Virus record (IMG/VR): IMGVR_UViG_3300035673_000002
Coordinates: 8,831-72,830 of that record
Source: a virus
Taxonomy: Duplodnaviria > Caudoviricetes
Length of the DNA stretch: 64,000 bases
Strand: one strand, 5' to 3'
In this document: in pieces, positions 1 through 64,000 of the stretch
Position numbering within the stretch: the stretch's first letter is position 1
Layout of the letters: every line of letters begins with the position of its first letter
Made by a program: the position numbers and the translations under genes
Notes under the pieces: generated by a model
Databases searched by the model: none
What the model was told of the DNA's origin: nothing
What the model saw: only the letters and a program-made list of their open reading frames with translations

Positions 1-46
1 TGTCGCGTCCCTCCGCGCTGATCGTTACCTCGAGCGTCTTCCGCAT
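1..46 (-). CDS. Partial 5' end of probable tail assembly chaperone (MRKTLEVTISAEGRD...), runs off the window
   Basis: ATG overlaps the tail-tube stop (TGATG); position after the tube gene and RK..VTI...GRD start fit this phage family. Confidence 0.55.
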   Translation of the reverse strand, partial: MRKTLEVTISAEGRD

Positions 47-441
47 CAGGCCACCGCCGGCTGGACCGATTCCCACGTGATGCTGAAGGTCTGCGGCTGC
101 AGGAGCTTCTTGGCATCTGGCAGCGGCTTATAGCCGTTTAGGAAGCCCCTGGTCATCGTGAACTTCTTGCCGATCGCCGTGAGCAGGATGACGCCGTTGG
201 CGGGGAAAAGATCGCGCACGGCCTGCTGGGCATTGAACCAGACATCGAAAATATTCGGGATCGATGGCGAGTCCGCCTGGAGTTTGTAGTTCTGCTTGAC
301 GGCGACGGCCACCCAGCCGGCCGAGAGCTTGCCGTCGACGCCCATCAAGAATTCGGCCGACTCGATCGGGTCGGTGTCGTAGACGTCGTCGGCCGCGAAG
401 CCCTGGAGTTGGAGCGGCTTCGCACCGGTGATGCTCGGCAT
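46..441 (-). CDS. Tail tube protein
   Basis: Follows sheath; LQGFAADD..DT..E..MGVDGKLSAG and final ITWE.V.P motifs; GGAGG RBS. Confidence 0.8.
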   Translation of the reverse strand: MPSITGAKPLQLQGFAADDVYDTDPIESAEFLMGVDGKLSAGWVAVAVKQNYKLQADSPSIPNIFDVWFNAQQAVRDLFPANGVILLTAIGKKFTMTRGFLNGYKPLPDAKKLLQPQTFSITWESVQPAVA

Positions 442-471
442 GGTTTTAACCTCCGGGAAAGTGGGCCTCGG

Positions 472-2610
472 TTACTGGACCGCGACTGAGCCCAGGTTGA
501 TCGATTGGACGCTCTCGCCGTCCATGTACCAGAACCGACAGGGCGGCGAGCCGCGGTTCGCGCGCACCGTGGGATCGGCGTCGAGGACCTGGAGATACCA
601 GCCTCGCGTAGAAAGCGTTGGTGCGATGTTCGCATTGGCGTCGGCGTTGACGGCTGCGATCTGGGCGGCCGAGAGCGAGACGCCGGAGCGGAATGCTCCG
701 AAGTTGAGGCCGGCGTTGATCGGCGTCATCAGTGCCGCCTCGATCAGCGCTCGTCCCGCGGCGTTGTAGGGCACGGTGCGCATGTTCACCATCATGATAA
801 TCAGCGCCAACTGGAACTGCGCATTGAGCCAGATCTGATTGATGTAGGTATCGATCCACTTGAACGGGCCGGTCACGGTCCCACGCTGGAAGAGCACGAA
901 GCTCGGATTTGCGGTGCCATACACGCCGTAGAAATTGTACCCGTTGCCGAAGTCTCCCGACGTCTGCGGATTGCCGGCGAGGTTGTGCGCGGCGTTCTGG
1001 TCCGTGATGTCGGCGACCTGGCCGGCCTGCGAGCGGTAGGCCATCGTCGTGCGGCCGTTCGCTTGCGTGAAGTCCACGCTCGCGATCGCGCCCATCAGGA
1101 ACGCGGCCTTGGCATAGGTGGGCGTGGCGATCGGCATGCTGCCGGTGTAGTTCGCCTGCTGGAGCAGGTAGCCGAGGCTCGACGTCGCCGGCACCGTGAC
1201 CGTGCCGCTGAGATCGGTATCCCACGGGACGTAGGCCCAGCGATTGTTCTGTGTCGAGGTCCAAGCCGCGAAGGCGAGCTTGTTCGCGTTGCCGGCGCCG
1301 TTGTCGGGATCGAAGATCGTGGTGAAGCTCGCCCAATTGCGGGTGTTGACCACGAGCCCACTCATGAACGCCGACGGCGTCGTGACGGCATCCGCGCCCT
1401 GCGAAAGCACGGCTCCGAGCGCCTGTGTCAGCGAGAGCGCGGTGGCGAGGCCTCCGGTGGCGTAGGCGATGGTCGAGAGCACTCCGGTGGTCGGCGACGT
1501 GACGACAAACGCCCCGGAAATGCTGTCGAAGGTCACGGCCTGGCCGATCGCCGTGCCGAGCAGCGTCGCCGCGGCCGAGAAGCTCGTCGCGGTCGAGAGG
1601 TCGACGCTGGCGCTCGTGGCCGGCGTGCCGTTGACGACGACGGAAACGTCGTAGTTGCCGGTGATGCTCTCCGAGATCGTGGTCGAGGAGGCCGAGAGCG
1701 TGTAGAGGCCGACGCCGCCGGTAGTGCCGCTCAGCTGGCTCACGACGCGGGAGCTCGCGGCGACGTTTGTGCCGGTGAGCAGCTGGCCGGCCACGATCGG
1801 CGTCGCCGCCGCAACCGTCACCTTGAGCACGCTCGAGAGCGCCGTGATGGCGGTGCTCGCCACCAGCTGCGCCTGGTTGAGCCGATAGAGGCCCACGCCT
1901 CCGGCGGTGCCGCTGATCTGCGAGGATACCGTGGTCGCGGCCACGACGTTGGTGCCGCTGATCGCATCGGTCGCCTGCAGCGAGCCGGAGGTGACCGCGG
2001 TGACGTTGAGCACGGTGCTGGTGGCGGTCAGCGCGTTGCCTGCCGAGGTCGTGACCGCGCTCGTGACGTAGACGCCGGCGCCGCCGGTGGTGCCGCTGGT
2101 CTGCGAGAGGATGCGGGTGCCGGCCGGGACGCCGGTGCCGGCGATGATGTCGCCCGCGGAAATGATGCCGGTGACGGCCGACGTCGTGAGGTTGGTGCCG
2201 GAGCCGGTGCCCGTGAAGGAGGCGCCGACCGAGCCGGTGACCACGCCGCCGATCGAGCCGGTCACCACGGTCGGCTTGATCTGCTGGACGGCCGCAAGCG
2301 CAAGGCCCGTGGCCGCTCCGCGCAGGTAGGCTGCGACGGCCACGGTGGGATATTGCGCCGCCAGCATCGCGCCGGGCTTGACGTTCGAATTGTCGGAGCC
2401 GGCGAAGTAGATATCGGCGAATGCCTTCTCGGCCGAGGCGAGACCGAAGAACGCGCCCACGGGCGCCGCGCCTCCGAACGATGTGGGGGCGCCGACCGGG
2501 ACTCGGGTGCTCTGAGTGAGCAGGAGCCCGTTGAGGTCGATGGCGTCGCCACCAGCTGCGAGCACTGCCGGGTTGACGGTTACGAGATCGCTGGCGGGAA
2601 TCGTGCTCAT
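472..2610 (-). CDS. Contractile tail sheath protein (DUF3383 family) with internal repeated module
   Basis: MSTIPASDLVTVNPAVL start, NWASFTTIFDP, G.F.WID.YINQIWLN, WYLQV..A...R..R.SP motifs. Confidence 0.9.
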   Translation of the reverse strand: MSTIPASDLVTVNPAVLAAGGDAIDLNGLLLTQSTRVPVGAPTSFGGAAPVGAFFGLASAEKAFADIYFAGSDNSNVKPGAMLAAQYPTVAVAAYLRGAATGLALAAVQQIKPTVVTGSIGGVVTGSVGASFTGTGSGTNLTTSAVTGIISAGDIIAGTGVPAGTRILSQTSGTTGGAGVYVTSAVTTSAGNALTATSTVLNVTAVTSGSLQATDAISGTNVVAATTVSSQISGTAGGVGLYRLNQAQLVASTAITALSSVLKVTVAAATPIVAGQLLTGTNVAASSRVVSQLSGTTGGVGLYTLSASSTTISESITGNYDVSVVVNGTPATSASVDLSTATSFSAAATLLGTAIGQAVTFDSISGAFVVTSPTTGVLSTIAYATGGLATALSLTQALGAVLSQGADAVTTPSAFMSGLVVNTRNWASFTTIFDPDNGAGNANKLAFAAWTSTQNNRWAYVPWDTDLSGTVTVPATSSLGYLLQQANYTGSMPIATPTYAKAAFLMGAIASVDFTQANGRTTMAYRSQAGQVADITDQNAAHNLAGNPQTSGDFGNGYNFYGVYGTANPSFVLFQRGTVTGPFKWIDTYINQIWLNAQFQLALIIMMVNMRTVPYNAAGRALIEAALMTPINAGLNFGAFRSGVSLSAAQIAAVNADANANIAPTLSTRGWYLQVLDADPTVRANRGSPPCRFWYMDGESVQSINLGSVAVQ

Positions 2611-2622
2611 GCTCGGTGCTCC

Positions 2623-3351
2623 TTATGGGGGATAGGTGGCCTCGACGGGTACCAATACCACAGGCCCGATGACATCGGCGAATTGCTGCGGCACTGGCAC
2701 GGTCTGGTTTGCCTGCAGCATCGCCTCGATCACCCAGCGATCTTCGTACTGTTGCTGGTCATTAACGAATGGAATTTGCTTGGGATCGTCCGCGTAGAGC
2801 GGCGCCACGGTGCTTGAGAGCGCCTTGAAGAACTGCACCGCGTAATCGTCGCGCATCAGGGTGGAGATCACCTGCGCATTGTCTGCGCTGTTGGGCCCGT
2901 GCACGTCTATCTGCATCACGACCATCGTCTCCTGCATCGCTTGCATGGCGCCGGCGGCCATCGTCTCGCTGGCGACGGTCTGGCCGGGCAGGATGCCGTA
3001 GGTGCCCGCTCCGCCTGGCGGTCCGGAAATCTGCGAGGCGATGACGGTGCCCGCGGTGATGCCGGCGCCGAACAGGTTTCGGCCGACTTGGATGGTACCG
3101 AGCGCGACGGCACTGACGGTCATCGTGGTGCCGGCGATCGACGCGGTGAAGGCGGCATCGTCATAGGTGTCGATGTTGGTCGCGATCCGCCCGCGCCTGC
3201 TCGGCGTCATCATGACGAAATCTATGGCCGCAGGCTCCGACACTCGATTGTCCTGGCCTCCGATCACCTCGACGCCGCTCGGCAGGATGCTGAGCAGGAA
3301 CGAGCGCAGCACCGCGTCGATCGCGTCTTCGTTGGGAGTTGGCGCAGTCAT
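2623..3351 (-). CDS. Neck/tail terminator protein with inserted module
   Basis: GQDNRV.EP, QIDVHGP.S.DNA, YADDPKQ.PF.N.QQQYEDRW motifs; position before sheath. Confidence 0.75.
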   Translation of the reverse strand: MTAPTPNEDAIDAVLRSFLLSILPSGVEVIGGQDNRVSEPAAIDFVMMTPSRRGRIATNIDTYDDAAFTASIAGTTMTVSAVALGTIQVGRNLFGAGITAGTVIASQISGPPGGAGTYGILPGQTVASETMAAGAMQAMQETMVVMQIDVHGPNSADNAQVISTLMRDDYAVQFFKALSSTVAPLYADDPKQIPFVNDQQQYEDRWVIEAMLQANQTVPVPQQFADVIGPVVLVPVEATYPP

Positions 3352-6089
3352 GCTGCCATGTCCAGGAAGGCCGGCGTGTTGTCATTGGCCGCCGGCTCGA
3401 GGTCGCGCTTGAGAAGATACGGCGTCGAGATCGCCTGCTCGAGCGAATTCGGGATGCGCGTGGTGAGCCACAGCGCTGCGCTGATGATGTAGCCGTTCCA
3501 GAACTGCGTTGCGTTCGCGAGCGCTCCGAGGTGGAACGTGGTCACGACAGGCGTCGCCGCCGCGGCCGTGGCGTTGTTCGCGCCATTGAAATAGGCGGAT
3601 TGATCTGACGCAGCCGTGGCTGCGACGATCTTTCCGTTTGCGTTTTGCGCCCACACCGCATTCGGCTGGAAGCCGGAGAACGATCCTCCATTGACTATTC
3701 CCGCCTGCGCCAGACCGATATCGAGCGGCCGGAACAGCACCAGACGGTTTGTATTGGAGGTGTCATCGATCTGGGCAGCGGTTTGGGTGATGCCGTAGGT
3801 CACCGGCGCATTCGGCCTTCCATTGATGAACACCGAGTAGGCGCTCCCGAACGAGAACGTGCCCGTCACCACATCGCCCGGACGCGCCACTGCCGCATTC
3901 GTCGTGCGGATGGGCGAGCTTGCATAGCCGGTGTTCTTGCCGGACGTCCAGGGGCCAACATAGTAGCGATAGGTCACGGTCGGCGTGCCCGAGTAGACGT
4001 GCCGCACGCGCACGAAGGCTTGCGTCGTGAGTGCTGGCGCGACCGCCTGGACCTGGTAGAGCGTCAGCGCACCGGCAGCTTTGTTGATCGCGGTCGAGGT
4101 TCGACTGATCTCGACGTTGCTCGAGTTCCCGAAAAGGACCTCGAGGAAGACGGCGGTGAAGCCCGCATCGTCGGTGACGGTTTGATAGTAGGCTGTAGCA
4201 ACCACCACATCGCCGGGGGCAACGGGCGTGACGCTCGCACCTCCAAACGACGCCTGCGGATTGATATCGTATTCCGTTCCCGCCGGCAGTGCGCCGCCGG
4301 CGAGCGACACGTCGAGCACGTTCTGACCGCTGATCGTTGGAAGCGCCAGCGTGCGCGTCTCGGTCCCGACGTTGCTCGAAGCCCACGATGCACCGCCCAC
4401 GAACGGCAGTGTGCCGGGCGATCCCGCAACGGCTCCGGCGACAGTCGGAGCGCCGAGAAGCTGGGACGTGACGCCCGCCTCGATCTGCGGCCAACCGAGC
4501 CGCACGATGATGAAGGTATTGGTCGTTGCTGATGGCTGGACGAAGAACACAGGCCGCGTCGTCGCGACGGTCGCGTCGGTGATGGTCGGCGTGAAGACCA
4601 TCCGGTTCGCACCGATGCCCGCCGCGCTGCCGCTGGCGACTTGGTTCGCATTTCGATAGGTGCCGATGAACGCCGGGCCGGACGCGAAGCTATCCACTCC
4701 GTTGTAGACGGACGCGATATTGGTGGCGGTGCCGAGGGTGCGCCAGAACACGCTCGTCGCCACGATCCCATTGAGAGCGGTCGCAAACTGCCCGCCCGCT
4801 TCGAAGTGAACCCCCTGCTCGGCGGCGGCCGTCGCAAGACCGAAGAAGCACAGATCAAAATACTCGACGCCGTTCTCCGTTCCGTTGCTGACAACTTGGA
4901 TGCCGGTGCCAGTATTGTTGTTGAACACATCTTGGTTTGTGGGCAGTTGTCCGGCGTCCTGCACCGAGACCCTGGTCAGCGTGACGGCTGTGCTCGCGGT
5001 CGAGTTCACGAATGAGATAAAGCTCGTCGTCGATCCAGCCACGAACTGGAAGCGCTTTCCGATCCCCATTCCGGAACTGACATTGAGCAGCGTGCTCCCG
5101 GCAACCGCCGTTCCGACGCGCACCGTGACGGACGTGCCGCCACTGGCGTCGATTGAAAGGTTGTAAGTGTGGCCAGCAATCGTCGTGAGCGCCGTCGTGC
5201 CCTGGAAGTTCGCCGCGTTGCCACTGCCATCCGCCGTGAGGACCACGTTCGGATTGGAGTAGGTCACGGTCGATGTGCCGCCCACTATGTTCCACTGCCA
5301 TCCGTTCTGCGGCGTGTTCTGCGAGGCGTTGATCGGGCTCGAAACAAAGTTGCCGTTCGTCACCAACTCGGCAATGACCGAGGTGCCCTGGAGGATAACC
5401 GGGCTGGCAGTGTTGCGCCCGAAGCGGAGCCATGTCGTCGCGCCCGAGGCGGTGAACTGCAATCGAAAGAAATTGGCTCCGCTGGTGTTGAGCAGATCGT
5501 GAGCGCCTTGAGTGGTGCCAACCTCGACATTGACGTTTGCGCCCGAGGTAAATCCGCTGACGTTGTAGGTCGCGCCAGGAGCAGTGACCATCGACTGCTC
5601 GGCGAAGGCCTCGTTGGTACCGTCTCCGGTCAGCGTCAGTTGCGCCGCCCCGAAGACGACGGTGCCGGTGCCACCGCTCAGACCTGTGGTCCATGTGCTG
5701 GTGTCGTAGAATAAGCCGTTGGCGATCAACGTAGGCGCGACGACGATCCCCTGCGCCGAGTTGTTGCGGATGCCGTTGGTGGCGGGCTGCTCGATCAGCG
5801 CGCCTTTATTCGTGTAGCAGAGCGTGTTCGACGGGACCTGACCCCAATTTCCCGCGGTGTCATCGCAGGCCTTTGGCAGCGCGCGGACGGTGGTCAGCGG
5901 GCAATTGAAAAGCTGCCCGGTCGAGAAGAAGCATCCGACCGACGCGCTCTGGAAACCACTCGGCAAGCGGTTGGCTCCGCCGAGGATCGCCACGCCCTGG
6001 GTCTGCGGCTGGACCGGCTGCGCGATCGCTCCGCTCGCCAGGGCGATGGCGAGGAAGGCCGCAAACCATGAGCGCATGAAGGAGCGCAT
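3348..6089 (-). CDS. Large fibre/spike-like protein: signal peptide, head-spike-fibre-like N-domain, two carbohydrate-binding-like repeats, LamG-like C-domain, ANDN C-terminal motif
   Basis: N-term WFAAFLAIALASGAIA|Q; GALIEQPATN; two L..NG.F-initiated repeats; TT.AAVAR..D; beta-rich T/G/S/N composition; alternative start 6077. Confidence 0.65.
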   Translation of the reverse strand: MRSFMRSWFAAFLAIALASGAIAQPVQPQTQGVAILGGANRLPSGFQSASVGCFFSTGQLFNCPLTTVRALPKACDDTAGNWGQVPSNTLCYTNKGALIEQPATNGIRNNSAQGIVVAPTLIANGLFYDTSTWTTGLSGGTGTVVFGAAQLTLTGDGTNEAFAEQSMVTAPGATYNVSGFTSGANVNVEVGTTQGAHDLLNTSGANFFRLQFTASGATTWLRFGRNTASPVILQGTSVIAELVTNGNFVSSPINASQNTPQNGWQWNIVGGTSTVTYSNPNVVLTADGSGNAANFQGTTALTTIAGHTYNLSIDASGGTSVTVRVGTAVAGSTLLNVSSGMGIGKRFQFVAGSTTSFISFVNSTASTAVTLTRVSVQDAGQLPTNQDVFNNNTGTGIQVVSNGTENGVEYFDLCFFGLATAAAEQGVHFEAGGQFATALNGIVATSVFWRTLGTATNIASVYNGVDSFASGPAFIGTYRNANQVASGSAAGIGANRMVFTPTITDATVATTRPVFFVQPSATTNTFIIVRLGWPQIEAGVTSQLLGAPTVAGAVAGSPGTLPFVGGASWASSNVGTETRTLALPTISGQNVLDVSLAGGALPAGTEYDINPQASFGGASVTPVAPGDVVVATAYYQTVTDDAGFTAVFLEVLFGNSSNVEISRTSTAINKAAGALTLYQVQAVAPALTTQAFVRVRHVYSGTPTVTYRYYVGPWTSGKNTGYASSPIRTTNAAVARPGDVVTGTFSFGSAYSVFINGRPNAPVTYGITQTAAQIDDTSNTNRLVLFRPLDIGLAQAGIVNGGSFSGFQPNAVWAQNANGKIVAATAASDQSAYFNGANNATAAAATPVVTTFHLGALANATQFWNGYIISAALWLTTRIPNSLEQAISTPYLLKRDLEPAANDNTPAFLDMAA

Positions 6090-6096
6090 GCTGGCG

Positions 6097-6675
6097 CTAA
6101 TTCCGCAGGAGGCCGAAGCCGACCGAGATGTCGGTTGCGGCGGTGAAGGTGGGAGTTGCTCGCGTCACGAGGCAGGCGAACATAGTCGTGATGTTTATCA
6201 GCGCGTAGGGCATCGCCAGGTTAAGCGCCTGGCCGATCGATGGCGTGCCGAGCGACGTCCAATCCGTGATGTGGACGACGCCGCGGACCTTGTCGAAGTC
6301 GGCGGCGGAGACGGCGATCGCGGTCTTGTCTGTGCATGTGGTCGTGGTCGGGTTGGCGTTGAAAAGCACGAGGTCCATTTGCGTCGTCTGCAGCGATTTC
6401 GAATTCACGAACACCGATTGCAGCAGACCGCTCGTGGCCGGCGCTCCGGCGTAGGTACCGAGCGCGCGCGCCGCTCCTGCGAGCGTCATGAGGCCGCCGA
6501 CCGCGTTGCCGCTGGCGTAGGCCGATCCTGCCGTGACGGTCTGCGGGATCTGCAGCGGGATTTGATTGCCGCCGACTTCGCCGATGTGAAAATCACCTTG
6601 CGCTGCGGCCGGTGCGATGGCCGCGAGCAGCCAGACAGCAGCTGCCACGAGAAATTTCGTCATCATGGGCGTCAT
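6097..6675 (-). CDS. Signal-peptide-bearing jelly-roll-like virion accessory protein (spike-base-like)
   Basis: [19 protein letters not shown]|QG; [10 protein letters not shown] and LDLVLF..NP-type motifs; lies among neck genes. Confidence 0.5.
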
Positions 6676-7253
6676 GCTCCGTTCTGCAGGGTGACGGCGA
6701 CCTTACACCAGTCCGGCCAATATTCGAGCACCAGAACGACCAGCCAGATTTCGCCGTTCGGCCTGGTGATGAGATCGCCGCCTTTGTTGTCCTTGCGCAC
6801 CAGGCCGTCGATCCGGCCGTTGAGATAAATCGCGCGCTTGATGCCCTGGAGGTTGAGCGAGTCGACCTGGTGGAGATCGCTGAAGGTCATCGATTGAACT
6901 TGGCCCGGAACGGTGAGCGCCGATGTCATGGCCTCGCTGCCGACCGTCTGTCCGGTTGGGCTCACCAGATACGTTCCCGCTCCGCCGGTGCCGGTGCCGA
7001 GCGCGACGATCACGGTCCCGGGGGCGACGCCGGGACCTGTGATCGTCTGCCCCACTTTCAGGACGCCGGAAGCCACGGCGCTGACGGTGAGCACGTTGCC
7101 GGCGATCGCTCCGGTGAAGCTCCCGGGCGTGGCGTATTTCGGCGAGCGGGTTCCGCTCCCGGCGGTGGTGTAGCCGACGCTGATCTGCACGCCGAGTTGC
7201 TCGTCCGGGTTTACGGCCGTGATGGCGCCGCGGACGATCTGGTGAAGGTTCAT
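6672..7253 (-). CDS. Head closure / head-tail joining protein with inserted module
   Basis: MNLHQIV.GAI..VNP start, QVQS...DL.Q...LN.QG, WLVV.VLE.WPDWCK end. Confidence 0.75.
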
Positions 7254-7268
7254 CGCGCTCGATCGGGG

Positions 7269-8027
7269 TCAGTAGAGGCTGGCGACGGGTCCCACCGCGG
7301 TGGTGAAGGTGCCGGCCGGGGCGAAGGAGACGAAGGTTCCGAAGGTACCGGCGGCCTGGCTTTGGGCGCCGAAGTCGCCGATCGTGTGCGAGCGGAACTT
7401 GTAGCCGACGTTGTTGCACTGCAGTTGGACGTAGTAGGTCGCCGGGCCCTTGGCGGCGTAGGGGGTGGCGAACGGCACGCGCTGGTAGACCGCGGTACCG
7501 GAGGCGGCGGTGGACGCCGAAAGGGCCGCGGCGATCGGCGCTCCGGCGCTGGTGGCGAGGCCGACCTGAATGTTGCCAGCCACGGCGGTCGCGTTGACGA
7601 GCGCGACGCCGGTCACGGTCATGTTCGCCGGGATGAAGAGCTCGGCGACGTAGGTCGTGGTCGCGACGCAGGTGACTTCGGTGCCGTCGGTGATGGCGAG
7701 CGGCTTCCAGTTGCCGGTCATCACCAGGCGCGGCGAGATCGTGAAGCCCGCGGCTGGCCCGATGCCGCCGGTGGGAGTGTACGCTCCGGTGGACGAGAAC
7801 GTGCCGGTGGCCGTCAGATTCGTGAAGGTGCCGGCGACCGGCGTGGTGCCGCCGATCGTCATGTTGTCGATGAGGCCTGGCGCGGCCGGGCTCGTAGTCG
7901 GCGGCGTGAACGGAAACACCTGGTCGCCGATGTTCGTAAAGAACGTCGTGTTGGCAGCCAGGGCGATCGCGTACACGCTGATGAGGGCAGCGCCGGTGAT
8001 GAGTGCCTTGCGAAGCATCGGGATCAT
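7269..8027 (-). CDS. Signal-peptide-bearing fibre-like protein with C-terminal beta-sandwich
   Basis: LRKALITGAALISVYAIALA|A; IDNMTIGGTTPVAGTFT fibre-type motif. Confidence 0.5.
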   Translation of the reverse strand: MIPMLRKALITGAALISVYAIALAANTTFFTNIGDQVFPFTPPTTSPAAPGLIDNMTIGGTTPVAGTFTNLTATGTFSSTGAYTPTGGIGPAAGFTISPRLVMTGNWKPLAITDGTEVTCVATTTYVAELFIPANMTVTGVALVNATAVAGNIQVGLATSAGAPIAAALSASTAASGTAVYQRVPFATPYAAKGPATYYVQLQCNNVGYKFRSHTIGDFGAQSQAAGTFGTFVSFAPAGTFTTAVGPVASLY

Positions 8028-8563
8028 CCTTTCACGTCGTAGTCGACGCTGTTGAGCATGTGGGCAGTCTCGTCGAGCACCTTGGTGGAAACGCCGGCGG
8101 TCGACTCGCCGGCGGCGACGCGTCGTGCCGCCTCGCCCACGGTCTTGCGTGTTACCACGAGCGCCTGGTTCTGCGATTTCATTTTGCGCAGCATGATCGT
8201 GACCGGGCTCAGAGGCGGGGTGTCAGTCTCGATGATTGCTTGCTGCAGCTGGCCGCGGATGCCCTCGCCCAAGCGGCGCAGCGCCTGGTCGGCGTCGTTG
8301 TCGACGGCCTTGAGGTTGGCCTCGAGCGCAGCAGCCCAGCCCGGGCTTTTCGCCGCGACCATGCTCGAGAAAAACGGCCGCGGCGGGATCCTGACTTTCG
8401 GTGCGCCGTAGTTCTGGATCGCCGCCACCATGGCGACCGGCGTGCCGTTGGGATAGGTCGCGTTCTCGAGGAAGCCCACGCGGAGCGTTTCCTTGCGGGC
8501 GAGCTTGTGCGCCAGGACCGCCAGAGCGGCTTCGAATTTGTCGCCGCCTCTGATCGTGGCCAT
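8024..8563 (-). CDS. Neck / tail completion protein
   Basis: LRVGFLENATYP.GTPVA.VAA.Q.YG..IPPRPFF motif; start re-assigned to ATG at 8563. Confidence 0.75.
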   Translation of the reverse strand: MATIRGGDKFEAALAVLAHKLARKETLRVGFLENATYPNGTPVAMVAAIQNYGAPKVRIPPRPFFSSMVAAKSPGWAAALEANLKAVDNDADQALRRLGEGIRGQLQQAIIETDTPPLSPVTIMLRKMKSQNQALVVTRKTVGEAARRVAAGESTAGVSTKVLDETAHMLNSVDYDVKG

Positions 8564-8639
8564 CAGGCCTCTCCTGGTCGCACGGGCCGCGGCCTCGGGC
8601 TTAGGTGGGGGTTTGGTGCCGAGGCCGTCTTGCGCGTGT

Positions 8640-9356
8640 TCAGCGGGGCTCGTTACCCGGCACGACCGGGTCCGGGTTGTTGGGGTCGGGCTGCCGCGGC
8701 TGCGGATCGCCGGGATCGCGCGGGTTGCTCGCGGCCTGGTCGCCGCTCTGGTCGACGCGCTGGGGCGGGATCGCGCCTGGTGCGCCGGCGTGCTGCGGGG
8801 CGTTTGTGGCGAGCGTCGGCGCGCGGCCGGCCTCATGGGGATTGACGAGGCCCGCCTCATTGGGCCCGGTCTGGGGGCCGACCTGGAGGCGTGGCGTGCC
8901 CCGTGGGCGGCCTAACGGTGGCCGTTCGGTAATCGGGACCATTCCGGATGCCGACGGGTCCAGCGGCCTTCCGCCGGCGCGCTGGAGGCCATAGGAGGTG
9001 GCCAGATCGTCGAGGTCCTGGCCGGAAGCGTTCGAGATCGGGTTCTTGACGTCGTAGGCGGCGTCATCGCCGCCGACCGCCTGGAGCGTGCGGGCGCGCA
9101 GGCTGTCGTCGCTCTCGAGGTCCTGGCCGCCCTCGTACTGGGCACGATCATCGTCCTTGCGCGGGGTCTCGGGCGGCGGCAGCGGCTTGTGGATTTCGTC
9201 ATGCAGCCTTTTCGCGTCGGCGTCTTCCTCGGCCTTCTCGCGCGCGCTGTGCGCCTCCCATTGCGGGAGCATGCCCTGGACGAGCATCGGCTCGACCTTG
9301 GCCTTGAAGGCCATCAACTCGGCGATCTGTTTTTCCATCTTGTCGACGTCGGCCAT
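8640..9356 (-). CDS. Hypothetical protein, Pro/Asp-rich tail
   Basis: GGAGA RBS, fills the gap between adaptor and neck genes. Confidence 0.55.
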   Translation of the reverse strand: MADVDKMEKQIAELMAFKAKVEPMLVQGMLPQWEAHSAREKAEEDADAKRLHDEIHKPLPPPETPRKDDDRAQYEGGQDLESDDSLRARTLQAVGGDDAAYDVKNPISNASGQDLDDLATSYGLQRAGGRPLDPSASGMVPITERPPLGRPRGTPRLQVGPQTGPNEAGLVNPHEAGRAPTLATNAPQHAGAPGAIPPQRVDQSGDQAASNPRDPGDPQPRQPDPNNPDPVVPGNEPR

Positions 9357-9383
9357 GGCCGTTCTCTCCTTGCTTGTGTGGGT

Positions 9384-9887
9384 TTACCCCGTGTAGCCGT
9401 TCCAGTTGCTGCCGCCCCAGCCTGCCGCCCAGGCGCTCCGGAACGGGTAGATGCTGTCGACGACGATGGTCGGCCTGGCGATGTAGCGCATCGTGCGGTA
9501 CTGCGCCGTCATCGCCCAGAAGGCCGCCCCGTATTTGCTTTGCTGCCACCATTGCGCGGAGCCCGCCGGATAGTCGTTCTCGGCGCTGACCGAGACCGAT
9601 CCTTCGCTCGCGCTCGAGACGCGCCCGACCAGGCCTGGGGCCTGGACGGCGCCGCCGGTGACGATGTTGCCGTTGGCGTCGCGTGTGGAGCAGAGCCAGG
9701 CAATGTGGGCGGTGACCGTGTTGAGGAGCACGGCGAGAATGGCCGACGAGCTCACCGGGCCGCCGCCATCGTTGCGGACGTACGTGGTCGCTTCATCGAA
9801 ATAGAGTTGAGCGACCTGCTGCGTCACGCCCGCGAATTCAGGGTAGCGCGCGATCCAGGTGGCGTAATTGAACGTGACGATCGCCAC
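9384..9887 (-). CDS. Head-tail adaptor (DUF4054 family)
   Basis: VTFNY..W.ARYPEF, GRVSSASEGSVSVS, W.QQSKYGA.FW motifs. Confidence 0.85.
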   Translation of the reverse strand: MAIVTFNYATWIARYPEFAGVTQQVAQLYFDEATTYVRNDGGGPVSSSAILAVLLNTVTAHIAWLCSTRDANGNIVTGGAVQAPGLVGRVSSASEGSVSVSAENDYPAGSAQWWQQSKYGAAFWAMTAQYRTMRYIARPTIVVDSIYPFRSAWAAGWGGSNWNGYTG

Positions 9888-9892
9888 GGCGG

Positions 9893-10366
9893 TTAGTCTT
9901 CCTTCTCGTTGGTCTGCAGCACGAGGCCTTTGGCCTTGGGCACGCGTGGGTCGCGCGCACGCTTGATGCCGTCGCGGTCGACCATGGCCATGTCCATGGG
10001 CTCGAGGCCGCTCCTGGTGGACTTGTGCTCGCGCGATTCCGCGGTGGCGTCAGCCGGCTTGTCCTGCACCAGGATGAGCTTGTTCATCACGACGTCGGAG
10101 CGCTTGTTCTGCTGCAGCCACGTCTCCATGAAGTCCGCGCTGACGTTGTGGGTCAGGGCGTAGCCGTAGACGATGGTCGCCCTCGGCGCCTTGTTGATCT
10201 CGTGCGCCGGTCCATTGATGTGCACGGACTCGCCGATCGGACGGGCCACCTTGACATCCTTGTACGAGCCATCGCGCTGGAGCTCGCGGGTGTCTTCGTA
10301 GGCGAAAACTCGCAACTCGAGCCCGTTGGGGATCTTGCATGCGACGGTGCACGTGTCGGTGGACAT
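9893..10366 (-). CDS. Conserved post-capsid structural-region protein
   Basis: VACKIPNGL, YALTHNV.ADF..WL.QNK, SGLEP motifs; ATG overlaps upstream stop. Confidence 0.65.
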   Translation of the reverse strand: MSTDTCTVACKIPNGLELRVFAYEDTRELQRDGSYKDVKVARPIGESVHINGPAHEINKAPRATIVYGYALTHNVSADFMETWLQQNKRSDVVMNKLILVQDKPADATAESREHKSTRSGLEPMDMAMVDRDGIKRARDPRVPKAKGLVLQTNEKED

Positions 10367-10641
10367 CAGTCGGCTCCTGCGTTGGCCTCGGCGTTCTCGG
10401 GCGTGGCGGTGATCCAGCGCTCGGTGGCGAGGATGTTGTGTTCCTTGTTCTGCTCGAGCCATGCGGAATAAAACTCCGCATCGATCCCTTGGTTCAGCCC
10501 GGGCGCGATCTGGACGCCGTCGCCGATCGGGCGCGCGACCTTGCTGCCAGGGATGTCGCCGTCGACCATCTGAAAGCGGCGCAGGATGACAGCGTTCCCG
10601 AGCCTCGAGGTGACCGAGACGGTCTTGCGCTGCTCGCCCAT
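10366..10641 (-). CDS. Short paralogue of 9893..10366
   Basis: Shares KVARPIG..V.I and A.F...WL.QNK with the downstream gene. Confidence 0.6.
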   Translation of the reverse strand: MGEQRKTVSVTSRLGNAVILRRFQMVDGDIPGSKVARPIGDGVQIAPGLNQGIDAEFYSAWLEQNKEHNILATERWITATPENAEANAGAD

Positions 10642-10723
10642 CGCGTTGCCCCTTGTGTGGCCTGCCCGGGTCCAGGCGGGAGGATTTTGCCTGTATCCTC
10701 CGCGCTGGCTCGACGTCCTTGTA

Positions 10724-11830
10724 TCAGACGCCGATCATGGACGAGAAGGAAACCGGCATCCGGATCACGGCGCCCCAGGTTCCGCCGGTGAGCTTCTGCT
10801 TGAAGCTCGAGGTGCCGCGGACCATCGGGTGCGCGCGCATCTTCTCGCTAAACGCCGCGTAGCCGGTTTTCTGGTTCTCGAGGTTCTCCACAAACATCTG
10901 GATCATGTTGCCGCCGGCGATGCCCTGCGGGTTGGCGGCCGAGAGTGCGCCGTACTGGACCGCGGTCTCGAATCGGATGTTCGGGAAGTTCTCCTTGAGC
11001 AGTTGGTAAACGTTCACGCCGAAGCTGTTCGTTGTGGTGAGCGCCATCTCGACCGCGGGCGACATCGCGATGACGATATTCGAGCGCATGTCGACCAAGC
11101 CTGCGGTCTGGGTCACGAGCGCGATGAAGATCGACTGGATATCGGCGAAGATTTCGTTGGCGGTCGCAGTCACAACGTTGTTCGTGAGCCAGCGGGTGTT
11201 GCCCGAGGCCTTGAGTGCCGGAGTGAGCGAGGCTGGCAGGTTCGGGTCGTTGATGAGCCCGTAATTCTGCAGGCCGAGCACGCCGAAAAAGTACGTCAGG
11301 TTCTGGAATCGGTTCATGACGCCGGCTGCGGCCTGGTCCATCTCCGAGACCCAATTGAGCCTCGCGAGCCCGGCGCGGTCGATTTCACGATCGCCGTATT
11401 CTTTGATGATCTGGAAAATGTAGTTCTGGCGAGCCGGCCAGTTGGCGTTGACGCCGACGTGGCCGTTCTCGTTGTAGTCGCCGTAGCTCGACACCTCGCC
11501 GTCGGCCTCGACCATCGGAAACAGGATGGTGTCGTCCACCCATGTTCCCTTCTTGACTTCGCCGACGATCTCCGCGGCCTTGGTGGGGGCGAAGAGGATG
11601 CGGAACACGTCCGGGTCGATGGTCGTGGTCAGCTGCATCGGGATGCCCGAGTTCGGGTCGGTCACGAGCGTGGGCTGCGCGTCCATGGCGAAGATCGTGC
11701 CGTTGCCCAAGGTGTAGTCGAGCTTCATTTCCTCGGGCAGATACGAGAGGACGTTCGGCAGAATGACGCCGCGCGCTGCGAGCGTGCCGGCGTGCGCGCG
11801 GTACGTGCTCTGTGCTTCTTGCATGTTCAT
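10724..11830 (-). CDS. Major capsid protein (DUF2184 family)
   Basis: AMDAQP propeptide junction, SSYGDY, YGDRE..RAGLA, YGL.NDPNL, GGTWGAVIR.P motifs. Confidence 0.92.
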   Translation of the reverse strand: MNMQEAQSTYRAHAGTLAARGVILPNVLSYLPEEMKLDYTLGNGTIFAMDAQPTLVTDPNSGIPMQLTTTIDPDVFRILFAPTKAAEIVGEVKKGTWVDDTILFPMVEADGEVSSYGDYNENGHVGVNANWPARQNYIFQIIKEYGDREIDRAGLARLNWVSEMDQAAAGVMNRFQNLTYFFGVLGLQNYGLINDPNLPASLTPALKASGNTRWLTNNVVTATANEIFADIQSIFIALVTQTAGLVDMRSNIVIAMSPAVEMALTTTNSFGVNVYQLLKENFPNIRFETAVQYGALSAANPQGIAGGNMIQMFVENLENQKTGYAAFSEKMRAHPMVRGTSSFKQKLTGGTWGAVIRMPVSFSSMIGV

Positions 11831-11896
11831 GGCGGTGCGAGCTCCTATGACACGAGGGACCGGCGCGCGGCCGGGGGTTGGGGGCGGGCGGTTTAA

Positions 11897-12841
11897 TTAC
11901 CCGTTGGGCTGGCTGACCATCTTGACGAGCTCGCCCGGGAGGCCAGTGGACATCGCGAACCACTTCGTCTCGACATTGCTCGCCGCGGTGATGGTCGTGG
12001 ATCCCACGACGGTGTTGTTGTTGACGATGTACGTGCCGGTGCCGCCCGTGCCGGTGCCGAATGCCGTGAGCGTGGTGCCGACGACGACGTTCGTCCCGGA
12101 GAGCGAGTCATTGATGGCGAGCACTCCGGAGCCAACGGCCGAGACGGTCATGGTGCCGTAGGTTTCCGAGATCGTGGTCGAGGCGACCGTCTGCTCCGGG
12201 ATGTTGACGCGATACGTGCCAATGCCGCCGGCGGTGCCGGTCAGCTGGTTCACGATCATCGTTCCGGTGGCGACGTTGGTGCCGGAGAGCGTGCCGCCTG
12301 GCACGGCCACGCCGGAGCCGACTGCGGTGATGGTGAGCACGTCGCCGGAGATCGAGCCGGTGAACGATCCGGTCGAGGCGGCGATCGCGGCGGTCACGGA
12401 GGCGCCGGTCGCCGGCGAGCCGGTGGGACCGAACGAGATCTTGCCGGTGGCGAGGTCCGCGTAGGCCTTCTGGCCGAGCAGCGCCTCGGTGGTGCCGTTG
12501 TTCTTTACCCAGAACCCGCCGCCCTTCATGAGGGTGATCGGGAAACCGGCGGGCACGAGCATGCCGGCGTTGGACATGTAGACGGTGTTGAGGCCCTGCA
12601 TCTCGCCGTGCACGAAGCCGGTCGGCGCTCCTGCGCCGAAATTGTTCGCGACCGTGGGCGTGCCGTTCACATCAAGCGGAGGCGCCCACCAGGCGAAGCG
12701 GCCGATCGTGATGCCGCTGGCGCCGCAGACGAGGCCGCCGGGTCCAGCGTTAACGGACGCGCGCGGGTTCGAATCGCAAAAGTCGCCCTCTCGAGCGGGC
12801 GCCTGTACTGCGCTGACTGCTGTCTGAAATCCGCCGGCCAT
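11897..12841 (-). CDS. Capsid cement/decoration protein with two inserted modules
   Basis: GFQT.V....APA.EGDF..SNPRAS start, GFVH.E.QG, GGFWVKN motifs; precedes the capsid gene. Confidence 0.8.
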   Translation of the reverse strand: MAGGFQTAVSAVQAPAREGDFCDSNPRASVNAGPGGLVCGASGITIGRFAWWAPPLDVNGTPTVANNFGAGAPTGFVHGEMQGLNTVYMSNAGMLVPAGFPITLMKGGGFWVKNNGTTEALLGQKAYADLATGKISFGPTGSPATGASVTAAIAASTGSFTGSISGDVLTITAVGSGVAVPGGTLSGTNVATGTMIVNQLTGTAGGIGTYRVNIPEQTVASTTISETYGTMTVSAVGSGVLAINDSLSGTNVVVGTTLTAFGTGTGGTGTYIVNNNTVVGSTTITAASNVETKWFAMSTGLPGELVKMVSQPNG

Positions 12842-12959
12842 GATCGTATCTCCTTACGCGTCTGGTTTGCTGGAGCGGCCTTACCGCGGCGGCGCCGCGT
12901 GAATGCTCCAGGTAGTCGCTGCCGCGGCGGGGGCACCGCGGCAACGTCTTGGCCCGAGA

Positions 12960-14849
12960 TCAGCCAAGGACTTTGATCTTGCCGATCCCGGGGAACATCT
13001 CATTGAGCGATGCGGTGGCGGCCGCATCCATGCCGAGCGGCGTCCTGCCGCCGGCCGGGACGTGCTTGCGCTCGCCGGGCTTGGGCACCATGCCGAGAAT
13101 GGCCTTGAGCGCGGGCACTTCCTTGATGCCCTCGTGGTCGATCTTGAGGCCGTCGAGCGCGGTGCGATAGACCTGCTCGGCGCTGTCGCACGCGATCTCG
13201 AGCTCGCCCACCCACGGCGCCACGAAGCGCTCGGCCTCGCGGATGTCGCGGGAGTTCTTGATGGCGGCGTCCTGCGCAATCCGGGTGGCCTTCTTGATCG
13301 CGGCGTCCATGGCCTCTTTGGTCACGGTGGGCTTGTCCTCATCCTCGCCCTTGTTTCCCTCGTCCTTCTTATCGTCTTCATCGTCGTCCTTGTCGTCCTC
13401 GTCGGCCGCGCCAACCTTGCTGGCCTTGCTGAACATGTCGCAGGCCTTGGTGTAATCGTCCTCGGAGAGCTTGCCTTTGAGGAAGCCGGGAAGGTCGGCG
13501 TCATCGACTGGGCGAACCGGGAGGGGCTCGACGATCCCGTTCTCCGGAAGAACGTCTTCCTCGTGCGCCTCGACCATGTCGAGCAGTTGCGCGAGCCCGT
13601 CGATCGAGGCGTCCTGGGCGAGCTTGCCCTTGGTGGCCGCGTTGACGGCCGCGATGATCGCTGGGCGCTGCGCTTTGAAGTTCTTGACCGTAACGCCGGC
13701 GAGGCTGGCAAGGATCGGCTTGGTGTCGAGCTTGGCGTCCTGCGCCATCTTGGGCTTGAGGAACGGAATCAGCGCGCCGTACGCGAGCAGAGCCTTCACG
13801 GTGGTCACGGTCTTTTTGCTCATGTCCAACTCCTTTGGTTGTTCGTCGCCGACCACCACATCGGAGCCGGCCCTGCCTTGTTTCACGAGCGCAACGTGAT
13901 TGCCGATCATGTCGCGCATCACGCCGTCGTAGCTCTCGCCCTCGTACTCTCCTGGGGTCATGTCGGCGCGGTAGCGGTACGCGCTCGAGAGTTCCTTCTT
14001 TTCCTCGCTCTCGATGTCGTCGATCGCGTCGCGACGCCAGACCACGAGACCGTTGTCGAGGTACGGCGCGTTGAACGCCGCGGTCGAGCCGGTGGAGCCG
14101 ATTACGAGTTCTGCGGGGTGGTCATCGGCGCTGACCGGGACGTGTTTCGATAGCAGCGGCTTGTTGTTGAAGGTCGATGCGGCCTTCGCCAACTCCGCCG
14201 GATCCCGGAAAAGCTTGTAGACCTTCTCCGCCTCGAGGCCCAATTCTTTATAATTTGGGATCTCGCGCCCGAGGTACGGGCAGATGTTGGCCTTCGAAAT
14301 GTGCGTGTTCGAAACATGGAGGTGGCCGTCGACGCTCTCGGTCCGCACGCTCGCGTAGTCGAGCGCCAGGCCAGCGCGGGCTGCAGCCAATTTGGCGTCC
14401 AGTTGGATGCCATCCGGCGCCCGATCGAACGCCAGGCCGTGGTCCGCGGCGATCGGCTCGAGCGCCTTGAGAAACTCGACCGCGCTCGCGGTCCCGGGGT
14501 GGAGCGGCTGCGGCGGGTCCGACAGCTTGGCCCAGGCGTGGCCGGTGTTTTCGTCGTTGAGCGTCGGCAGGAATGGCGCATCGAGCGGAAAGCGGTACGT
14601 GCGGTACATGCCGCCGGCGCCGCCCTCGCCGATCGGCGTGCCGGCGATCTCCTGGAGGTCCGCTCCGGCGGTGTCGTGGCCGGTTTCCTCGAGCGCCTCG
14701 CGGCGCGCAGCTGCATCGTGCGTTTCGTCGCCCTCGGTGCCGCCGCCGGGGAAGCACCACTCGCCCTGATGATCGCCGCCGGCGCCGCGCTTGACGAAGA
14801 GCGCGAGGCCGCCTGGTGCGAGGAACGCGATGCCGCCAGCGCCGGTCAT
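12960..14849 (-). CDS. NUDIX - DUF2213 prohead protease/scaffold fusion
   Basis: Nudix box GGGTEGDETHDAAARREALEETG, then ISKANICPYLG.EIP, ELSSAYRYRADM, GNHVALV..GRAG.DV.VGD; acidic scaffold-like tail. Confidence 0.85.
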   Translation of the reverse strand: MTGAGGIAFLAPGGLALFVKRGAGGDHQGEWCFPGGGTEGDETHDAAARREALEETGHDTAGADLQEIAGTPIGEGGAGGMYRTYRFPLDAPFLPTLNDENTGHAWAKLSDPPQPLHPGTASAVEFLKALEPIAADHGLAFDRAPDGIQLDAKLAAARAGLALDYASVRTESVDGHLHVSNTHISKANICPYLGREIPNYKELGLEAEKVYKLFRDPAELAKAASTFNNKPLLSKHVPVSADDHPAELVIGSTGSTAAFNAPYLDNGLVVWRRDAIDDIESEEKKELSSAYRYRADMTPGEYEGESYDGVMRDMIGNHVALVKQGRAGSDVVVGDEQPKELDMSKKTVTTVKALLAYGALIPFLKPKMAQDAKLDTKPILASLAGVTVKNFKAQRPAIIAAVNAATKGKLAQDASIDGLAQLLDMVEAHEEDVLPENGIVEPLPVRPVDDADLPGFLKGKLSEDDYTKACDMFSKASKVGAADEDDKDDDEDDKKDEGNKGEDEDKPTVTKEAMDAAIKKATRIAQDAAIKNSRDIREAERFVAPWVGELEIACDSAEQVYRTALDGLKIDHEGIKEVPALKAILGMVPKPGERKHVPAGGRTPLGMDAAATASLNEMFPGIGKIKVLG

Positions 14850-14856
14850 TTGCCGC

Positions 14857-15204
14857 TCAGTCCTCGGCCGCGCCAATGACAAGCTCGAGGTCGCCCTTCG
14901 TGGCCGCCGGTGGGACGCGCTTGAGTTCCGCGGCGAGGCTCGTCTGCTCCTGTACCGTGAGTGGCGCCAGCTCGGCCGCGCGCGCCGGCGCCGGCATCAG
15001 GAGCGCATAGGCGAGCGCTACAACGAGCAGCGCATGGAGCCCGAGTCGGCCGATGCCGCCGGCCAGTTGGGCGGCGAGGAAGAACGCCAGCGCGAGCCAC
15101 CCGAAATGCCAACGGCCGTAGATCGGGCCGGGTACGAAGGATGCGATGCAGGCGAAGACGAACGCGAAAACGAGCAGCACGAGGCTGATGTTCACGGTGT
15201 TCAC
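14857..15204 (-). CDS. Small membrane protein (2-3 TM helices)
   Basis: GTG start overlapping upstream stop with GAAGGA RBS; hydrophobic LVLLVFAFVFACIASF and WHFGWLALAFFLAA. Confidence 0.6.
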   Translation of the reverse strand: MNTVNISLVLLVFAFVFACIASFVPGPIYGRWHFGWLALAFFLAAQLAGGIGRLGLHALLVVALAYALLMPAPARAAELAPLTVQEQTSLAAELKRVPPAATKGDLELVIGAAED

Positions 15205-15542
15205 TCCTTCGGTTTCGGTGCCGGCAGCGGTACCGACTCCGCGGGCTTGGCAGCCTCGTCTGCGTCGGTCTTGGCCTTTGCTGCGGCCGCTGCCGCTGCG
15301 ATCGCCCGGCCTTCTGCGCCGTCGAGCCAATCGATGACCTTGCGGGAGAACATGTGCGGTTGCTGCTCGAGATATTGGCGCAGCGCCATATAGTCGGCTT
15401 CGCTCACCGTGAACGGTACGTAGGCCTGGGGCGCCGTCGGCGGTGGGGGCCCTGCCGGCGGCGCCTGGGCGGCCGCGGTCGAGATGGAGATCGCGGCAAC
15501 GATCGCGGTGGCAAGCGCCGGTCCCTTAAGCGAAAATGTCAT
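15201..15542 (-). CDS. Signal-peptide-bearing small protein
   Basis: KGPALATAIVAAISISTAAA|QAPP, then Pro-rich linker and small helical domain. Confidence 0.6.
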   Translation of the reverse strand: MTFSLKGPALATAIVAAISISTAAAQAPPAGPPPPTAPQAYVPFTVSEADYMALRQYLEQQPHMFSRKVIDWLDGAEGRAIAAAAAAAKAKTDADEAAKPAESVPLPAPKPKE

Positions 15543-15549
15543 GTCGCGA

Positions 15550-16599
15550 TCATTCGAAGCCTGGGATCACCGGGCGGCTCGTGCACCGGCAGTTGATGAG
15601 TTCGCCGGGCAAGATGTAGCGCCTTTCGGCCGGGTCGTACATACCCTTTGAAATTTCGTAGGTCTTGCCGTTCATCGCGACGTGGGTCGGACGCGGTTCC
15701 TTGCCGGCGCGGCTATGCATCCAGACGTTGGTTGTGATGCCCAGGCTGGTCTGCCTGGCGTGGGTCATGGCCGAGGTGGCCTTGTTGTTCTGGTCGCGCG
15801 CAATCAGCGCCGCTCGCCGCTTTGTCACGCCGTAGCGCTTCTCGAGCTCGCCGGCGAGCGTGCCGAGGTCGCGGCCGGTCTGGACCGAGCGCATGACGAG
15901 GCCCTGCACTTCGGTGTGGTACTGCGCCGGGATGGATTTGATGAGGGCGATGTTCTGGGCGATCGTCGCGTCGAGCACGTCGCGCATCACCGGCGTCATC
16001 GTCATCGGGACGCTGAACCCGCCTTGCTTGAGGATGGCCTTGAGGTTGGCGGCCGAGCGTTCGTTGACCTTCTTGGCGAAGTATTCCGCGAGCTTCGGTG
16101 CCGCGTCGTCAAATCGCTTCTGCCATTGCTGGGCAAGCCTGGCGACCACGGGCCCCAGCTTGCTCGCCGGCGTGGCGAACGATGCCGCGACCGCCTCGCC
16201 GGCCTCGGTCAGTATCCACTCGATCGTGGCCTGGTGACCTTGGGGCTGCGGCTTGGTGCGGATCAGGCCCTTGCGCTCGAGCGAATAGACCGGTTCTTGG
16301 ACGCCTGGCAGACGCGGGTCGCCGCCGTCGTATAGGCGCCGTAGCCGCTCGATCTCGGCCGCGGTCAGCCGATCGGTGGGTTCCTCGTCGACGGCCAGGA
16401 TCGCGGGCTCGTTGGCGCGGTATGCGGCCTTGAGCCATCGGTTGAACGAGCGGTGCATGCGGTCGACGAGCTTGACCAGGCACTCGCGATAGTCGGCCTC
16501 GATCCCGGCGTTCGGGTGAAGCGGGCGCATGACGCGGGGCTTGAAGCCTGGCCCACGCCGGCGCCGGCGGCCGTGCTCGATGCCAATTACCGGCGGCAT
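15550..16599 (-). CDS. Minor head protein (Phage Mu F / SPP1 gp7 family) with inserted wHTH-like domain
   Basis: RAALIARDQNNKA, WMHS.AG.EPRPTH, PGELINCRC motifs; start re-assigned. Confidence 0.85.
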   Translation of the reverse strand: MPPVIGIEHGRRRRRGPGFKPRVMRPLHPNAGIEADYRECLVKLVDRMHRSFNRWLKAAYRANEPAILAVDEEPTDRLTAAEIERLRRLYDGGDPRLPGVQEPVYSLERKGLIRTKPQPQGHQATIEWILTEAGEAVAASFATPASKLGPVVARLAQQWQKRFDDAAPKLAEYFAKKVNERSAANLKAILKQGGFSVPMTMTPVMRDVLDATIAQNIALIKSIPAQYHTEVQGLVMRSVQTGRDLGTLAGELEKRYGVTKRRAALIARDQNNKATSAMTHARQTSLGITTNVWMHSRAGKEPRPTHVAMNGKTYEISKGMYDPAERRYILPGELINCRCTSRPVIPGFE

Positions 16600-16714
16600 G
16601 CGCGCACCTTGGCGAGCCGTCGCTCGAGCTTCTTCTTTTCGCGCTGGACGCGGGTAAGCGCGAGAGCGATGAGGGTGAGTTCGCGCATCAACTCGGCCTC
16701 GAGGAGGCCGGCGC

Positions 16715-16990
16715 TCAGATCCCGGCTGCGGCCTCGATCGCCTCGGCCTTGCAGCGGTCCCACAGGTGCCACACGCGCAGCTGCCGGCGGGCGAGGTGCG
16801 GGCTGTCGAACGGCGTCCGCTTGCGCACGCGCCGGGCTCGGTTGTAGGCCCACCTGGTGGGCCATCGCACGCCTCGCCAGTGTTCGCCACATAGCCATTC
16901 GTGCTCTGGGTTCGGATCGGCCTTGTCGTGCTTCCTGCGGCCGCGGGTGTGGCTGCAGAATGGCACGAGGCAGGATAGTCGCGCTACCAC
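16715..16990 (-). CDS. Small Cys/His (zinc-binding-like) protein
   Basis: SCLVPFC...EWLCGEHW pattern; GTG start. Confidence 0.55.
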   Translation of the reverse strand: MVARLSCLVPFCSHTRGRRKHDKADPNPEHEWLCGEHWRGVRWPTRWAYNRARRVRKRTPFDSPHLARRQLRVWHLWDRCKAEAIEAAAGI

Positions 16991-17262
16991 CTTGATTGCC
17001 GCACGAGCCGGATTGCCTGGAGCGCCGCGAGGCTCATGCTCGAGCAGTCCGGGAGGTCTGGGCGCTTCTCGCACGCGCAGCCGTTCGCCGGGTAGATGCA
17101 CCGACAGAGCGCATGCGCCACGAGGCGCGTGAGCGGGTGCTCAACCTCGGCGGCGAAAACCTGCAGCTGGTGCTGTTTCGATATCGCCTGCTTGGTCGCG
17201 CGCCGGCGCTGCGCCCGGTCTTTGCGTTCCTCCGCGGTCAGCGCCATTGCGGGCACCGGCAT
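16984..17262 (-). CDS. Hypothetical protein with Cys cluster
   Basis: C.CIYP..GC.CE...DC; start uncertain. Confidence 0.45.
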   Translation of the reverse strand: MPVPAMALTAEERKDRAQRRRATKQAISKQHQLQVFAAEVEHPLTRLVAHALCRCIYPANGCACEKRPDLPDCSSMSLAALQAIRLVRQSRW

Positions 17263-17543
17263 GTCGTCGGCGCAGTGCAATCGCACGTACAGCGCTCGAG
17301 GCCCTCGACGAGGCGACCGGTGAGCTTAAACGCGACCGAGGTCAGCGGGGTCATTCGCCGCTTGGCGAAGATTTCGTTACGAGGCGCGGTTTCCACGATC
17401 ATGCGTTTGGAGCGCTGATCGAGATGGCGCAGCTGCATGCGCGGATCGGGCGCCGTGACCGGGTGCGCGCGCTTGAAGGCGGCGAAGGCCTCGGCCTGGC
17501 GCTGCTTGCGCTTCGCCGTTTTTCGGGATTGCTTGGTGCTCAT
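17238..17543 (-). CDS. Hypothetical basic protein
   Basis: ATGA coupling with neighbours; C-terminal CxCxC. Confidence 0.45.
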   Translation of the reverse strand: MSTKQSRKTAKRKQRQAEAFAAFKRAHPVTAPDPRMQLRHLDQRSKRMIVETAPRNEIFAKRRMTPLTSVAFKLTGRLVEGLERCTCDCTAPTTCRCPQWR

Positions 17544-17764
17544 CCGCGCTCGCCGCCTGGTTCCACGCCGGTCTTGATGACGGACAGTTCGGTGGCGTCG
17601 TCGATCACGAGCAAGCGCGTCCCTTCAGGCAGTATCGGTTCGACCATGCGCGCGATGTTCTCGACCGCGCTGGCATAGGCGTGCGCTGGCACCTTGAAGA
17701 TGAGGGTGTCGCCGGGCTGCAGTTCGAGCTTCGCTATCTCGACGCGCACGCATTCGATTTCCAT
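17540..17764 (-). CDS. Small hypothetical protein
   Basis: IAKLEL.PGD.L motif common in phage small proteins; translational coupling. Confidence 0.6.
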   Translation of the reverse strand: MEIECVRVEIAKLELQPGDTLIFKVPAHAYASAVENIARMVEPILPEGTRLLVIDDATELSVIKTGVEPGGERG

Positions 17765-18147
17765 CAGGCGTTTCTCCGTTTGAGCCGGGGCGCCTCTGCC
17801 ACCGTCGCCGGCTTGTAATCGGGCCCATGGGCCGCGAGGAGGCGCTCGAGCAGGCGGTCGCGGTGGCCGACGAGCCTTTCGCGGTTCTCGCCATCCTCGC
17901 TCTGCGGATCGTAGTCCGAGGGCCGGAGCGCATCTCGATCGCGCTTGAGGCTCGCGCCGCCGTCGCGCTCAACGTTGGGCCGGTGACCGCTCGTTGGGAT
18001 CTTGCCGGTGGTGCGCAGGCGCCGCCAGTGCCCGTAGAGCTCGCTCTCGCTCATGTCGAGCGTCTCGGCGATCGCCACGGCGCGCTCGGGCCCGTGCCAG
18101 AGACGGACAAATTCCTCGTCGGTGAATTTGTCGGCTTTCGAGGTCAT
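17764..18147 (-). CDS. HTH-like protein
   Basis: F.RLW......IAE.L.MS..ELY..WRRLR pattern. Confidence 0.55.
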   Translation of the reverse strand: MTSKADKFTDEEFVRLWHGPERAVAIAETLDMSESELYGHWRRLRTTGKIPTSGHRPNVERDGGASLKRDRDALRPSDYDPQSEDGENRERLVGHRDRLLERLLAAHGPDYKPATVAEAPRLKRRNA

Positions 18148-19022
18148 TCGTTGGCCGTGCGCCAGGCCGCTTTCTTGGCCGCCTGGAACGAGGGGGAGCC
18201 CACGCCGCCGGACTGTCCGAGCGGCGCGTTCTTGATGCGGTAGACTTCCTCGATCGAGACGCCGTAAGCGCGGGCGATGTCGGCCGGGTCGCGGCCGTCG
18301 CGCTTGATCTGGATTGCGCTCGTGTCGGCGTCCTGCGCCTGATCGGTGGCATATCCGGCTGCTCGACCGGCCTCGGCCGCGGCGGTGGCGTCGCCATACG
18401 GGCCGTAGCGCACGCCGTCTGCCATGTAGAACCAGCGGCCTCCCACGATCGTGATGGTGGCGCGCGACGCGTCCTTGCCGACGAATTCCTTCCCGACCTT
18501 TTCCGGGATGCCGAGGTCGCTGTTGCCATGGGCGGCCGCCTGCATCGCGCGGCGCTGGGCTTCGCTCACCGGCGGATCGGTCGCCATCGCCTGGTCCCGG
18601 CCTTTGAGCAGACTGTGGATGAGCTTCGCCTCCTGCCCTCCGATTCTGCGGCCGGCGCGGTTCGAGCTTTCGATCGCCTTCTGAACCGCCTCGGCATTGT
18701 AGCGCGATCCCTCCTGGTCCTTGGGCTCGGCGTCGCCGCTGAATTGCCGCACCACTTCGTCCATGGCCGGGCTGAAGCTGTCTCGCCCTCCGACCTTGTA
18801 GGCGTTCTTTTCGAGCCCGTAGATTTCCTCCTTGATGTGGCGGGCGAGGTCGACCGCTGCCTGGTATGCCGGCGACATCGTGCTGTAAGTCCGCATCGTC
18901 GCCTGGGCCTCGGCAAGGCGCCGCTTGGCGTCTGCGAGGTCGCCGCCGGCGTCCTGGGCGAAGCGGTTCGCGGATCGATACTGCAACTCGGCAGTCAGCG
19001 CGTCAGTCTCGGCGGTGGTCAT
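18144..19022 (-). CDS. Mosaic multi-module protein punctuated by A-x-D sites
   Basis: Contains YNAEAVQKAI...IHSLLKGR, PVSEAQRRAM.AAA.G.S.LGIP..VGKEF and C-terminal HTH-like modules. Confidence 0.7.
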   Translation of the reverse strand: MTTAETDALTAELQYRSANRFAQDAGGDLADAKRRLAEAQATMRTYSTMSPAYQAAVDLARHIKEEIYGLEKNAYKVGGRDSFSPAMDEVVRQFSGDAEPKDQEGSRYNAEAVQKAIESSNRAGRRIGGQEAKLIHSLLKGRDQAMATDPPVSEAQRRAMQAAAHGNSDLGIPEKVGKEFVGKDASRATITIVGGRWFYMADGVRYGPYGDATAAAEAGRAAGYATDQAQDADTSAIQIKRDGRDPADIARAYGVSIEEVYRIKNAPLGQSGGVGSPSFQAAKKAAWRTANE

Positions 19023-19216
19023 GGCGTGGCGCTCCCGGGTTGGTGTTCAGCGTCGCGTGCTTTCCCGTCCATGGCGGGAAGCGGGACTTCGATCCAGTGC
19101 GGCGACGTGTGACCGACACACGAGCCGCGCCATGGACACGTCGGGCAATCGCATCCGGTGCGATATTCCCACCGATATCCGGGTCGATCTTTAAGATTTC
19201 GGTCCCGCAAGTTCAT
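19019..19216 (-). CDS. Small Cys-rich protein
   Basis: GCDCPTC....C..H; ATGA overlap with downstream gene. Confidence 0.45.
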   Translation of the reverse strand: MNLRDRNLKDRPGYRWEYRTGCDCPTCPWRGSCVGHTSPHWIEVPLPAMDGKARDAEHQPGSATP

Positions 19217-19373
19217 TACGTCCGCCCGTATCCCCGACACCGCCGGCGGCCGCGGTGGCGCGCTTGTCCATGGCGTTGGCGATCGCATCATGGTGCTTGG
19301 CGAGTTCCTCTGCGCCGGGCTTGCCGCTCTTGCGCAGGAGCTCGGCCTGCTCACGGTGCTGCGCGCTCGTCAT
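19191..19373 (-). CDS. Small helical protein
   Basis: MTSAQHREQAELLRK.. ORF directly after the portal; start uncertain. Confidence 0.45.
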   Translation of the reverse strand: MTSAQHREQAELLRKSGKPGAEELAKHHDAIANAMDKRATAAAGGVGDTGGRNELAGPKS

Positions 19374-22137
19374 CAGGTAGCGCGTCCCAGCCCTCGATGT
19401 CGTCGGGGATGCGTTCGTATCCTTCATCATCGGAAACTCCTGCCTCGGTCTGCTCCATCACCGCGCGCTCGTAGGCCTCGAGCGGGTCGCCGACCTGTTC
19501 CATGTGCATCATCTCAATGATGCGCTCGCGCAGCTTGCCGGTGACCGAGCCAGCCGGAATGTCTGCCTGTTCGAGTTCGGTGTCTAGCGAACGTTCGATA
19601 TCGTCCAACTGCCTCGATGTGTCGGCCGGTGGTTCGTAGCCGACCTTGTATTGCTTTTGGCCGCGCATCTCGGTGTCGATCGACTCGAGCAGGGTGTTGA
19701 CGGTGCTTGTGGCCAAGCCCTCGCCGCGGAAACCGGCATCGCTGATGTAGCCGGCCTCGACCGAGGATTCGCGCGCCTGGTCTAGCTTGTTGCCCTTCGG
19801 CCGGATCAACATGCCGAAGCCCGGAACGAATAGGTTTTTCTTTCCGATGATCTGGCGCAGATCGTTCACGAGCGGATCCTTATCGCTGATCCCTCCGGTG
19901 GCGGCGAGGTGCTCGACGAGAGACCACGAGTCGCTGCTGCGCGCGGCCGGGCCCTTGCCGCTCCGGATGTTCTTGCGGACCGCCGGCGTGATCGCGGCGA
20001 TCTCGGCCTCCGACATCGGCGTGCCGTAGTAGACGCTGGTGGCGCCTTCCTTGACCTTGCGCAGGTTCATGCGCGCGGCCTTGGCCGCCTGGGGCATCGA
20101 TACGCTCGGCCAGCCGGTGGCCTCGAGCACCTGCTTTGCGGTCACGCCGTGCTCGAGCAGGTAGCCGATGAGTTCCTTCTTGGATTTAAACGAATCGACT
20201 TCGCGCTTTTCGCGCACGGGCTCGCCGGCGCCTGCAGTTGCTCCGCCTGGTGATGCGCCGCCGCCGCCTTCGCCGAACTTGCCGTCATCGTCGCGCGGGT
20301 GCTTCGATTCCTCCCAGGCGTCGAGGTTCAACCAGACATCACCGGCGAGTTCGACGATCCTGCCGCCTCGGTGGCCAAAAGGGACGATGCTGTCTTCGGC
20401 CACCTCCCGCCTGCCGTCGCCGGCGTCGGGATCATCACCGCTTTTGACTTCGGCGCCGGCGAGGCCTCCGCCGCCTCCGCCCTTGGGCACCAGGCCGCCC
20501 ATTTCTTCCTCGATTAGATCGGGGGCGTCTTCTGGGTCGAGGCCCGGGTAAAGCGATTCCGGGTCGGCCGCGACGCGCCGGCGTTCTTCCTCCGGCCGGA
20601 TGACTCCGGTGTCGATCAGAACCTGCGCGGTCTCGGCATCGCCCTTGCGCTTCTCGCTCTGCTCTTTTTCGGTGAGCGAAAACAGCGGCAGGAACACAAA
20701 CGTAAGGTCGGGATCGACTTCGCCCCAGAGGCAGCGCTGCGCCATGTAAAACACCGTTCGGAGGTGGTCGCCGAAGAAGCGCTCTTGGTAGGCGGCGATG
20801 GTGTCGTAATAGGTCCGCGTTACGCCCTCGCTGTCAGCATTGAGGCCCTGCGGTTGGATGCCGAGCAGCTTGACGGTCGGGATGCGGCTCACCGTGCACA
20901 TGTGCTCCTGCGACTGCGCCTGCAACTCGTGGAGCCCACCGAGCGGCGCCGATACGTTGCTGAATTCCTCGGTGTCCTTGTCGAGCACCATGGTTCCGTT
21001 GTTGTCTCGGAGGTTGCTGAAGAGCGCGAGGCGCTTAAACAACTGATCGCCGTCGGCCTGCAGCGACGTGCCGAGATTGGTGCCGAGGACCATCACCGAG
21101 AAGGCCTTGATCATGTCGGAGACGCTCTGGCGCGTGCGCAGCCAGTTGTCGACGTAGGGCTTGGCCATCTGCGACATCGATAGGCCGCCGAAGCCGTAGG
21201 CCGGCTTGAGCAGATCGGGCACCTCGCGGCCGACGAACGGAAGCATGCGCGAGACGTGGATTTCGCGCGCCATGCAATACCAGAATTCGGGCTTGTACCA
21301 ATCCTTCGCGAGCGGGTTGGTCGCGTTGTAATTCGTCGGGTAGCACCACTGTGGCTCGACGGTGCGAAGCTCGATTGTGGTGCCCTTGGTGATCTTCGCT
21401 TTGCTGAGATCGTCGCGGCCGTCGCCGATCGGGATTTTCAACTCAGCCGGTCTCTCGTAGCTGCCGTTGACGTCGATGTAGAGGTGCATGCGGCCGAAGT
21501 AGCCGTCCTTTTCCGCGCACTCACGGAACCGGTCCTTGACCTTGAGGCGGTCCATGTAATCGGTGAGCTCGGCGATCTTATCGGTCTTGTCCTCGCCGCC
21601 CTTGGGGCCCTTCGGTGCATCGGGCGCGGCATCGGTGGCGGGATCATCGTCGCCGCGCTCATCGTCGTCCTGGTCCTGCTTTTTGTTTTTCTTGTCGTTG
21701 GGTGCGGTCTTGCCCTGGATGCGGATCCACTTTCGCGTCATCTCGGTCGCGTTGGTTTCGCTAAAGACGCGGTACTCCGGACGCTGCGCCAGCTGGGCCA
21801 GGTAGGCGTAGCCGAGAAACTGCAAGCCTTCGGACCACATGCTCGTGCTGACCTGGGCGAACGCCCAGGTGAGCGAAGTTCCCTCGCCGGCAAACGCATC
21901 GTCCATCGCCATGCCCGTTTCCTTCTCGGGCTTCACGCCCGGCGGGAAGGCGGGCAGCGTGTACGGATTGACGAGCGGCGTCGGCCTCCTGGCGGAGCGC
22001 GAGACGTGCGTGTCGGTCACGAGTTTGCGGGGTTTGGGCGCCTCATCTTCGGCGGCGATCGGCTTTGAGCGCCTGCTTGGTGCCGGCTTCGCCTCGAGCG
22101 CCTGGCGCGGGGTGTTGGGGGCGCGGGTGCGGGGCAT
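19351..22137 (-). CDS. Portal protein (DUF1073 family) with ~300-aa C-terminal extension
   Basis: F.GY..LAQLAQRPEYR, F.G.EVPD.LKPAY.FGG.S..Q, IP..KLLGI.P.GLNA motifs; start at MPRTRAP. Confidence 0.88.
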   Translation of the reverse strand: MPRTRAPNTPRQALEAKPAPSRRSKPIAAEDEAPKPRKLVTDTHVSRSARRPTPLVNPYTLPAFPPGVKPEKETGMAMDDAFAGEGTSLTWAFAQVSTSMWSEGLQFLGYAYLAQLAQRPEYRVFSETNATEMTRKWIRIQGKTAPNDKKNKKQDQDDDERGDDDPATDAAPDAPKGPKGGEDKTDKIAELTDYMDRLKVKDRFRECAEKDGYFGRMHLYIDVNGSYERPAELKIPIGDGRDDLSKAKITKGTTIELRTVEPQWCYPTNYNATNPLAKDWYKPEFWYCMAREIHVSRMLPFVGREVPDLLKPAYGFGGLSMSQMAKPYVDNWLRTRQSVSDMIKAFSVMVLGTNLGTSLQADGDQLFKRLALFSNLRDNNGTMVLDKDTEEFSNVSAPLGGLHELQAQSQEHMCTVSRIPTVKLLGIQPQGLNADSEGVTRTYYDTIAAYQERFFGDHLRTVFYMAQRCLWGEVDPDLTFVFLPLFSLTEKEQSEKRKGDAETAQVLIDTGVIRPEEERRRVAADPESLYPGLDPEDAPDLIEEEMGGLVPKGGGGGGLAGAEVKSGDDPDAGDGRREVAEDSIVPFGHRGGRIVELAGDVWLNLDAWEESKHPRDDDGKFGEGGGGASPGGATAGAGEPVREKREVDSFKSKKELIGYLLEHGVTAKQVLEATGWPSVSMPQAAKAARMNLRKVKEGATSVYYGTPMSEAEIAAITPAVRKNIRSGKGPAARSSDSWSLVEHLAATGGISDKDPLVNDLRQIIGKKNLFVPGFGMLIRPKGNKLDQARESSVEAGYISDAGFRGEGLATSTVNTLLESIDTEMRGQKQYKVGYEPPADTSRQLDDIERSLDTELEQADIPAGSVTGKLRERIIEMMHMEQVGDPLEAYERAVMEQTEAGVSDDEGYERIPDDIEGWDALPDDERAAP

Positions 22138-22139
22138 GG

Positions 22140-22400
22140 TCAGGACCCTCGGCGAGCGAATTGGAGCGCGGCCTTGATCCGATGGAATTCGAATTCGAAG
22201 GAGGCGTGCACGCCTTCGCGGGTGAGCCAGGCATGGCCGCGATCGTGCTCGGCGAGCCCGCGCGCTACGAGACTCTCGCAGCCCTCTTTGCTCTGCATGT
22301 CGGCATCGCTGGTGGGGCCGCCGATGAAAAGTCGCCGCATTGTATCGAGCTCGGCGGCACTGAGTGGTGCGGCAAGGTCCTTGAGATCCATGGCGGTCAC
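22140..22400 (-). CDS. Winged-HTH-like small protein
   Basis: LS.AE.D..RRLF.GGP, LV.RGLA, WLT.EG pattern. Confidence 0.55.
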   Translation of the reverse strand: MTAMDLKDLAAPLSAAELDTMRRLFIGGPTSDADMQSKEGCESLVARGLAEHDRGHAWLTREGVHASFEFEFHRIKAALQFARRGS

Positions 22401-22430
22401 CTCCTGGGCGGCGGGCGGTGGGCGTCGACG

Positions 22431-23819
22431 CTAGTGGCGCCGCATCGATCGCGCAAGGATCGAGTTGGTGATGACGAGCGGCTTGGGCGCGTGGGTCATG
22501 TGCATCACCGCGAGCGCGAGGGCACAAACGCAATCGTCGTGCATGCCCTCGGGGGCACTGTAGCGCACTCCGGTCCTGGTGTGCTCGTATTCGAACGCCT
22601 CGAGTTCGCTCACGATCTCGCCTGGCGGGAACGTGATGCTGTTCGATTGGATGGCCACGGCGAGGCCCTCCATCAGTTTCTGCTTGCTCGCCGGGTTGAA
22701 ATGATAGCCCTCGAACTTGGTGCCGGGCTTGGCCTGCAGGAAGTCGACGATGGGATCGCCGAGGCCGGTCGAATCGACCAGCGCCGGCCTGCTCGCCGTC
22801 ATGCGCACGATGTTGTCGAGGATGGTCGGCCACGGGATGCGCTGGAAGCGCTCAAACTTCGCGGTGTAGCCGACAACATCGAGGCCGATGCCCACGGTGT
22901 AATCCTGGCGCTTGCCGAGGTCCCATCCCCAGACCGCGACGGCCGCGGTGCTCAGATTCGGCACGGTGCACTTGGCAATGTGCTGAATGCCGAAGGGATT
23001 TCCGCCGTCGTCGCTCGGCTCCGCCATGTAGAGTTCGCGAAACGCGTGCTCTGGGATCGTGCCTCGCACGCTGTCGATCTCGCGCTGCTTGAGCACGCCC
23101 GCGGCGACGGCGTCGGGCGCGGTGATCTTGTGGTATCCGAGCTCGAGGTCGCCGGGATTGCGCGCACGTACCTGCTGGGCTCGGCGTGCCAGCTGGTAGA
23201 ACCAGTTCTTTCGGCCCTTGACGTTGCCGATGATGCGCATCGGCCCTTCGGTGGCGCTGACTGTGGTACGCACCGCGTGCCAGGCGCCTTCCTTGAGGCG
23301 GCTCGCCTCGTCGATCACGGCCGCGTGGACGTCGTCGCCGTAGAGGCTATCCGGGCGGTCCGCGCCCTTGAACCAGATGATCGCGCCGTTCATGAGCACG
23401 ATGGTGTGCTTGCCCTTGTGGGCGGTGTACGTGCCCTCCGGCAGGTAGGCCAGCATGCGAGTGAAGGCGATCTCCGCCTGGGCTCCGACGGGCGCCACCC
23501 ACCAGTAATTCCTGCCGCCGCCGCCGCCGAAGAGCGCCTTCTCGATAAGCCAGATGATGCAGCCGACGGTCTTGCCGGCCTTGGTGCTCGCTTCGATGAG
23601 CGAGAGCCTGGCGGGATCGTAGATGGCGTCGAGTTGCTTGCGGTAGAGCCAGGGTCGGACGAATTCGACGATCGTGCTGTGGACGAGCGTTTCAGGACGA
23701 TGTGGGGTCGGGCTCTCGTCCGGCGATGGCGTCGATCGTGACGTGTCCGTTGCCCGATTCGCCGGCGGCGCCTCTTGCGTCGCCCGCATGATCTCCGCCG
23801 TTGTGAGCGGCATTTCCAT
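22431..23819 (-). CDS. terL: Terminase large subunit
   Basis: Walker A ASTKAGKT, Walker B VIDEA, GWDLG and HDDCV.ALAL nuclease motifs; exact start uncertain. Confidence 0.92.
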   Translation of the reverse strand: MEMPLTTAEIMRATQEAPPANRATDTSRSTPSPDESPTPHRPETLVHSTIVEFVRPWLYRKQLDAIYDPARLSLIEASTKAGKTVGCIIWLIEKALFGGGGGRNYWWVAPVGAQAEIAFTRMLAYLPEGTYTAHKGKHTIVLMNGAIIWFKGADRPDSLYGDDVHAAVIDEASRLKEGAWHAVRTTVSATEGPMRIIGNVKGRKNWFYQLARRAQQVRARNPGDLELGYHKITAPDAVAAGVLKQREIDSVRGTIPEHAFRELYMAEPSDDGGNPFGIQHIAKCTVPNLSTAAVAVWGWDLGKRQDYTVGIGLDVVGYTAKFERFQRIPWPTILDNIVRMTASRPALVDSTGLGDPIVDFLQAKPGTKFEGYHFNPASKQKLMEGLAVAIQSNSITFPPGEIVSELEAFEYEHTRTGVRYSAPEGMHDDCVCALALAVMHMTHAPKPLVITNSILARSMRRH

Positions 23820-24231
23820 TCACGGGCCGTCCTGGCTGCTCGGTGGTGCCGAGCTTGAGTTGGAACACGAAGCGATTTTCGATCGTGGTCTGCGGCGCGT
23901 CGCCCACGTGGTCGAGGCGGTTGAGCTTTTGGTAGCCGTACTGGGCGACCTTGTCGAGGCTGTCCATGGTCGAGACGGCGAGCTTGATGTTCTTCTCGTC
24001 GGCGGCGAACACCTCGGGCGATTGCGTCTGCTGTCGATGCGCGAGGATGCCGTAGAGCATCAGGCCGACGTCGACCATCTTCTGCAGGATCTCGTTCTGC
24101 TTGCAAAGCTCCATGCCATTGGGGCCGCCCTTCCAGCGCTTGGCGTTGCCCTGCTTGGAGGCCTCGACCGCGCGCGGGTCGCCGGGCTTGAAGATGCCTT
24201 CGGCGAACGTGGTGGGGGCGGGCGTTGGCAT
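23692..24231 (-). CDS. terS: Probable terminase small subunit
   Basis: Directly upstream of terL; F.PG...KGGPN start, YGY.KL...DH.GD end. Confidence 0.6.
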   Translation of the reverse strand: MPTPAPTTFAEGIFKPGDPRAVEASKQGNAKRWKGGPNGMELCKQNEILQKMVDVGLMLYGILAHRQQTQSPEVFAADEKNIKLAVSTMDSLDKVAQYGYQKLNRLDHVGDAPQTTIENRFVFQLKLGTTEQPGRPVNGNAAHNGGDHAGDARGAAGESGNGHVTIDAIAGREPDPTSS

Positions 24232-24232
24232 T

Positions 24233-24643
24233 TCAGGCGCCCTGGCTCGTTATGCTGCGGAGGAGCAGCTCGGCGGCCTCCGGGTCGAAGTGCGGTACAT
24301 CGCCGTCGCGCAATGCGCGTGCCATCGAGTTGTTCCCGGTGATGAGGGCGTCGATCTGCTCGCGCAGCCTCTGCGGTACCGGCTGCTCGGGCGTGGCGAT
24401 CGCCTCGAGTTCCGACAGCACCTTGCGAAAAGTTACGGCCCGGCCGTCGAGGTAGGCAGCGTAGCGCTCTGTGATGTCGGCCCGCCGGATGTCGGCCCGC
24501 CACGCCTGGTCGGCCTCGGTTGCGGTCGCCTGGTCAGCCGCGTCGAGGATGGCTTGGGCATTCTTGTCCTTGCCGCTCTCCAGCAGCAAGGTCGCGACGC
24601 TGTGCGCGAGAGTGACGAGGAGCCTGCGCTCGAGCGGCGTCAT
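24233..24643 (-). CDS. Hypothetical protein
   Basis: GGAGA RBS, tiles the operon. Confidence 0.55.
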   Translation of the reverse strand: MTPLERRLLVTLAHSVATLLLESGKDKNAQAILDAADQATATEADQAWRADIRRADITERYAAYLDGRAVTFRKVLSELEAIATPEQPVPQRLREQIDALITGNNSMARALRDGDVPHFDPEAAELLLRSITSQGA

Positions 24644-24674
24644 GCGGCTTTCTCCGTGATGGTGTGGGCCAGGG

Positions 24675-25325
24675 TCATTCTCCGGCTCTCATGATGCGGG
24701 CTCGAAACTCCGTGTCTGTCTCGAGCGGCAGCCCGGTCACCGGATCGGGTGCGCGGCCATCCGCGATGACGCGCCGGCACATCGTGTTGTCTTTGAGCAG
24801 GTTCGGCGTGACCTTCTCCATCGCGAGGCGGTATTGCTCCGCGGCCGAGTTATGCGGGCAGTCGGCGTCGCAGGGAGTGCCGTCCACCCACTCGCCGCAT
24901 TTGCTGCATTCGGCGACGGCGTTCACGGCGCCGACCATGGCGCGGCAGTTCGCGCGCTCCTGGGCGAACATGGCGTCGGCGGTGCTTCTCGGCAGGTCCT
25001 CGTAATTGACGTGGTGGACGGTTTGGCCGCGATCGTCGACGATGACGATCCGCTGCAGGTTGTCCTCGTCGATCCGCCAGGGACGGTTCACCGGCATGGG
25101 GGGCGCTCCCTCGTCATGGTTCGCTCCTGCAGTTCGGTCCCTCCGGACGATCTCAGCCTCGAGGCGGAAGGCCTCGCGCGATCGCCGGGCCCAGGTCATC
25201 GATCCGCCGTCGGGTTCCTTGGGGGCGCCGTGCGCCTGGCGCGTGGCCTCGAGGTGGGCCTCGGCCAGTTGCGCGTCGGTGGCCTCGTGGAGACGCTCGA
25301 GGTTGATCTGGTCGCGCCCGGTCAT
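24675..25325 (-). CDS. Hypothetical protein with CxxC...C..DC zinc-like motif
   Basis: ATG overlapping GNAT stop; CSKCGEW..G.PC..DCP. Confidence 0.55.
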   Translation of the reverse strand: MTGRDQINLERLHEATDAQLAEAHLEATRQAHGAPKEPDGGSMTWARRSREAFRLEAEIVRRDRTAGANHDEGAPPMPVNRPWRIDEDNLQRIVIVDDRGQTVHHVNYEDLPRSTADAMFAQERANCRAMVGAVNAVAECSKCGEWVDGTPCDADCPHNSAAEQYRLAMEKVTPNLLKDNTMCRRVIADGRAPDPVTGLPLETDTEFRARIMRAGE

Positions 25326-25807
25326 TGCCGTGGTCCCCCTTCGGCGCCGGCGGGCGCGGCGGTTATGCCCTCGAGGTCGAACACCAGCACGATGCCTTCC
25401 TCGCGCCGGCCCAGGACCTGGGCGGCCGCGCGCATGGCCGTGTTGTCGACGTGCGTGATCGAGCAAATCTTGGCCACCTTGAGTTCCCGGGCCTTCTCGA
25501 CGACGGTGCCCCAGAGGGCCGTGTAGATGCCGCGCCGGCGCCATGGCGGCAGGACGTAGGATTGGTGCACGAAGAGTTCGCGTCGCCACTCGATGTGCGC
25601 CCAGGTGATGACGCCCACGGCCGTGCGCTCTCCGCCGCCTGCCGCACCTGCGAAGCCCACGAAGGCCTGCTGGTCCCACGCGACATTGATCGTGTCCTCG
25701 CCGAGGCCGCGCTCGACGTCCTCGAGCCATCCTCTGGTGGCAAGCACCGCCGCCGGCGTGCGGCTGATCTTGTCGTAATGAACGATCTCGATGAGGTCTT
25801 TGGTCAC
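25322..25807 (-). CDS. GNAT-family N-acetyltransferase
   Basis: Motif A SYVLPPWRRRGIYTAL, then THVDN..M; GTG start. Confidence 0.8.
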   Translation of the reverse strand: MTKDLIEIVHYDKISRTPAAVLATRGWLEDVERGLGEDTINVAWDQQAFVGFAGAAGGGERTAVGVITWAHIEWRRELFVHQSYVLPPWRRRGIYTALWGTVVEKARELKVAKICSITHVDNTAMRAAAQVLGRREEGIVLVFDLEGITAAPAGAEGGPRQ

Positions 25808-26067
25808 TTGGCGTCGTCCCTGATCTCGATGCCGCGACATCCCTTCGGGAGCGGAGCGGGACCGGGATCAAACTCGTTGATCTTCACGGCCGCGCTCGTG
25901 GCGAACGTCACGCCGTCGGGCATGGTGAACGTGCGGACACTATCGTCGATCTCGCAGCGGGGGCGCGGCTCGATAAACACCATCGTATAGGCGGCGACGA
26001 AGCCGGAGAGGGCGAACAGCGCGAGCGCTGAAACGACAACGATCGAGTGCTGTGCATGCGTCATCAT
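25804..26067 (-). CDS. Single-pass membrane protein with two-Cys extracytoplasmic domain
   Basis: IVVVSALALFALSGFVAAY TM segment. Confidence 0.5.
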   Translation of the reverse strand: MMTHAQHSIVVVSALALFALSGFVAAYTMVFIEPRPRCEIDDSVRTFTMPDGVTFATSAAVKINEFDPGPAPLPKGCRGIEIRDDAK

Positions 26068-26378
26068 TTCGGCTTTCCCCATCCTCGCCGGCGGCCGCTG
26101 TCCGGCCGCGCCTGGTGCTCCTGGTCCGCGCTCGCGAAGTCGATGCCCACCATGACGGGGATGCCGGCCCGGAGATAGCTGAGCGCATCCTCGAAATCCG
26201 GGCTCCCGCATAGGCCTGGCGGCGCGGCGGGTTCGCACTCCGGTAGCGGGCCCGGCTGCGCCTGGTCCCGCGGGGTCACGGTGTGCGCGAGCACTTCCTT
26301 GGCTGCTCCGACCTGGTCGAGGCAATCGACGAGCTTCCTGGCCTCGCTGCGGGGCAGGTAGCTGCGGATGTTGTCCAT
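26064..26378 (-). CDS. Hypothetical protein
   Basis: GGAGAG RBS; tiles the operon. Confidence 0.5.
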   Translation of the reverse strand: MDNIRSYLPRSEARKLVDCLDQVGAAKEVLAHTVTPRDQAQPGPLPECEPAAPPGLCGSPDFEDALSYLRAGIPVMVGIDFASADQEHQARPDSGRRRGWGKPK

Positions 26379-26391
26379 GGTGGTCGCTCTC

Positions 26392-26739
26392 CTAAAGCTT
26401 GAAGGCGCCGACCGCCTCAGCGATCGCGTCCGGGTCAACGCCGGGTGGCGCCCGCAGGGTCGCGATCCAGAGCGTGAGGCGCCGGCATATGGGGCATGCG
26501 GCGGGGAGAGCGCCCGCGTCCCACCAGTATTCGGCCTCGCAGCCCATGTGCGTGCATTTGAACGATTGCAGGTTGGCTGTCTCGCGGCCGCCGTACGCGG
26601 CCTCGAACACGCGCTTATGCTCGGGGCCCGAAAGGTAAGCCCGGACGTCGAAGCGAGCGTGCACCGCCCGGTAATACTTCCACTTTTCAACTTCGCTCTG
26701 CCGGCTGTCGGCGATGCAATCCGCCTCGGGGTATTCCAT
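26392..26739 (-). CDS. Zinc-ribbon-like protein
   Basis: C....C and CPIC pairs; first gene of the leftward late block. Confidence 0.55.
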   Translation of the reverse strand: MEYPEADCIADSRQSEVEKWKYYRAVHARFDVRAYLSGPEHKRVFEAAYGGRETANLQSFKCTHMGCEAEYWWDAGALPAACPICRRLTLWIATLRAPPGVDPDAIAEAVGAFKL

Positions 26740-26859
26740 GGTCGGGACTCGCTTCGGTTGTTTCTGGCTCCGGGGATTCGCCGGTGCCGGCGTCGGTCGC
26801 TCAACTCATAGTCCGTCCGGCCCGGGTGTCAACGCCAGGCGCTCGGCGGCGGGTTCCGG

Positions 26860-26875
26860 TGTTTCATGTGAAACG
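26860..26875. promoter_or_regulatory. parS: parS-like palindrome TGTTTCATGTGAAACG
   Basis: 14/16 match to the chromosomal parS consensus TGTTNCACGTGAAACA, in the divergent intergenic region. Confidence 0.6.
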
Positions 26876-26983
26876 GCGCCACTTGGCCGACAGATGGCGG
26901 GCAAATGGCGCTATCTGGCGGGCGGCTTTGGGTCGTGTTGGGTTTAAGTGTTGCGCCTGGGAGACGGCGCTTTTGCCTTTGCG

Positions 26984-27043
26984 AACAAATCGGTACGCGC
27001 ATGAAAATCGTATTTGAATAACTCTGCTGGGTATGGCTACGTG
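26984..27043 (+). promoter_or_regulatory. Early promoter block, copy 1
   Basis: AACAAATCGGTACGCGCATGAAAAT ... TATGGCTACGTG, repeated at 28623-28681. Confidence 0.55.
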
Positions 27044-27093
27044 GTCGTTGCCGGCGCCGCTCGGTGCTGGTCGACAAACCGATGGAGGTTCCG

Positions 27094-27354
27094 ATGCCTG
27101 CTTTCACCCGCTCCCAGGTCGACGCGATCGCGATCGGCTCTCTCGTCGCCCGTAGCATCGACGGCGTGCGGTTCTCGCCGGCGGAGCCGGTCACCCGCAT
27201 CTTCGGCAAGGGCGACAACGTCTCGGGCGAGCTCTACGTGTGCTTCTACGCTCGCTTCGGTGCGAACGCCGAGATGTCGGGCTCGATCTCCGAGGGCGAT
27301 ACGCTCGACGGCCGCCTCTACCGGATCGTCGAGGGCCCGGTCGCCCCGCTCTGA
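27094..27354 (+). CDS. Early hypothetical protein
   Basis: GACAAACC + GGAGG leader before ATG 27094. Confidence 0.6.
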   Translation: MPAFTRSQVDAIAIGSLVARSIDGVRFSPAEPVTRIFGKGDNVSGELYVCFYARFGANAEMSGSISEGDTLDGRLYRIVEGPVAPL

Positions 27355-27397
27355 TTTCCGTGCGCGTACCTTCCTGACAAACCAAGGAGTTTCCGAG

Positions 27398-28120
27398 ATG
27401 CTGTTCCCCAACAAATTCGCCGGTACCTGCCGCATCTGTGCAGAGCCGGTCGCTGCCCGTGCCGGGTTCGTCGAGAAGCGCGACGGTGCCTGGACGGTGC
27501 TCTGTGCCGACAGTGGTCGGTGCAAGCCGAAGCCTCCGACGTCGCCGGCGGCGCCTGCAGCTGCTCGTACCGCGGTCGGTGATCTATCCGGCATCCTGGC
27601 GCTGTTCGGCAAGGCTCGCCAGCACCTGAAGTTCCCGGCGATCTCGCTGGTGGTGCGTATGGCCGATGAGGCTGAGCTTGCCATCCGTGTCAACGTCGCC
27701 GGCGCGCAGGCCCGGGTTCCGGGCTCGCTCACGGTGGTCGACTCCGAGCGCGACGAGGCGACGGGCCGGCGCGATTGGTTGGGCCGGATTCATCTCGACG
27801 GGACGTTCGAGGTGTCGCGCTCGGGGCGCGCGTACATGCCTGCGCTACTCGATCGGCTGCAGGCCTTCGCTGCCGATCCCGCCAAGATCGCGGGCGAGGA
27901 TGGGCGCCTGCATGGCCGGTGCTGCTTCTGCCGCATCGCGCTCTCCGATGAGCGCTCGACGTTCGTCGGGTATGGCAGGATTTGCGCTTCGCGCTACGGG
28001 CTGCCGTGGGGCGAGGTCGAGGCGCCGGTCGAGCCGTCGGCTCCGGCGGTCAATCTGTTCAATGGCGCGACCGATCCCGAGCGCGATGCGGTCGGGCAGA
28101 TGATGGGGAGGAACCTGTGA
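27398..28120 (+). CDS. DUF6011-like zinc-binding protein
   Basis: N-term C..C, C-term GRCCFC...LSDERS..VGYG.ICA; AAGGAG RBS. Confidence 0.7.
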   Translation: MLFPNKFAGTCRICAEPVAARAGFVEKRDGAWTVLCADSGRCKPKPPTSPAAPAAARTAVGDLSGILALFGKARQHLKFPAISLVVRMADEAELAIRVNVAGAQARVPGSLTVVDSERDEATGRRDWLGRIHLDGTFEVSRSGRAYMPALLDRLQAFAADPAKIAGEDGRLHGRCCFCRIALSDERSTFVGYGRICASRYGLPWGEVEAPVEPSAPAVNLFNGATDPERDAVGQMMGRNL

Positions 28121-28320
28121 AGCCGGGCGCGCGGCTCTGGACCAAGGGATTGCCGGCTTTTGCCGGCTTTCCTGGCGTCGCTCCCGAGGAGGTCACGATC
28201 GTGCGGTGGCGCGACCGCGTGCATGGGCCTCAGGACCAATGGCTCGGCTGGCACATCGTGGAGTTCGCCGATGGCGGGCGCCTGTGCATGCACGAGGGCA
28301 ACCTCGAGGTGCCGTTGTGA
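28117..28320 (+). CDS. Small hypothetical protein
   Basis: GTGA coupling; GGGGAGG RBS. Confidence 0.55.
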   Translation: MKPGARLWTKGLPAFAGFPGVAPEEVTIVRWRDRVHGPQDQWLGWHIVEFADGGRLCMHEGNLEVPL

Positions 28321-28622
28321 GCGCGCAGCTGCAGCTTGGCCTCCAGGGCGGCGCCGATCGCGCCGTCTCTTGGCGGCGCGTCCCTGGCATCACGCGGGCC
28401 CACCACGAGATGCTGGTCGGCGGCGCTCCCACGGGCGTGTGGGTCCGGTGCTGCGGCCATCCGACCGCGCTCCGGCCGTACTACCTCGCGGGCCCGGGCG
28501 GCATGCTGGTGGAGCGCAAGTTCGCGCTCCTGGCCGAGGCCAAGGCGGCGATCGTCGCCCTGGTCGAGGCGGCCGGCGGCTTCGAGGTGTGGCGCATCGG
28601 AGACAGCCTTTTCTCACGTTAA
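28317..28622 (+). CDS. Small hypothetical protein
   Basis: GTGA coupling; CCGHPTALRPYY motif. Confidence 0.55.
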   Translation: MSAQLQLGLQGGADRAVSWRRVPGITRAHHEMLVGGAPTGVWVRCCGHPTALRPYYLAGPGGMLVERKFALLAEAKAAIVALVEAAGGFEVWRIGDSLFSR

Positions 28623-28681
28623 AACAAAGCGGTGCGCGCATGAGAATTCGCTACACAAACGAACGACGCTATGGCTACGTG
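28623..28681 (+). promoter_or_regulatory. Early promoter block, copy 2
   Basis: AACAAAGCGGTGCGCGCATGAGAAT ... TATGGCTACGTG. Confidence 0.55.
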
Positions 28682-28726
28682 TGCGGGCCGGCAGATGCCG
28701 GTCCGACAAACCGATTGGAGCCTGCC

Positions 28727-28924
28727 ATGTCCAAGTTCATCGTCACCGTCGTCCACAATGGCCTGAAGGTGCCTCTGCGCGGCACCGTGTGGGCGTTCTC
28801 GATGGAGCGCGCGCAGAAATTCGAAACTCGCGAGTTGGCGCAGGCCGCGCTCGATCGCGCGCAGCGGTTCATGAAGGCCTCCGTCTACAAAAAGGCGGTG
28901 ATCGAAGAAGTCGCCGCCGACTGA
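28727..28924 (+). CDS. Small hypothetical protein
   Basis: GACAAACC + GGAG leader; ERAQKFETRELAQAAL. Confidence 0.6.
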   Translation: MSKFIVTVVHNGLKVPLRGTVWAFSMERAQKFETRELAQAALDRAQRFMKASVYKKAVIEEVAAD

Positions 28925-29016
28925 CGGCCGTCCCTGGCCTTCCGCGGCGTCCTGGTGGCGCCGCGGTGGGGCGGGATCGTCCCGTCTGACAAACCACAAA
29001 CCGAAGGAATTTTGCC

Positions 29017-30114
29017 ATGTCTCTCATGAATAGCACCGCGGCCGCTCCGAAGCCGCATAGCTTCGAATACAAGGGCCGTCCGATCACGTCTCGCCTGGGC
29101 GATGACGGCGTCGGCGTGGTCCGCGTCTACAATGCCTGCCGGTCCCGCGTCGTGCACAAGACGACGTCGCTCGATCTCGCCACGCGCTGGATCGACGGCT
29201 TGGCTGGCAGCGATGCCGGCGTGCCGGCTCCGGAGACCGAGGCGTCGGTCGCGGCCGAAGTGGACGCATGGGCGACGGCGGCGGGCGTGCCGGTGCCGGC
29301 TGAGCCGGCCTTGGATGCCGGCATGACGCCTCGCGAGGTCCGCGATTTCATCAAGGCCGGTGACCATGTTCGCGTGCTGGTCGACGGCTGCGGTGGCGTC
29401 GGCACCGACGATGGCGGCGAAGAGCAACGCGAATTCAAGGCGGGCGAGATCGTCCGGGTGGATCGTCTCGATCAGTTCCGGCCTCCGCAGGGGTTGGCGG
29501 CCACGATCGTGTCGGCGAGTGGCGTCGTCAACGTGTTCGACGAGGCCGACTTCGATGGGATCTACCCGTTCGAGCTTCTGGGCGACGGCACGCCGCTCGC
29601 CGCGGGCACGCTGATCGATGGGATTGATTGCTCCGGCATGACGGATCTCGCCCCGGGCATCCCGGTCTACCTGCAGCCCCACAATCGCCGCGCGCTCACT
29701 CCGGAGCAGGCTGGTCGTGTGGCTGCTCTGGCTGCGGCTCGTGCGGAAGAGGCCCGCATCAAGCGCGAGGGCGATAGCACCGTGGTGTCCGATCTGGTCG
29801 CCGCGGCGAAGGCGAAGCGCGGCGGTGGCAAGGGCGCGAAGCGCTCGGGCGGTGGCGCCGGTGCCGGCGGCTCGGGCTCGGGCGGTGGCTCAGCCAAGAA
29901 GCGCGGCGGTGGGGCGAAGAAGCCGGCCGACGGGAAGAGCAAGACGGCGATCGTCGCCGGTCTGCTCAAGCGCTCGGGCGGCTGCACCACGGCCGACATC
30001 CTCGAGGCGACGGGTTGGCCGTCGGTGTCGGTGCCGGCCATGGCGAAGGCGGCTGGGCTCCGGCTCCGGAAGGAGAAGGTCAAGGGCTCGCCCACTCAGT
30101 ACTTCGGGTCCTGA
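29017..30114 (+). CDS. Modular protein with C-terminal DUF3489-like winged helix
   Basis: KSKTAIVAGLLKR.GG.T.ADILEATGW motif after a Gly/Lys linker. Confidence 0.65.
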   Translation: MSLMNSTAAAPKPHSFEYKGRPITSRLGDDGVGVVRVYNACRSRVVHKTTSLDLATRWIDGLAGSDAGVPAPETEASVAAEVDAWATAAGVPVPAEPALDAGMTPREVRDFIKAGDHVRVLVDGCGGVGTDDGGEEQREFKAGEIVRVDRLDQFRPPQGLAATIVSASGVVNVFDEADFDGIYPFELLGDGTPLAAGTLIDGIDCSGMTDLAPGIPVYLQPHNRRALTPEQAGRVAALAAARAEEARIKREGDSTVVSDLVAAAKAKRGGGKGAKRSGGGAGAGGSGSGGGSAKKRGGGAKKPADGKSKTAIVAGLLKRSGGCTTADILEATGWPSVSVPAMAKAAGLRLRKEKVKGSPTQYFGS

Positions 30115-30128
30115 TCCTGGTGGCGATC

Positions 30129-30150
30129 GGGGGCGGCTTCGGCCGCCTCC
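30129..30150 (+). terminator. GC-rich hairpin with C(UUCG)G loop, weak U-tract
   Basis: GGGGGCGGC-TTCG-GCCGCCTCC right after the stop at 30114. Confidence 0.45.
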
Positions 30151-30176
30151 GCTTCGTTCGTGGGGAGGCTGCAGCC

Positions 30177-30632
30177 ATGCGGGACCATCGACTTCGTACG
30201 CGCCGGCTCAAGCTCGGCGTTTCGCAGTTTCACCTGGGGTGTGTCGCCGGTTTTACTCCGCGCAGCGCTCAATCCATGGTCAGCCATGTCGAGCGCTCGA
30301 GCGCGTCCTCGAGCCCGGCGGCCGTTCAGAAGGTCCGCTCCGCCCTGGTATGGCTGGAGACCCAGCAGCGGCGCGAGCGGGAATGGGCGCGTGCGGATGC
30401 GGCCGCGGGCGCGCTGGTGGCGCGCGCGGTCGCCGAGGGGCCGGGCGCCGAGGGCTACGAGACGCTGGTGGTCGAGCGGCTCGTGTCGCTGCTGTGCGAC
30501 AATCGCGGCGACGAGTTCGACGTCCTGGCTGCGCGCGTGCCGGCGCCGCTCTGTGAGCGCGCGGGCAATCTGTACCTGGATCTGTGCACTCCGGTGCCGC
30601 TGGTGCCGGGCAACATCGGAGAACGTTCATGA
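30177..30632 (+). CDS. XRE-family HTH regulator-like protein
   Basis: LRTRRLKLGVSQ..LG..AG....S.VS.VER. Confidence 0.6.
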   Translation: MRDHRLRTRRLKLGVSQFHLGCVAGFTPRSAQSMVSHVERSSASSSPAAVQKVRSALVWLETQQRREREWARADAAAGALVARAVAEGPGAEGYETLVVERLVSLLCDNRGDEFDVLAARVPAPLCERAGNLYLDLCTPVPLVPGNIGERS

Positions 30633-30799
30633 GCGATGACGCTTCGTCTGCCCAGGATACGCTGGTTCATTACTTCCGCACCGTGTGGGAGCAGGCTGGC
30701 TTGCCGTGGATCGCCGACAACGAGACCGAGGTTCGCGGGATCGTGCGCCGCATCGTCGACGCCTCGGTGAAGGCCGCGCGGCACGACATCTGCCGATGA
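30629..30799 (+). CDS. Small hypothetical protein
   Basis: ATGA coupling on both sides. Confidence 0.55.
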   Translation: MSDDASSAQDTLVHYFRTVWEQAGLPWIADNETEVRGIVRRIVDASVKAARHDICR

Positions 30800-31221
30800 G
30801 AGACAATCAGCATCTTGAGGCCGGTGCTCGGCGCGCGCGGTACTACCCGGTGCGGCCGACATGGCTCTCGCATCAACAGAGCATCCGCCGGCGCGGTCCC
30901 TGGCATCGCTGCACCGATTGCGGTGGCGCGCGTCCGCTCGGGCCCATGCTGATCGAGGACCTGTGGGAGCGTCTCGGCGGCGATGATGACGTGCTCTGTC
31001 ATCCCTGCCTGTGCCGGCGGCTCGGCCGGCCGGTTACCGTGCGGGATCTCCGCGAGTGCCTGTTCAACTTGCAGCACCTGCCCGAGCGTCTGCTCGAGCC
31101 GTACCTGCGCGAGGTCCTGCGCCGGATCCATGGGCGGATGAACGTGCAGATGGCGCTCGAGGCCCGGGTGGACGAGCAGCTCCTGCCGGCGGGCTGGCGG
31201 GGCGACGGCGAATTGCTCTAA
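30796..31221 (+). CDS. Zinc-finger-like protein
   Basis: CTDC....ML.EDLW....LC.PC..RRLGR. Confidence 0.6.
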   Translation: MRDNQHLEAGARRARYYPVRPTWLSHQQSIRRRGPWHRCTDCGGARPLGPMLIEDLWERLGGDDDVLCHPCLCRRLGRPVTVRDLRECLFNLQHLPERLLEPYLREVLRRIHGRMNVQMALEARVDEQLLPAGWRGDGELL

Positions 31222-31243
31222 GCTCGGGGCGTGGATGGGGAGA

Positions 31244-31275
31244 GGGCTCGGCTTCGGCTGGGCCCTTTTCCTTTT
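31244..31275 (+). terminator. Intrinsic terminator ending the early operon
   Basis: GGGCTCGGC-TTCG-GCTGGGCCC followed by TTTTCCTTTT. Confidence 0.75.
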
Positions 31276-31293
31276 GGGGCGGCCGCTGGTGCG

Positions 31294-32784
31294 TTAAACG
31301 AGGGCGTCCGCTGCCTCGGCCCGCCCTCTGGCGATCTCCGCATGGGTGTGGCGGCCGCCGGCCAGGACGGCGGCATTCCCGGAGAACGTTTGCCACCTCT
31401 GGATGGCCGCGTCGCAATAGGCCGGGTCGAGTTCCACGCCGAAAGCCCGGCGCCCGGTCATCTCGGCGCCGATGATCGTGGTTCCGGAGCCGGCGAAGCC
31501 GTCGATCACGATCTCGCCTGGTCGGCTCGAGTTCGCGATCGCGCGCCTGGCGAGCTCGACGGGCTTCTGCGTCGGATGCACGTAGTCCTGGTCGCGGGCG
31601 ACTTCCCACACCGTGCTCGAGCCCTCGGCGCCGGCGAGGTAGACCGTCGGTCGCTTGCCGGTGAGCCGGACCTGGCGCACGGTCTTGCCCTTGGGCGTCT
31701 TGCTGTGGACGTAGAGCGCGTTGCCCTCGCCGTCGAGCACGACGATGCCTGGCCCAATGACGGCCGCGGTGTCGTTGGCAGTTGCGAGCTCCACCCGCCA
31801 GACCGTCGACTCGTTGGGTTCGCCGTGAAACGCCGGTTTGTGCTCCGGCCTCGAGGCGTAAAAGCACGGCTCGTGCGCCCAGCGGTAGTCGGCGTGGCCT
31901 GGTACGATGCTGGGCTTGGCCCAGATCAGGTACTGACGCTCGACCAGGCCGGCGGCGGTCATCGCCTCGGAGAAGTCGTTGCGGGTGGCGCTGGCGTGCC
32001 AGATGTACCAGCCGGCATCGGGGACGGTCATGGCGGCCATGCGGGTGAAGCTCGCCACCAGCATCCGGAAGAGGTCATCGCGGCGCTTGTCGTCGCCCTC
32101 GATCGTCTCGCCGGCGGCGTTCTCGTAGCTCACGCCGTAGGGCGGATCGGTGAACACCATCGCCGCGCGCTCGCGCTGCATGAGCGCGTTCCAGGTGGCC
32201 TCGAGGGTGGCGTCGCCGCAGATCAGGCGGTGCTCGCCGAGGATCCAGACGTCGCCGCGCCGGGCGGTCGCCGCGCGCGGTGGCACCGGGACCTGGTTCG
32301 GATCGCCGGTCGCCGGCGTGGCGAGCAGCTGCGGCATGTTGGGGAAGCCGAGCAGCGGCATGTCGAAGCCGGCGAGGCTGAGCCGACGTGCCTCGGCCTT
32401 GAGCATCGGCATGTCCCATTGGGAGATGCGGCCGAGTTGGTTGTCTGCGAGGCGGTAGGCCGCCTTGTCGCTCTCCGGCCATCCGCGCGCGATCGCCACG
32501 GGTAACTCGGCAAAGGCGCGCTGGCCCTGGTCGACGAGCTTGAGCGCCGCGAGGCGCCGGCCGTGGCCGTAGATGAGCACGCCTTCCTCATCCACCAGCA
32601 CCGGGGTGGTGACGCCGAAGCGCTCCATCGATGCCGCCAGCTGCTCGATCTGGTCGGGGTCGTGCTTCATGGCGTTCTGTGGGTATGGCTTGATGCGATC
32701 GAGCGGCCAGCGCTCGACCTGGTCGGCGGGCCAGGGCCGCAGCGGCGGCCGGAGTTTCGCGTCTCCGGCCGCCGCATCAGGCAT
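31294..32784 (-). CDS. ParB/Srx-domain + beta-class amino-DNA methyltransferase fusion
   Basis: N-term PY.QNA.KH...LIYGHGR; MVFTDPPY; HPTQKP; DGFAGSGTT. Confidence 0.88.
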   Translation of the reverse strand: MPDAAAGDAKLRPPLRPWPADQVERWPLDRIKPYPQNAMKHDPDQIEQLAASMERFGVTTPVLVDEEGVLIYGHGRRLAALKLVDQGQRAFAELPVAIARGWPESDKAAYRLADNQLGRISQWDMPMLKAEARRLSLAGFDMPLLGFPNMPQLLATPATGDPNQVPVPPRAATARRGDVWILGEHRLICGDATLEATWNALMQRERAAMVFTDPPYGVSYENAAGETIEGDDKRRDDLFRMLVASFTRMAAMTVPDAGWYIWHASATRNDFSEAMTAAGLVERQYLIWAKPSIVPGHADYRWAHEPCFYASRPEHKPAFHGEPNESTVWRVELATANDTAAVIGPGIVVLDGEGNALYVHSKTPKGKTVRQVRLTGKRPTVYLAGAEGSSTVWEVARDQDYVHPTQKPVELARRAIANSSRPGEIVIDGFAGSGTTIIGAEMTGRRAFGVELDPAYCDAAIQRWQTFSGNAAVLAGGRHTHAEIARGRAEAADALV

Positions 32785-33050
32785 CAGGCGTCTCTGCATG
32801 GGAGGAATGGCGGCAATGTTAATCACGTTCGATGTCGGGCGTCAAACGCAGCTGCGCCCCGCTCGTGGGGAGCAGGGCGCAGCCTCTACGACAAACCGAA
32901 GAGCCCGGTTCGAACGGAAGGCCTCCGATGACAAGAGACCGCCACACTCGTTTGGACCAACATCGCCCCAGGAGGAGTTTCCGACGCTTCAACCGGGGCT
33001 GCAGGGCGGTGCATACGCCAAGCCGAGGGCTGGTGTCAAACATCGCGTGG

Positions 33051-33392
33051 TCATGCGCTCCGGCCATCGAGCCATCGATAATCGATTGCCCGTCCCGCGT
33101 CCCGCGCTGCCTCGATCCCTTGCTTCATGCCACGCGAGATTCCGCGGTCCTGGTAGACGACGGTCTTGGTGGCGTGGTTGCCCCAGGCGAGCCCGGCGAG
33201 AATACCGAGGTTGCGCTCCGAATCGATCGCGTCGTTGAGGATGCCGGGCTGGGTGTAGAGCAGATGCGAAGCGAACGGGTATTCCCAGCGGTCGAAGCAG
33301 TCGCGCATGCAGGCGCGGGCATATGCGACGTTTTCCGCCGTCTCCGCGTCCGTGGCGCCGCGGTACGGGCTCTCGAGTAGGACCAGGATCAC
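33051..33392 (-). CDS. Nucleoside 2-deoxyribosyltransferase-like (DUF7768/DUF4406-type) protein
   Basis: LESPY.G...NVAYARAC, ASHLLYTQ, VVY.DRGIS.GM..GI motifs. Confidence 0.65.
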   Translation of the reverse strand: MILVLLESPYRGATDAETAENVAYARACMRDCFDRWEYPFASHLLYTQPGILNDAIDSERNLGILAGLAWGNHATKTVVYQDRGISRGMKQGIEAARDAGRAIDYRWLDGRSA

Positions 33393-33583
33393 AGCCGGTA
33401 CTCCTTTTCGACAAACCCGAGGTTCGGGTCGCCCACGAGCGTCCACGGGATCTTGGTTTTGTGGCTGACGTAGTGGCGCCAATGCGATCGGCGGAAATGC
33501 AGGCGCTTGCGGGTGTGATGCTCGAATGCGCCGGCGGGCGTCGGGAGCCGATCGGCGCGCTCGTGGCGCCTGGCGAGGCTCAC
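33389..33583 (-). pseudogene. C-terminal fragment of a larger phage protein family, upstream ATG out of frame
   Basis: KRLHFRRSHWRH..VGDP.LGFV.KEY motif preceded by an in-frame stop; ATG at 33644 is in another frame. Confidence 0.4.
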
Positions 33584-33640
33584 GATGTGGTGAGTCGCCC
33601 GGGTAGTGCATCTTTTCGGTGGGCTCCCATGGCTTGTCGG

Positions 33641-33880
33641 TCATGGCTTCCTCCGGATTTCGTTGATGCCCTCGGGCCCGTAGATCACGAACGTCGGCGA
33701 CATCCGCACCGTCGTGAGGTCGGCCTCGAGGTGGACGTCCTTGGTGAAGCACCTGCCGCCGAGCAGGCGGTGCGCGCGCTCGTGCGCGTCGCGTGCGCTC
33801 GAGGCCGTGATGGTGGCCGTGCCGGTGATCCGGATTGGCACCGTGAACTCCTGCGGAGCGGCCTTGGATGCCCTGCGCAT
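33641..33880 (-). CDS. Small hypothetical protein
   Basis: GGGAGG RBS, coupling with neighbours. Confidence 0.5.
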   Translation of the reverse strand: MRRASKAAPQEFTVPIRITGTATITASSARDAHERAHRLLGGRCFTKDVHLEADLTTVRMSPTFVIYGPEGINEIRRKP

Positions 33881-34068
33881 CACGCTTCCTCCCGGTCTGC
33901 GCATTCGTCGCATTGGTAGCCGCGGCGGCGATCGGCCTCACTCAGCCGGTTGGGTTCGCCGCAGGTTGGGCACGGCTGGTTGCGCGGGTTGCGGCGGTTG
34001 GCGGCGACGAGCGCGGAATGCTTCATCGGCGAGAAGCCGGCCTTTTGGAAATGACGTCTGTGCCTCAT
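33880..34068 (-). CDS. Small zinc-finger protein
   Basis: NPRNQPCPTC...GYQCDECA. Confidence 0.6.
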   Translation of the reverse strand: MRHRRHFQKAGFSPMKHSALVAANRRNPRNQPCPTCGEPNRLSEADRRRGYQCDECADREEA

Positions 34069-34388
34069 CGCACGCCTCCCGGGTTGAGATCTGTGATGTC
34101 ATCGCAGAGGAGTACCTGGGCGATCGTTTCCTCGATCAACTTGTGCGATCGCGGGAAGGTTTGCCTCGCGGCGGTGGCCCGTTTGGGTTTCGTCTCTCGC
34201 ACCGTGATTTCGAAGGTGCGCCTGATCTCGCCCTTGGGCGCCGTGATACGCACCTGCAGCGTGCCGGTGCGCGGTTGGCTCACGTCGATGCTACAGCCCT
34301 TGTCGACCAGCCCACGCAGGAGCGGGTTGCACGAGACTGCGATGCGCATTTCCTCGGTGAGCGCGGCCTTGATCTGGTGCGGGTTCAT
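34065..34388 (-). CDS. Hypothetical protein
   Basis: ATGA coupling on both sides. Confidence 0.55.
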   Translation of the reverse strand: MNPHQIKAALTEEMRIAVSCNPLLRGLVDKGCSIDVSQPRTGTLQVRITAPKGEIRRTFEITVRETKPKRATAARQTFPRSHKLIEETIAQVLLCDDITDLNPGGVR

Positions 34389-34519
34389 TGTGCCGGCTCG
34401 CCGGCGGCGAGCATGACGAGCGGCCGGATGTACGGGGCCCAGGTCATGATCATGTAAGCGAAGCCCGAAGCGGCGGCGACGGCCGCGGCCTCGAGCGCTA
34501 TGTCCTTGAATGTCGGCAT
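34385..34519 (-). CDS. 44-aa hydrophobic peptide (not in the ORF track)
   Basis: GACAAACC...AGGAG leader, MPTFKDIALEAAAVAAASGFAYMIMTWAPY..., stop overlaps the next ATG. Confidence 0.5.
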   Translation of the reverse strand: MPTFKDIALEAAAVAAASGFAYMIMTWAPYIRPLVMLAAGEPAQ

Positions 34520-34556
34520 CGGAAACTCCTGCTCGTTTGGGTTTGTCGCTGGTGGT

Positions 34557-34868
34557 TCAGTCTCGCCGCGTCAGCGCGCGCTTTTCCATGTGCTCTGACA
34601 CGACGTCTTCCCAGGCCTGTCTCGGGCGTCGGGCTCGAGCGGCCGTGAGTGCTTCCTGGGCTTCGGCGCCGAGCGCGATGAGCGCCTCGGATGCGCGCCG
34701 CTCGGAGAGCAGAGCTCTCGCCTGGGCCCTCGACATTCTGGTCGACCGCCGCTGGCGGCGATCGTCGCCGAAATAATTGACCACGGCGGTTCTGCCGTTG
34801 CGCTCGATCGTGACGCGCTGGCGTGCCAGCTGGAGCGCGCTCCTGATGGTGATCCGGGCGAGGGACAT
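34557..34868 (-). CDS. Hypothetical basic protein
   Basis: ATG overlaps upstream stop. Confidence 0.5.
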   Translation of the reverse strand: MSLARITIRSALQLARQRVTIERNGRTAVVNYFGDDRRQRRSTRMSRAQARALLSERRASEALIALGAEAQEALTAARARRPRQAWEDVVSEHMEKRALTRRD

Positions 34869-35101
34869 TACGCGGCTTCCTTGCTTCGCCTGCGGTGCAG
34901 CTCGTCCTGGTTCGGGTAGATGAGATTGGCCAGGATGTTGCCGGCGATCACCACGACGAGCGTGCGCCAGGGCTCGAGCCCGAGCGCCATCGCCAGCATC
35001 ATGAGCAGGCCGGCCCAAACGAACACCCGGACCGCGTGCTCGCGCAGGCCGACGATGAAGCCGTGCGCGAAGCGGGCCTTGAGGTAGATGGCGCGGATCA
35101 T
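34868..35101 (-). CDS. Two-TM membrane protein
   Basis: VFVWAGLLMMLAMAL and LVVVIAGNILANLIY; AGGAG RBS. Confidence 0.55.
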   Translation of the reverse strand: MIRAIYLKARFAHGFIVGLREHAVRVFVWAGLLMMLAMALGLEPWRTLVVVIAGNILANLIYPNQDELHRRRSKEAA

Positions 35102-35367
35102 GGTGTGCTCCTGGGCGCGACGCTGAAGGTGCCGATCCAGCGCGCGTTGCGCTGGAGCACTCGTTGGCGCGCGGTGGGGTCGAGTCGGTGGATGTCGAAC
35201 AGGGCGATCGTGCGGGCGCGGTTCGCGTAGGCCGGTACCGCGAGGGCTCGGCGTGCCATGCTGCGGCCGCTCTCGTAGGCCTCGCGCACCGAGGCGCATT
35301 TGCGCGCCTCGACGATCGCGTACCTGCCGGGTTCGACCAGGGCGATGACGGTGGCCATATAGTTCAT
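35098..35367 (-). CDS. Hypothetical protein
   Basis: GGAGA RBS; coupling. Confidence 0.5.
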   Translation of the reverse strand: MNYMATVIALVEPGRYAIVEARKCASVREAYESGRSMARRALAVPAYANRARTIALFDIHRLDPTARQRVLQRNARWIGTFSVAPRSTP

Positions 35368-35561
35368 CGGACCATCTCCCGCCTGTCCGCAATCACCAGC
35401 TGCTGAGTCCGCGCCCAGGCAAGCGTCTTCTCGCCATCGCGGCCGTTCGCCAGTCCCATCGAGAGATCCGTGACGCCGGCGGGCCCGATGCGCTTGAGCG
35501 CGTGCCAGACGTCCCCGGTCACGGGGTCGCGCCAAAAGTCGGCGTGGGTGTAGAAGCTCAT
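35364..35561 (-). CDS. Small hypothetical protein
   Basis: Hairpin + GACAAGCC + GGAG leader. Confidence 0.55.
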   Translation of the reverse strand: MSFYTHADFWRDPVTGDVWHALKRIGPAGVTDLSMGLANGRDGEKTLAWARTQQLVIADRREMVR

Positions 35562-35696
35562 GATTGCGCTCCGGCTTGTCGAAACGGGCTCTTGTGCCCG
35601 CGGGACCGACATTGCCGGGGGCGTGGTCGGAAGGCAACGAAATAGTGACGCGCCTATCGCCTTTGAAAACTCAATGAGATCGGTGTGACTTTTATG

Positions 35697-38048
35697 TCAC
35701 CGGTAGGGCTCGCGGTCCATGATTATGTCCTCGATGTCCTGGGGGCGCTCGCCGGCGGCAAGCAGCGGCGTTGGGTCTGCTTTCGGCTTGGGCGGATCTT
35801 CGTCGACCATGAAAACCTTGCGGGTAGTGCGCCATACCCACTCCCGGTGCTTTCCGATTAGGTTAACCCTGCCTGGACCATCACCGGCCCAGCCTCGGCT
35901 GGCGCGGTAGATGCGCGCCTTGATCCGGCCGCGCAGCGCGTCGGTTATTTCCTCGTGGCCCATCTGGAGTTCGATCAGCTGGTCCTGCCATTCGCCAACC
36001 GTGACGCATTGGGCGCCGGCTGGCGCCTCGATCCCGCCTGGTGCTGATCGTCCGTGTCGGTTGAGCGCCTTCACCAGGCTGCGGAAGACATCTTCGTTGG
36101 CTGGGTTCAGCTGGAGGTAGTTGAACGGCACCTGCCTGATGCCGCCTCCGCCGGCGATCGCGGCCGCCGCGGTGGTCGTGGGCGCCACGATGCACGATGT
36201 GAGCTCGTCGCCGTCCTGGTCGATGCCGAGCACGACTTGCTTGAGCACGAAGGTGCGCGAGAGACGGTCCGGCGCGTCCTTCTGCTTAGTCACGATCAAC
36301 TCGCGGATGTCGCGATTGACGTAATGGTCGCCGACCTGCTCCCGCTCGGTGCGGCCTTCGTGGCGGATGACACAGATGGCGTTGTCGACGTTGCCCATCT
36401 TGCCGGACCATCCTCGGGGGCTGCCGCCGTCCTTGGGGGTGTGGTCGACGAGCGCGACGTGCGCGCCAGTCTCGACGCTGATCCGCCGGCAGCGGTTGAG
36501 CACGGGCCCGATGTCCTTGCCGGAGTTTTCGTCGGCGCCTGGGGTGGCGGCGTTGAGCGTGTCGATCACCACGAGCTCGAGCGGGATATCGTAGAATTGC
36601 TTCCAGGCCTTGATCTCGGCGATCAGTTTGCCGACGTCGGCGTCGCCGGTAAAAATATCAACGCGGCACGGCAGCATAACGAAGGGCACATTGTCGGTCG
36701 GGGAAATGTGGTTGTGCTTGCGATACGCGCGCATGCGCTGGCGCAGCCCGAGGCCGCCTTCGCCGGCCTGGTAGATCACGAGCCCGGGCCTGGTGCGCTG
36801 GCCCATCCAGTGTTTGCCGAGCGCGATCGCGAAGGCCGCGTCGGTCATCAGGAAGCTCTTGCCCGATCCCCACTGGCCGTACCAGATCGAGACTTCTCCG
36901 CGGGTGAGCACGCCCTTGATGAGCCACTCGAGCTCGGGCGCCTCGCGCTCGAGGTCGATGAAGCGCACCGCGTGAAATTGGGAGATCGGGGGCTCGGCCG
37001 CCCAATCGGTGAGTTTGTCGAGGATGACAAGCAGTTGCTCGGTCGTGCCGCCGGCGTTGCGCCAATCGGTGATGTCGCCTTTGTCCGGGCAGGCATGCCA
37101 GTGCTCGGTCAAATCGAGCAGGCGTACGCGGCGGGCAAATTTTTTGATTGCGTGCGCCTTCTCGTGCGCGAATTTGCGGCCTGGCGCGTCGTTATCCATG
37201 GGGATGACGACGTCGGCGTTGCCAAAATAGTCTGCGAAGTGGTTCTGCCAGCCGTTCGTGCCGCCCATGCTGGTGGTCGCGACGAAGCCCATGGCGGCGA
37301 GCGTGTCGGCATCCTTCTCGCCCTCGGGCACGAAGATCACCTGTTGGTCGGCCGCGTCCTGGGCGACTTCCTCGAGCAACTCGGGCAGGCGGTAAAGGAT
37401 CGGAGCGGTGGCCTCGAACACGCGGGGCTCGGCGTTCTTCCAGTCCTTGCCATAGTAAAAATCGCCGTTCTTGCCGCGGAGATACGTGCCTTCCTTCATG
37501 CCCCAGGCGTAGACGCCGGGTTCGTCGGTCAACTCGCGCCGCGGCGTCGCGGCCTTGCGCGGCCGACCTTCGTCGGCCCATTCGAAGCGCGCCACCTGGT
37601 AAATCTCGGCGCCGTCGGCGTCGCGATACGGATAGATCGCGACCGGCTCGCCCCACGATGCTGCCTGCGCGCGCCGTGCTGGTTCGGCGCCGTAGTCGGA
37701 TGGGTCCGGCGGCGGCGGTTCCTCGCGGCTCCTGGGCGCCGCGTGGCCGTTCGCGGATCGCTGATCGCGCGGGAGCGGCAGGCCTGCGTCCTTAGCCAGG
37801 CTGCGCACCGCCTCGTCGAACGTGCAGCCGGTCGCCGCCATCTCCCAGGTGATGACGTCGCCGCCCTCGTGGCCGCGGCCGAAGTCGTACCAGAGATTTG
37901 TTCGGGCGTTGCAGGTCAGCGAGGGATCGTCGATCGCCTGGTATTCGCTGCCGCTCTTTTTGCGCATCTTGTGGCGGCGGGAGATCGCCGTCAGGATCGG
38001 GTTCGCCGTCTTGACGTCCTCAATGAATTGTTTGGGAAAGCCCGGCAT
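35697..38048 (-). CDS. Primase-helicase fusion (degenerate CHC2-like N-domain, TOPRIM, AAA_25/RepA-like helicase)
   Basis: GGDVI.....F.EAV..LA; EGEKDAD; D.D..G; GDITDW; Walker A G.WGSGKS; Walker B VVIDT. Confidence 0.88.
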   Translation of the reverse strand: MPGFPKQFIEDVKTANPILTAISRRHKMRKKSGSEYQAIDDPSLTCNARTNLWYDFGRGHEGGDVITWEMAATGCTFDEAVRSLAKDAGLPLPRDQRSANGHAAPRSREEPPPPDPSDYGAEPARRAQAASWGEPVAIYPYRDADGAEIYQVARFEWADEGRPRKAATPRRELTDEPGVYAWGMKEGTYLRGKNGDFYYGKDWKNAEPRVFEATAPILYRLPELLEEVAQDAADQQVIFVPEGEKDADTLAAMGFVATTSMGGTNGWQNHFADYFGNADVVIPMDNDAPGRKFAHEKAHAIKKFARRVRLLDLTEHWHACPDKGDITDWRNAGGTTEQLLVILDKLTDWAAEPPISQFHAVRFIDLEREAPELEWLIKGVLTRGEVSIWYGQWGSGKSFLMTDAAFAIALGKHWMGQRTRPGLVIYQAGEGGLGLRQRMRAYRKHNHISPTDNVPFVMLPCRVDIFTGDADVGKLIAEIKAWKQFYDIPLELVVIDTLNAATPGADENSGKDIGPVLNRCRRISVETGAHVALVDHTPKDGGSPRGWSGKMGNVDNAICVIRHEGRTEREQVGDHYVNRDIRELIVTKQKDAPDRLSRTFVLKQVVLGIDQDGDELTSCIVAPTTTAAAAIAGGGGIRQVPFNYLQLNPANEDVFRSLVKALNRHGRSAPGGIEAPAGAQCVTVGEWQDQLIELQMGHEEITDALRGRIKARIYRASRGWAGDGPGRVNLIGKHREWVWRTTRKVFMVDEDPPKPKADPTPLLAAGERPQDIEDIIMDREPYR

Positions 38049-38896
38049 CAGGCTTCCGCCTGGTCGAGCAGCGGCAGCTGACCGGGCCCGGCCTCGGCCG
38101 TGCGTCCCCAGCGCCGGCGATCGTCAGCGCGCTCGAGCCGGGTCCTGCATCCCGGCGGTATCCAGAACGGCGGCAGCGGTGGTCGGCCGCGCTCCCAAAC
38201 GAACCACGAGTAGGACGTAGCGGTCTTGGCGTCGGGATCCCATCGTCCCGCGACCATCGGCAGGCGCTCGACGAAATGCGCGATGAGTGTCGGTGGGCGG
38301 TGGCGGAAAAGTTTGTTGTAGCGTTCCTCGCCCTCTACCCATTGCGTGCGCAGCAGGAGCGCGGCGCCGACCTGGGAGCGGGTCACGGCGCGAAGCGCAA
38401 TCTCGAGCGCGGTCGTGAACGGCGGGTTTGTGATCGTCCAATCCGGCGGCTCGCCGAGCGGCGCGAGCGGATGCAGATAATCGATGCCGGACGTGCCGTA
38501 GCCATAGTCGAGGATGTCGCTCGCTCTCACCGGGCAGCCCGTGAATTCCTCGAGCACGCCGGCCATGTGCCCTTCGCCGCAGCAGGGTTCCTCGATCGTC
38601 TCGCCGGCGAGATCGATATCGAGGCGCGGCAGGACGTGATGCACGAGCGCGCGCGTGCCCCATGGCGGCGTGGCATAGAAGTCTGCGGCCTCCTTTGCCG
38701 ATTTGCGGCGCGCGACCACTGCCGGGTTGTCCTGTTGCGGGGTGGCGGCGATCGCTGCGCGTGCGGCCGCGACGCACATCGCCTTGCGCTCTGGCGTGAC
38801 TTCGCGCCATCCGGTCTGCGCGGATGTGCTGAACGGGAGCGCGGCCTCGATCGCGAGCGCGATCGCGTTCTCCCGCTTGGTCACGCCTCGGAGCAT
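38048..38896 (-). CDS. SAM-dependent amino-DNA methyltransferase
   Basis: DFYATP; EPCCGEGHM (motif I); ITNPPF (motif IV); T.YSWFVW. Confidence 0.85.
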   Translation of the reverse strand: MLRGVTKRENAIALAIEAALPFSTSAQTGWREVTPERKAMCVAAARAAIAATPQQDNPAVVARRKSAKEAADFYATPPWGTRALVHHVLPRLDIDLAGETIEEPCCGEGHMAGVLEEFTGCPVRASDILDYGYGTSGIDYLHPLAPLGEPPDWTITNPPFTTALEIALRAVTRSQVGAALLLRTQWVEGEERYNKLFRHRPPTLIAHFVERLPMVAGRWDPDAKTATSYSWFVWERGRPPLPPFWIPPGCRTRLERADDRRRWGRTAEAGPGQLPLLDQAEA

Positions 38897-39276
38897 GTCG
38901 TTGCCTTTGCCGCTCGCCGGTGCCGGGTGCGCCATCCTTTTTTGGTGCGCTCGCTCGCGCCTGGTCGGCGGCAGTGCGCGGCGGCGCTGGCCTTCATGTC
39001 CGGGCGCTGCATGCGGTCGGTCATAACCGCGCTGGCGATCGCGCGGGCGTCCGGACGCCGGCGAGACTTGGTGACAGATCGGATGTTCCGGGCCTTTAGC
39101 TTTTCGTCGAGCAACATGCGGACATTGAGCGCCCTCATTCGGCCGCTGCGGCGCTCGCGCTCGGCGTCGGCAATGGTAGGCGACTTGCGGTTGGCAAACT
39201 CGCCGCCCTTCCAGCGCCGGCGCATGCGGCGGCTGTGCTCCGCGCGACGTTCTTCCGTCCAGGGTTTGCCGGCCAT
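38881..39276 (-). CDS. Highly basic protein with repeated R.S.RM helices (NUMOD3-like)
   Basis: HSRRMR, RSGRMR, MTDRMQ, SERTK repeats. Confidence 0.5.
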   Translation of the reverse strand: MAGKPWTEERRAEHSRRMRRRWKGGEFANRKSPTIADAERERRSGRMRALNVRMLLDEKLKARNIRSVTKSRRRPDARAIASAVMTDRMQRPDMKASAAAHCRRPGASERTKKGWRTRHRRAAKATTCSEA

Positions 39277-39288
39277 GGGCGACGCGCC

Positions 39289-40110
39289 TCAATGCTGGAG
39301 AAAGGCGACGCGCTTCGTGGTCGACCAACACGCGCCGCATGTGCTGCAGCTTTCGGTGCGCTCGGTTTGCTCTGGGCAAATGAAGGCATCGGCCGGCAGC
39401 TGGATCGGATGCTCGATCGTGACCGTGGTCGGCAGGTGCCCGAGTGGTGCGTTGGAAAACCGGAGCGCGAAGCGGTCCCAATGCTGGGCGACGAGCGCCT
39501 GCAGGGCGCGGCCGATATCGTCGTCCCATCTTGCCGTGTAACCAAACACGCGCAGCGGCGGCAGCGTCTCGATCATCGCGCGCCAGATGTTCACGTACCG
39601 GACGCTGTAGAAATCGCCCAGCTGGTGGAGCCGAACCACAAAGCCCCTGGGATTGGCCCGGGCGATGTCGACGACTTCGCTCACCAGCGCGAGCTCGAAT
39701 TCGGTTCCGTGCGCGAAGCGCTGTGCCCACTGCATGTGGTTGCCAGTGCACGATCGCCAGTGACGGCACGACGTCGGGCATGTCGCGCGTTCCTCGAGCG
39801 TGAGCGTGTGGACCGGCATGCCGCGCCAGTGTCCCTTGAGGATGCGCGCGCCGATCTTGCGTGAGTTAAATCCGCTCTTAAGCAGGCGCGCTCCCTCGAG
39901 GTCGCGCACGATCGTGTTCGGGTAGAGCGTGTGTCCGGTGGCGACGGCGGCGTTGCTGAGCTTGGGGAGGCGCGCGATGTTCTCATCGATCGGATGCGAT
40001 TTAAACCGTGCGGTGGTCTTGCGGCCCCTACGTCCATCCTGCTCGCCGGTGACCAGCCGGCGCACCGTGCCATAGACGCAGGCGATGTTGCGCGCGTGGA
40101 GTTCGTCCAT
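39289..40110 (-). CDS. Gp88-like, radical-SAM-related Fe-S protein
   Basis: TCP.SC.....C, RLH..GDF, GYT, CP....ESC.TC..CW; start uncertain. Confidence 0.65.
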   Translation of the reverse strand: MDELHARNIACVYGTVRRLVTGEQDGRRGRKTTARFKSHPIDENIARLPKLSNAAVATGHTLYPNTIVRDLEGARLLKSGFNSRKIGARILKGHWRGMPVHTLTLEERATCPTSCRHWRSCTGNHMQWAQRFAHGTEFELALVSEVVDIARANPRGFVVRLHQLGDFYSVRYVNIWRAMIETLPPLRVFGYTARWDDDIGRALQALVAQHWDRFALRFSNAPLGHLPTTVTIEHPIQLPADAFICPEQTERTESCSTCGACWSTTKRVAFLQH

Positions 40111-40136
40111 CGTGCGCTGGACGGCACCGTGCGGCC

Positions 40137-40496
40137 TTATGCGGTGCTCTCGCTCATAGATAGCTCGGACAAGGGCTCGGTCGATCGCCGATCCCGGGCC
40201 TCGGCGCCGCGCTCGCGCTGGTAGCTTGCGTTGTGCCTGGCTGCCGTGACGATCTTCAAGAACTCCAACTCGTGTTGCATCAGCAGGTCGAGTGTCTTCG
40301 CCATTCGTTGGAACACCAGGCGCCTGCGCATCATCGAGGGATCCATGTCCTGGCCCTCGGAATGCAAAACTCTTTCCCATGTGGTCATCCTCTCGGCTTC
40401 GGTTTCGGCGTAGTGGACCATTTCCCACAGTCCCACCTTGAGCGGTGCTTTTGGCTTGCCGGCGTCGGCTGCGGCAGCGGTAGGCTCGTCATTCAT
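40137..40496 (-). CDS. Hypothetical helical protein
   Basis: ATGA coupling; coherent helical sequence. Confidence 0.55.
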   Translation of the reverse strand: MNDEPTAAAADAGKPKAPLKVGLWEMVHYAETEAERMTTWERVLHSEGQDMDPSMMRRRLVFQRMAKTLDLLMQHELEFLKIVTAARHNASYQRERGAEARDRRSTEPLSELSMSESTA

Positions 40497-40726
40497 TGCG
40501 GTGGCGTCCCCTTTGTGGCGGCAAGGGCCGCGCGGCCGGCGTCGGTGATGGATAGAAAATCGCCGTCGATCTCGACTAGCGGCGGCTCCATCATCCCAAG
40601 GTCGATTGCGCGCTGCCGATATGGTTCGCTGATCTTCCTAATGTCGATTTGATTGATGCGGCCCGTAAGCATGTCGACACGCGGTTCAGCGATATGGCGC
40701 AGGACAATGATTTGGGCCTCGGTCAC
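40493..40726 (-). CDS. Winged-HTH-like small protein
   Basis: MTEAQ..VL..I...LV......ITDAGRAAL. Confidence 0.55.
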   Translation of the reverse strand: MTEAQIIVLRHIAEPRVDMLTGRINQIDIRKISEPYRQRAIDLGMMEPPLVEIDGDFLSITDAGRAALAATKGTPPQ

Positions 40727-40920
40727 GCTTTGTCCCCCTGCGTGGCGGCAACGGCCACTTCAAATCGTTGCAGCCAATCGTCGAGGAAGCGCTCGTGTCG
40801 AGCCAGCGACTCGTCAATGGACGAGGCGGCGCGCTGCATCCGATCAGCAGCGTCGGACATTCTGCCGGCGGCGTTCTGCACCTGCTCGGCACCAAGCAGC
40901 GTCATGTATCGGTCGCTCAT
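40723..40920 (-). CDS. Small coiled-coil protein
   Basis: Y..LLGAEQV..AA..M..AA..M..AA pattern. Confidence 0.55.
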   Translation of the reverse strand: MSDRYMTLLGAEQVQNAAGRMSDAADRMQRAASSIDESLARHERFLDDWLQRFEVAVAATQGDKA

Positions 40921-41168
40921 GGCTTGTTGGTCCCCTGCGTGGCGGAGACCGCTGCTTCGTAGATTGCCGAGCCACAAGAGGGACATTTCCGCTTTTTCAA
41001 AGGTCGGGACGCCCTGCGCACTGCCAGTTGCTCGGCCTTCTGGTCGCGCTCAAGTTGGGTCAGTCCCCGCTCGCGGAATAAGGCGCACTCCTCGTCATAA
41101 CGGGCCGGGAGAGCCTTCGCTTTCCGCAGGCGGTTGATGTCTCGATCAATCTCAGCAATCGTGCGCAT
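40917..41168 (-). CDS. Small protein with C-terminal CPSC
   Basis: ATG overlaps upstream TGA. Confidence 0.5.
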   Translation of the reverse strand: MRTIAEIDRDINRLRKAKALPARYDEECALFRERGLTQLERDQKAEQLAVRRASRPLKKRKCPSCGSAIYEAAVSATQGTNKP

Positions 41169-41335
41169 CACGGTGTATCCCCAGAAGCGCGGCGCAACCA
41201 ATAGCCGGACTTAGGCCACACGATTTCGAGTGGCCCAATGCCAACCGCCGTCAAAGTTTCATATCGACGAACGACCAATACTAAAATTGGCCAATGCCAT
41301 GCCATGAACAGCTTACGATGATCTACCAGCACCAT
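41168..41335 (-). CDS. 55-aa low-GC ORF (not in the ORF track)
   Basis: MVLVDHRKLFMAWHWPILVLVVRR...GDTP; GAGG RBS; stop overlaps the next ATG. Confidence 0.4.
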   Translation of the reverse strand: MVLVDHRKLFMAWHWPILVLVVRRYETLTAVGIGPLEIVWPKSGYWLRRASGDTP

Positions 41336-41374
41336 GGATTCATCCTCGGTCTGCGGTCTTGACTGTCGACGCCC

Positions 41375-41935
41375 TCATGCCGTGCCCCGAAAAAGCGGCG
41401 TCTGCATCACCGCTAGCCTTGGGTTCTGCAGGTTGCACGCGTATTGCCAGATCACCCAGCTATCGGCCTCGTTGTCGCTCTCCGCGGGCACGCGGTGGAT
41501 CTTGGTTACCTCGCGGACGACTCGCGCTTTCGTGGCCTCGTCCGTCTCGCCGCGGTTGGTGCGCCAGCCGAGCACGCTCGAGCGCGCGTCCTGCACGCTC
41601 GCGGACTCGCATTGCTTTCCGTGGGCGAAGCAGCGTTCCTCGAGCACGCCGATCGCGCCGCGGGCGAAGGCAACGTTGGCCTCTGACATGATCGGGCCCT
41701 TCTTGGCCGATGGCTTGTGCACGAGCATGCCGATCGGCATCGGCGCCTCGTACACGACGGCATCGCATTCGCACTTCGCAAAGTATCGATCGAGAAAACC
41801 GTGGAGCGAATGGAGCCTGGCCGGCCGCGTGTCTCCGCCGTCGGCCAGGTACCACGAGAACAGCCTTGGCTTGCCGCCAACGGGCCCGTCGCAGACTCCG
41901 GTGGCCGTCGCGAGATCGAAGGCGGCGATGATCAT
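41375..41935 (-). CDS. ruvC: RuvC-like Holliday junction resolvase
   Basis: AFDLAT.TG, VVYEAP, DNEAD acidic catalytic pattern. Confidence 0.8.
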   Translation of the reverse strand: MIIAAFDLATATGVCDGPVGGKPRLFSWYLADGGDTRPARLHSLHGFLDRYFAKCECDAVVYEAPMPIGMLVHKPSAKKGPIMSEANVAFARGAIGVLEERCFAHGKQCESASVQDARSSVLGWRTNRGETDEATKARVVREVTKIHRVPAESDNEADSWVIWQYACNLQNPRLAVMQTPLFRGTA

Positions 41936-43593
41936 CAGTCCCACCTGTCGATGCGATATTCGCACCATGCGCCGGCGACGAGCGCGCGCAGGCTGCAGGT
42001 GGCCGCTCGGCCCTTGCGGAGATCGTATCCGCATGCGCTCGCCGTCTCTCGGCCGGCAAGCTGTGCGGCCTTCGAGTAGGCTTCGATGGTCGCGCGCACG
42101 CCGTGCATCTCTGCGCGCAGGCACTCGGGAAAGAGCGCGTTGCCGGTATCGGTTCGTCCGTCGACGGCGCCCTCGATCACGAGCGTAATGCCGTCGTCGA
42201 GAAACGGCATCGGCCGCGAGCCCCACATGTTGGGCATGGGCGCGATCGCGGTGATCGGCGTCCAGTTGCCCGGAATGAGCGACCACTGAGCGGCGGGGCT
42301 GCCGTTCGGATAGACGTACCATGCGACCGGGTTTCGTTCCTCCTGGTGGTCCCACTTGAGGATCGGCGGCGCCGTCGGGTGGACCGCGGTCGTGAGCGCG
42401 ATGAAATTGCCGCGGCCTGGCACCTGGATCGACATCTTCTCGGCGCTCGGCAGGATGGTCCGGGCGAATTTTTCCCAGGTCATGACGACGGGCGGGAGAT
42501 CGACTTCGCGCACGAAGTCGCGCGAGCTTCCTTTCGGCCTGATGTGTCCGAAGACGCCGCCGGCGGCCGAGGTGTCCTCGCGCTCCGGCGCCGGGCGCCA
42601 GATGGTCTGGAGTTCCTCGAGCCGGGCGAAGCGTCGCTCGAGCGACGGTGCGATACCGAGCGTCTCCACGATCTTTTCCGCCTGGGCGATGTTGGCGGCG
42701 CTCGGCGCCGCCTGCGGACGCTGATAGCGCAGCGGCTGCACCATCGCGTCGAAGCGCCGCTTGATCGTTTCGAACGGCAGGGTGCCTTGAGCGATGTCGT
42801 TGAGCAGCGGTCCCACGACTGAAGCGCGCGGGTGGCAGTAGCCCTCGGGCGCCATGGCGATCGCGCGCCACAGCTGGTTCTCGCCCGATCGTCCCTTGTG
42901 CCGATCGTGAAGCGCGCGGAGCCACTTCACCGGACCGACGAACTTTTCGCTGCGGTCGAGCGCATAGGCCTCGAATAACCGGATGGCCTGGTCCAGCATC
43001 GGCGCGGTGAACTCGGCAAGCGCGCGCGCGACGGTGCCGAAGTTTTCCCTCGACGCCGCCATGGCCTGATCCGGCGTGAGCAAAGCGCCGGCGTAGATCA
43101 TCTCTTTGGCGGGATAGACCGCAATGTGCGACCAGATTTCTGACGGCGGCCGCATCGTCTTCGGGATGCCCCAGGTGGTTGCCGCCGAGTGGAACACCGA
43201 GACGATGCGCGCCCTCTGCACGCGGTCGCACATTGCCTGGAAGCTCGGCCGGTAGAACTCCGGCGCCCAGGCGGGTTGCCACATAACCGAGATCGCGGAG
43301 CCGTCCTCGTCGAGCCTGACGAGACCGCCATACGTTTCGATGAAGCGCCTGCAGGCGTGACACTTGTGCACCTGCCGCTCGGCCGGCAGGCCGTCGAGAT
43401 AGGTGTCGTTCAAGTTCAGCACGTCGGTGAGAAACAGGTGGGGCGCCCGCGCGTTGGCGTAGAACGCTTGTTGCACGCTGGCGAGCAGGGCGGTGTAATC
43501 GTGCTCGTGGTCGTGCCTGCTCTTGATTCTCGATCGGCTGGACGTCACTGCCGGCTTTGCGGTTTTCCGGCGTCGGTTCGGGTGGTTGATCAT
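41935..43593 (-). CDS. Large conserved phage protein of unknown function, HxCxxC motif
   Basis: YLDGLP.ERQ.HKCHACRRFI..YGGLV; WSH; RRFA; W.KF..T.LP.A. Confidence 0.65.
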   Translation of the reverse strand: MINHPNRRRKTAKPAVTSSRSRIKSRHDHEHDYTALLASVQQAFYANARAPHLFLTDVLNLNDTYLDGLPAERQVHKCHACRRFIETYGGLVRLDEDGSAISVMWQPAWAPEFYRPSFQAMCDRVQRARIVSVFHSAATTWGIPKTMRPPSEIWSHIAVYPAKEMIYAGALLTPDQAMAASRENFGTVARALAEFTAPMLDQAIRLFEAYALDRSEKFVGPVKWLRALHDRHKGRSGENQLWRAIAMAPEGYCHPRASVVGPLLNDIAQGTLPFETIKRRFDAMVQPLRYQRPQAAPSAANIAQAEKIVETLGIAPSLERRFARLEELQTIWRPAPEREDTSAAGGVFGHIRPKGSSRDFVREVDLPPVVMTWEKFARTILPSAEKMSIQVPGRGNFIALTTAVHPTAPPILKWDHQEERNPVAWYVYPNGSPAAQWSLIPGNWTPITAIAPMPNMWGSRPMPFLDDGITLVIEGAVDGRTDTGNALFPECLRAEMHGVRATIEAYSKAAQLAGRETASACGYDLRKGRAATCSLRALVAGAWCEYRIDRWD

Positions 43594-43636
43594 CGGACTT
43601 CTCCGCCCCTGAAATCCCCGAGGCGCGGGAACGCGT

Positions 43637-44005
43637 TTACTCGATCGGCTTGACGCCGCAGGCGATGTCGAGCGCGTGGCCGACCACGCCCATCGGGGCT
43701 CCCTTGCTGTCGCGCTTGCAGGCCTGCCGGAGCACCTCCGCCGGCGCTCCGTACTGCAGCGCGATCGATGCCATGATCGCGGCGTCCGAGACGGCGATGT
43801 CGGCTCCGTTGCCGAGCTTGCCGCTCGTGTTGAGAAAAATCTCCGCCGGCTGGCTGTCCGGGAATTCCGACCACGTGACGATGTAGGTTGCGGTCGATTG
43901 TCCGTGGTCGTGGCGGAACGTGACGGTGGTGCCGTCGCGTCGGTTTTTCAGCGGCCGCCTCGACGTTGAGGGGGCCGCTGTCTCGGTGTGCCCGACGTCC
44001 GTCAT
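43637..44005 (-). CDS. Stand-alone class II RNR C-terminal (TSCPD/NrdJb-like) domain
   Basis: RRPL.NRR...T, AEIF, D.AI..S.ALQYG.P, G..LD. Confidence 0.7.
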   Translation of the reverse strand: MTDVGHTETAAPSTSRRPLKNRRDGTTVTFRHDHGQSTATYIVTWSEFPDSQPAEIFLNTSGKLGNGADIAVSDAAIMASIALQYGAPAEVLRQACKRDSKGAPMGVVGHALDIACGVKPIE

Positions 44006-44766
44006 TCGCCCGCGGCCTTGCCGGCCTCAAAATCCTTGTTCAGTTGATTGCCCGCGGCGGCGTTCGCCGCGAGCGTGGCAGCGAAGTCCTTTCGGCTCAC
44101 CGGCGTGCCGCTGGTTTGCTCGGCGGGGCCGAGCTTGTCGGCACCGAGCTCCGGCGTGGCGGGTGCTACGTCGCCCGGCATGGTCTGCCCGGCCGCGGCC
44201 TGATGCTCGGTCCTCGACGGTGGCGCCTTGAAACCGCCGGCGAGCGTCTCCTGGTGGTTGTTGTAGCCGGCCATCCAGGATCGATAGGCCTCGGTGTCGG
44301 GTGCGTGCGGCGGCTTGCGCGGCTGGTTGTTCATGCTCGCGATCTTGCCGGCGTCAAACGCGCGGTCGGTGATCGGTGTGCGGTCGGGCTGTTCGAACAG
44401 GTCCAGCTGGGCGCCCATAGGGTGGCCGATCCAACGAGCGACCTGGAGGCGATCCTTGACTTCGGCGACGACTTTCGCCTCCGCCTTCGCCTTGCCGGCC
44501 AGCTGGTCGGCGATCTGCATCTGCTTGACCGTGTAGCCGTCGGCCTTGAGCGCGGCCTTCACATCGCGCCCGATTTCCTCGACCGCGGCGACCTTGCCCT
44601 GCCAGGAAATCCACGCGGTGCGGTGCTGCAGGAAGCCTTCCTGCATCTGATCGGCGGTGCGATCGCCGCCGTTGTCGCCCGGGCCGGCGGCGCCTGGCGC
44701 GTCAGCCTTGGTGCGCGGTTTGCGGGGTGACTTGCTCGCTCCGGTTTTCGGCGGTCGCTTGGCCAT
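44002..44766 (-). CDS. GapR/DUF2312-like nucleoid-associated protein with extra C-domain
   Basis: RDVKAALKADGY resembles GapR D.K.V..EAK..G[YF]; DRTP..DRAF and Y..W..GY C-term motifs. Confidence 0.45.
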   Translation of the reverse strand: MAKRPPKTGASKSPRKPRTKADAPGAAGPGDNGGDRTADQMQEGFLQHRTAWISWQGKVAAVEEIGRDVKAALKADGYTVKQMQIADQLAGKAKAEAKVVAEVKDRLQVARWIGHPMGAQLDLFEQPDRTPITDRAFDAGKIASMNNQPRKPPHAPDTEAYRSWMAGYNNHQETLAGGFKAPPSRTEHQAAAGQTMPGDVAPATPELGADKLGPAEQTSGTPVSRKDFAATLAANAAAGNQLNKDFEAGKAAGE

Positions 44767-45343
44767 CGGTGGGGCTCCCTGGGGTTGTGCCGAGTGGAAT
44801 TTTAAAACGATGATGCGCTGCGGCGAGCCCGGCGACGCTCGCGAAGCGGTGGAACGGACAATAAAAATCGTTCGGATCATCGCGCCGTGGGCGCGCGCAG
44901 TGCAGGAACGGCGTGGTCTCAGTCACCGGCCAGCGGCATTCGTTCCAGGCGAGATCCAGGAGCGACTTGGCGCCGTGGTCGATGGACATCGAGCGGTGGA
45001 CTTCGGCCGTGGTCGGTTCGCGCGGCTTGGCCGCCTCGGTGGCGCCCTTCGGCCGGATCGTGGGATTGAAATTTCCGCGCGTCGCCGGCGGCTTTTTCGG
45101 CGGTGCGTTCGGGCCCTTGGTCGCCGGCCGGCCGCGGACGTTCATGTGGCCGAAGCCGTGCGTGTGCTCGCCCGGCCATTTGCGCCGGTTCTGGAGGCCG
45201 AGGACCTGGTTTCGGGTGATCGTGATGGCGAACTTGGCGGTCAACTCAAAAGCGATATCGCCGCCCGTGCGGCCCTCGCCCCACATCGCCTTGGCTTCGG
45301 CTACCCACTCCGGATCGTTTGGTTTCGCGTCGCGGTTTGTCAT
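44702..45343 (-). CDS. gcrA: GcrA-family cell-cycle regulator homologue
   Basis: W..E...MW.EG.T...IA, TRNQVLG..R; C-term LLDL...ECRWP...F..C......YC.FH. Confidence 0.8.
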   Translation of the reverse strand: MTNRDAKPNDPEWVAEAKAMWGEGRTGGDIAFELTAKFAITITRNQVLGLQNRRKWPGEHTHGFGHMNVRGRPATKGPNAPPKKPPATRGNFNPTIRPKGATEAAKPREPTTAEVHRSMSIDHGAKSLLDLAWNECRWPVTETTPFLHCARPRRDDPNDFYCPFHRFASVAGLAAAHHRFKIPLGTTPGSPTDGQATAENRSEQVTPQTAHQG

Positions 45344-45664
45344 GGCCCGGCGTCGGCTCCGGGTTGGAGGAAGTTCTCGGCGGCGGCTGGCGGGAGGTGT
45401 CCGCGATGCCCGAACCCCGGGCACGGCGACCACGCGTATGCCCGTTCGCGCGCGTTGTCAAACGAGCCGGGTGACGACGTTGCGAGTCCTGCCGTCGGCG
45501 AGACGCCGGCGCGAGCCGCCTTCGGCGAAGCGCAGCGCCGGCGGGATCTCTGCTCTCTCGGCTCGAGTCCCTCTGTGGTGGAAAAATGCTCTATCGGCAT
45601 TTTCCCACTTTGATGGATCTGTGTTCTAACTGCCGCGCGCGTTCTTTATACGCAGATTTTCTGA

Positions 45665-45841
45665 GGTGACAGCGTCCTAAAACCTGTCCCCTGGAGCGTG
45701 TCACCTTGTCACCATCCTTTGTTTTCAAATACTTGCGCGCATGGATTTTCGAGGCTCGTTCAGGCGTGTCCCCGGCGTTGTAACTTTGAGGGGACACTTC
45801 GGGTGACATGTCCCCTGCTTGTCCCCTGGCGTGTCCCCTGG
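45665..45841. repeat. Array of ten TGTC(C/A)CC heptamers around an AT-rich core (iteron- or operator-like)
   Basis: Copies at 45665(-), 45685, 45699, 45707, 45767, 45789(-), 45802(-), 45809, 45820, 45832. Confidence 0.8.
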
Positions 45842-45883
45842 TCGCTCCGCGGGGCGGTCGGGGCGTCGTCTGCGGCGCCGATT

Positions 45884-45912
45884 TTGACATCATGAAATTC
45901 TTGCCCTATGGC
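45884..45912 (+). promoter_or_regulatory. Sigma70-type promoter TTGACA-N17-TATGGC
   Basis: Perfect -35, 17-bp spacer, upstream of the rightward recombination operon. Confidence 0.55.
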
Positions 45913-46047
45913 TGTCGACGCGTTGCCGACCGACGAGGCTGCGTTCCGCTCTCCGCTTGCGCCATCGGGTGTATTCTAATACCCGGCGCTACCTGAAAGC
46001 ACCGCCTCCCGGCCGCCTGCGCGGCGAACCGAATGGGAGGCTTTCCG

Positions 46048-47319
46048 ATGAAAATCATAGAGTTGCGCGCATCGAATTTTGCGCGGTTGCGGGCTGTGGA
46101 AATCCGGCCCGATGGTCACTTGGTGCCCATCACCGGCGCCAACTCGCAGGGCAAGTCGTCGGTGCTGCGCTCGATCTGGACCGCCCTGGTCGGTCGCGCG
46201 GTGGCGCCTCCGGAGCCGATCCGGCTCGGCGCCGAGAAGGCGGTGATCAAGCTCGACCTGGGGGCGCTGTCGATCGTCCGGACGTTCAAGCGCACCAAGC
46301 ACGACGACGTGACGTCGGACCTGGTCATCACCGACGTCGACGGCGGGCGGGTCACCCGGAAGCCGCAGGAGCTCATCGATGGGCTGCTAGGCGATCTGTC
46401 GTTCGATCCCCTGGCGTTCGCCCGGTCCAAGCCTGCGGACCAGCTGGCGGTGCTCAAGGGGCTCGTGCGCGGGTTCGACTTCGACAAGGCGGCGCGCGAG
46501 CGTCTTCGGCTGTTTGTGGAGCGCACCGATGCGAACCGGCTCGCGAAGGCGTCCCAGACGCGAGCGCTGGGCATCCAGTTGCCGGCGGGCCCGGTGCCCG
46601 CGCCGATCGACACGGCCGCTCTGATGGCGCAGCTGAACTCGGCTAATCAAACGAATGCCACCCGCCAGCGGCAACTCTCGGAGAGCCAGCGGATGGTGGA
46701 TGAGGCGGGTAGGCAGTTGGACGAAGCTGAACGTCTGCGGGCCCGTGCCAGCGCGCTTGAGATCAGCGCGGCCGCTCTGATGAAGAGCGCCGGCGAGGTC
46801 GGGGCGCGGGCGCCGGCGGAGGTTGATGTTTCCGAGATCACGGCCGCGCTTGGCTCGGCCGAGCGGGTGCTCGGGGTGCGCAATCTGCACGAGGAGCGCC
46901 GGCGGCATGAGGCCGATGCCGAGGCGCAGGCGCAGGAATCGCAGCGGCTGACCGAGGCGATCGAGGCGCTGGATGCCGATGCGCAGGAGGCGGTCGAAAT
47001 GGCGAAGCTCCCGGCCGGGCTTTCGCTCACCAGCGACGGCGTGCTGCTCAATGGGCATCCGTTCGAGGTGGCCGGCACGGCCGAGAAGATCGTGGCGTCG
47101 GTCAATGTCGGGATGACGCTCAATCCCGACCTGCGCGTGATGCTCATCGACGAGGGTTCCGAGCTCGACAGCAAGGCGCTCGCTCTCCTGGCGTCGCTGG
47201 CCGAGGAGCGCGATTTCCAGATCTGGTACTGCCGGGTCGAGGAGGGCGAGAAGGGCGCGGGGTTCCGCATCGAAGATGGCAGCAATGTCGGCCAGCGCGG
47301 CGCGGTGGCTGCAGAATGA
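46048..47319 (+). CDS. SMC/Rad50-like ABC ATPase with coiled coil
   Basis: ITGANSQGKSS Walker A, central coiled coil, MLIDEGSELD Walker B. Confidence 0.8.
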   Translation: MKIIELRASNFARLRAVEIRPDGHLVPITGANSQGKSSVLRSIWTALVGRAVAPPEPIRLGAEKAVIKLDLGALSIVRTFKRTKHDDVTSDLVITDVDGGRVTRKPQELIDGLLGDLSFDPLAFARSKPADQLAVLKGLVRGFDFDKAARERLRLFVERTDANRLAKASQTRALGIQLPAGPVPAPIDTAALMAQLNSANQTNATRQRQLSESQRMVDEAGRQLDEAERLRARASALEISAAALMKSAGEVGARAPAEVDVSEITAALGSAERVLGVRNLHEERRRHEADAEAQAQESQRLTEAIEALDADAQEAVEMAKLPAGLSLTSDGVLLNGHPFEVAGTAEKIVASVNVGMTLNPDLRVMLIDEGSELDSKALALLASLAEERDFQIWYCRVEEGEKGAGFRIEDGSNVGQRGAVAAE

Positions 47320-47810
47320 GCACCGAGGACGATATCACGCGCGAGGTCGAGGCTCTGGCCAACGCGCTGACGGATGGCATCGCAGACAATATGCGCTTTG
47401 CCGATCGGAGCGCCGCACGCGCGGCCATCATCCTCGGTCGCGGTTTGCTGGCTCGCGCTCTGCGCAGCCTCGAGCGCATCGCGGTCGCGGTCGAGGGCTC
47501 TCCCGCGCCAGCATCGGCGCGACCGTCTGGGTCGCCCTTTGATCCCGCCGTTCATGAAAAGTGGGAGGCGGCGACAGCGATGAATGAGCGCATGCGCGCC
47601 GCCGCGGTTGCAGGTCAATGGCTGGACTTTAGGATGAATGCTTTAACGCAGATGGTGCCCGGCGATCCGGACTGTGACGCCTGCGCTCTTGCGCGGTCGT
47701 ATCTGCGCGCGCTCGAGAAGATCGCTCGGCTCACGCGCATCGTCGTGGACCAGGCCGAGGCCGAGCACGAGTTGCGGGACGAGTGGCCACAACCGGACGG
47801 GGGCAAGTGA
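47316..47810 (+). CDS. Hypothetical protein
   Basis: ATGA coupling. Confidence 0.55.
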   Translation: MSTEDDITREVEALANALTDGIADNMRFADRSAARAAIILGRGLLARALRSLERIAVAVEGSPAPASARPSGSPFDPAVHEKWEAATAMNERMRAAAVAGQWLDFRMNALTQMVPGDPDCDACALARSYLRALEKIARLTRIVVDQAEAEHELRDEWPQPDGGK

Positions 47811-48793
47811 TGGACGCGATTGCTGTCGACCGACCTAAGCTCCGGGATCCCGGCATTTATTTTGATCTCGACGAGGACGTGTACCACGCCGATCCGGCGC
47901 TGGGCTCGAGCGACGAGCGCCGGCTCGCGCTCAATCCGTCCGACTACTGGTGGGGCTCGTGGATGAACCCGCGGCGGCGGCCCGACAAGGAAACACCCTC
48001 GACGATTCGGGGATCCGCGGTGCACGCCCTCGTGCTCTACGGCGAGGCCGTGTTCGACGAGCGCTACATGCGCGGCGCCGAGCTCACCGAGGATATGACC
48101 GCGGCGGAGAAGGGCGCGCTGACTAAGGCTGCGAACAAGAAGGCGGAGGAGCGCGGCCTCGTGGCGCTCCCGGCCGAGACTTACGACAACATCGCCATTG
48201 CCTCGGCGATGATCGCCAAAAATCCGAAGCTCGCGAAGGCGCTGGTCGGCGGCGTCAATGAGGTTTCGATCTTCTGGCGCGATCGCGCGAATGGCATTCC
48301 GAAGAAGGCGCGCGTGGATTGCATGAAGGTGGCGCGGCGAAACCAGGTTTCCTACCTCGGCCTGGGCGATCTCAAAAGCCTCGTAAACAAATACGACAAG
48401 CCGTTTCCGAAGGCCTGCACCGATGCGATTTCGAACTACCGCTATGACGTGCAGGCGAAGCATTACATGAACGGCTGCTCGCTCATTCCCAAGCTGGTCG
48501 CGGACGGTTGCGTGCACGGCTCGCATGATCCGGACGTGCTCAAACTCCTGGCGTCGACGACGGCGTGCGCGTGGCAGTTTGTGTTCTGGCAGGCCGAGGG
48601 CGCTCCGCTCACGTTCTCCAAGGTGATCTCGCCGGCGAACCCGCTGCTCGAGGTGGCGCAGGCCACGCTCGATCGCGCGGACCACAACTACCTCGATTAC
48701 ATGGAGCGCTTCGGCACGTCGATGTGGCTGCTCGAGGAAGAGCCGACCGAGCTCTTGCTTGAAGAGTTGCCGCCCTGGCACGCGCGGGATTGA
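47810..48793 (+). CDS. PD-(D/E)XK exonuclease (RecE/DUF3799-like)
   Basis: PGIY.D....YH...LGSS, KARVD, DLKS, Y..QA.HY. Confidence 0.8.
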   Translation: MDAIAVDRPKLRDPGIYFDLDEDVYHADPALGSSDERRLALNPSDYWWGSWMNPRRRPDKETPSTIRGSAVHALVLYGEAVFDERYMRGAELTEDMTAAEKGALTKAANKKAEERGLVALPAETYDNIAIASAMIAKNPKLAKALVGGVNEVSIFWRDRANGIPKKARVDCMKVARRNQVSYLGLGDLKSLVNKYDKPFPKACTDAISNYRYDVQAKHYMNGCSLIPKLVADGCVHGSHDPDVLKLLASTTACAWQFVFWQAEGAPLTFSKVISPANPLLEVAQATLDRADHNYLDYMERFGTSMWLLEEEPTELLLEELPPWHARD

Positions 48794-48799
48794 TCGCAA

Positions 48800-49210
48800 A
48801 TGGCTCGCTCCTTCTTCCGCGATTTCACACGCGACGACGGTTCGCGTGTCACCGTCGAATACGAGGTGTCGAGCTACGGTTCGCCCGCCACCTATTCGCC
48901 GATCTCTGGCGCTGATGGCGGCGATGCGTTCGAGATAGAGATCGTCTCCTGCTGGCCGAGCACCGAGCAGTACGATCGCCTTCTCGCCGAGCGTGCGTGT
49001 GAGTTGACCGTGGCTGGGGGGACCTGGCCGTGGGCCTCGATTTGGCGGGCGGCGCTTTGGCTCGATCGGTTCGTCCTGGCCTGGCGGATCAAACGCCTGG
49101 AGCGACGCGCTCAACTCTCCGCATCCGAGAGCGAGCGGTTCGAAGCTAACGTCGCGGAGTTCGGCGATCACTTCCCAGATGACGATGACTGTGACGAGCG
49201 GGGATTTTGA
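48800..49210 (+). CDS. Hypothetical protein
   Basis: Tiles the operon. Confidence 0.55.
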   Translation: MARSFFRDFTRDDGSRVTVEYEVSSYGSPATYSPISGADGGDAFEIEIVSCWPSTEQYDRLLAERACELTVAGGTWPWASIWRAALWLDRFVLAWRIKRLERRAQLSASESERFEANVAEFGDHFPDDDDCDERGF

Positions 49211-49361
49211 AGTGCCGGCCGCCCAGATCGACGAGCGCGCGTTCTTTGTCTGCATGCTCGCGGTGGTCGCTTCGTTTATGGCGTTCTTCGCCGGAGATCG
49301 TGCGTCTGCGATCCTGCTCATGCTGCTGACGCACCTGACCGTGAAAGGGATCCGGCTATGA
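49179..49361 (+). CDS. Small membrane protein
   Basis: Hydrophobic FFVCMLAVVASFMAFF. Confidence 0.4.
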   Translation: MTMTVTSGDFEVPAAQIDERAFFVCMLAVVASFMAFFAGDRASAILLMLLTHLTVKGIRL

Positions 49362-49723
49362 AGTTTTCCGGCGACGCGACCGATGTCACTGCTCTGGTCA
49401 AATATGCCGAGAGCCTCGAGCGCGACCTGGATCGCTCGCAGGAGGCATCGGCCACCGCTCGTGCCGCACTCGGCGCGCAGCTGCAGCAGACGCGCGCGGC
49501 GGTGAATGGGGCGAAGATAGCGGCGGATAACGTGCTCAAGATCATCGAGGACCTGACCGCCCGTTGCGAGGCCTATTCCCTGGTGCTGTGGACCGCGGCG
49601 AACAGTCCTGGCTTCGACGAAACTGCTGTGCGCAAAGTGCTCACGTTTGAGGTTACCGAGTTGCTGGTCGCATTGCGCGGCCAGCCGTGTCCCGTTCCAC
49701 CCAAACCGAAGGAAGCATCCTAA
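49358..49723 (+). CDS. Coiled-coil hypothetical protein
   Basis: ATGA coupling; heptad pattern. Confidence 0.55.
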   Translation: MKFSGDATDVTALVKYAESLERDLDRSQEASATARAALGAQLQQTRAAVNGAKIAADNVLKIIEDLTARCEAYSLVLWTAANSPGFDETAVRKVLTFEVTELLVALRGQPCPVPPKPKEAS

Positions 49724-51123
49724 TGGGCGATCCCCGAGACGACATGGACGGCCCGGTCATTGATCAGGCCGGGAATTCTGTTCTCGATCCGAAGAAGGCG
49801 CTGGCCGAGCCGACGCTCGCGGTCGACCTGGCCGCGGTCGAGTTCGACCGGCTCATCGCCACCGCGCATCGGTTCCCGCGCATCATCAAAACGATGGAGG
49901 CGCAGATCGAAGGCCTGGCGACGCACAACGAGGCCGCGGCGGAGAATTCCGTCTATGCGCTCCCTCGTGGCGGCAAGGCGATCGTCGGGCCCTCGATCGG
50001 CTTTGCGAACATCGTCGCCTCGGCCTGGGGCAATTGCTGGGACCATGGGCGCTGGGTCTACACCGATCGCAAGGAGAAGGTGGTCGTGTGTGAGGGCGTC
50101 TTCATCGATTGGCAGTCCAATCGCCGTCTCTCGACCACCGAGCAGCGCCGGATCGTCGGCTCGAGCGGCCGCATCTACACCGATGACATGATCATCATCA
50201 CGTCGAAGGCTGCCACCCAGATCGCTCGGCGCAATGCGATCCTAAACGCGGTGCCGCGCGCGCTCTGGTTCCCGAGCTATGAGAAGGCGCTTTTCATGGT
50301 TCGCGGCGAGGAGAAGACGCTGCCGGAGCGCCGGTCGAAGGCGATCAAAGCGATGGCGAACTTCGGCATCGATCCGAAAAAAATCTACATGTACCTCAAC
50401 GTGAAAGACGAGGGGGAAATCGGCATCGAGCATATGCCGACGCTGCGCGGCATGTTCGCCCAGCTGCGCGACGGCTCGGTCACGCCCGAGGAGATGTTCG
50501 ATCCGCGGCGCATGATGGGCCGGGGTTTCGACATGGTGGACAATCCGCTCGGCGGCGACGGCGAGGGCGAGGCTCCCGCGGTGCCGGCCGGCGGCGTCGA
50601 AACCAGGGGCGCGGAGCCCGATTCGACCGCGGGCCTGGGCGAGGCGCCGGAGGCTGCCCGCACGGAAGGGGTCGCTGTGACCGGGAAACAGGCCGCCGGT
50701 GAGCTCCCGCTGGAGACCGGGGGGAAGGCGCCCGGTCCTGGCGCCAGCGCACAGGCGCCTGCGGCTGCCCAGTCGGCCGGGGATTCGGCTCCGGCCAAGG
50801 CCGGTCCGGTCGTGTCGGAGGCGGCGGTCGCCCGATCGGCGAAGCCGGCCGCCCAGCAGGAGGCGACGCCGGCGAAGCCTGCTGCGGCCGCTGCGGCGGC
50901 GCCGGCGGAGAACGATGAGCCGACCAACCCTGCCGAGTATGTGGCAGAATGGCTGGCGTTCTGCTCGACGGCGGCGTCGGCGGCCGCCATCCAGAAAAAG
51001 TGGGCCGACGAGCGGGCGCTCCGCAAAGGCCTCGGCGCCAAGAGCGCCGGCGGGTTCTCGGAGGAGCAATTCACGGAATGCACGAGCGCGCGCGCTCGGG
51101 CCGAAGCTCGGCTCGCCGGATGA
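49723..51123 (+). CDS. Probable single-strand annealing protein / recombinase
   Basis: IATAHRFPR, YALPRGGK.I.GPSI.FA.....WGN; paired with the RecE-like nuclease; Ala/Pro linker. Confidence 0.6.
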   Translation: MGDPRDDMDGPVIDQAGNSVLDPKKALAEPTLAVDLAAVEFDRLIATAHRFPRIIKTMEAQIEGLATHNEAAAENSVYALPRGGKAIVGPSIGFANIVASAWGNCWDHGRWVYTDRKEKVVVCEGVFIDWQSNRRLSTTEQRRIVGSSGRIYTDDMIIITSKAATQIARRNAILNAVPRALWFPSYEKALFMVRGEEKTLPERRSKAIKAMANFGIDPKKIYMYLNVKDEGEIGIEHMPTLRGMFAQLRDGSVTPEEMFDPRRMMGRGFDMVDNPLGGDGEGEAPAVPAGGVETRGAEPDSTAGLGEAPEAARTEGVAVTGKQAAGELPLETGGKAPGPGASAQAPAAAQSAGDSAPAKAGPVVSEAAVARSAKPAAQQEATPAKPAAAAAAAPAENDEPTNPAEYVAEWLAFCSTAASAAAIQKKWADERALRKGLGAKSAGGFSEEQFTECTSARARAEARLAG

Positions 51124-51320
51124 ACCCCGAACAGCAGGCGGCCTACGTCAATGCGCAGGCCGCGTGCGCCCTGGCCGAATTGATGGCCATGACGCTCGAA
51201 AACGATATCGCGGTGGAGACCGGTGTGGAGCGGCCGCACAAGCCTCAAGCCTTTCGCAATCTGCCGTTGGCCTACTGTATCGGCCGTAACGATGTCATCG
51301 GCATGTTCGTCGGGAGGTGA
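51120..51320 (+). CDS. Small hypothetical protein
   Basis: MNPEQQAA..; ATGA coupling. Confidence 0.55.
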   Translation: MNPEQQAAYVNAQAACALAELMAMTLENDIAVETGVERPHKPQAFRNLPLAYCIGRNDVIGMFVGR

Positions 51321-51324
51321 GCGC

Positions 51325-51600
51325 GTGAAGATCGACCGGATTTGGATGCTCGAGAAGGCCATGCGCGACTTGCCGGCGCTCCTGAAGGCGGCGCGCGATC
51401 CGGTCGACTATGCGGCGCAGGACCTCGAGGGCTATCGGGCGATGGTGATCTCGGTGGGCGATCACTGCGATGCGGGCGGCACGTTCGATGCGAGCGTGGC
51501 CATCGATCCGGAGACGTCGCACCTGGTGGCCGATGCCGTGCACCGCGTGGTCGCCGATGAACTTCGCAAGCTGAAAGCTGCGGCCGGCCGTGGTCAGTAA
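51325..51600 (+). CDS. Small hypothetical protein
   Basis: GGGAGG RBS, GTG start. Confidence 0.5.
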   Translation: MKIDRIWMLEKAMRDLPALLKAARDPVDYAAQDLEGYRAMVISVGDHCDAGGTFDASVAIDPETSHLVADAVHRVVADELRKLKAAAGRGQ

Positions 51601-51907
51601 AAACACCGAGCTTTGCATGAAGTCTGGTCGTCGGCATGCGCTCGACGTTTTGGCGGCGCTCGATCGGTGCTCCGAGGGCTGCAACACGTTTTGGGCAGTC
51701 GTCCACGAGAGCGGCCGCAACAGTGCGTGCGTCAAATACGCTCTTGATGCCCTTGTGGAACACGGCGCGATCGTGCGCCCGTGGCCGGGCAGGTGGCTCA
51801 TCACCGAGCGCGGCAGGATCGCGCTCGCTCTGCGCGCCGGCAGGATCGAGCGCGCTCGTCATCAGCTAGAAGGTCGGCGCCGCGCGCAGATGGAGACTCG
51901 CCCATGA
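51590..51907 (+). CDS. Winged-HTH-like protein
   Basis: L..LVEHG.I.....W.ITERGR. Confidence 0.55.
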   Translation: MVSKNTELCMKSGRRHALDVLAALDRCSEGCNTFWAVVHESGRNSACVKYALDALVEHGAIVRPWPGRWLITERGRIALALRAGRIERARHQLEGRRRAQMETRP

Positions 51908-52155
51908 CGTATCGAATTGAGCGCTGCCAGTGCGGGCATGCCTCGTGCAAGGATTGGCATGTGCATCCCGTTGCCGCGGTGCAATGCGTCAAGTTCACCG
52001 AAGAGCAGGCGGCCGTCACCGCGGTCGCGCTCGCGAAGCTCGACGGCATCAAAGGACTCTGCATCCGGTGCGGCTCGACCGATAGGAAGGTGGTCGACCA
52101 GTGCGCGTTCGAGGGCGGCGGCATCGGCCCGCGGTGCGAATGGCGGGTGCCGTGA
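51904..52155 (+). CDS. Cys-rich small protein
   Basis: CQCGH.SC and CIRC..C..C. Confidence 0.5.
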   Translation: MTYRIERCQCGHASCKDWHVHPVAAVQCVKFTEEQAAVTAVALAKLDGIKGLCIRCGSTDRKVVDQCAFEGGGIGPRCEWRVP

Positions 52156-52328
52156 TGAGCAAATACGACGATCTGCGCCGCATGCGGGAGCAACAGGTCG
52201 AAGAGAACCGGCGCGATGCTGCAATCGCTCGCCGCCGGCTACGCGAAATCAACTCGGGAAAGGTGAAGCTGCTCTCTGTCGATGAGGTCAAGGCGGCGAC
52301 GTCGCGCAGGCCGAGGAGGCACAAGTGA
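52155..52328 (+). CDS. Small basic protein
   Basis: MSKYDDLRRMRE; coupling. Confidence 0.5.
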   Translation: MSKYDDLRRMREQQVEENRRDAAIARRRLREINSGKVKLLSVDEVKAATSRRPRRHK

Positions 52329-53161
52329 CCAGGATCATCCGTGTCATCGACTTCGAGACCTGCGGGTTTCCTCCGGACAACGCGCAAATCGTCGAGGTGG
52401 CGACGGTCGATCTGGTGCCCGCGCTCGCCGGGACCAGGACCGATGGCAGCGCGCTGCTGCTGTGGCGGCGTGGTCGCGTATGGCAATCGCTTGTCCAGCC
52501 GATGCGCGACATCCCGCCCGAGGCGAGCGCCATCCATCACATTACGAATGACATGGTGTTCGGCTGCCCTGAGTTTCACACTCTCCTGCCGCACATTCTC
52601 GATGGCGATCCCGTGTTCTGCGCCCACAACTCGCGCTTTGAGATCGAGTGCGCGAAGCTCAACGAGCACGTGCCCGTATCGGCGAAGCCATTCGATCCTT
52701 CAGAGCCGTTGGTGCCAGCTGCGTTGCCGCTGTCCGCTCGGCCGATGCTCTGCACGTACAAGGGCGCGGTGACAGCGTGGCCGGATGCGCCGGCGCACGG
52801 CAATCAGGTTATGCGGTACTGGCTCGGGCTTAAGCTGCAGCCTCCGGATGAGCTTCCAGAACTCTACGCCCCGCATCGCGCCCTCGGGGACGCGGTGGTT
52901 ACGGCCGCGATCGCGCGCCGCATCCTCGCAATCCCGGCGTGCACGATCGAGGATTGGCTGGCGCTGTCTTCCGGGCCCATCCTGCTGCCTCGGCTCACGT
53001 TCGGCGAGCATGCGATGAAACCGATCGCGGAAGTGCCGACCAGCTACTTCGACTGGATCGTCAACAAGTCGAAGGGCCCGTGGGATCCCGACGTCATGTA
53101 CACGGCGCAGACGCAGTTGGCGGAGCGCCGCGCGGCGTCGCGCTCGAGGAGTCCGGTCTGA
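52325..53161 (+). CDS. DnaQ/ExoX-like 3'-5' exonuclease
   Basis: ExoI VIDFETCG, ExoII CAHNSRFE, ExoIII HRALGD; C-term FG.H....I..VP..Y..W. Confidence 0.85.
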   Translation: MTRIIRVIDFETCGFPPDNAQIVEVATVDLVPALAGTRTDGSALLLWRRGRVWQSLVQPMRDIPPEASAIHHITNDMVFGCPEFHTLLPHILDGDPVFCAHNSRFEIECAKLNEHVPVSAKPFDPSEPLVPAALPLSARPMLCTYKGAVTAWPDAPAHGNQVMRYWLGLKLQPPDELPELYAPHRALGDAVVTAAIARRILAIPACTIEDWLALSSGPILLPRLTFGEHAMKPIAEVPTSYFDWIVNKSKGPWDPDVMYTAQTQLAERRAASRSRSPV

Positions 53162-53613
53162 TGGTCGCCTATTCCTTCCAGCACCGGTTCGTGGCGCCGA
53201 TCTGCCTGGGCCTCGGGCGCGACATTCCCGAGGGCTTCGAGGTCGGCTCTGGCCTTCGTGAGCAGGAGCCGAAGCGGCAGACGATCCGCGCGATCGGCAA
53301 GAAGCGACACGCGCGTGCCGGCGAACTCGTCCAGCTTTACCACGGGATGCGCACGAAGGGGTGCTTCCAGATCGGCGTCGCGCGTTGCGTCGATTGCCTG
53401 CCGATCTTCATGAAAGTCGGCGATCCGAACCTCGGCCCCTACGTCCGCATCGAGGGGCGCCATCCGTTTGCGGCTCATCATCAACTCGACTACTTCGCGC
53501 GCAACGACGGATTCTCCAACTTCGCCGAAATGACCCTGTTCTGGCTCGATCACCATCCGGCCGAGGCGTACGGTTTCCGCGGCGTCATCGTCTTCTGGGA
53601 GCCTCTCACGTGA
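53161..53613 (+). CDS. ASCH/PUA-like protein
   Basis: YSF..RF, K.QTIR, HARAGE.VQLY.GMRT, FA..DGF. Confidence 0.6.
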   Translation: MVAYSFQHRFVAPICLGLGRDIPEGFEVGSGLREQEPKRQTIRAIGKKRHARAGELVQLYHGMRTKGCFQIGVARCVDCLPIFMKVGDPNLGPYVRIEGRHPFAAHHQLDYFARNDGFSNFAEMTLFWLDHHPAEAYGFRGVIVFWEPLT

Positions 53614-54053
53614 GCCAACGCGCGGGCGATCCTGGCTTCGCGGCGAATTGGTGCGTGCACTATCGCGCCAAGGATCACAAGACTTGCGCGGCGGGCGTGA
53701 ACTACCAGCAACTCGGCGGCGTGGCCGGGACGTATGGGATGCTTCAGCGGTTCCCGTGCTTCCTCAAATATTACGAGCCGGCGCGGTCGGACGCCGTCTC
53801 CTGCAAGCACCTGCGCGTGCCGACGCGTGAGGAGGTGGCCGCACACGACGAGTGGGCGGCCGCTCGAGCGCGCGAGCTTCTCTCTGCGATGGTGGCGATC
53901 GCTCCGCTGCGGGATCAATACAAGGATGTGGGCTTCGCCGGCGTCATCGAGTGCCCGGCCTGTCAGGGCCGTCTGCATCTGACGATCGCGGCTACAAACG
54001 GTCACACGCACGGCAAGTGCGAAACCGAAGGGTGCTTGTCATGGATGGAGTGA
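53610..54053 (+). CDS. Cys/His-rich zinc-binding-like protein
   Basis: WC.HY..C, IECPAC.G.L, NGH.HGKC.T.GC. Confidence 0.6.
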   Translation: MSQRAGDPGFAANWCVHYRAKDHKTCAAGVNYQQLGGVAGTYGMLQRFPCFLKYYEPARSDAVSCKHLRVPTREEVAAHDEWAAARARELLSAMVAIAPLRDQYKDVGFAGVIECPACQGRLHLTIAATNGHTHGKCETEGCLSWME

Positions 54054-54223
54054 AAGTGTTCACGGCCGAGCAGAAGCGCGCGGCCGCTCTGCGCGAGGTG
54101 GCGCTCCGCAAGAACGTATTTCGCCGCAAGGTCCAGGCGGGAACGATGACGGCCGAAAAGGCCGAGCATGAAATCGCGGTGATGCAGGCGATCGCCGATG
54201 ATTACACCGTGGGGTCGGTCTGA
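54041..54223 (+). CDS. Small helical protein
   Basis: K..AA.REV..R...F...V..G.MT...A..EI..M.AI..DY. Confidence 0.55.
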   Translation: MDGVKVFTAEQKRAAALREVALRKNVFRRKVQAGTMTAEKAEHEIAVMQAIADDYTVGSV

Positions 54224-54465
54224 TGCTGATCGGTCGAGGACGCGTGTGCCGCGGCTGCGGCTGCACCGAGACGCATGCCTGCGAAGGCGGGTGCTGCTGG
54301 GTGCTGTTCGACATTCCGCAGACGCCGATCGGTCCGACCGGCGTGTGCAGCGCGTGCGCCGAAGAGGTTGGCTGGAGCCCGGGGCACATGGCAATGATGG
54401 GGCTCGATGAACTTTGCAACGACGAGGCTCGCGCCATCCTGGCGCCGGTAAACCGAGGAGACTGA
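54223..54465 (+). CDS. Cys-rich zinc-finger protein
   Basis: CRGCGCT..HAC.GGC.WV...CSAC. Confidence 0.6.
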   Translation: MLIGRGRVCRGCGCTETHACEGGCCWVLFDIPQTPIGPTGVCSACAEEVGWSPGHMAMMGLDELCNDEARAILAPVNRGD

Positions 54466-54467
54466 CG

Positions 54468-56189
54468 ATGGCGACTGCTGAACTCAAAAAGGCGACGGTG
54501 ACGATGCTGCCGCTGCTCGAATTGAAGTCGGGCGGCAAGGGCTTGAACTCGCGCAAGCGCAAGAGCGACGTTGCCAGCCTGGCGCGTTCGATCGGCGCTC
54601 ACGGATTGCTGGTCCCACTCCTGGTGCGGCGGAGCCTGGACGCCGGCTATTCCGTCATCGATGGGAATCGACGCTACGAGGCGCTGCGCTTCCTGCACAA
54701 GACCGATCACGCGAAGGTCGAGGTGCCGTGCCTAGTCGACGCCGGCGACGGAAGCGCGCTCGAGCTTTCCATGGTCACCAACGTCGAGCGCGAAGGCCTG
54801 CATCCCGTTGATCGGTTCGAGGTCTATGTCGCGCTTGTGAACGGCGGCGAGACAGTCGACGCGATCGCGGCGCGCTACGGCCTTAAGATCACCCAGGTCC
54901 GGCAGGCGCTTGCGCTGGGCCGGCTGGCTCCGGAGGTTCGCGACGCCTGGCGCGAGGGTAAGATCAGCGCCGAGGCGGCCGAGGCCTTCGCGCTCACGTC
55001 CGATCTCAAAGCGCAGGCGGCCGCGCTGAAAAAGTGCGGCCGACATGTCGATGCCTGGCAGATCAAGCGCACGCTGAGCGTCGATCGGGATGATCTTCCG
55101 GACGTCGGCGCGCTGTTGAAATACGTGGGGCGGGATGCCTACCAGAAGGCCGGGCATCATCTGAACGAGACCCTGTTTTCCCGCGGCGGCCGGTTCGATG
55201 ACGATGATGATGAGAGCGGCCGCGAGGTCGTGTCCGATCTGCCGGCGCTCATGCATCTTGCCAACAACAAACTCTCGGAGGAGTGCGATCGCCTCACGGG
55301 GCTCGGTTGGAAATGGGCAGTCACGAAGCGCGATGCCCCGAAGGATATCCGCGCCTGGAAGCGGATTGAGCGGCCGGCCTATGCGAAGGATGCCATGGCC
55401 ACGATGGGGTGCGTGGTCGGTTTGAACTACAACGGGGCGCTTGAGATCGAGCGTGGCATCGTGAAGCCCGGCGATGCGGTGAAGATTGCTAAGGCGAAGC
55501 CCACGCCGGTGGATGCCAAGGCCAAAAAGAAGGCCGCCAAAGCGCGCGAGGAAAAGCTCGAGGAGACCGGCGGTCTGTCGAACGCGCTTGCGTCTCGGCT
55601 GTCTCATCAGCTCACGGCCGCGGTGCGCGAGGCCTTCGCCTCGAGCGTCGGGGCGGATGATCTGCTGTGCCTCACGATCGGGGCTCTGGCGTGCGCCGAG
55701 GCTCCGCTGCAGCTGGCGCTCCGCCCGGAAGCCCGGGCGAGCTTCGGGGAGGCCGAAGGCGAGGACCGCTACGACAATGATTTTTCGAAATACGTTGCGC
55801 TCGCGCGCGGCAAGAAACCGGCGGAGCGATTCCGCCTGCTGGCGACCTGGATGGCTCGCTCGATCGACTTGTCGCAGCACAATGCCGGCCACTTCATGGA
55901 CCAGCTGCGGCCGCCTGCCGCGAAGGAGAAGATGCCCGGCGGCCGGGTCCTGGTGCAGGCGATTCCTGCGGCCGCGATGAAGACTGCGCTGCTCAAGCAC
56001 TTCGATGCCAAGGACTACTTCTCGAGCATCCCGAAGGCGCTGGTGGTCGAGGCGGTGCGCGAAGCACTCGGCGCCTCGGTAGCGGCCGAGGTCGCCAAAA
56101 TGAAGACGGGCGAGGCGCAGGCGTTCGCGCTCGGGCGCGTCCCCAAGACCGGGTGGGTTCCGCCGGCGATGCGCATCGGGAAGGCCTGA
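54468..56189 (+). CDS. parB: ParB/RepB/Spo0J-family protein (long plasmid-type)
   Basis: LA.SI...GLL.PL.V, IDGNRR, N..REGLHP.D, HTH IA.RYG....V...L.L..L. Confidence 0.8.
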   Translation: MATAELKKATVTMLPLLELKSGGKGLNSRKRKSDVASLARSIGAHGLLVPLLVRRSLDAGYSVIDGNRRYEALRFLHKTDHAKVEVPCLVDAGDGSALELSMVTNVEREGLHPVDRFEVYVALVNGGETVDAIAARYGLKITQVRQALALGRLAPEVRDAWREGKISAEAAEAFALTSDLKAQAAALKKCGRHVDAWQIKRTLSVDRDDLPDVGALLKYVGRDAYQKAGHHLNETLFSRGGRFDDDDDESGREVVSDLPALMHLANNKLSEECDRLTGLGWKWAVTKRDAPKDIRAWKRIERPAYAKDAMATMGCVVGLNYNGALEIERGIVKPGDAVKIAKAKPTPVDAKAKKKAAKAREEKLEETGGLSNALASRLSHQLTAAVREAFASSVGADDLLCLTIGALACAEAPLQLALRPEARASFGEAEGEDRYDNDFSKYVALARGKKPAERFRLLATWMARSIDLSQHNAGHFMDQLRPPAAKEKMPGGRVLVQAIPAAAMKTALLKHFDAKDYFSSIPKALVVEAVREALGASVAAEVAKMKTGEAQAFALGRVPKTGWVPPAMRIGKA

Positions 56190-56507
56190 GTGGTGAAATT
56201 CGGAAAGTCTACCGGCCTCATGTTCGGCGCGGCCGAGAAGCTCGCGGAGATGCAGTTGCAACTCGCGGCGGAGGCGCGTCCCGAGCGCGCCTCGGTTCTG
56301 CGCGCGATCGCTCGGGACTACGACGATGTCGACTACGATGCGCTCAAGCTCGCCGAGGTCGAGCGCATGATCGTGATGTGCAAGCATCACTTCCGAAAGC
56401 AGATCGGCGCCGGCCGGCTCACGCTCGAGGAGGCAAACCGTCGCCTCGACGTCCTGCGCGCGATGGCGCGCGATTATCGAAGCTGGAAAAATGGAGGCGT
56501 GTCTTGA
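56190..56507 (+). CDS. Helical protein, C-half paralogous to 54041..54223
   Basis: I..G..T.EEA...L..L.A...DY. Confidence 0.5.
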   Translation: MVKFGKSTGLMFGAAEKLAEMQLQLAAEARPERASVLRAIARDYDDVDYDALKLAEVERMIVMCKHHFRKQIGAGRLTLEEANRRLDVLRAMARDYRSWKNGGVS

Positions 56508-56749
56508 AGGCAACCATCGTCAGTACCGATCGCATCGTCGATTCCGTGCCGGCTCCTGGCGGTCCGCGCTCAGTGCCGGCGCGGGTGTGGGAGGGCGTCA
56601 CGGAAGGCGGCGTTAAATTCATCGCCTACATCACCGCGGTGCAGGTTGCCAAGGGCGAGTCCAACCTGGTGTTCGAGCGAGAGCTTACGGAGCACAAGCG
56701 CCCGACTCCGTTCACCGAGCGCGCGATCGACATGCGGCACATTCTCTAA
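56504..56749 (+). CDS. Small hypothetical protein
   Basis: TTG start after GGAGG; ARVWEG.T..G and FEREL motifs. Confidence 0.55.
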   Translation: MKATIVSTDRIVDSVPAPGGPRSVPARVWEGVTEGGVKFIAYITAVQVAKGESNLVFERELTEHKRPTPFTERAIDMRHIL

Positions 56750-56791
56750 GCCCGAGCGGGGCCTTCCGCTCTCAAACCGGAGACGATTCGA

Positions 56792-57385
56792 ATGTCTGAA
56801 GATGAAAACGGCCGCGACCGTGCGGAGAGTCTGGTGGCTCGTCTCGCTCGGCTTACACGCGGTGGGGGGGGCGTTCCTGTAGCGCGGGAGACGCAGCCGA
56901 GGCCTCGGGCGCATCCCAGGCCTGTGCGTCTTTCCGAAATCGGCGAGCGGACGGCGGCCGCGACGATCCACCTGGCGGAGCAGACCGCCTCCTATATCGA
57001 GGCCTGCGCCGATGATTTGTTCGAGACCGCGCGCCGCAAGCATGCGGAAAGCTACGCTCGAGCTCGTGCGACGCGCGAGCAGGCGCAGACGGAAGCTGCG
57101 CACCAGGTCGAATATGCGCGCCGTCTATACGAGGCTGGCATCGCCGAGGATGCCGCTCGTGAGCGTTTCTACGCTGCGCTCCCGGTACCAGAGCAACCGC
57201 GCATCGATGAGGTGGCGATTGCCGGCGAGACGGAGCCCGAGTTCCGGGAGGGCGCCCGGGCTGAAGAGGCGCAGCGCCAGGCGATGCGCGAGGATCCGGA
57301 ATTCCGCGAGGTGGGCGTGCCGGCGTCGGAGACGGCGCCGCCCGGCCCGTACATGCGCTCGCCCGTGGGAGGCTCCGTTGGCTGA
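56792..57385 (+). CDS. Hypothetical protein with coiled coil
   Basis: Hairpin + TCAAACC + GGAG leader. Confidence 0.55.
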   Translation: MSEDENGRDRAESLVARLARLTRGGGGVPVARETQPRPRAHPRPVRLSEIGERTAAATIHLAEQTASYIEACADDLFETARRKHAESYARARATREQAQTEAAHQVEYARRLYEAGIAEDAARERFYAALPVPEQPRIDEVAIAGETEPEFREGARAEEAQRQAMREDPEFREVGVPASETAPPGPYMRSPVGGSVG

Positions 57386-57653
57386 CAAGGATCGCCGCAT
57401 CTTATTGGCCACGCTCCTGGTGTCGCTCGCGGCGAACATTGCGCTTTGCCTCGTGGCTGCGGAGATCGATTTGGAGGCACAGGCCTGGCGCGATCGCGCT
57501 GCCGTTGCCGGCGCGTCTTCTCGATCGTGGGAGGAGACCGCGCTTGCCGCCGAGCTTCGGATGATGGCCTCGCGCGAGGAAACGGCAATCGCGCGCAATC
57601 ACTTCCTGATCTGCAATTCGATGTTGCCGGCCGCGCAGCGCATGCTGCGTTGA
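57378..57653 (+). CDS. Membrane-anchored small protein
   Basis: TTG after GGGAGG; ILLATLLVSLAANIALCLVAA. Confidence 0.45.
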   Translation: MADKDRRILLATLLVSLAANIALCLVAAEIDLEAQAWRDRAAVAGASSRSWEETALAAELRMMASREETAIARNHFLICNSMLPAAQRMLR

Positions 57654-57804
57654 CGTGTCGGAAGGGAACAGCATGGCTTGGCAACCCCCGCCTTCGATTG
57701 AAGCGCATCTGCTTGTGTGGGGCGTCATTGCGACGATCGCGCTTACGCCGTTCATTGCTGTAGCTGCGCTGATTGTAGCGCTGTGCCGATGATGAATGCA
57801 GACG

Positions 57805-58362
57805 TCATCGGACCAGCCGAAGCCGGACCTTCGTGGTGATCAATATGCGCGGGCTGGGGCGCATCTCGTCGAGCCAGCTGCAGCGGTAGCGCACCGAGGA
57901 GAACGCCAGCAGGATCTCGTAATCGTGGCCGGGCAGCACTTCCAGATTGGCTGGCACCCATGCCTGGTATCCTGACGGCCGCGGCGTCGGTGCGCCTGTC
58001 GCCTGGTTGATCGGGTCCGCATCGAAAATCTGCGAGACGAAGAGCGGCCTGCCGTCCTGGCCGAGCGCCTGGAATTCGCGATGGTCGCTCTCGCGCTCGA
58101 GCAGGCGGCTGATATCAAGACGGCACGATTGCCAGCGCTCGACGTCGTAAGCGAGACGGTACGAGCTCCCCGTCTTGACGATATCGTCTCCGATGATGCG
58201 GACGTTTCCGAATGTCGTGGGCGGGTAGGAAGCGTCGTAGAACAGCTGCCATGCGAAGCCGCCGGCGACGCCGAAGATGATGGCGATCGCAAACCAGGAC
58301 AGCGCATAGGTCAGACGGTCAAGGGTGCGCAGCCTCCGGTACGGTTGTTGTTGTAGGGCCAT
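57805..58362 (-). CDS. Membrane-anchored periplasmic protein of the lysis region
   Basis: TM LSWFAIAIIFGVAGGFAW; two Cys; AAGGAG RBS. Confidence 0.6.
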   Translation of the reverse strand: MALQQQPYRRLRTLDRLTYALSWFAIAIIFGVAGGFAWQLFYDASYPPTTFGNVRIIGDDIVKTGSSYRLAYDVERWQSCRLDISRLLERESDHREFQALGQDGRPLFVSQIFDADPINQATGAPTPRPSGYQAWVPANLEVLPGHDYEILLAFSSVRYRCSWLDEMRPSPRILITTKVRLRLVR

Positions 58363-58657
58363 ATCGGTTCGGCTCTCCTTTGGCCTGGAGCCCGATCTTC
58401 GTCAGGACGGCGCCGCCGACCGCGATGCAAACGAGCGTGATGAGCGCATAGACGAAGTTCCGGACCGGCGCGAATTCGGTTCGCAGAACGTATTTTTTGT
58501 CCTGGCCTTCAAGCGTTCTCTCGATGCGCTGGACCGCGTTGATGAGGTAGCGCCGATAGCTCGACCACTCCTGCGAAGCCGTCGCGGCGACTTCGTCGTC
58601 GATCAAATCTTCAACTCGACGCCTCTCGTCCTCTGCGTCGTCCTTTCGCCCCGCCAT
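58319..58657 (-). CDS. Holin-like single-TM protein
   Basis: YV...EF.PVR.FVYALITLVCIAVGG. Confidence 0.5.
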   Translation of the reverse strand: MAGRKDDAEDERRRVEDLIDDEVAATASQEWSSYRRYLINAVQRIERTLEGQDKKYVLRTEFAPVRNFVYALITLVCIAVGGAVLTKIGLQAKGEPNRYGPTTTTVPEAAHP

Positions 58658-58779
58658 CTTGGTGGCCCTTCTACCGCGTCTGCCGGCTCGCCGGTGTGAG
58701 TTGGTTCACTCACCAGACGCTGTTCTGCCCCCGGTTCGGTACCGCCGCCGGAGAGAGGGTCCAGTTGCGGCTATCGTGG

Positions 58780-59085
58780 TCAGCGGCCTCCGAGCATGGG
58801 GAGGTAGGGCTTAAGCTTCGCAAGGCCGGCCAGGAGGAGCGCTTTGGTCTTGGGCCCGAGCCAGCCGTCGACAACCAGCGGGGGATTCGGCGTCATCGCC
58901 TCGTTGAGGAAGATCTGCAGCTGCTTGATCTCATCGATCGGTCCCGTCGCGGTTGGCGGCGCCGGAGCCTGACCTGGCGTTGTTGTTGCACCTGGTGCGG
59001 CGGTCGGTGCCGTCGTGACGTGCAGCGAATCGATGCCGGCGTTGATGAGAACCGGGAGGAGCTTCTCGAGGAAGGTTTGCCACAT
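58780..59085 (-). CDS. Stand-alone peptidoglycan-binding-domain protein
   Basis: IKQLQ.FLN....LVVDG.LGP.T (PG_binding_1-like); AAAGGA RBS. Confidence 0.65.
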   Translation of the reverse strand: MWQTFLEKLLPVLINAGIDSLHVTTAPTAAPGATTTPGQAPAPPTATGPIDEIKQLQIFLNEAMTPNPPLVVDGWLGPKTKALLLAGLAKLKPYLPMLGGR

Positions 59086-59120
59086 GGGGGCGTGTGTCCT
59101 TTTTTGGCGTGTCGGAACTT

Positions 59121-59693
59121 TTAGGAGGTCTTGGGCGCCGCGGTGACCACGGCCGCGACGGGAGGCTTGCCCTCGGGCGGCGTGATCTCGGGAGCCGTCG
59201 GCGCCGCCGGGTCGACCAGCGCCGTCTCGATCCTGGCCTGGATAGTCTCGATCGCAGCCTTGCTGTACGGGTCGAGGCCGAGCGCCTTGATCACGTCTTT
59301 GCCGTGATCCTGGGCATAGCGCACAGCGAAGGCCGCAGCATCGTTCTTGATCTCGATCATGCCGGCTCCCGGGAGCTTTTCCTTGGCGGCCGCGGCACCG
59401 GCGTTGAGGCCGTTGACGATCAGGGCCTGCAGCTGCGCCTTCCTGGCGTCGGTGGTTTCGATACCGGCCTTCTGCATCAGCCTGCCGATGTAGCCGGTCA
59501 GTACGATGCCGATCGTAGTTGCGAAGAAGCCGACGATGTATTGGATGAAATCGTTGGCGATCCTCCCGGTGTCGATCACGACCGCCGTTCCCGGGGCTGC
59601 GACGACGGCTTCGGTGGCGGCTTGCTGTGCGACCGCGGGGAGCGTGACGGCGATCGAGAGGATGGCGGCGGCGAGCATGATCCTTCGCAGCAT
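59121..59693 (-). CDS. Holin-like (LL-H type) protein with N-terminal signal peptide
   Basis: LRRIMLAAAILSIAVTLPAVA|QQ, internal TM, LQALI.NGLNAG...AV.YA. Confidence 0.5.
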   Translation of the reverse strand: MLRRIMLAAAILSIAVTLPAVAQQAATEAVVAAPGTAVVIDTGRIANDFIQYIVGFFATTIGIVLTGYIGRLMQKAGIETTDARKAQLQALIVNGLNAGAAAAKEKLPGAGMIEIKNDAAAFAVRYAQDHGKDVIKALGLDPYSKAAIETIQARIETALVDPAAPTAPEITPPEGKPPVAAVVTAAPKTS

Positions 59694-59738
59694 GGGGTGC
59701 CTCCTGGCTGGCTGGCTGGGAACCGGTGTAGCCGGTTT

Positions 59739-60785
59739 TTACACGAATTCCCAATAATCAAGTTTGATGGTGCGTTGCTCGCGGGGTCCGGGGGCCCGCA
59801 GTGCGTCCATTGTCGCCGGGGTGAGATCGATGCCCGCCTGGTTTCCATGGCGCAGGCGCTCGGCGCGCGGGCGCTGGGCCGTCTTCCAGTAGGGATCGTC
59901 GGTGTACCAGGGGCCCTTGTCGACGATGGGGGCAATCACGGCCTTGCCCTGCCAGACCAGGCGCACCAATGGGCGAGCTCCCGGGAAGGCCGCGGGCAGC
60001 GATACCCCGAGCGCGTTGTCGTCCACCCACCCGCCGTAGGCGCTGCGCTGGTGCTCGCTCGGGCCGCCGAATTCGGTGGCGATGATCAGCTTCATGGACG
60101 GCGTTGTCGGTTGCGGCGCCGGATCGATTGCCGGCGGCGGCGTTGCCGGCTCGTGCGTGACATCGTTCGCCCACTCCGCGCGCAGCTGCTCGTCACTCGC
60201 TTCGTAGGAGCTTATGTCGAGGCCGCCGTCGATCGAGATGCCGGGGACGCTATGCGGCTTGGGCCCGATGCCGTCGCCGGTGAACTGCCACAGCCATGGC
60301 GCCTTCCATGATCGCTGCACCGTCCACTTCGATGCGTACTGTGCCAGCCAGAGCCGTCGCTCTGACCAGAACGGGACGAAGCGATCGCCGAGCTTTTCCT
60401 TGATCGTGTTGCCGCTGTAGAGCACGACCTTGCGGCCGATCTTGCTCTCGACGTGCAGGATGAATTCCTGGCACTCGAGCGGCTCGACATTGCCGACTTC
60501 GTAATCGAGCGAGATCAGCGTGCTGTCGGTGGGCCTGGCGCATCGAAGGAAAAAATCGGCCTGCGCTTCCATGTTGGAGCTCGGCCGGATGAAATGGTAC
60601 GCGCCATTGAGCAATCCTGCCGCGAGGATCTTCGGCACGCGATCGGCATAGCGATCGTCCACGCGCGCGGTGCCTTCGCTCGACTTCTGGATCACGCCCA
60701 CGATGCCGGCTCTCCGGACGGCCTGGAAGCCGTCGCCAACCACGGCGTCGTAATGCGAGACGTCGATGACCTTCGGATTGATCAT
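59739..60785 (-). CDS. Endolysin: GH25 muramidase + Pro linker + RlpA-like double-psi barrel
   Basis: VIDVSHY, GAYHF, LDYE, LWLAQY, WQFT, D.S.Y; C-domain IVDKGPW and GIDLTPA. Confidence 0.82.
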   Translation of the reverse strand: MINPKVIDVSHYDAVVGDGFQAVRRAGIVGVIQKSSEGTARVDDRYADRVPKILAAGLLNGAYHFIRPSSNMEAQADFFLRCARPTDSTLISLDYEVGNVEPLECQEFILHVESKIGRKVVLYSGNTIKEKLGDRFVPFWSERRLWLAQYASKWTVQRSWKAPWLWQFTGDGIGPKPHSVPGISIDGGLDISSYEASDEQLRAEWANDVTHEPATPPPAIDPAPQPTTPSMKLIIATEFGGPSEHQRSAYGGWVDDNALGVSLPAAFPGARPLVRLVWQGKAVIAPIVDKGPWYTDDPYWKTAQRPRAERLRHGNQAGIDLTPATMDALRAPGPREQRTIKLDYWEFV

Positions 60786-60798
60786 TGCTGTTTCCCTC

Positions 60799-61395
60799 TT
60801 ACGGCAGCGTCGGGTTCGGGTTCGGCGCGAGCCAGCGAAAGCCGATGAAAATCCAATCCATCGTTTGCGAAGAGCCGAGCTTGCATCCGAGCAGATCGCC
60901 GGCGTCGCGGTCCAGCAGGATCGGCGGGTCTATCTTGTGATCGTCGCGGATGGACGCGCCGGAATAGAGTTGGCTGAAAAGCTGGATCACATTGACAAAG
61001 TTCGATCCTATCTCCCGGCCATTGGGCGTCCCGGTGTGAAAGAACGCCCCGCCGGGATCAACCCAGCACGAGAGCTCGTTGGAGCCGACCGCTGCTGACG
61101 ATCCGTACGCAACGAGGATGCGACTGAGGTACGCCTTGCGCGGGAAGGTCGCCGGAAGATGCATCGCGCGCTGCTGCAAGCCTGGTGCCGGCGTGAACGG
61201 GATTGTCGCCGGATCCTGGTCGCCGATCCATTGCCAGGCGCCTGCGGGGTAAGCAGCATAAGCGCCCGTCTCCTGATCCTGACCCCAGACGCGCGGGATC
61301 CAGTAGTACTGCTGCTGGACGTATAGCACCTGCGCGATCGCACAGGCCGCTGAGATTAAAAGCGCGGTGATTGCAACACTGATTATTTTCGTCAT
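60799..61395 (-). CDS. Signal-peptide-bearing beta-sandwich protein
   Basis: TKIISVAITALLISAACAIA|QV; ATGA coupling to the fibre gene. Confidence 0.6.
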   Translation of the reverse strand: MTKIISVAITALLISAACAIAQVLYVQQQYYWIPRVWGQDQETGAYAAYPAGAWQWIGDQDPATIPFTPAPGLQQRAMHLPATFPRKAYLSRILVAYGSSAAVGSNELSCWVDPGGAFFHTGTPNGREIGSNFVNVIQLFSQLYSGASIRDDHKIDPPILLDRDAGDLLGCKLGSSQTMDWIFIGFRWLAPNPNPTLP

Positions 61396-63308
61396 GCCAC
61401 GGCATCCATGAACATCGGGGTGTTGTCGTTCGCTGCGGGATCGAGGTCGCGTCGGAGTAGCCAAGTGCCATAGTGCTCGATGATGAAGAGCCGGCCACCG
61501 CCGCCAGTGCCTCCAGCGAATGATGCTCCAGCTGTACCCGCTGTTCCGGCCGCTCCCGCCACGTAGGTGAAGGTTTGGCTAGGGCTCGGGTTGAGGATGA
61601 TGAAGTAGCACGTTGCACCTGCGCCGCCGCCCGGACCAGTTGAAGCTGCGCCACCGACTCCGCCACCCTGGCCACCGCTGCCGGAGTTTGCCGCTGCGGC
61701 GGACCCAGCAGCGTTGAACGTCTTGCCGCCAGCGCCACCGAGAGACGACGCGCCTCCCATCGCGCCACCCGCGCTCGCGCTCGACGTCTGGCTGGAACCA
61801 CCTTCGCCACCGGCCACCGACCAGTTGCAGGCGGTGCTGCCGGATATGGCACCGCCACTACCACCGGCACCTGTCGTCCAGTTGCCTCCCGTGCCGCCGT
61901 TGGCGTTGTAGACAGGCGTCGTGCACGCTGCGCCTGACGTGTTCCAGCACGAATCTCCACCGGTCCCGCCTGCGCCCGGGGCTGCTCCACTTCCGCTGCC
62001 ACCACCACCACCACCGACGATCCATCCTTCTAGCCAGAGGACGTTGGCGGGTGTCGTGTACGTGCCGCTGGCGTTGGCGGCGAAGCCTCCTGAGTGGCTG
62101 GTCAGTGTGACAAGGCTTGTGGTCGGACCCGTACGCCGAGCGGGGGTAAGCCCAATCGCACCCAACGCGATTTCGATCCCGTTGCCAGGAGCCGTGCAGC
62201 TCGGGACACCAGCGGCGCTCGTCACATAGGCGCAGTTGTTGCCTTTCGTCACCTCGCCGAGCACGCCACCGTTATCGTAGAGCAGTTGGTTGGTCACGCC
62301 GCTGGTGATGGTCGTAGTCCCCACTACGACCGAGGTCGCTGCCGTCGTGACCGTGCACGAGCCGCCGAGCGGGCAACTTGTCGCGTTGATCGTGGTCGCG
62401 GCCTGGGTGCCGGCGATGTAGAGCGGGCCGGTGACGTTGAGCGTGCCCGCGCCCTTGTCGCCTCCGGTTACGCCTGGCGGCATCGTCACGCCGCCGCTCT
62501 GTTCCCATCGCATCGTTGCGGCTAACGTGGTCCCACCGTTCGCGGTGGTTCCGACTTCGCAGTACGTGCCTTGCTTGGGCAGCGATGTCCACGTCTCCGC
62601 AGCGAAGCACCGATAGGTGCCGCTCGGACCGACATAGGCTGCGCCGTTGTAGCCGTAGGAATTATAACCGCCGATCTGCGTATTCGCGGTCAGCGCCGTC
62701 GGGACCGCGGCCGTGCCTCCAGCGGCTATGCTTGTGAAGAATGCTTGTGCGCCGAACGCGCTGACTTCGATGCGCGCTGGCGTGGCGTTCGCGCCGCCGA
62801 CGCGCAACCCGGTCCCGGTCTGCGCCGCCGGCAAAGCTGCGGCATTGAACCTGACGGTCTGCGCTGCAGTGAAAGTGTTCGCGATCGAGAAATCGAACGC
62901 GTAGGTCACGACGCCGGCCGGGAAGGTTACGGCGATAGGCGACGTCGCGGCGAAGCTGGAACCACCGCCACCGGTGAGCGGGCCGACGTTGACCCCATTG
63001 ATGCGGACGAAAAGGCCGGTCGTTGTCGTCCACACATCGCCATCGATTGGCGTGGTGGGGGCGGCGCCGGATGGGATGCTGAAGCCAGCCGATGTCGCTG
63101 ACGATCTCACCGTGACCAGCGGTCCGGTCATTACTCCGCCGGCGGAATTGAGCGGGGTGAAGCCCAGCACATCCTGCTTGGCAGCAAAATATCCGTTCCA
63201 CTGTCCTGCGGTTGGGATCTGCCCCCTGATGAGGTTCGGGCTCGACTGCGCCAACGCGGAAACGGCCGACGCGGCGAGCGCGACGACGGCGGCGAAGAAA
63301 TGCCTCAT
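61392..63308 (-). CDS. Tail-fibre-like protein with signal peptide, Gly-rich C-domain and ANDN C-terminal motif
   Basis: RHFFAAVVALAASAVSALA|QSSP; LGFTPLN.AG..MTG.L; WIVGGGGGG Gly-rich fibre domain; GGGAGA RBS. Confidence 0.75.
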   Translation of the reverse strand: MRHFFAAVVALAASAVSALAQSSPNLIRGQIPTAGQWNGYFAAKQDVLGFTPLNSAGGVMTGPLVTVRSSATSAGFSIPSGAAPTTPIDGDVWTTTTGLFVRINGVNVGPLTGGGGSSFAATSPIAVTFPAGVVTYAFDFSIANTFTAAQTVRFNAAALPAAQTGTGLRVGGANATPARIEVSAFGAQAFFTSIAAGGTAAVPTALTANTQIGGYNSYGYNGAAYVGPSGTYRCFAAETWTSLPKQGTYCEVGTTANGGTTLAATMRWEQSGGVTMPPGVTGGDKGAGTLNVTGPLYIAGTQAATTINATSCPLGGSCTVTTAATSVVVGTTTITSGVTNQLLYDNGGVLGEVTKGNNCAYVTSAAGVPSCTAPGNGIEIALGAIGLTPARRTGPTTSLVTLTSHSGGFAANASGTYTTPANVLWLEGWIVGGGGGGSGSGAAPGAGGTGGDSCWNTSGAACTTPVYNANGGTGGNWTTGAGGSGGAISGSTACNWSVAGGEGGSSQTSSASAGGAMGGASSLGGAGGKTFNAAGSAAAANSGSGGQGGGVGGAASTGPGGGAGATCYFIILNPSPSQTFTYVAGAAGTAGTAGASFAGGTGGGGRLFIIEHYGTWLLRRDLDPAANDNTPMFMDAVA

Positions 63309-63329
63309 GTTCGTCTCCCTGATCACTTG

Positions 63330-63617
63330 TCAACCCGGTGGCAGCGGGCACACCTTGCGCTCGCGGAGCATCCACACGTTCTTCTGGCCCCACGGATTGG
63401 TGATGAGCGAGCAGTAGCTTGGGACCGGACTTCGGTTGCAGTCCTGAATGTAGATCGTCTGCGTGCGGGTGCAGCCACTGTCGTCTACGCAAACCCTGTC
63501 GTTAGTGCAGGATGGTCGCCCGTCGCCGCACGTCTCCGCAGGCGGCGTATTGCAAGATGGAGCCGACTCCGCGAGCGCCGGGCTCGACAACAGCAGGAAC
63601 AGAAGCAATACGCGCAT
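63330..63617 (-). CDS. Secreted 8-Cys mini-protein
   Basis: MRVLLLFLLLSSPALA|ES; 8 Cys in 79 mature residues. Confidence 0.65.
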   Translation of the reverse strand: MRVLLLFLLLSSPALAESAPSCNTPPAETCGDGRPSCTNDRVCVDDSGCTRTQTIYIQDCNRSPVPSYCSLITNPWGQKNVWMLRERKVCPLPPG

Positions 63618-63633
63618 TGGGGAATTTTTCCTT

Positions 63634-64000
63634 TTATGGGGGATTTGCTTGACAGCCAGTGGCAGCCGAGCCCGCCGTCAGCGAGACTGGATAAGTTGTC
63701 GTGAGTGAGATGACGGCGTTCGTGCCGCAGGCGTATTTCGCCCCTGAAGGGTTGGCGCCCGACCAGGTCACAGGTCCGGAGATCACGCCCGCACCGCTGG
63801 CGTTGAAAAAGTTGGTAAAGCCTCCGGTGATGACGTTGATGGTCACGGCTAGATCGGCGTTCGCGCTGTTGGCGGTCACGAACGCCGAACCAGCCGATCC
63901 GTTGATAATAGTAGTCCCGGTGATGTTCATCTTGCATCGTTCGGCCATCGAGTACGGGAAGCCGTTGCCGATAGAGTTGAACTGCATTGCGGATACGTCG
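63634..64000 (-). CDS. C-terminal part of a tail fibre/spike-like protein (runs off the window)
   Basis: N/G/T/S-rich beta-helix-like sequence ending SLTAGSAATGCQANPP. Confidence 0.55.
   Translation of the reverse strand, partial: DVSAMQFNSIGNGFPYSMAERCKMNITGTTIINGSAGSAFVTANSANADLAVTINVITGGFTNFFNASGAGVISGPVTWSGANPSGAKYACGTNAVISLTTTYPVSLTAGSAATGCQANPP

What the first reader, a model, noticed from the sequence alone, without database searches (positions are those of the whole stretch)
3348..63617. A family of late-region proteins, including fibre/spike-like virion proteins, carry Sec-type signal peptides and paired cysteines
Seen: eight late-block genes begin with a basic n-region, a hydrophobic h-region and an A-x-A signal-peptidase-I site, six of them with Q at +1: 3348..6089 (AIA|QP), 6097..6675 (AAA|QG), 7269..8027 (ALA|AN), 15201..15542 (AAA|QA), 59121..59693 (AVA|QQ), 60799..61395 (AIA|QV), 61392..63308 (ALA|QS), 63330..63617 (ALA|ES). 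Mature parts mostly have even, locally paired Cys (10 in the 61.4-63.3 kb fibre, 8 in 63330, 2 each in 6097, 7269 and 60799; four of five clustered at the N-end of 3348). Capsid, sheath, tube, portal and neck proteins lack such leaders. Established: tailed virions assemble in the reducing cytoplasm, so fibres and spikes normally have no export signal. Inference: this phage exports its receptor-binding/decoration proteins to the periplasm for oxidative folding and attaches them at or after inner-membrane rupture, or displays them on the host surface.
Basis: partly seen in the sequence, partly recalled or inferred. Interest (0 to 1): 0.9.

Follow-up and report, generated by a model that had tools for sequence, protein, structure and literature searches.

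The report
Phage fibre-like proteins carrying export signals
A 72.8-kb contractile-tailed soil phage and many relatives, including prophages of Bradyrhizobium and Rhizobium, put ordinary secretion signals and paired cysteines on fibre-like proteins encoded among their tail and neck genes, so these proteins almost certainly fold outside the cytoplasm where the particle is built; whether they then join the particle is untested.

Summary
Observation confirmed and extended. All eight ORFs carry textbook Sec/signal-peptidase-I leaders. A ninth, a 456-aa beta-helix-like protein, spans the junction of the circular genome. A rule-based detector passes 0.8% of shuffled N-termini and no head, neck, sheath, tube or baseplate protein.

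The 638-aa fibre has over 5,000 homologues. Of the top 149, 138 keep a leader and 116 have Gln at +1. A-x-A|Q is at least 90% conserved in 30 aligned sequences. Mature cysteine counts are even in 184 of 195 leader-bearing homologues, against 14 even and 11 odd in 28 leaderless ones. In the 7269 family, one Cys pair occurs in 22 of 37 leader-bearing homologues and 1 of 83 leaderless ones.

The fibre gene keeps its place after baseplate J, Wedge1 and a leaderless tail fibre in most of the 18 genome loci found, including prophages of Bradyrhizobium, Rhizobium and Labrys.

The closest known relatives are the Bdellovibrio MAT fibres. Export and oxidative folding are well supported. Attachment to virions is inferred only. 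Gene 59121 belongs to the lysis cassette, and 15201 is a small accessory gene.

I found no published description for tailed phages. This scan has noted the same pattern in many other phage genomes.

The parts
61392..63308 (-). 638-aa exported fibre (SP638). It has a leader cut at about ALA|QS, a conserved mature N-terminus (QWN..F..KQD, then G.MTG), a beta-sandwich body and a Gly-rich C-terminal domain. It has 10 Cys and a C-terminal tail of about 26 aa with the ANDN motif.
   Evidence: Searches show the leader. Searches show the homologues, the conserved cut site and the even Cys counts. Searches show the match to Bdellovibrio MAT fibres and phage tail fibres.
63634..64000 (-). C-terminal 122 codons of a ninth leader-bearing protein (SP456). 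It is beta-helix or tailspike-like. Its N-terminal 338 aa lie outside the window at genome 3..1016 (L004:3-1016:-). It is the next gene after the leaderless tail fibre.
   Evidence: define the ORF and its leader. One search places it nearest to viral tail-collar and pectate-lyase-like clusters, which is a lead only. One search shows that residues 28-111 are homologous to a segment inside the leaderless tail fibre of a Rhizobium prophage.
63330..63617 (-). 95-aa Cys-rich exported protein (SP95) with 8 Cys in the mature part. It lies between SP456 and SP638.
   Evidence: No homologues were found in the fetched loci.
60799..61395 (-). 198-aa exported protein (SP198). Its start overlaps the stop of SP638 in an ATGA, which is the usual place of a fibre-assembly partner. 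Cys18 lies in the leader, so a lipoprotein reading is not excluded.
3348..6089 (-). 913-aa exported protein (SP913) in the neck slot, between the head-closure gene and the tail terminator. It is ConA-like lectin (Laminin_G_3)-like by Atlas features and ends in the same ANDN tail as SP638.
   Evidence: Searches show the leader. Searches show the shared C-terminal tail. One search gives the Atlas result. Searches show a segment shared with the J protein of phage RHph_TM16. One search found no full-length homologue.
6097..6675 (-). 192-aa exported protein (SP192) with 2 Cys, immediately upstream of SP913 in the neck slot.
   Evidence: Searches show small leader-bearing proteins in the same slot in Bradyrhizobium and Rhizobium prophages. 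Those are not homologous to SP192.
7269..8027 (-). 252-aa exported protein (SP252) with a DUF4082-like C-terminal domain and the Cys pair C120/C204. It lies between the Neck1 and head-closure genes.
15201..15542 (-). 113-aa Pro/Ala-rich protein with a leader and no Cys (SP113), between the MuF-like gene and the protease/scaffold gene. It is an accessory gene and is not fibre-like.
   Evidence: One search shows that a Bradyrhizobium prophage has an unrelated leader-bearing gene in the same gap.
14857..15198 (-). Membrane protein of about 113 aa with three hydrophobic segments, directly downstream of SP113. Its start is uncertain.
   Evidence: hydropathy. One search found no PHROG family.
59121..59693 (-). 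190-aa protein with a leader-like N-terminus and a second transmembrane segment at about residues 48-70. It lies next to the endolysin and is a lysis-cassette membrane protein, not a virion fibre.
   Evidence: One search gave only a weak PHROG hit.
59739..60785 (-). GH25 endolysin with no leader and no SAR segment.
57805..58657 (-). Two further single-TM proteins of the lysis region: 57805-58362 with an N-terminal TM segment and 58319-58657 with a C-terminal one.
2623..3351 (-). Tail terminator, leaderless. It bounds the neck slot on the tail side.
6672..7253 (-). Head-closure-type protein (phrog_1912), leaderless. It bounds the neck slot on the head side.
8024..8860 (-). Neck1 / tail-completion protein, leaderless.

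Best explanation
These are real Sec/signal-peptidase-I substrates. The large ones form a set of modular, disulfide-bonded fibre, spike and lectin-like proteins. They sit in two variable slots of the virion operon of an E217/Pam3-type myophage lineage of Hyphomicrobiales. One slot lies after the baseplate wedge and the leaderless tail fibre. The other lies between the head-closure and tail-terminator genes.

Proposed route. Late in infection the proteins are exported to the periplasm and cut after A-x-A, which mostly leaves an N-terminal Gln that can cyclise to pyroglutamate. They then fold and trimerise with disulfides. Their small leader-bearing neighbours may act as periplasmic partners.

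The endolysin has no export signal, so lysis should need a hole-forming holin. When the inner membrane opens, finished particles and periplasmic fibres mix, and the fibres dock on the particle as accessory host-recognition appendages. Docking could use the conserved mature N-terminus or, in a subset, the shared C-terminal ANDN tail.

Shown here: the leaders, their conservation, the cysteine pairing, the fibre fold, the conserved gene order and the module sharing. Inferred: cleavage, pyroglutamate, the timing and the docking. Genes 59121 and 15201 are outside this scheme. The first is a lysis membrane protein and the second a small accessory gene.
For: Leaders:
- Searches show nine leaders where chance would give about 0.6.
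- None occurs on capsid, portal, neck, sheath, tube or baseplate proteins.

Conservation in the SP638 family:
- One search found 5087 homologues at E<=1e-3.
- Searches show that 138 of the top 149 carry a leader, 116 with Q at +1.
- One search shows A18, A20 and Q21 conserved at 90% or more.

Oxidative folding:
- 184 even, 9 odd and 2 zero Cys counts in 195 leader-bearing homologues, against 14 even and 11 odd in leaderless ones.
- the C120/C204 pair occurs in 22 of 37 leader-bearing members and 1 of 83 leaderless members of the same domain family.
- of 34 homologues with Cys in QWNxCF, 33 also have a Cys in the 22 residues upstream (that window can reach into the leader).

Fibre identity:
- a profile of the family hits Bdellovibrio MAT fibre structures at E 1.5e-10.
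- Foldseek finds the MAT fibres Bd1334 and Bd2439, the T5 L-shaped fibre, lambda gpJ and the Pam3 fibre.
- some homologues carry Peptidase_S74, Collar, pectate-lyase or fibritin domains.

Place in the virion operon:
- Searches show the order J, Wedge1, leaderless fibre, optional Tfa-like gene, exported fibre, endolysin. It holds in phage contigs and in prophages of Bradyrhizobium, Rhizobium, Labrys and Lichenihabitans; in a Paraburkholderia locus only a short leader-region match (residues 1-61) was seen, lying between J and Wedge1.
- Searches found no promoter- or terminator-like sites of their own around these genes.

Module sharing with leaderless virion fibres.

Lysis: searches show an endolysin without a leader.

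Precedent: searches show that Cellulophaga phage phi18:3 gp085-087 have leader-like N-termini and are annotated as virion proteins from MS/MS.
Against: - No experiment and no trained signal-peptide predictor was available.
- Nothing here shows these proteins in particles.
- The phage has a complete leaderless tail fibre of 242 aa with its own tip. Relatives have longer ones followed by a Tfa-like chaperone. The exported fibres are therefore extras.
- The neck slot is empty in three related prophages.
- Only about 25 residues separate the cut site from a generic shaft module, so there is no recognisable baseplate-anchor domain.
- The nearest characterised relatives, the MAT fibres, work on a cell surface and not on a virion.
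- One slot-mate in a relative looks like an SGNH esterase by motif, and an enzyme could act free.
- A few homologues lack the leader (L021; several).
- The Cys statistics count related sequences, not independent events.
Confidence: 0.4

Rival explanations
1. The proteins are exported but never attach to the particle. They act free at the envelope of the infected cell or on neighbouring cells and debris once released. Possible roles are cutting or binding surface polysaccharide, masking receptors on debris so that progeny are not lost, or helping release through capsule or EPS.
For: - Export is well supported, whereas docking is not shown.
- The phage already has a leaderless tail fibre.
- Slot contents include enzyme-like proteins: a beta-helix-like protein here (a lead only) and an SGNH-like esterase in a Bradyrhizobium prophage (by motif).
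- The neck slot is dispensable in relatives.
- No baseplate-anchor domain is recognisable.
Against: - The genes sit inside the virion operon, with translational coupling and no promoter-like sites of their own. They are therefore made only minutes before lysis.
- The conserved N-terminus with hypervariable tips is the pattern of virion receptor-binding proteins.
- The tips of the exported fibres differ from the tip of the leaderless fibre. Masking the particle's own receptor is therefore unlikely.
- Sec export reaches the periplasm only, not the cell surface.
Confidence: 0.3
2. The proteins work like MAT fibres. After export they are carried to the outer surface of the infected or lysogenic cell, anchored by the conserved N-terminal region, and act as adhesins or as a shield against superinfection.
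For: - There is sequence and fold homology to Bdellovibrio MAT fibres.
- MAT fibres share the layout of signal peptide, conserved N-terminal domain, trimeric fibre and a variable tip with or without S74, and they are surface-exposed (PMC10769870).
- Some homologues end in a hydrophobic stretch followed by an Arg cluster, which could be a membrane anchor.
Against: - Most of the genome and contig copies examined lie next to the same phage baseplate module. This points to a phage partner and not a host-envelope partner.
- The genes sit in the late operon.
- No route across the outer membrane is encoded nearby.
- Homology of the N-terminal region to the MAT N-domain was not tested, because no full-length MAT sequence was at hand.
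Confidence: 0.12
3. The hydrophobic N-termini are not cleaved export signals. They are membrane tethers or assembly helices that hold cytoplasmic fibres at the inner membrane until assembly.
For: Cleavage is predicted only. Gene 59121 shows that some of these N-termini belong to true membrane proteins.
Against: - The n-h-c layout is canonical, and A-x-A|Q is conserved while the h-region sequence varies freely.
- The even-Cys rule and the link between the Cys pair and the leader are hard to explain for proteins that stay in the reducing cytoplasm.
- The model gives low confidence around residues 16-23; by my reading this suggests a flexible junction, not a structural helix continuous with the body.
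Confidence: 0.06

Closest known systems
Bdellovibrio bacteriovorus MAT (mosaic adhesive trimer) fibres (Caulton et al. 2024, PMC10769870; PDB 8OML, 8ON4, 8OL4, 8ONF)
   Same: Both have a signal peptide, then a conserved N-terminal region, then a long fibre and a swappable tip. The tip carries a Peptidase_S74 chaperone in some members. A profile of the SP638 family hits MAT structures at E 1.5e-10, and Foldseek ranks them first.
   Different: MAT fibres are chromosomal genes of a predatory bacterium and work on its own surface. The proteins here lie inside the tail and neck gene blocks of a phage and its prophage relatives. Homology of the N-terminal regions was not tested. The tips differ: Gly-rich Cys-containing, ConA-like and DUF4082-like domains occur here.
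Leader-bearing virion proteins of the cultured Cellulophaga phage phi18:3 (gp085, gp086, gp087; record NC_021794)
   Same: Three consecutive large proteins next to the lysis genes have Sec-type N-termini, two with a clear A|Q cut site. The record annotates them as virion or tail proteins from MS/MS. This is the nearest experimental hint that such proteins reach particles.
   Different: The host phylum (Bacteroidota, where Q at +1 is the rule) and the phage family both differ, and I saw no sequence relation. Cleavage, location on the particle and co-purification artefacts were not addressed in what I read. I saw only the record's annotation.
Ordinary leaderless tail fibres (T5 pb1 L-shaped fibre, cyanophage Pam3 fibre, lambda gpJ; the leaderless 242-aa fibre of this phage)
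   Same: They share fibre folds and shaft modules, a position at the end of the tail module, and variable tips.
   Different: Ordinary fibres have an N-terminal virion-anchor domain and no leader, and they assemble in the cytoplasm. Here a cleavable leader replaces the anchor, and the cysteines are paired.
Signal-peptide genes of Porphyromonas gingivalis phages (Matrishin et al. 2023, PMC10367356)
   Same: Phage genes carry Sec leaders that expose Gln at +1. The authors read them as a way to alter the host envelope.
   Different: Those are unknown-function genes, capsid proteins and spanins of Bacteroidota phages. That paper makes no claim about tail fibres or export of virion parts.
Sec-exported coat proteins of filamentous phages (pIII and pVIII of Ff; own knowledge)
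   Same: They are virion proteins made with cleavable leaders and, in pIII, folded with disulfides in the periplasm.
   Different: Filamentous phages assemble at the membrane and are extruded without lysis. Here the head and tail are built in the cytoplasm, and only the appendages would be exported.

Membership tests
Sec / signal peptidase I substrates | Basic n-region, uncharged hydrophobic h-region, small residues at -3 and -1 | tested here: met
   A rule-based detector passes the eight claimed proteins and a ninth. Shuffled N-termini pass in 13 of 1600 trials. SignalP was not available.
Sec / signal peptidase I substrates | The leader is kept in homologues while its h-region sequence drifts | tested here: met
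   138 of 149 SP638 homologues carry a leader. A18, A20 and Q21 are at least 90% conserved. The closest SP252 homologues and the Bradyrhizobium prophage copy keep the leader.
Sec / signal peptidase I substrates | Extracytoplasmic chemistry: cysteines paired into disulfides | tested here: met
   Cys counts are even in 184 of 195 leader-bearing homologues, against 14 even and 11 odd in leaderless ones. The C120/C204 pair occurs in 22 of 37 leader-bearing and 1 of 83 leaderless members. These are indirect statistics on related sequences.
Sec / signal peptidase I substrates | Actual translocation and cleavage | not testable with these tools
   This needs PhoA/BlaM fusions and N-terminal mass spectrometry.
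MAT fibres (Bdellovibrio) | A signal peptide followed by a conserved N-terminal domain | tested here: inconclusive
   Both elements are present within this family. Homology of the N-terminal region to the MAT N-domain was not tested, because only the MAT tip structures were at hand.
MAT fibres (Bdellovibrio) | Fibre body or tip domains homologous to solved MAT fibres | tested here: met
   A profile search hits 8ON4 at E 1.5e-10 and 8OML at E 1.3e-9. Foldseek hits 8OML at E 7e-7. The match covers roughly residues 180-340.
MAT fibres (Bdellovibrio) | Trimeric fibre displayed on the producer's surface | not tested
   No multimer prediction was run. Location cannot be computed.
Canonical tailed-phage tail fibre | Gene in the tail module, downstream of the baseplate wedge | tested here: met
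Canonical tailed-phage tail fibre | Leaderless N-terminal domain that anchors the fibre to the baseplate in the cytoplasm | tested here: not met
   A cleavable leader plus about 25 residues precede the generic shaft module. The true anchor domain (phrog_12796) is on the separate 242-aa leaderless protein.
Canonical tailed-phage tail fibre | Presence in purified particles | not testable with these tools
   No cultured phage in the 50,697-record collection carries the family's leader-bearing N-terminal region.
Lysis-cassette membrane proteins (for 59121..59693 only) | Transmembrane segment(s) and a position beside the endolysin | tested here: met
   Hydropathy shows a second transmembrane segment at residues 48-70. 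The GH25 endolysin is the next gene. No homology to a named holin or spanin family was found.
Bacteroidota Q-rule substrates | Gln at +1 of the signal peptidase I site in a Bacteroidota host | tested here: not met
   Gln at +1 is present: 6 of 8 here, 7 of 9 with the junction protein, and 116 of 138 homologues. However, the relatives are prophages of Hyphomicrobiales and other Pseudomonadota, not Bacteroidota.

The most novel reading that the evidence does not exclude
Tailed-phage particles of this lineage finish their host-recognition gear outside the cytoplasm. Several different disulfide-bonded fibres and spikes mature in the periplasm. They dock on neck and baseplate only when the holin opens the inner membrane, using a short conserved N-terminal peptide or the shared C-terminal ANDN tail as a common handle.
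Probability: 0.35. Interest if true: 0.9.

Novelty: new variant of a known kind. Interest (0 to 1): 0.72.

Why it matters
The textbook picture is that tailed phages assemble wholly in the reducing cytoplasm. A large, conserved family of Sec-exported, cysteine-paired fibre proteins inside tail and neck gene blocks does not fit that picture.

If the proteins join the particle, this adds a periplasmic or at-lysis step to virion assembly. It would also explain how soil phages obtain disulfide-stabilised receptor-binding proteins.

If they stay free, phages of rhizobia release a set of secreted lectins and enzymes at lysis. Either way there are practical consequences:
- Host-range prediction from "tail fibre" genes is affected.
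- Recombinant production of such fibres needs periplasmic expression.
- It bears on how the Bdellovibrio MAT adhesins arose from phage fibres.

Cultured lysogens that carry the module make the question testable. They include Rhizobium freirei PRF 81, Labrys sp. La1 and Bradyrhizobium sp. LjRoot220.

Tried and rejected
Searches that returned nothing:
- Pfam, PHROGs and NCBIfam on the eight proteins gave only a sub-threshold DUF4082 hit and one weak PHROG hit.
- Megablast of the head region against cultured phages gave only a 100-bp match in the protease/scaffold gene (12960-14882), annotated 'portal protein' in those records.
- tblastn of SP913 and SP638 against 50,697 phage records found only internal shaft modules in phages RHph_TM16 and Paso.
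- A word-based search with SP913 found only itself.
- A viral-contig scan with the sheath protein found one distant locus.
- Six literature searches found no description of Sec-exported tail fibres in tailed phages. The library holds open-access papers only.
- The supplements of the MAT paper held no N-terminal sequences for comparison.
- The small proteins and the lysis proteins have no homologues in the fetched loci.

Ideas considered and dropped:
- Start-codon artefact. Upstream frames are short, and ribosome-binding sites or ATGA couplings are present.
- Morons with their own promoters. No promoter- or terminator-like sites were found on the coding strand. This is a crude sigma-70 scan only.
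- A fibre split into a leaderless stub plus an exported distal half. The 242-aa leaderless protein ends in what looks like a tip domain of its own (my reading of the sequence).

Not run:
- A complex prediction between the exported fibres and baseplate or neck proteins. No partner had a prior high enough for a pass to be informative.

Full report
**What the window is**

The window is 64,000 of the 72,830 bases of a circular phage genome. The two ends of the genome share 12 bases.

The minus strand carries a late operon. Its order is terminase, portal, MuF-like protein, protease/scaffold, decoration protein, major capsid protein, Neck1, head-closure protein, tail terminator, sheath and tube.

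The operon continues outside the window with tape measure, hub, spike, sheath initiator, baseplate J, Wedge1 (DUF2612) and a 242-aa leaderless tail fibre that matches phrog_12796. Because the genome is circular, the genes at window 57.8-64 kb follow directly after that fibre.

Pfam labels on related contigs place the tail among the E217/Pam3-type myophages. Those labels include E217_gp31_N, E217_Gp32, Pam3_gp18, E217_GP41, Sheath_initiator and Phage_Wedge1.

**Checking the observation**

- All eight ORFs translate as described, with the stated cysteine positions.
- The start codons are sound. In-frame upstream extensions are short, and most starts have a purine-rich ribosome-binding site or an ATGA overlap with the preceding gene.
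- A rule-based Sec/SPI detector passes the eight plus a ninth protein of 456 aa that spans the genome junction.
- No capsid, portal, neck, sheath, tube or baseplate protein passes.
- Among all 320 mechanical ORFs of at least 80 aa, nine pass, and seven of those are claimed genes. Shuffled N-termini pass in 0.8% of trials.
- Chance would therefore give about 0.6 among roughly 75 genes, against nine observed.

**The set is not uniform**

- Gene 59121..59693 has a second transmembrane segment and lies next to a leaderless GH25 endolysin. Two further single-TM proteins follow it. It is a lysis-cassette protein.
- Gene 15201..15542 is a small Cys-free protein next to a 3-TM protein, in a gap of the head module.
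- The remaining seven are fibre, spike or lectin-like proteins or their small neighbours.

**Do homologues keep the leaders?**

They do, very clearly.

- An exhaustive phmmer search with the 638-aa protein found 5087 cluster representatives at E<=1e-3. Many alignments start at residues 1-10 of both proteins.
- All 30 fetched homologues that align from the N-terminus begin with a canonical leader.
- In their alignment A20 is invariant, and A18 and Q21 are at least 90% conserved.
- Of the top 149 hits, 138 pass the leader rule, and 116 of those have Gln at +1. Of the 11 that fail, three are fragments, one is a run-on ORF and one a near-pass; most of the rest are leaderless fibres that share only internal shaft modules.
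- Proteins that share only the Gly-rich C-terminal domain, under quite different N-terminal bodies, also start with leaders.
- For the 252-aa protein, the closest homologues and a Bradyrhizobium prophage copy keep the leader. Eighty-three more distant proteins with the same DUF4082-like domain have ordinary leaderless N-termini.

**Evidence for oxidative folding**

- In 195 leader-bearing members of the fibre family, the mature cysteine count is even in 184, odd in 9 and zero in 2. In 28 leaderless members it is even in 14 and odd in 11.
- In the DUF4082-like family, the pair equivalent to C120/C204 is present in 22 of 37 leader-bearing proteins and 1 of 83 leaderless ones. Parity is 31 even to 2 odd with a leader, and 20 even to 46 odd without.
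- Near the mature N-terminus, of 34 homologues with a Cys in the QWNxCF motif, 33 also have a Cys in the 22 residues upstream; that window can reach into the leader.
- These counts come from related sequences, so they are not independent events. The direction and size of the effect are nonetheless what disulfide-bonded extracytoplasmic proteins would show.

**Where the genes sit in relatives**

- Homologues lie in phage-sized metagenomic contigs and in prophages.
- A pattern scan of 185,579 species genomes returned 18 loci. They come from Bradyrhizobium, Rhizobium, Labrys, Lichenihabitans, Methylocella, Paraburkholderia and several MAGs.
- In most of them the order is sheath, tube, tape measure, hub, J, Wedge1, leaderless fibre, often a Tfa-like protein, the exported fibre, then the lysis genes.
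- The neck slot, between head closure and terminator, is empty in three prophages. In a Bradyrhizobium prophage and in Rhizobium freirei PRF 81 it holds a small Cys-rich leader-bearing protein plus a large leader-bearing protein.
- In the Bradyrhizobium prophage the large protein is SGNH-esterase-like by motif and ends in the ANDN tail. In R. freirei it is fibre-like.
- The leader-bearing genes therefore occupy two variable slots, exactly where tail fibres and neck fibres are normally encoded.
- No sigma-70-like promoter or intrinsic terminator flanks them on the coding strand.

**What the proteins are**

- A profile of the fibre family matches solved Bdellovibrio MAT fibre domains (8ON4 at E 1.5e-10, 8OML at E 1.3e-9).
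- An AlphaFold2 model has mean pLDDT 64, rising to 80-92 over residues 170-280.
- Foldseek finds the MAT fibres Bd1334 and Bd2439 first. The T5 L-shaped fibre, lambda gpJ and the Pam3 fibre follow.
- Some homologues carry Peptidase_S74, Collar, pectate-lyase or fibritin domains.
- The MAT paper states that all 21 MATs have a signal peptide followed by a conserved domain of about 130 aa. It also states that they form trimeric surface fibres with swappable tips (PMC10769870). The layout is the same.
- The 913-aa protein resembles viral ConA-like lectin (Laminin_G_3) proteins by language-model features and model structure.
- The 456-aa protein sits nearest to tail-collar and beta-helix clusters. 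This is a lead only.

Modules move between exported and cytoplasmic fibres:
- A Rhizobium prophage's leaderless tail fibre contains a segment homologous to residues 28-111 of the 456-aa protein, plus a Gly-rich tip.
- Shaft modules recur in the T7-like fibre of phage Paso and in the J protein of RHph_TM16.

**How it most likely works**

- Export to the periplasm, cleavage and disulfide formation are the well-supported part. I put this at about 0.85 for the seven fibre-like proteins and their neighbours.
- What happens next is inference.
- The endolysin lacks any leader or SAR segment. By established lysis biology it therefore depends on a holin that opens large lesions in the inner membrane. 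This would let particles and periplasmic proteins meet before the outer membrane fails.
- Fibre attachment as the last assembly step, reproducible in vitro, is established for T4 (own knowledge).
- A record of a cultured phage gives a precedent. Cellulophaga phage phi18:3 gp085-087 have leader-like N-termini and are annotated as virion proteins from MS/MS.
- I therefore rank attachment at lysis first (0.4). Free action at the envelope follows at 0.3, MAT-like surface display at 0.12 and uncleaved tethers at 0.06. The remainder is for mixtures and unknowns.

Points against attachment:
- The phage also has a complete leaderless fibre.
- The neck slot is dispensable in relatives.
- The mature N-terminus before the generic shaft module is only about 25 residues long.
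- The nearest characterised relatives act on a cell surface.

**Two unexplained details that could be handles**

- SP638 and SP913 are otherwise unrelated but share a C-terminal tail of about 26 aa that contains ANDN. The same tail ends an esterase-like slot-mate in a Bradyrhizobium prophage and about six to eight of 223 family members.
- Gln at +1 is far more frequent here than I would expect for Pseudomonadota (own knowledge). It recalls the Q-rule of Bacteroidota, as discussed for Porphyromonas phages in PMC10367356. It may reflect selection for a pyroglutamate-capped N-terminus.

**Novelty**

- Six literature searches found no description of Sec-exported tail- or neck-fibre proteins in tailed phages.
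- The nearest items in print are the MAT fibres and the remark on Porphyromonas phages.
- This scan's own notes show the same pattern reported in many other phage genomes, including Bradyrhizobium-type phages. Later checks there priced the bold reading low.
- I took two leads from those notes, the phi18:3 record and the Porphyromonas paper, and checked both myself.

Noticed in passing
window 63634..64000 plus genome 13..1016 (L004:3-1016:-): A ninth leader-bearing protein of 456 aa with even Cys and a beta-helix-like repeat pattern spans the junction of the circular genome.
   Followed up: partly
window 3348..3425 and 61392..61469: SP913 and SP638 share a C-terminal tail of about 26 aa (LL-R/K-RDL-D/E-PAANDNTP..F..D..A). 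The same tail ends an SGNH-like protein in a Bradyrhizobium prophage (L036) and a handful of distant family members. Its function is unknown. It could be a common docking or sorting handle.
   Followed up: partly
window 14857..15198: A small protein with three hydrophobic segments lies directly downstream of the 15201 leader protein, inside the head-gene block. A Bradyrhizobium prophage (L036) has other leader- and TM-bearing genes in the same MuF-protease gap.
   Followed up: partly
window 12960..14882: The protease/scaffold ORF has an N-terminal stretch (residues about 11-133) that matches NUDIX/MutT hydrolase PHROGs. Either a NUDIX domain is fused to the head protease or the start is miscalled.
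   Followed up: no
window 472..2610, 2623..3351, 6672..7253, 11897..12841 and baseplate J (L004:2441-3871): A module of about 65 aa gives cross-hits between the sheath, terminator, head-closure, decoration and J proteins, here and in the related prophages. It is probably a surface-exposed Ig-like insertion.
   Followed up: partly
L024:9944-10426 and L021:10004-10930: Two natural variants of the exported fibre exist. One is a 160-aa protein made only of the leader plus the conserved N-terminal region, followed by a 957-aa leaderless protein. The other is a 308-aa copy that starts at the mature N-terminus without a leader.
   Followed up: no
L040:11345-13807 (Acetobacter phage phiAO1): This cultured phage has a related baseplate J. 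It encodes an 820-aa protein with a leader-like N-terminus at the end of its tail module, and a 158-aa neighbour with a hydrophobic N-terminal segment.
   Followed up: no
window 19351..22833 and 22431..23819: The longest portal ORF (1160 aa) overlaps the terminase ORF by about 400 bases, and the portal match starts near residue 327. The portal start is probably far downstream of the first start codon. The portal also has a long C-terminal extension.
   Followed up: no
window 54414..56189, 35697..38048, 31294..32826: The early region encodes a ParB-like protein, a primase-helicase (CHC2 zinc finger, Toprim, AAA_25) and an N6/N4 DNA methylase. None of the ten proteins scanned is an integrase.
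   Followed up: no
window 33868..34416 (+): A plus-strand ORF also passes the leader rule, but it lies opposite three minus-strand genes that have better codon-position GC. It is probably not a gene.
   Followed up: no

Follow-up and report, generated by a model that had tools for sequence, protein, structure and literature searches.

The SsrA (tmRNA) degradation tag of Alphaproteobacteria is added co-translationally to the extreme C-terminus of proteins and is read by ClpXP with SspB-alpha, by FtsH and, in the periplasm, by the PDZ-bearing tail-specific protease Prc/Tsp, which degrades SsrA-tagged proteins exported via Sec (PMC6686036). Genetically encoded ssrA-like C-terminal tags are reported on a few phage regulators, namely the repressor and integrase of integration-dependent-immunity mycobacteriophages (PMC9635641). 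Other C-terminal elements serve different ends. Sorting signals such as LPXTG and PEP-CTERM combine an N-terminal Sec leader with a C-terminal motif, a transmembrane helix and a basic cluster on diverse surface proteins, whereas the S74 intramolecular chaperone (PF13884, an auto-cleaving domain of about 100-150 aa) and the T4 fibritin foldon, an autonomous β-hairpin fold that forms a trimer, are C-terminal add-ons of phage fibres. Arrest peptides such as SecM, VemP or ApdP act in the ribosome exit tunnel, and the Bdellovibrio MAT (mosaic adhesive trimer) fibres are surface-displayed trimers with a signal peptide (PMC10769870). Here, we compared with these systems a 23-residue C-terminal tail shared by two proteins of a soil phage with a circular genome of 72,830 bp (IMGVR_UViG_3300035673_000002), of which the window, a stretch of 64,000 nucleotides, was analyzed. 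The features concerned are as follows, with positions of the window.

3348..6089, minus strand: carrier 1 (P0001, 913 aa), a protein with a predicted Sec leader, encoded between the head genes and the neck-terminator gene.
6021..6089, minus strand: predicted Sec signal peptide of P0001 (residues 1-23, AIA followed by QP).
3393..3419, minus strand: proximal 9 residues of tail copy 1 (YLLKRDLEP).
3351..3392, minus strand: distal 14 residues of tail copy 1 (AANDNTPAFLDMAA), the SsrA-tag-like half.
61392..63308, minus strand: carrier 2 (P0003, 638 aa; the ORF is open from GTG at 63326), a fibre-like protein with a predicted Sec leader, between the baseplate/fibre genes and the lysis genes.
63249..63308, minus strand: predicted Sec signal peptide of P0003 (residues 1-20, ALA followed by QS).
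61437..61463, minus strand: proximal 9 residues of tail copy 2 (WLLRRDLDP).
61395..61436, minus strand: distal 14 residues of tail copy 2 (AANDNTPMFMDAVA), the SsrA-tag-like half, modeled as disordered.

The initial annotation had reported one C-terminal motif on two otherwise unrelated signal-peptide fibre proteins, and this observation was confirmed. P0001 ends with YLLKRDLEPAANDNTPAFLDMAA (tail 3351-3419, stop 3348-3350) and P0002/P0003 ends with WLLRRDLDPAANDNTPMFMDAVA (tail 61395-61463, stop 61392-61394). When the two proteins were compared by BLASTP, the tail was the only significant alignment (16/23 identical, E 3e-8), and the next best had E 0.006. A six-frame scan of the whole 72,830-bp genome found only these two copies. 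Of the 16 identical residues, 7 use different synonymous codons, and over 31 distinct tails from other phages, codon positions 1/2/3 differ in 18%/18%/56% of pairs, so selection acts on the peptide. Both proteins begin with a Sec-type leader, MRSFMRSWFAAFLAIALASGAIA followed by QP and MRHFFAAVVALAASAVSALA followed by QS, respectively. These leaders were read from the sequence, and those of other carriers were found by a crude scan rather than a dedicated predictor. P0001 had no hit in Pfam, NCBIfam or PHROGs; its downstream gene (2623-3351) is Phage_tail_terminator_9, and a GH25 muramidase lies at 59739-60785 near P0003.

To determine whether the tail is private to this phage, we built a profile of the two tails, which found 274 protein clusters at E<=1e-3, nearly all matching at the extreme C-terminus. 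The consensus is [WYF]LL[KRN]RD[LI]DPA[AS]NDN[TSD]P[AM][FW][LM]x[KQ]AA-COOH, and the length was fixed at 23 aa in 138/144 cases. In these 138 tails, L2, L3, R5, D6 and P9 are nearly invariant, N12, D13 and N14 are each present in at least 134, and position 11 is A in 67 and S in 65. The tail is essentially phage-only, since its DNA pattern hit 36 viral contigs but only 5 stretches among 185,579 species genomes, all in metagenome-assembled genomes. In three host genomes, only the prophage copy was present. A provirus with a tail-bearing locus lies in a Xanthobacteraceae genome. No Pfam, NCBIfam or PHROGs hit of the carriers or neighbours explains the tail, a PDB sequence search gave only chance matches, the ESM Atlas gave nothing usable, and the searched papers did not describe it; the statement of the initial annotation that no function has been described therefore holds.

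In both window proteins, the tail is added after the normal C-terminus of the family. Homologues of P0001 (P0271 and P0272) end with QAMTQ and QAITT, respectively, at the position of P0001 residue ~889. P0003 has 390 homologues, nearly all with a leader plus AQSSPGL, and this family normally ends with IEHYG[ST]; only about 5% of them have the tail, and most homologues of both carriers lack it. The link with Sec-type leaders generalizes, as 88/103 database carriers of at least 300 aa and 13/15 complete carriers in the fetched viral-contig loci have one. The fibre designation holds for P0003 at the level of its predicted structure and remains putative for P0001. In the AlphaFold2 model of P0003, a Gly-rich domain (390-615) has pLDDT above 90, and Foldseek matched the model to the MAT fibre tips Bd1334 (8oml, E 1e-5) and Bd2439 and to the T5 L-shaped fibre tip (pb1). 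P0003 also has ten Cys, mostly in close sequential pairs. Considering the leaders and the resemblance to MAT fibres, the tail might be an envelope sorting or retention signal by which an unknown host system moves or anchors the exported fibre, for example to the outer membrane or cell surface. However, the tail has no transmembrane helix, no basic cluster and no hydrophobic stretch longer than 3 residues, no shared enzyme gene occurs in six phage genomes, and sorting systems have many host substrates whereas no host protein carries the tail in the three host genomes. With only the 5 hits among species genomes and the small fraction of P0003 homologues that have it, this reading seems unlikely.

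We also considered whether the tail could be a self-association or folding element which, like the foldon or as a handle for a chaperone, nucleates or registers trimerization and might be trimmed afterwards, so that its invariance would come from its own structure rather than from a partner. It sits at the C-terminus of a protein with a predicted fibre-tip fold, where other family members such as P0018 carry an S74 domain, it has two hydrophobic clusters around a Pro-bounded polar loop, it has no conserved partner gene, and it is optional within families. P0001 and P0002 have no Pfam hit, including Peptidase_S74, and the tail is only 23 aa. AlphaFold2 gave no fold and no hairpin for the peptide (pLDDT 59), and residues 622-625 and 628-638 had pLDDT below 50 in the P0003 model, although these are models of monomers. 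This reading, which also seems unlikely, explains neither the resemblance to SsrA tags nor the occurrence of the distal half on DNA methylases, which are not fibre-like (both described below).

The initial annotation suggested that the tail may be a docking peptide that attaches exported fibres to a virion adaptor. Attachment to such an adaptor or to a capsid protein could occur, for example, after lysis mixes periplasm and cytoplasm. Carriers do lie inside structural modules, between head and neck genes, after the baseplate genes, and between the capsid and tail-tube genes of a T7-like contig, and a disordered tail would suit a short linear motif. However, the three proposed partner genes (6097..6675, 60799..61395 and 15201..15542) have no homologue in five other tail-bearing phage genomes, and two of them are not paralogues of each other. 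Clustering of 41 loci and of six whole tail-bearing genomes found no conserved partner, and the six genomes share only endolysin peptidoglycan-binding modules and fibre pieces. A near-invariant peptide across myovirus-like and T7-like phages with unrelated virion proteins is hard to reconcile with a phage-encoded receptor, so docking is not supported and we regard it as improbable. The interpretation in the initial annotation was thus only partly supported: the motif, its peptide-level selection and its place on otherwise unrelated leader-bearing proteins held, and a processing signal, which it listed as an alternative, remains plausible, but it missed the resemblance to SsrA tags.

Both window genes end with GCATGA and overlap the next start codon, as had been noted. 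This arrangement, together with a leader, a conserved peptide of tunnel length at a fixed distance from the stop codon and the ribosome as a suitably conserved partner, could suggest a termination pause or arrest peptide that holds the chain until export pulls on it or that regulates the next gene. However, the coupling is not general, as the distance to the next ORF in other loci runs from -23 to more than 300 bases and all three stop codons are used. The downstream genes are varied (terminator, small leader proteins, others) and include no Sec or YidC gene, the tail ends A-A rather than with the Pro or Gly-Pro typical of known arrest sites, and the carriers are large functional proteins rather than small monitoring substrates. 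This possibility is therefore very unlikely.

To see whether the distal half resembles the host tmRNA tag, we compared it with 25 sampled alphaproteobacterial tags, all of which start ANDN and end [LVMA]AA, with 10-13 coded residues plus the tRNA-borne Ala. Both window copies read AANDN and run to the stop codon, and there are 14 residues from the first A to the end. P0001 ends MAA and P0003 ends AVA; across the family, A is at -2 in 109/138 and at -1 in 121/138, but -3 is mostly K, Q or E. Alphaproteobacterial genomes that carry copies have ARAGORN tags ANDNYAPVA[QL]AA, and the copies in the two large chromosomal contigs read NDNAPVGL and NDNSPVCL, with the otherwise rare Val (7/138) that matches the APVA of the host. 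A natural permuted tmRNA on viral contigs encodes a tag ending in AANDNTPFEAMKIAA. AANDNTP is enriched at C-termini in viral contigs (23/105, of which 13 end AA) against 0/30 for the reversed control. The AANDNTP...AA half also ends cytoplasmic N6/N4 and C5 DNA methylases and a Mom-like enzyme, which partly fulfils a condition that the initial annotation had set as refuting its own interpretation, namely that the motif occurs equally on cytoplasmic non-virion proteins.

The tail is encoded in frame in the gene and is therefore a mimic rather than a true tag. ARAGORN and Rfam found no tmRNA gene or RNA element in the window, and capture of host tmRNA DNA including its upstream sequence was rejected because the frame upstream of host tags does not give LLKRDLDP. 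Several points speak against mimicry. The nine proximal residues are equally invariant and have no counterpart in SsrA tags, half of the tails have Ser where tags have Ala, and some tails end KVA or KVG, which, with K or Q at -3, would weaken ClpX or PDZ binding judged from E. coli. The exact host-type tag AANDN[YF]AP was not found at a phage ORF end, as 8 of 9 occurrences are internal and the one near a stop has in-frame stops upstream. One carrier sits in a Terriglobia bin whose tag is ANQQMAYAA, though binning may be wrong. In addition, it is not obvious why a phage would put a degron on abundant late proteins, and the resemblance was noticed after the fact. Resemblances to the FtsZ C-terminal peptide (PAFL...), the colicin TolB box, the dockerin LLKR helix and a DnaK-binding motif were set aside, since they do not fit an exported protein or fit only 4-5 residues.

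Taken together, our preferred but tentative reading (probability about 0.4) is that the tail is a portable, intrinsically disordered C-terminal module, found almost only in uncultured phage or prophage DNA and, where a host can be named, in Alphaproteobacteria, which recombination adds to the natural C-terminus of unrelated late proteins, mostly Sec-exported and fibre-like, and whose distal half imitates the host SsrA tag. In this view, ClpXP with SspB-alpha, or FtsH, would remove copies that fail to be exported, and Prc/CtpA in the periplasm would trim the tail back to the stably folded fibre domain. That no host ORF carries the tail is as expected for a mimic of a signal not encoded in ORFs, and the lack of a conserved phage partner suggests that the reader is probably a conserved host protein. 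The analysis itself establishes the module, its distribution, its add-on nature, peptide-level selection, the link with leaders, predicted disorder, the absence of a conserved phage partner and the resemblance to SsrA tags, whereas binding or cleavage by any host protein, the identity of the reader, and whether the outcome is trimming, quality control or titration of the protease are inferred only. The proximal residues ([WYF]LL[KR]RDLDP) are not explained by this model and may be a second handle for an adaptor or chaperone, or a stop for trimming. A further reading, which is not excluded but seems unlikely, is that phages of soil Alphaproteobacteria use this mobile tag and the host tmRNA-tag surveillance as a compartment sensor for a class of Sec-exported, disulfide-capable, fibre-like proteins encoded in virion modules. 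Copies left in the cytoplasm would be destroyed, while exported copies would be trimmed or held by a PDZ protease and could then act outside the cytoplasm, for example by joining particles at lysis or by masking receptors, with the proximal nine residues as a new adaptor-binding element.

If the tail is read by ClpXP/SspB or Prc, it shows phages using host tag surveillance to control late, extracytoplasmic proteins, and it would give a ready-made degron or processing tag for Alphaproteobacteria. It also flags a puzzling class of proteins, fibres with predicted Sec leaders inside virion operons that may be virion parts, mask receptors or be displayed on the surface, and it is a simple sequence marker for finding such phages in metagenomes. 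Compared with LPXTG and PEP-CTERM signals, which share the leader plus C-terminal motif, the tail lacks a transmembrane helix, a basic tail, a dedicated sortase or exosortase gene and host substrates. The S74 domain and foldon are likewise optional add-ons of fibre proteins, but the tail has 23 residues, no Peptidase_S74 match and no predicted fold. The similarity to MAT fibres concerns the carrier P0003 and not the tail: both have a signal peptide (predicted in P0003), an N-terminal region conserved within their own family and variable tips (trimeric in MAT fibres), and some members carry an S74 domain, but P0003 is encoded in a phage late region and MAT fibres are not reported to have this tail. 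Relative to the SsrA tag, the tail shares the extreme C-terminal position, the A-A-N-D-N start, the hydrophobic middle, a mostly A-A end and the length of 14 residues, but it is gene-encoded, is preceded by nine further conserved residues, has mostly K or Q at position -3 and has S for the second A in half of the cases. The encoded tags of mycobacteriophages are also host-tag-like C-termini in phage genes that set protein stability; those, however, are short tags on cytoplasmic regulators of actinobacterial phages, whereas this one is a strongly conserved, mobile, phage-specific 23-residue module on hundreds of proteins, mostly fibre-like late proteins with predicted Sec leaders, of phages of Alphaproteobacteria.

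To examine the extent of the shared tail, we first analyzed the two proteins that carry it in the 72,830-bp phage contig (65% G+C; the window spans bases 8831-72830).
3348-6089, minus strand: P0001, a protein of 913 aa, ending in YLLKRDLEPAANDNTPAFLDMAA
61392-63308, minus strand: P0002/P0003, a protein of 638 aa from the ATG, ending in WLLRRDLDPAANDNTPMFMDAVA
63485-64000: an ORF that is open at the end of the window
The tail is the only significant similarity between the two proteins (16/23 identical, E 3e-8), and seven of the sixteen identical residues use different codons. No third copy exists in the genome. The tail observed in the initial annotation was thus confirmed. Since the ORF at 63485-64000 is open, and another ORF on the same strand runs off the first base of the contig (L183:1-1100, the first ~1 kb), the former is likely to continue in the latter. 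A database copy of the contig is 72,866 bp, which is 36 bp longer, and the genome is probably circular or circularly permuted. If so, one leader-bearing gene of about 510 aa would lie directly upstream of P0003.

In both proteins, the tail is an addition to the usual C-terminus. P0003 has 390 detected homologues, and nearly all of the 120 that were listed start with a leader followed by AQSSPGL, while many end exactly at ...IEHYG[ST]. In P0003, the 23 residues follow EHYGT directly, whereas only about six of the 120 listed homologues have the tail or a variant of it. In one homologue, P0025, a variant C-terminus reads ...EHYNS LLFVFVAFIPA RRRR AANDNREAATAAA, where a short hydrophobic stretch and an Arg cluster replace LLKRDLDP and are followed by an SsrA-like end. 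Although this is a single case, it could be a membrane-anchored version with the tag on the cytoplasmic side. P0001 has two homologues, which end with ...QAMTQ and ...QAITT at the position of its residue ~889, and P0001 continues from there with the tail.

To determine how widespread the tail is, a profile of the two 30-residue ends was searched against 1.84 billion representative proteins. The search found 274 clusters at E<=1e-3, nearly all matching at the very C-terminus. The length is exactly 23 residues in 138 of 144 tails, and L2, L3, R5, D6, P9, A10, N12, D13, N14 and P16 are present in at least 130 of 138. Position 18 is F or W, position 19 is L or M, and the end is mostly A-A. The carriers are 300-1460 aa, mutually unrelated and without Pfam domains, and in the databases they are known only from metagenomes. 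A degenerate DNA pattern for RD[LI]DPAxNDN hit 36 viral contigs, but only 5 stretches among 185,579 species genomes, all in metagenome-assembled genomes. Two of those lie in large alphaproteobacterial contigs, one of them Xanthobacteraceae, and one lies in a Bradyrhizobium bin. In every locus the motif runs into a stop codon, and three host genomes hold no other copy. Over 31 distinct 69-nt tails, codon positions 1/2/3 differ in 18/18/56% of pairs, and invariant residues use up to five codons. Therefore, selection acts on the peptide.

The carriers lie in late or structural regions of different phage types. In this phage and its relative G005, a carrier is located between the head genes and the neck terminator, and in this phage and G009, another tail-bearing phage, after the baseplate and collar-fibre genes and before the lysin. 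In a Bradyrhizobium-bin contig with a T7-like gene order (L124:1437-8000), a 735-aa leader-plus-tail protein is inserted between the capsid-like gene (plus a 188-aa ORF) and tail tubular proteins A and B. In other tail-bearing phages (G006:48287-49414, G007:43319-49313 and G009:49616-53895; loci L170, L173 and L181), the carrier sits in a run of two to four consecutive leader-bearing proteins next to baseplate or lysis genes, as in this window. A crude scan, rather than a dedicated signal-peptide prediction, found Sec-type leaders on 88 of 103 database carriers of at least 300 aa and on 13 of 15 complete carriers in the loci, and several of the rest look N-terminally truncated. In one large carrier family, in which 13 loci cluster together, a W-[TIV]-H-G motif lies right after the predicted leader; this motif occurs in many carriers, for example P0173, P0188, P0210, P0233, L126 and L153.

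P0003 has ten cysteines, mostly in close sequential pairs, whereas the sheath has one and the terminator and capsid-like proteins have none, which fits an oxidising compartment. The AlphaFold2 model of P0003 has a confident Gly-rich C-terminal domain (pLDDT above 90), which matches Bdellovibrio MAT fibre tips (8oml, E 1e-5) and the T5 L-shaped fibre tip. MAT fibres are signal-peptide-bearing, surface-displayed, phage-like trimers (PMC10769870). In addition, residues 53-103 of P0003 match the tail fibre of Bradyrhizobium phage Paso. The term fibre, which the initial annotation had applied to both carriers, is therefore justified for P0003. P0003 and its homologues (P0004-P0122 among the 390) form a large family of phage or prophage fibre-like proteins with a Sec leader followed by the conserved AQSSPGL region, in place of a virion-attachment domain. 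Their tips are interchangeable, being Gly-rich, S74 or pectate-lyase-like, and the layout parallels that of the MAT fibres.

The initial annotation had suggested that the tail may dock exported fibres to a virion adaptor, or may be a processing or chaperone signal. The selection on the peptide and the link with signal peptides were supported, whereas docking to a conserved virion adaptor was not, and a processing signal remains plausible. The two neighbouring genes that it proposed are not paralogues, and none of its three candidate partner genes has a homologue in five other, mostly complete, tail-bearing phage genomes. Those six genomes share only lysin peptidoglycan-binding modules and fibre pieces. 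The ATGA overlap with the next gene, which had been read as coupling, is not general. A near-invariant peptide on phages with unrelated virion genes points to a conserved host reader, or to a self-contained structure. A virion docking peptide nevertheless remains possible, as do a foldon-like or chaperone-handle element, an envelope sorting signal and a ribosome-tunnel pause peptide.

We next compared the distal 14 residues, A-[AS]-N-D-N-[TSD]-P-[AM]-[FW]-[LM]-x-[KQ]-A-A, with alphaproteobacterial SsrA tags. ARAGORN gave ANDNYAPVAQAA or ANDNYAPVALAA for the three alphaproteobacterial genomes that carry copies. Twenty-five tags sampled across the class all start ANDN and end [LVMA]AA, with 10-13 coded residues plus the Ala brought by the tmRNA; none of those loci comes from the unpublished genome G049, and only the 149/151 tally includes it. 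Permuted (alpha-type) tmRNA genes lie on two viral contigs (L003:6854-7266 and L015:4671-5083) and encode ...AANDNTPFEAMKIAA, the tag being read by ARAGORN as AAKAANDNTPFEAMKIAA, so ANDNTP is a natural tag start in some lineage. The copies in the two large chromosomal contigs deviate from the consensus towards the host tag (NDNAPVGL and NDNSPVCL against host APVA), and Val at that position occurs in only 7 of 138 tails, although with two cases this is only a hint.

AANDNTP is itself enriched at protein ends in viral contigs. Of 105 non-redundant occurrences, 23 lie within 16 codons of a stop with an open frame upstream, and 13 of these end AA, whereas the reversed control scored 0 of 30. In the IMG/VR loci L011, L014, L019, L021, L025, L029, L041, L044, L052, L059, L065, L079, L083 and L113, unrelated phage proteins end in AANDNTP, 3-8 residues and a terminal AA, just after their domains. 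They include N6/N4 and C5 DNA methylases, a Mom-like enzyme and a 420-450-aa family (...RVRVA...), among other proteins. These shorter tails lack LLKRDLDP, and the proteins show no evident leader on inspection of their N-termini. They look like encoded SsrA-type degrons on cytoplasmic phage enzymes. The distal half therefore also occurs on cytoplasmic enzymes, as a degron would. The 23-residue tail was modelled as disordered, both alone and on P0003.

Prc/Tsp is the established reader of SsrA-tagged proteins that went through Sec (PMC6686036). In the cytoplasm, ClpXP with SspB, ClpAP, Lon and FtsH read such proteins. The best-supported reading, to which we assign a probability of about 0.4, is that the module gives the carrier's C-terminus to this machinery, whereby unexported copies would be removed and exported copies would be trimmed back to the folded tip. 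While the added tail, its distribution, the selection on the peptide, its association with predicted leaders, the predicted disorder, the lack of a conserved phage partner and the resemblance to SsrA tags come from the analysis itself, the host reader, its binding and any degradation or trimming are inferred. This reading has weak points, since the nine proximal residues are equally conserved and unexplained by it, position -3 is K or Q in most tails, and position 2 of the tag half is Ser in about half of the tails. Furthermore, exact host-type tags are absent from phage protein ends, the benefit to the phage is unclear, and one carrier sits in a Terriglobia bin whose tag is ANQQMAYAA.

In the literature searched, no paper contained the motif strings, and no family library or solved structure covered the tail. 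The nearest known kind is the encoded ssrA-like tags on phage regulators, compared with which the present tail is a longer, mobile, phage-specific variant tied to exported fibre-like proteins.
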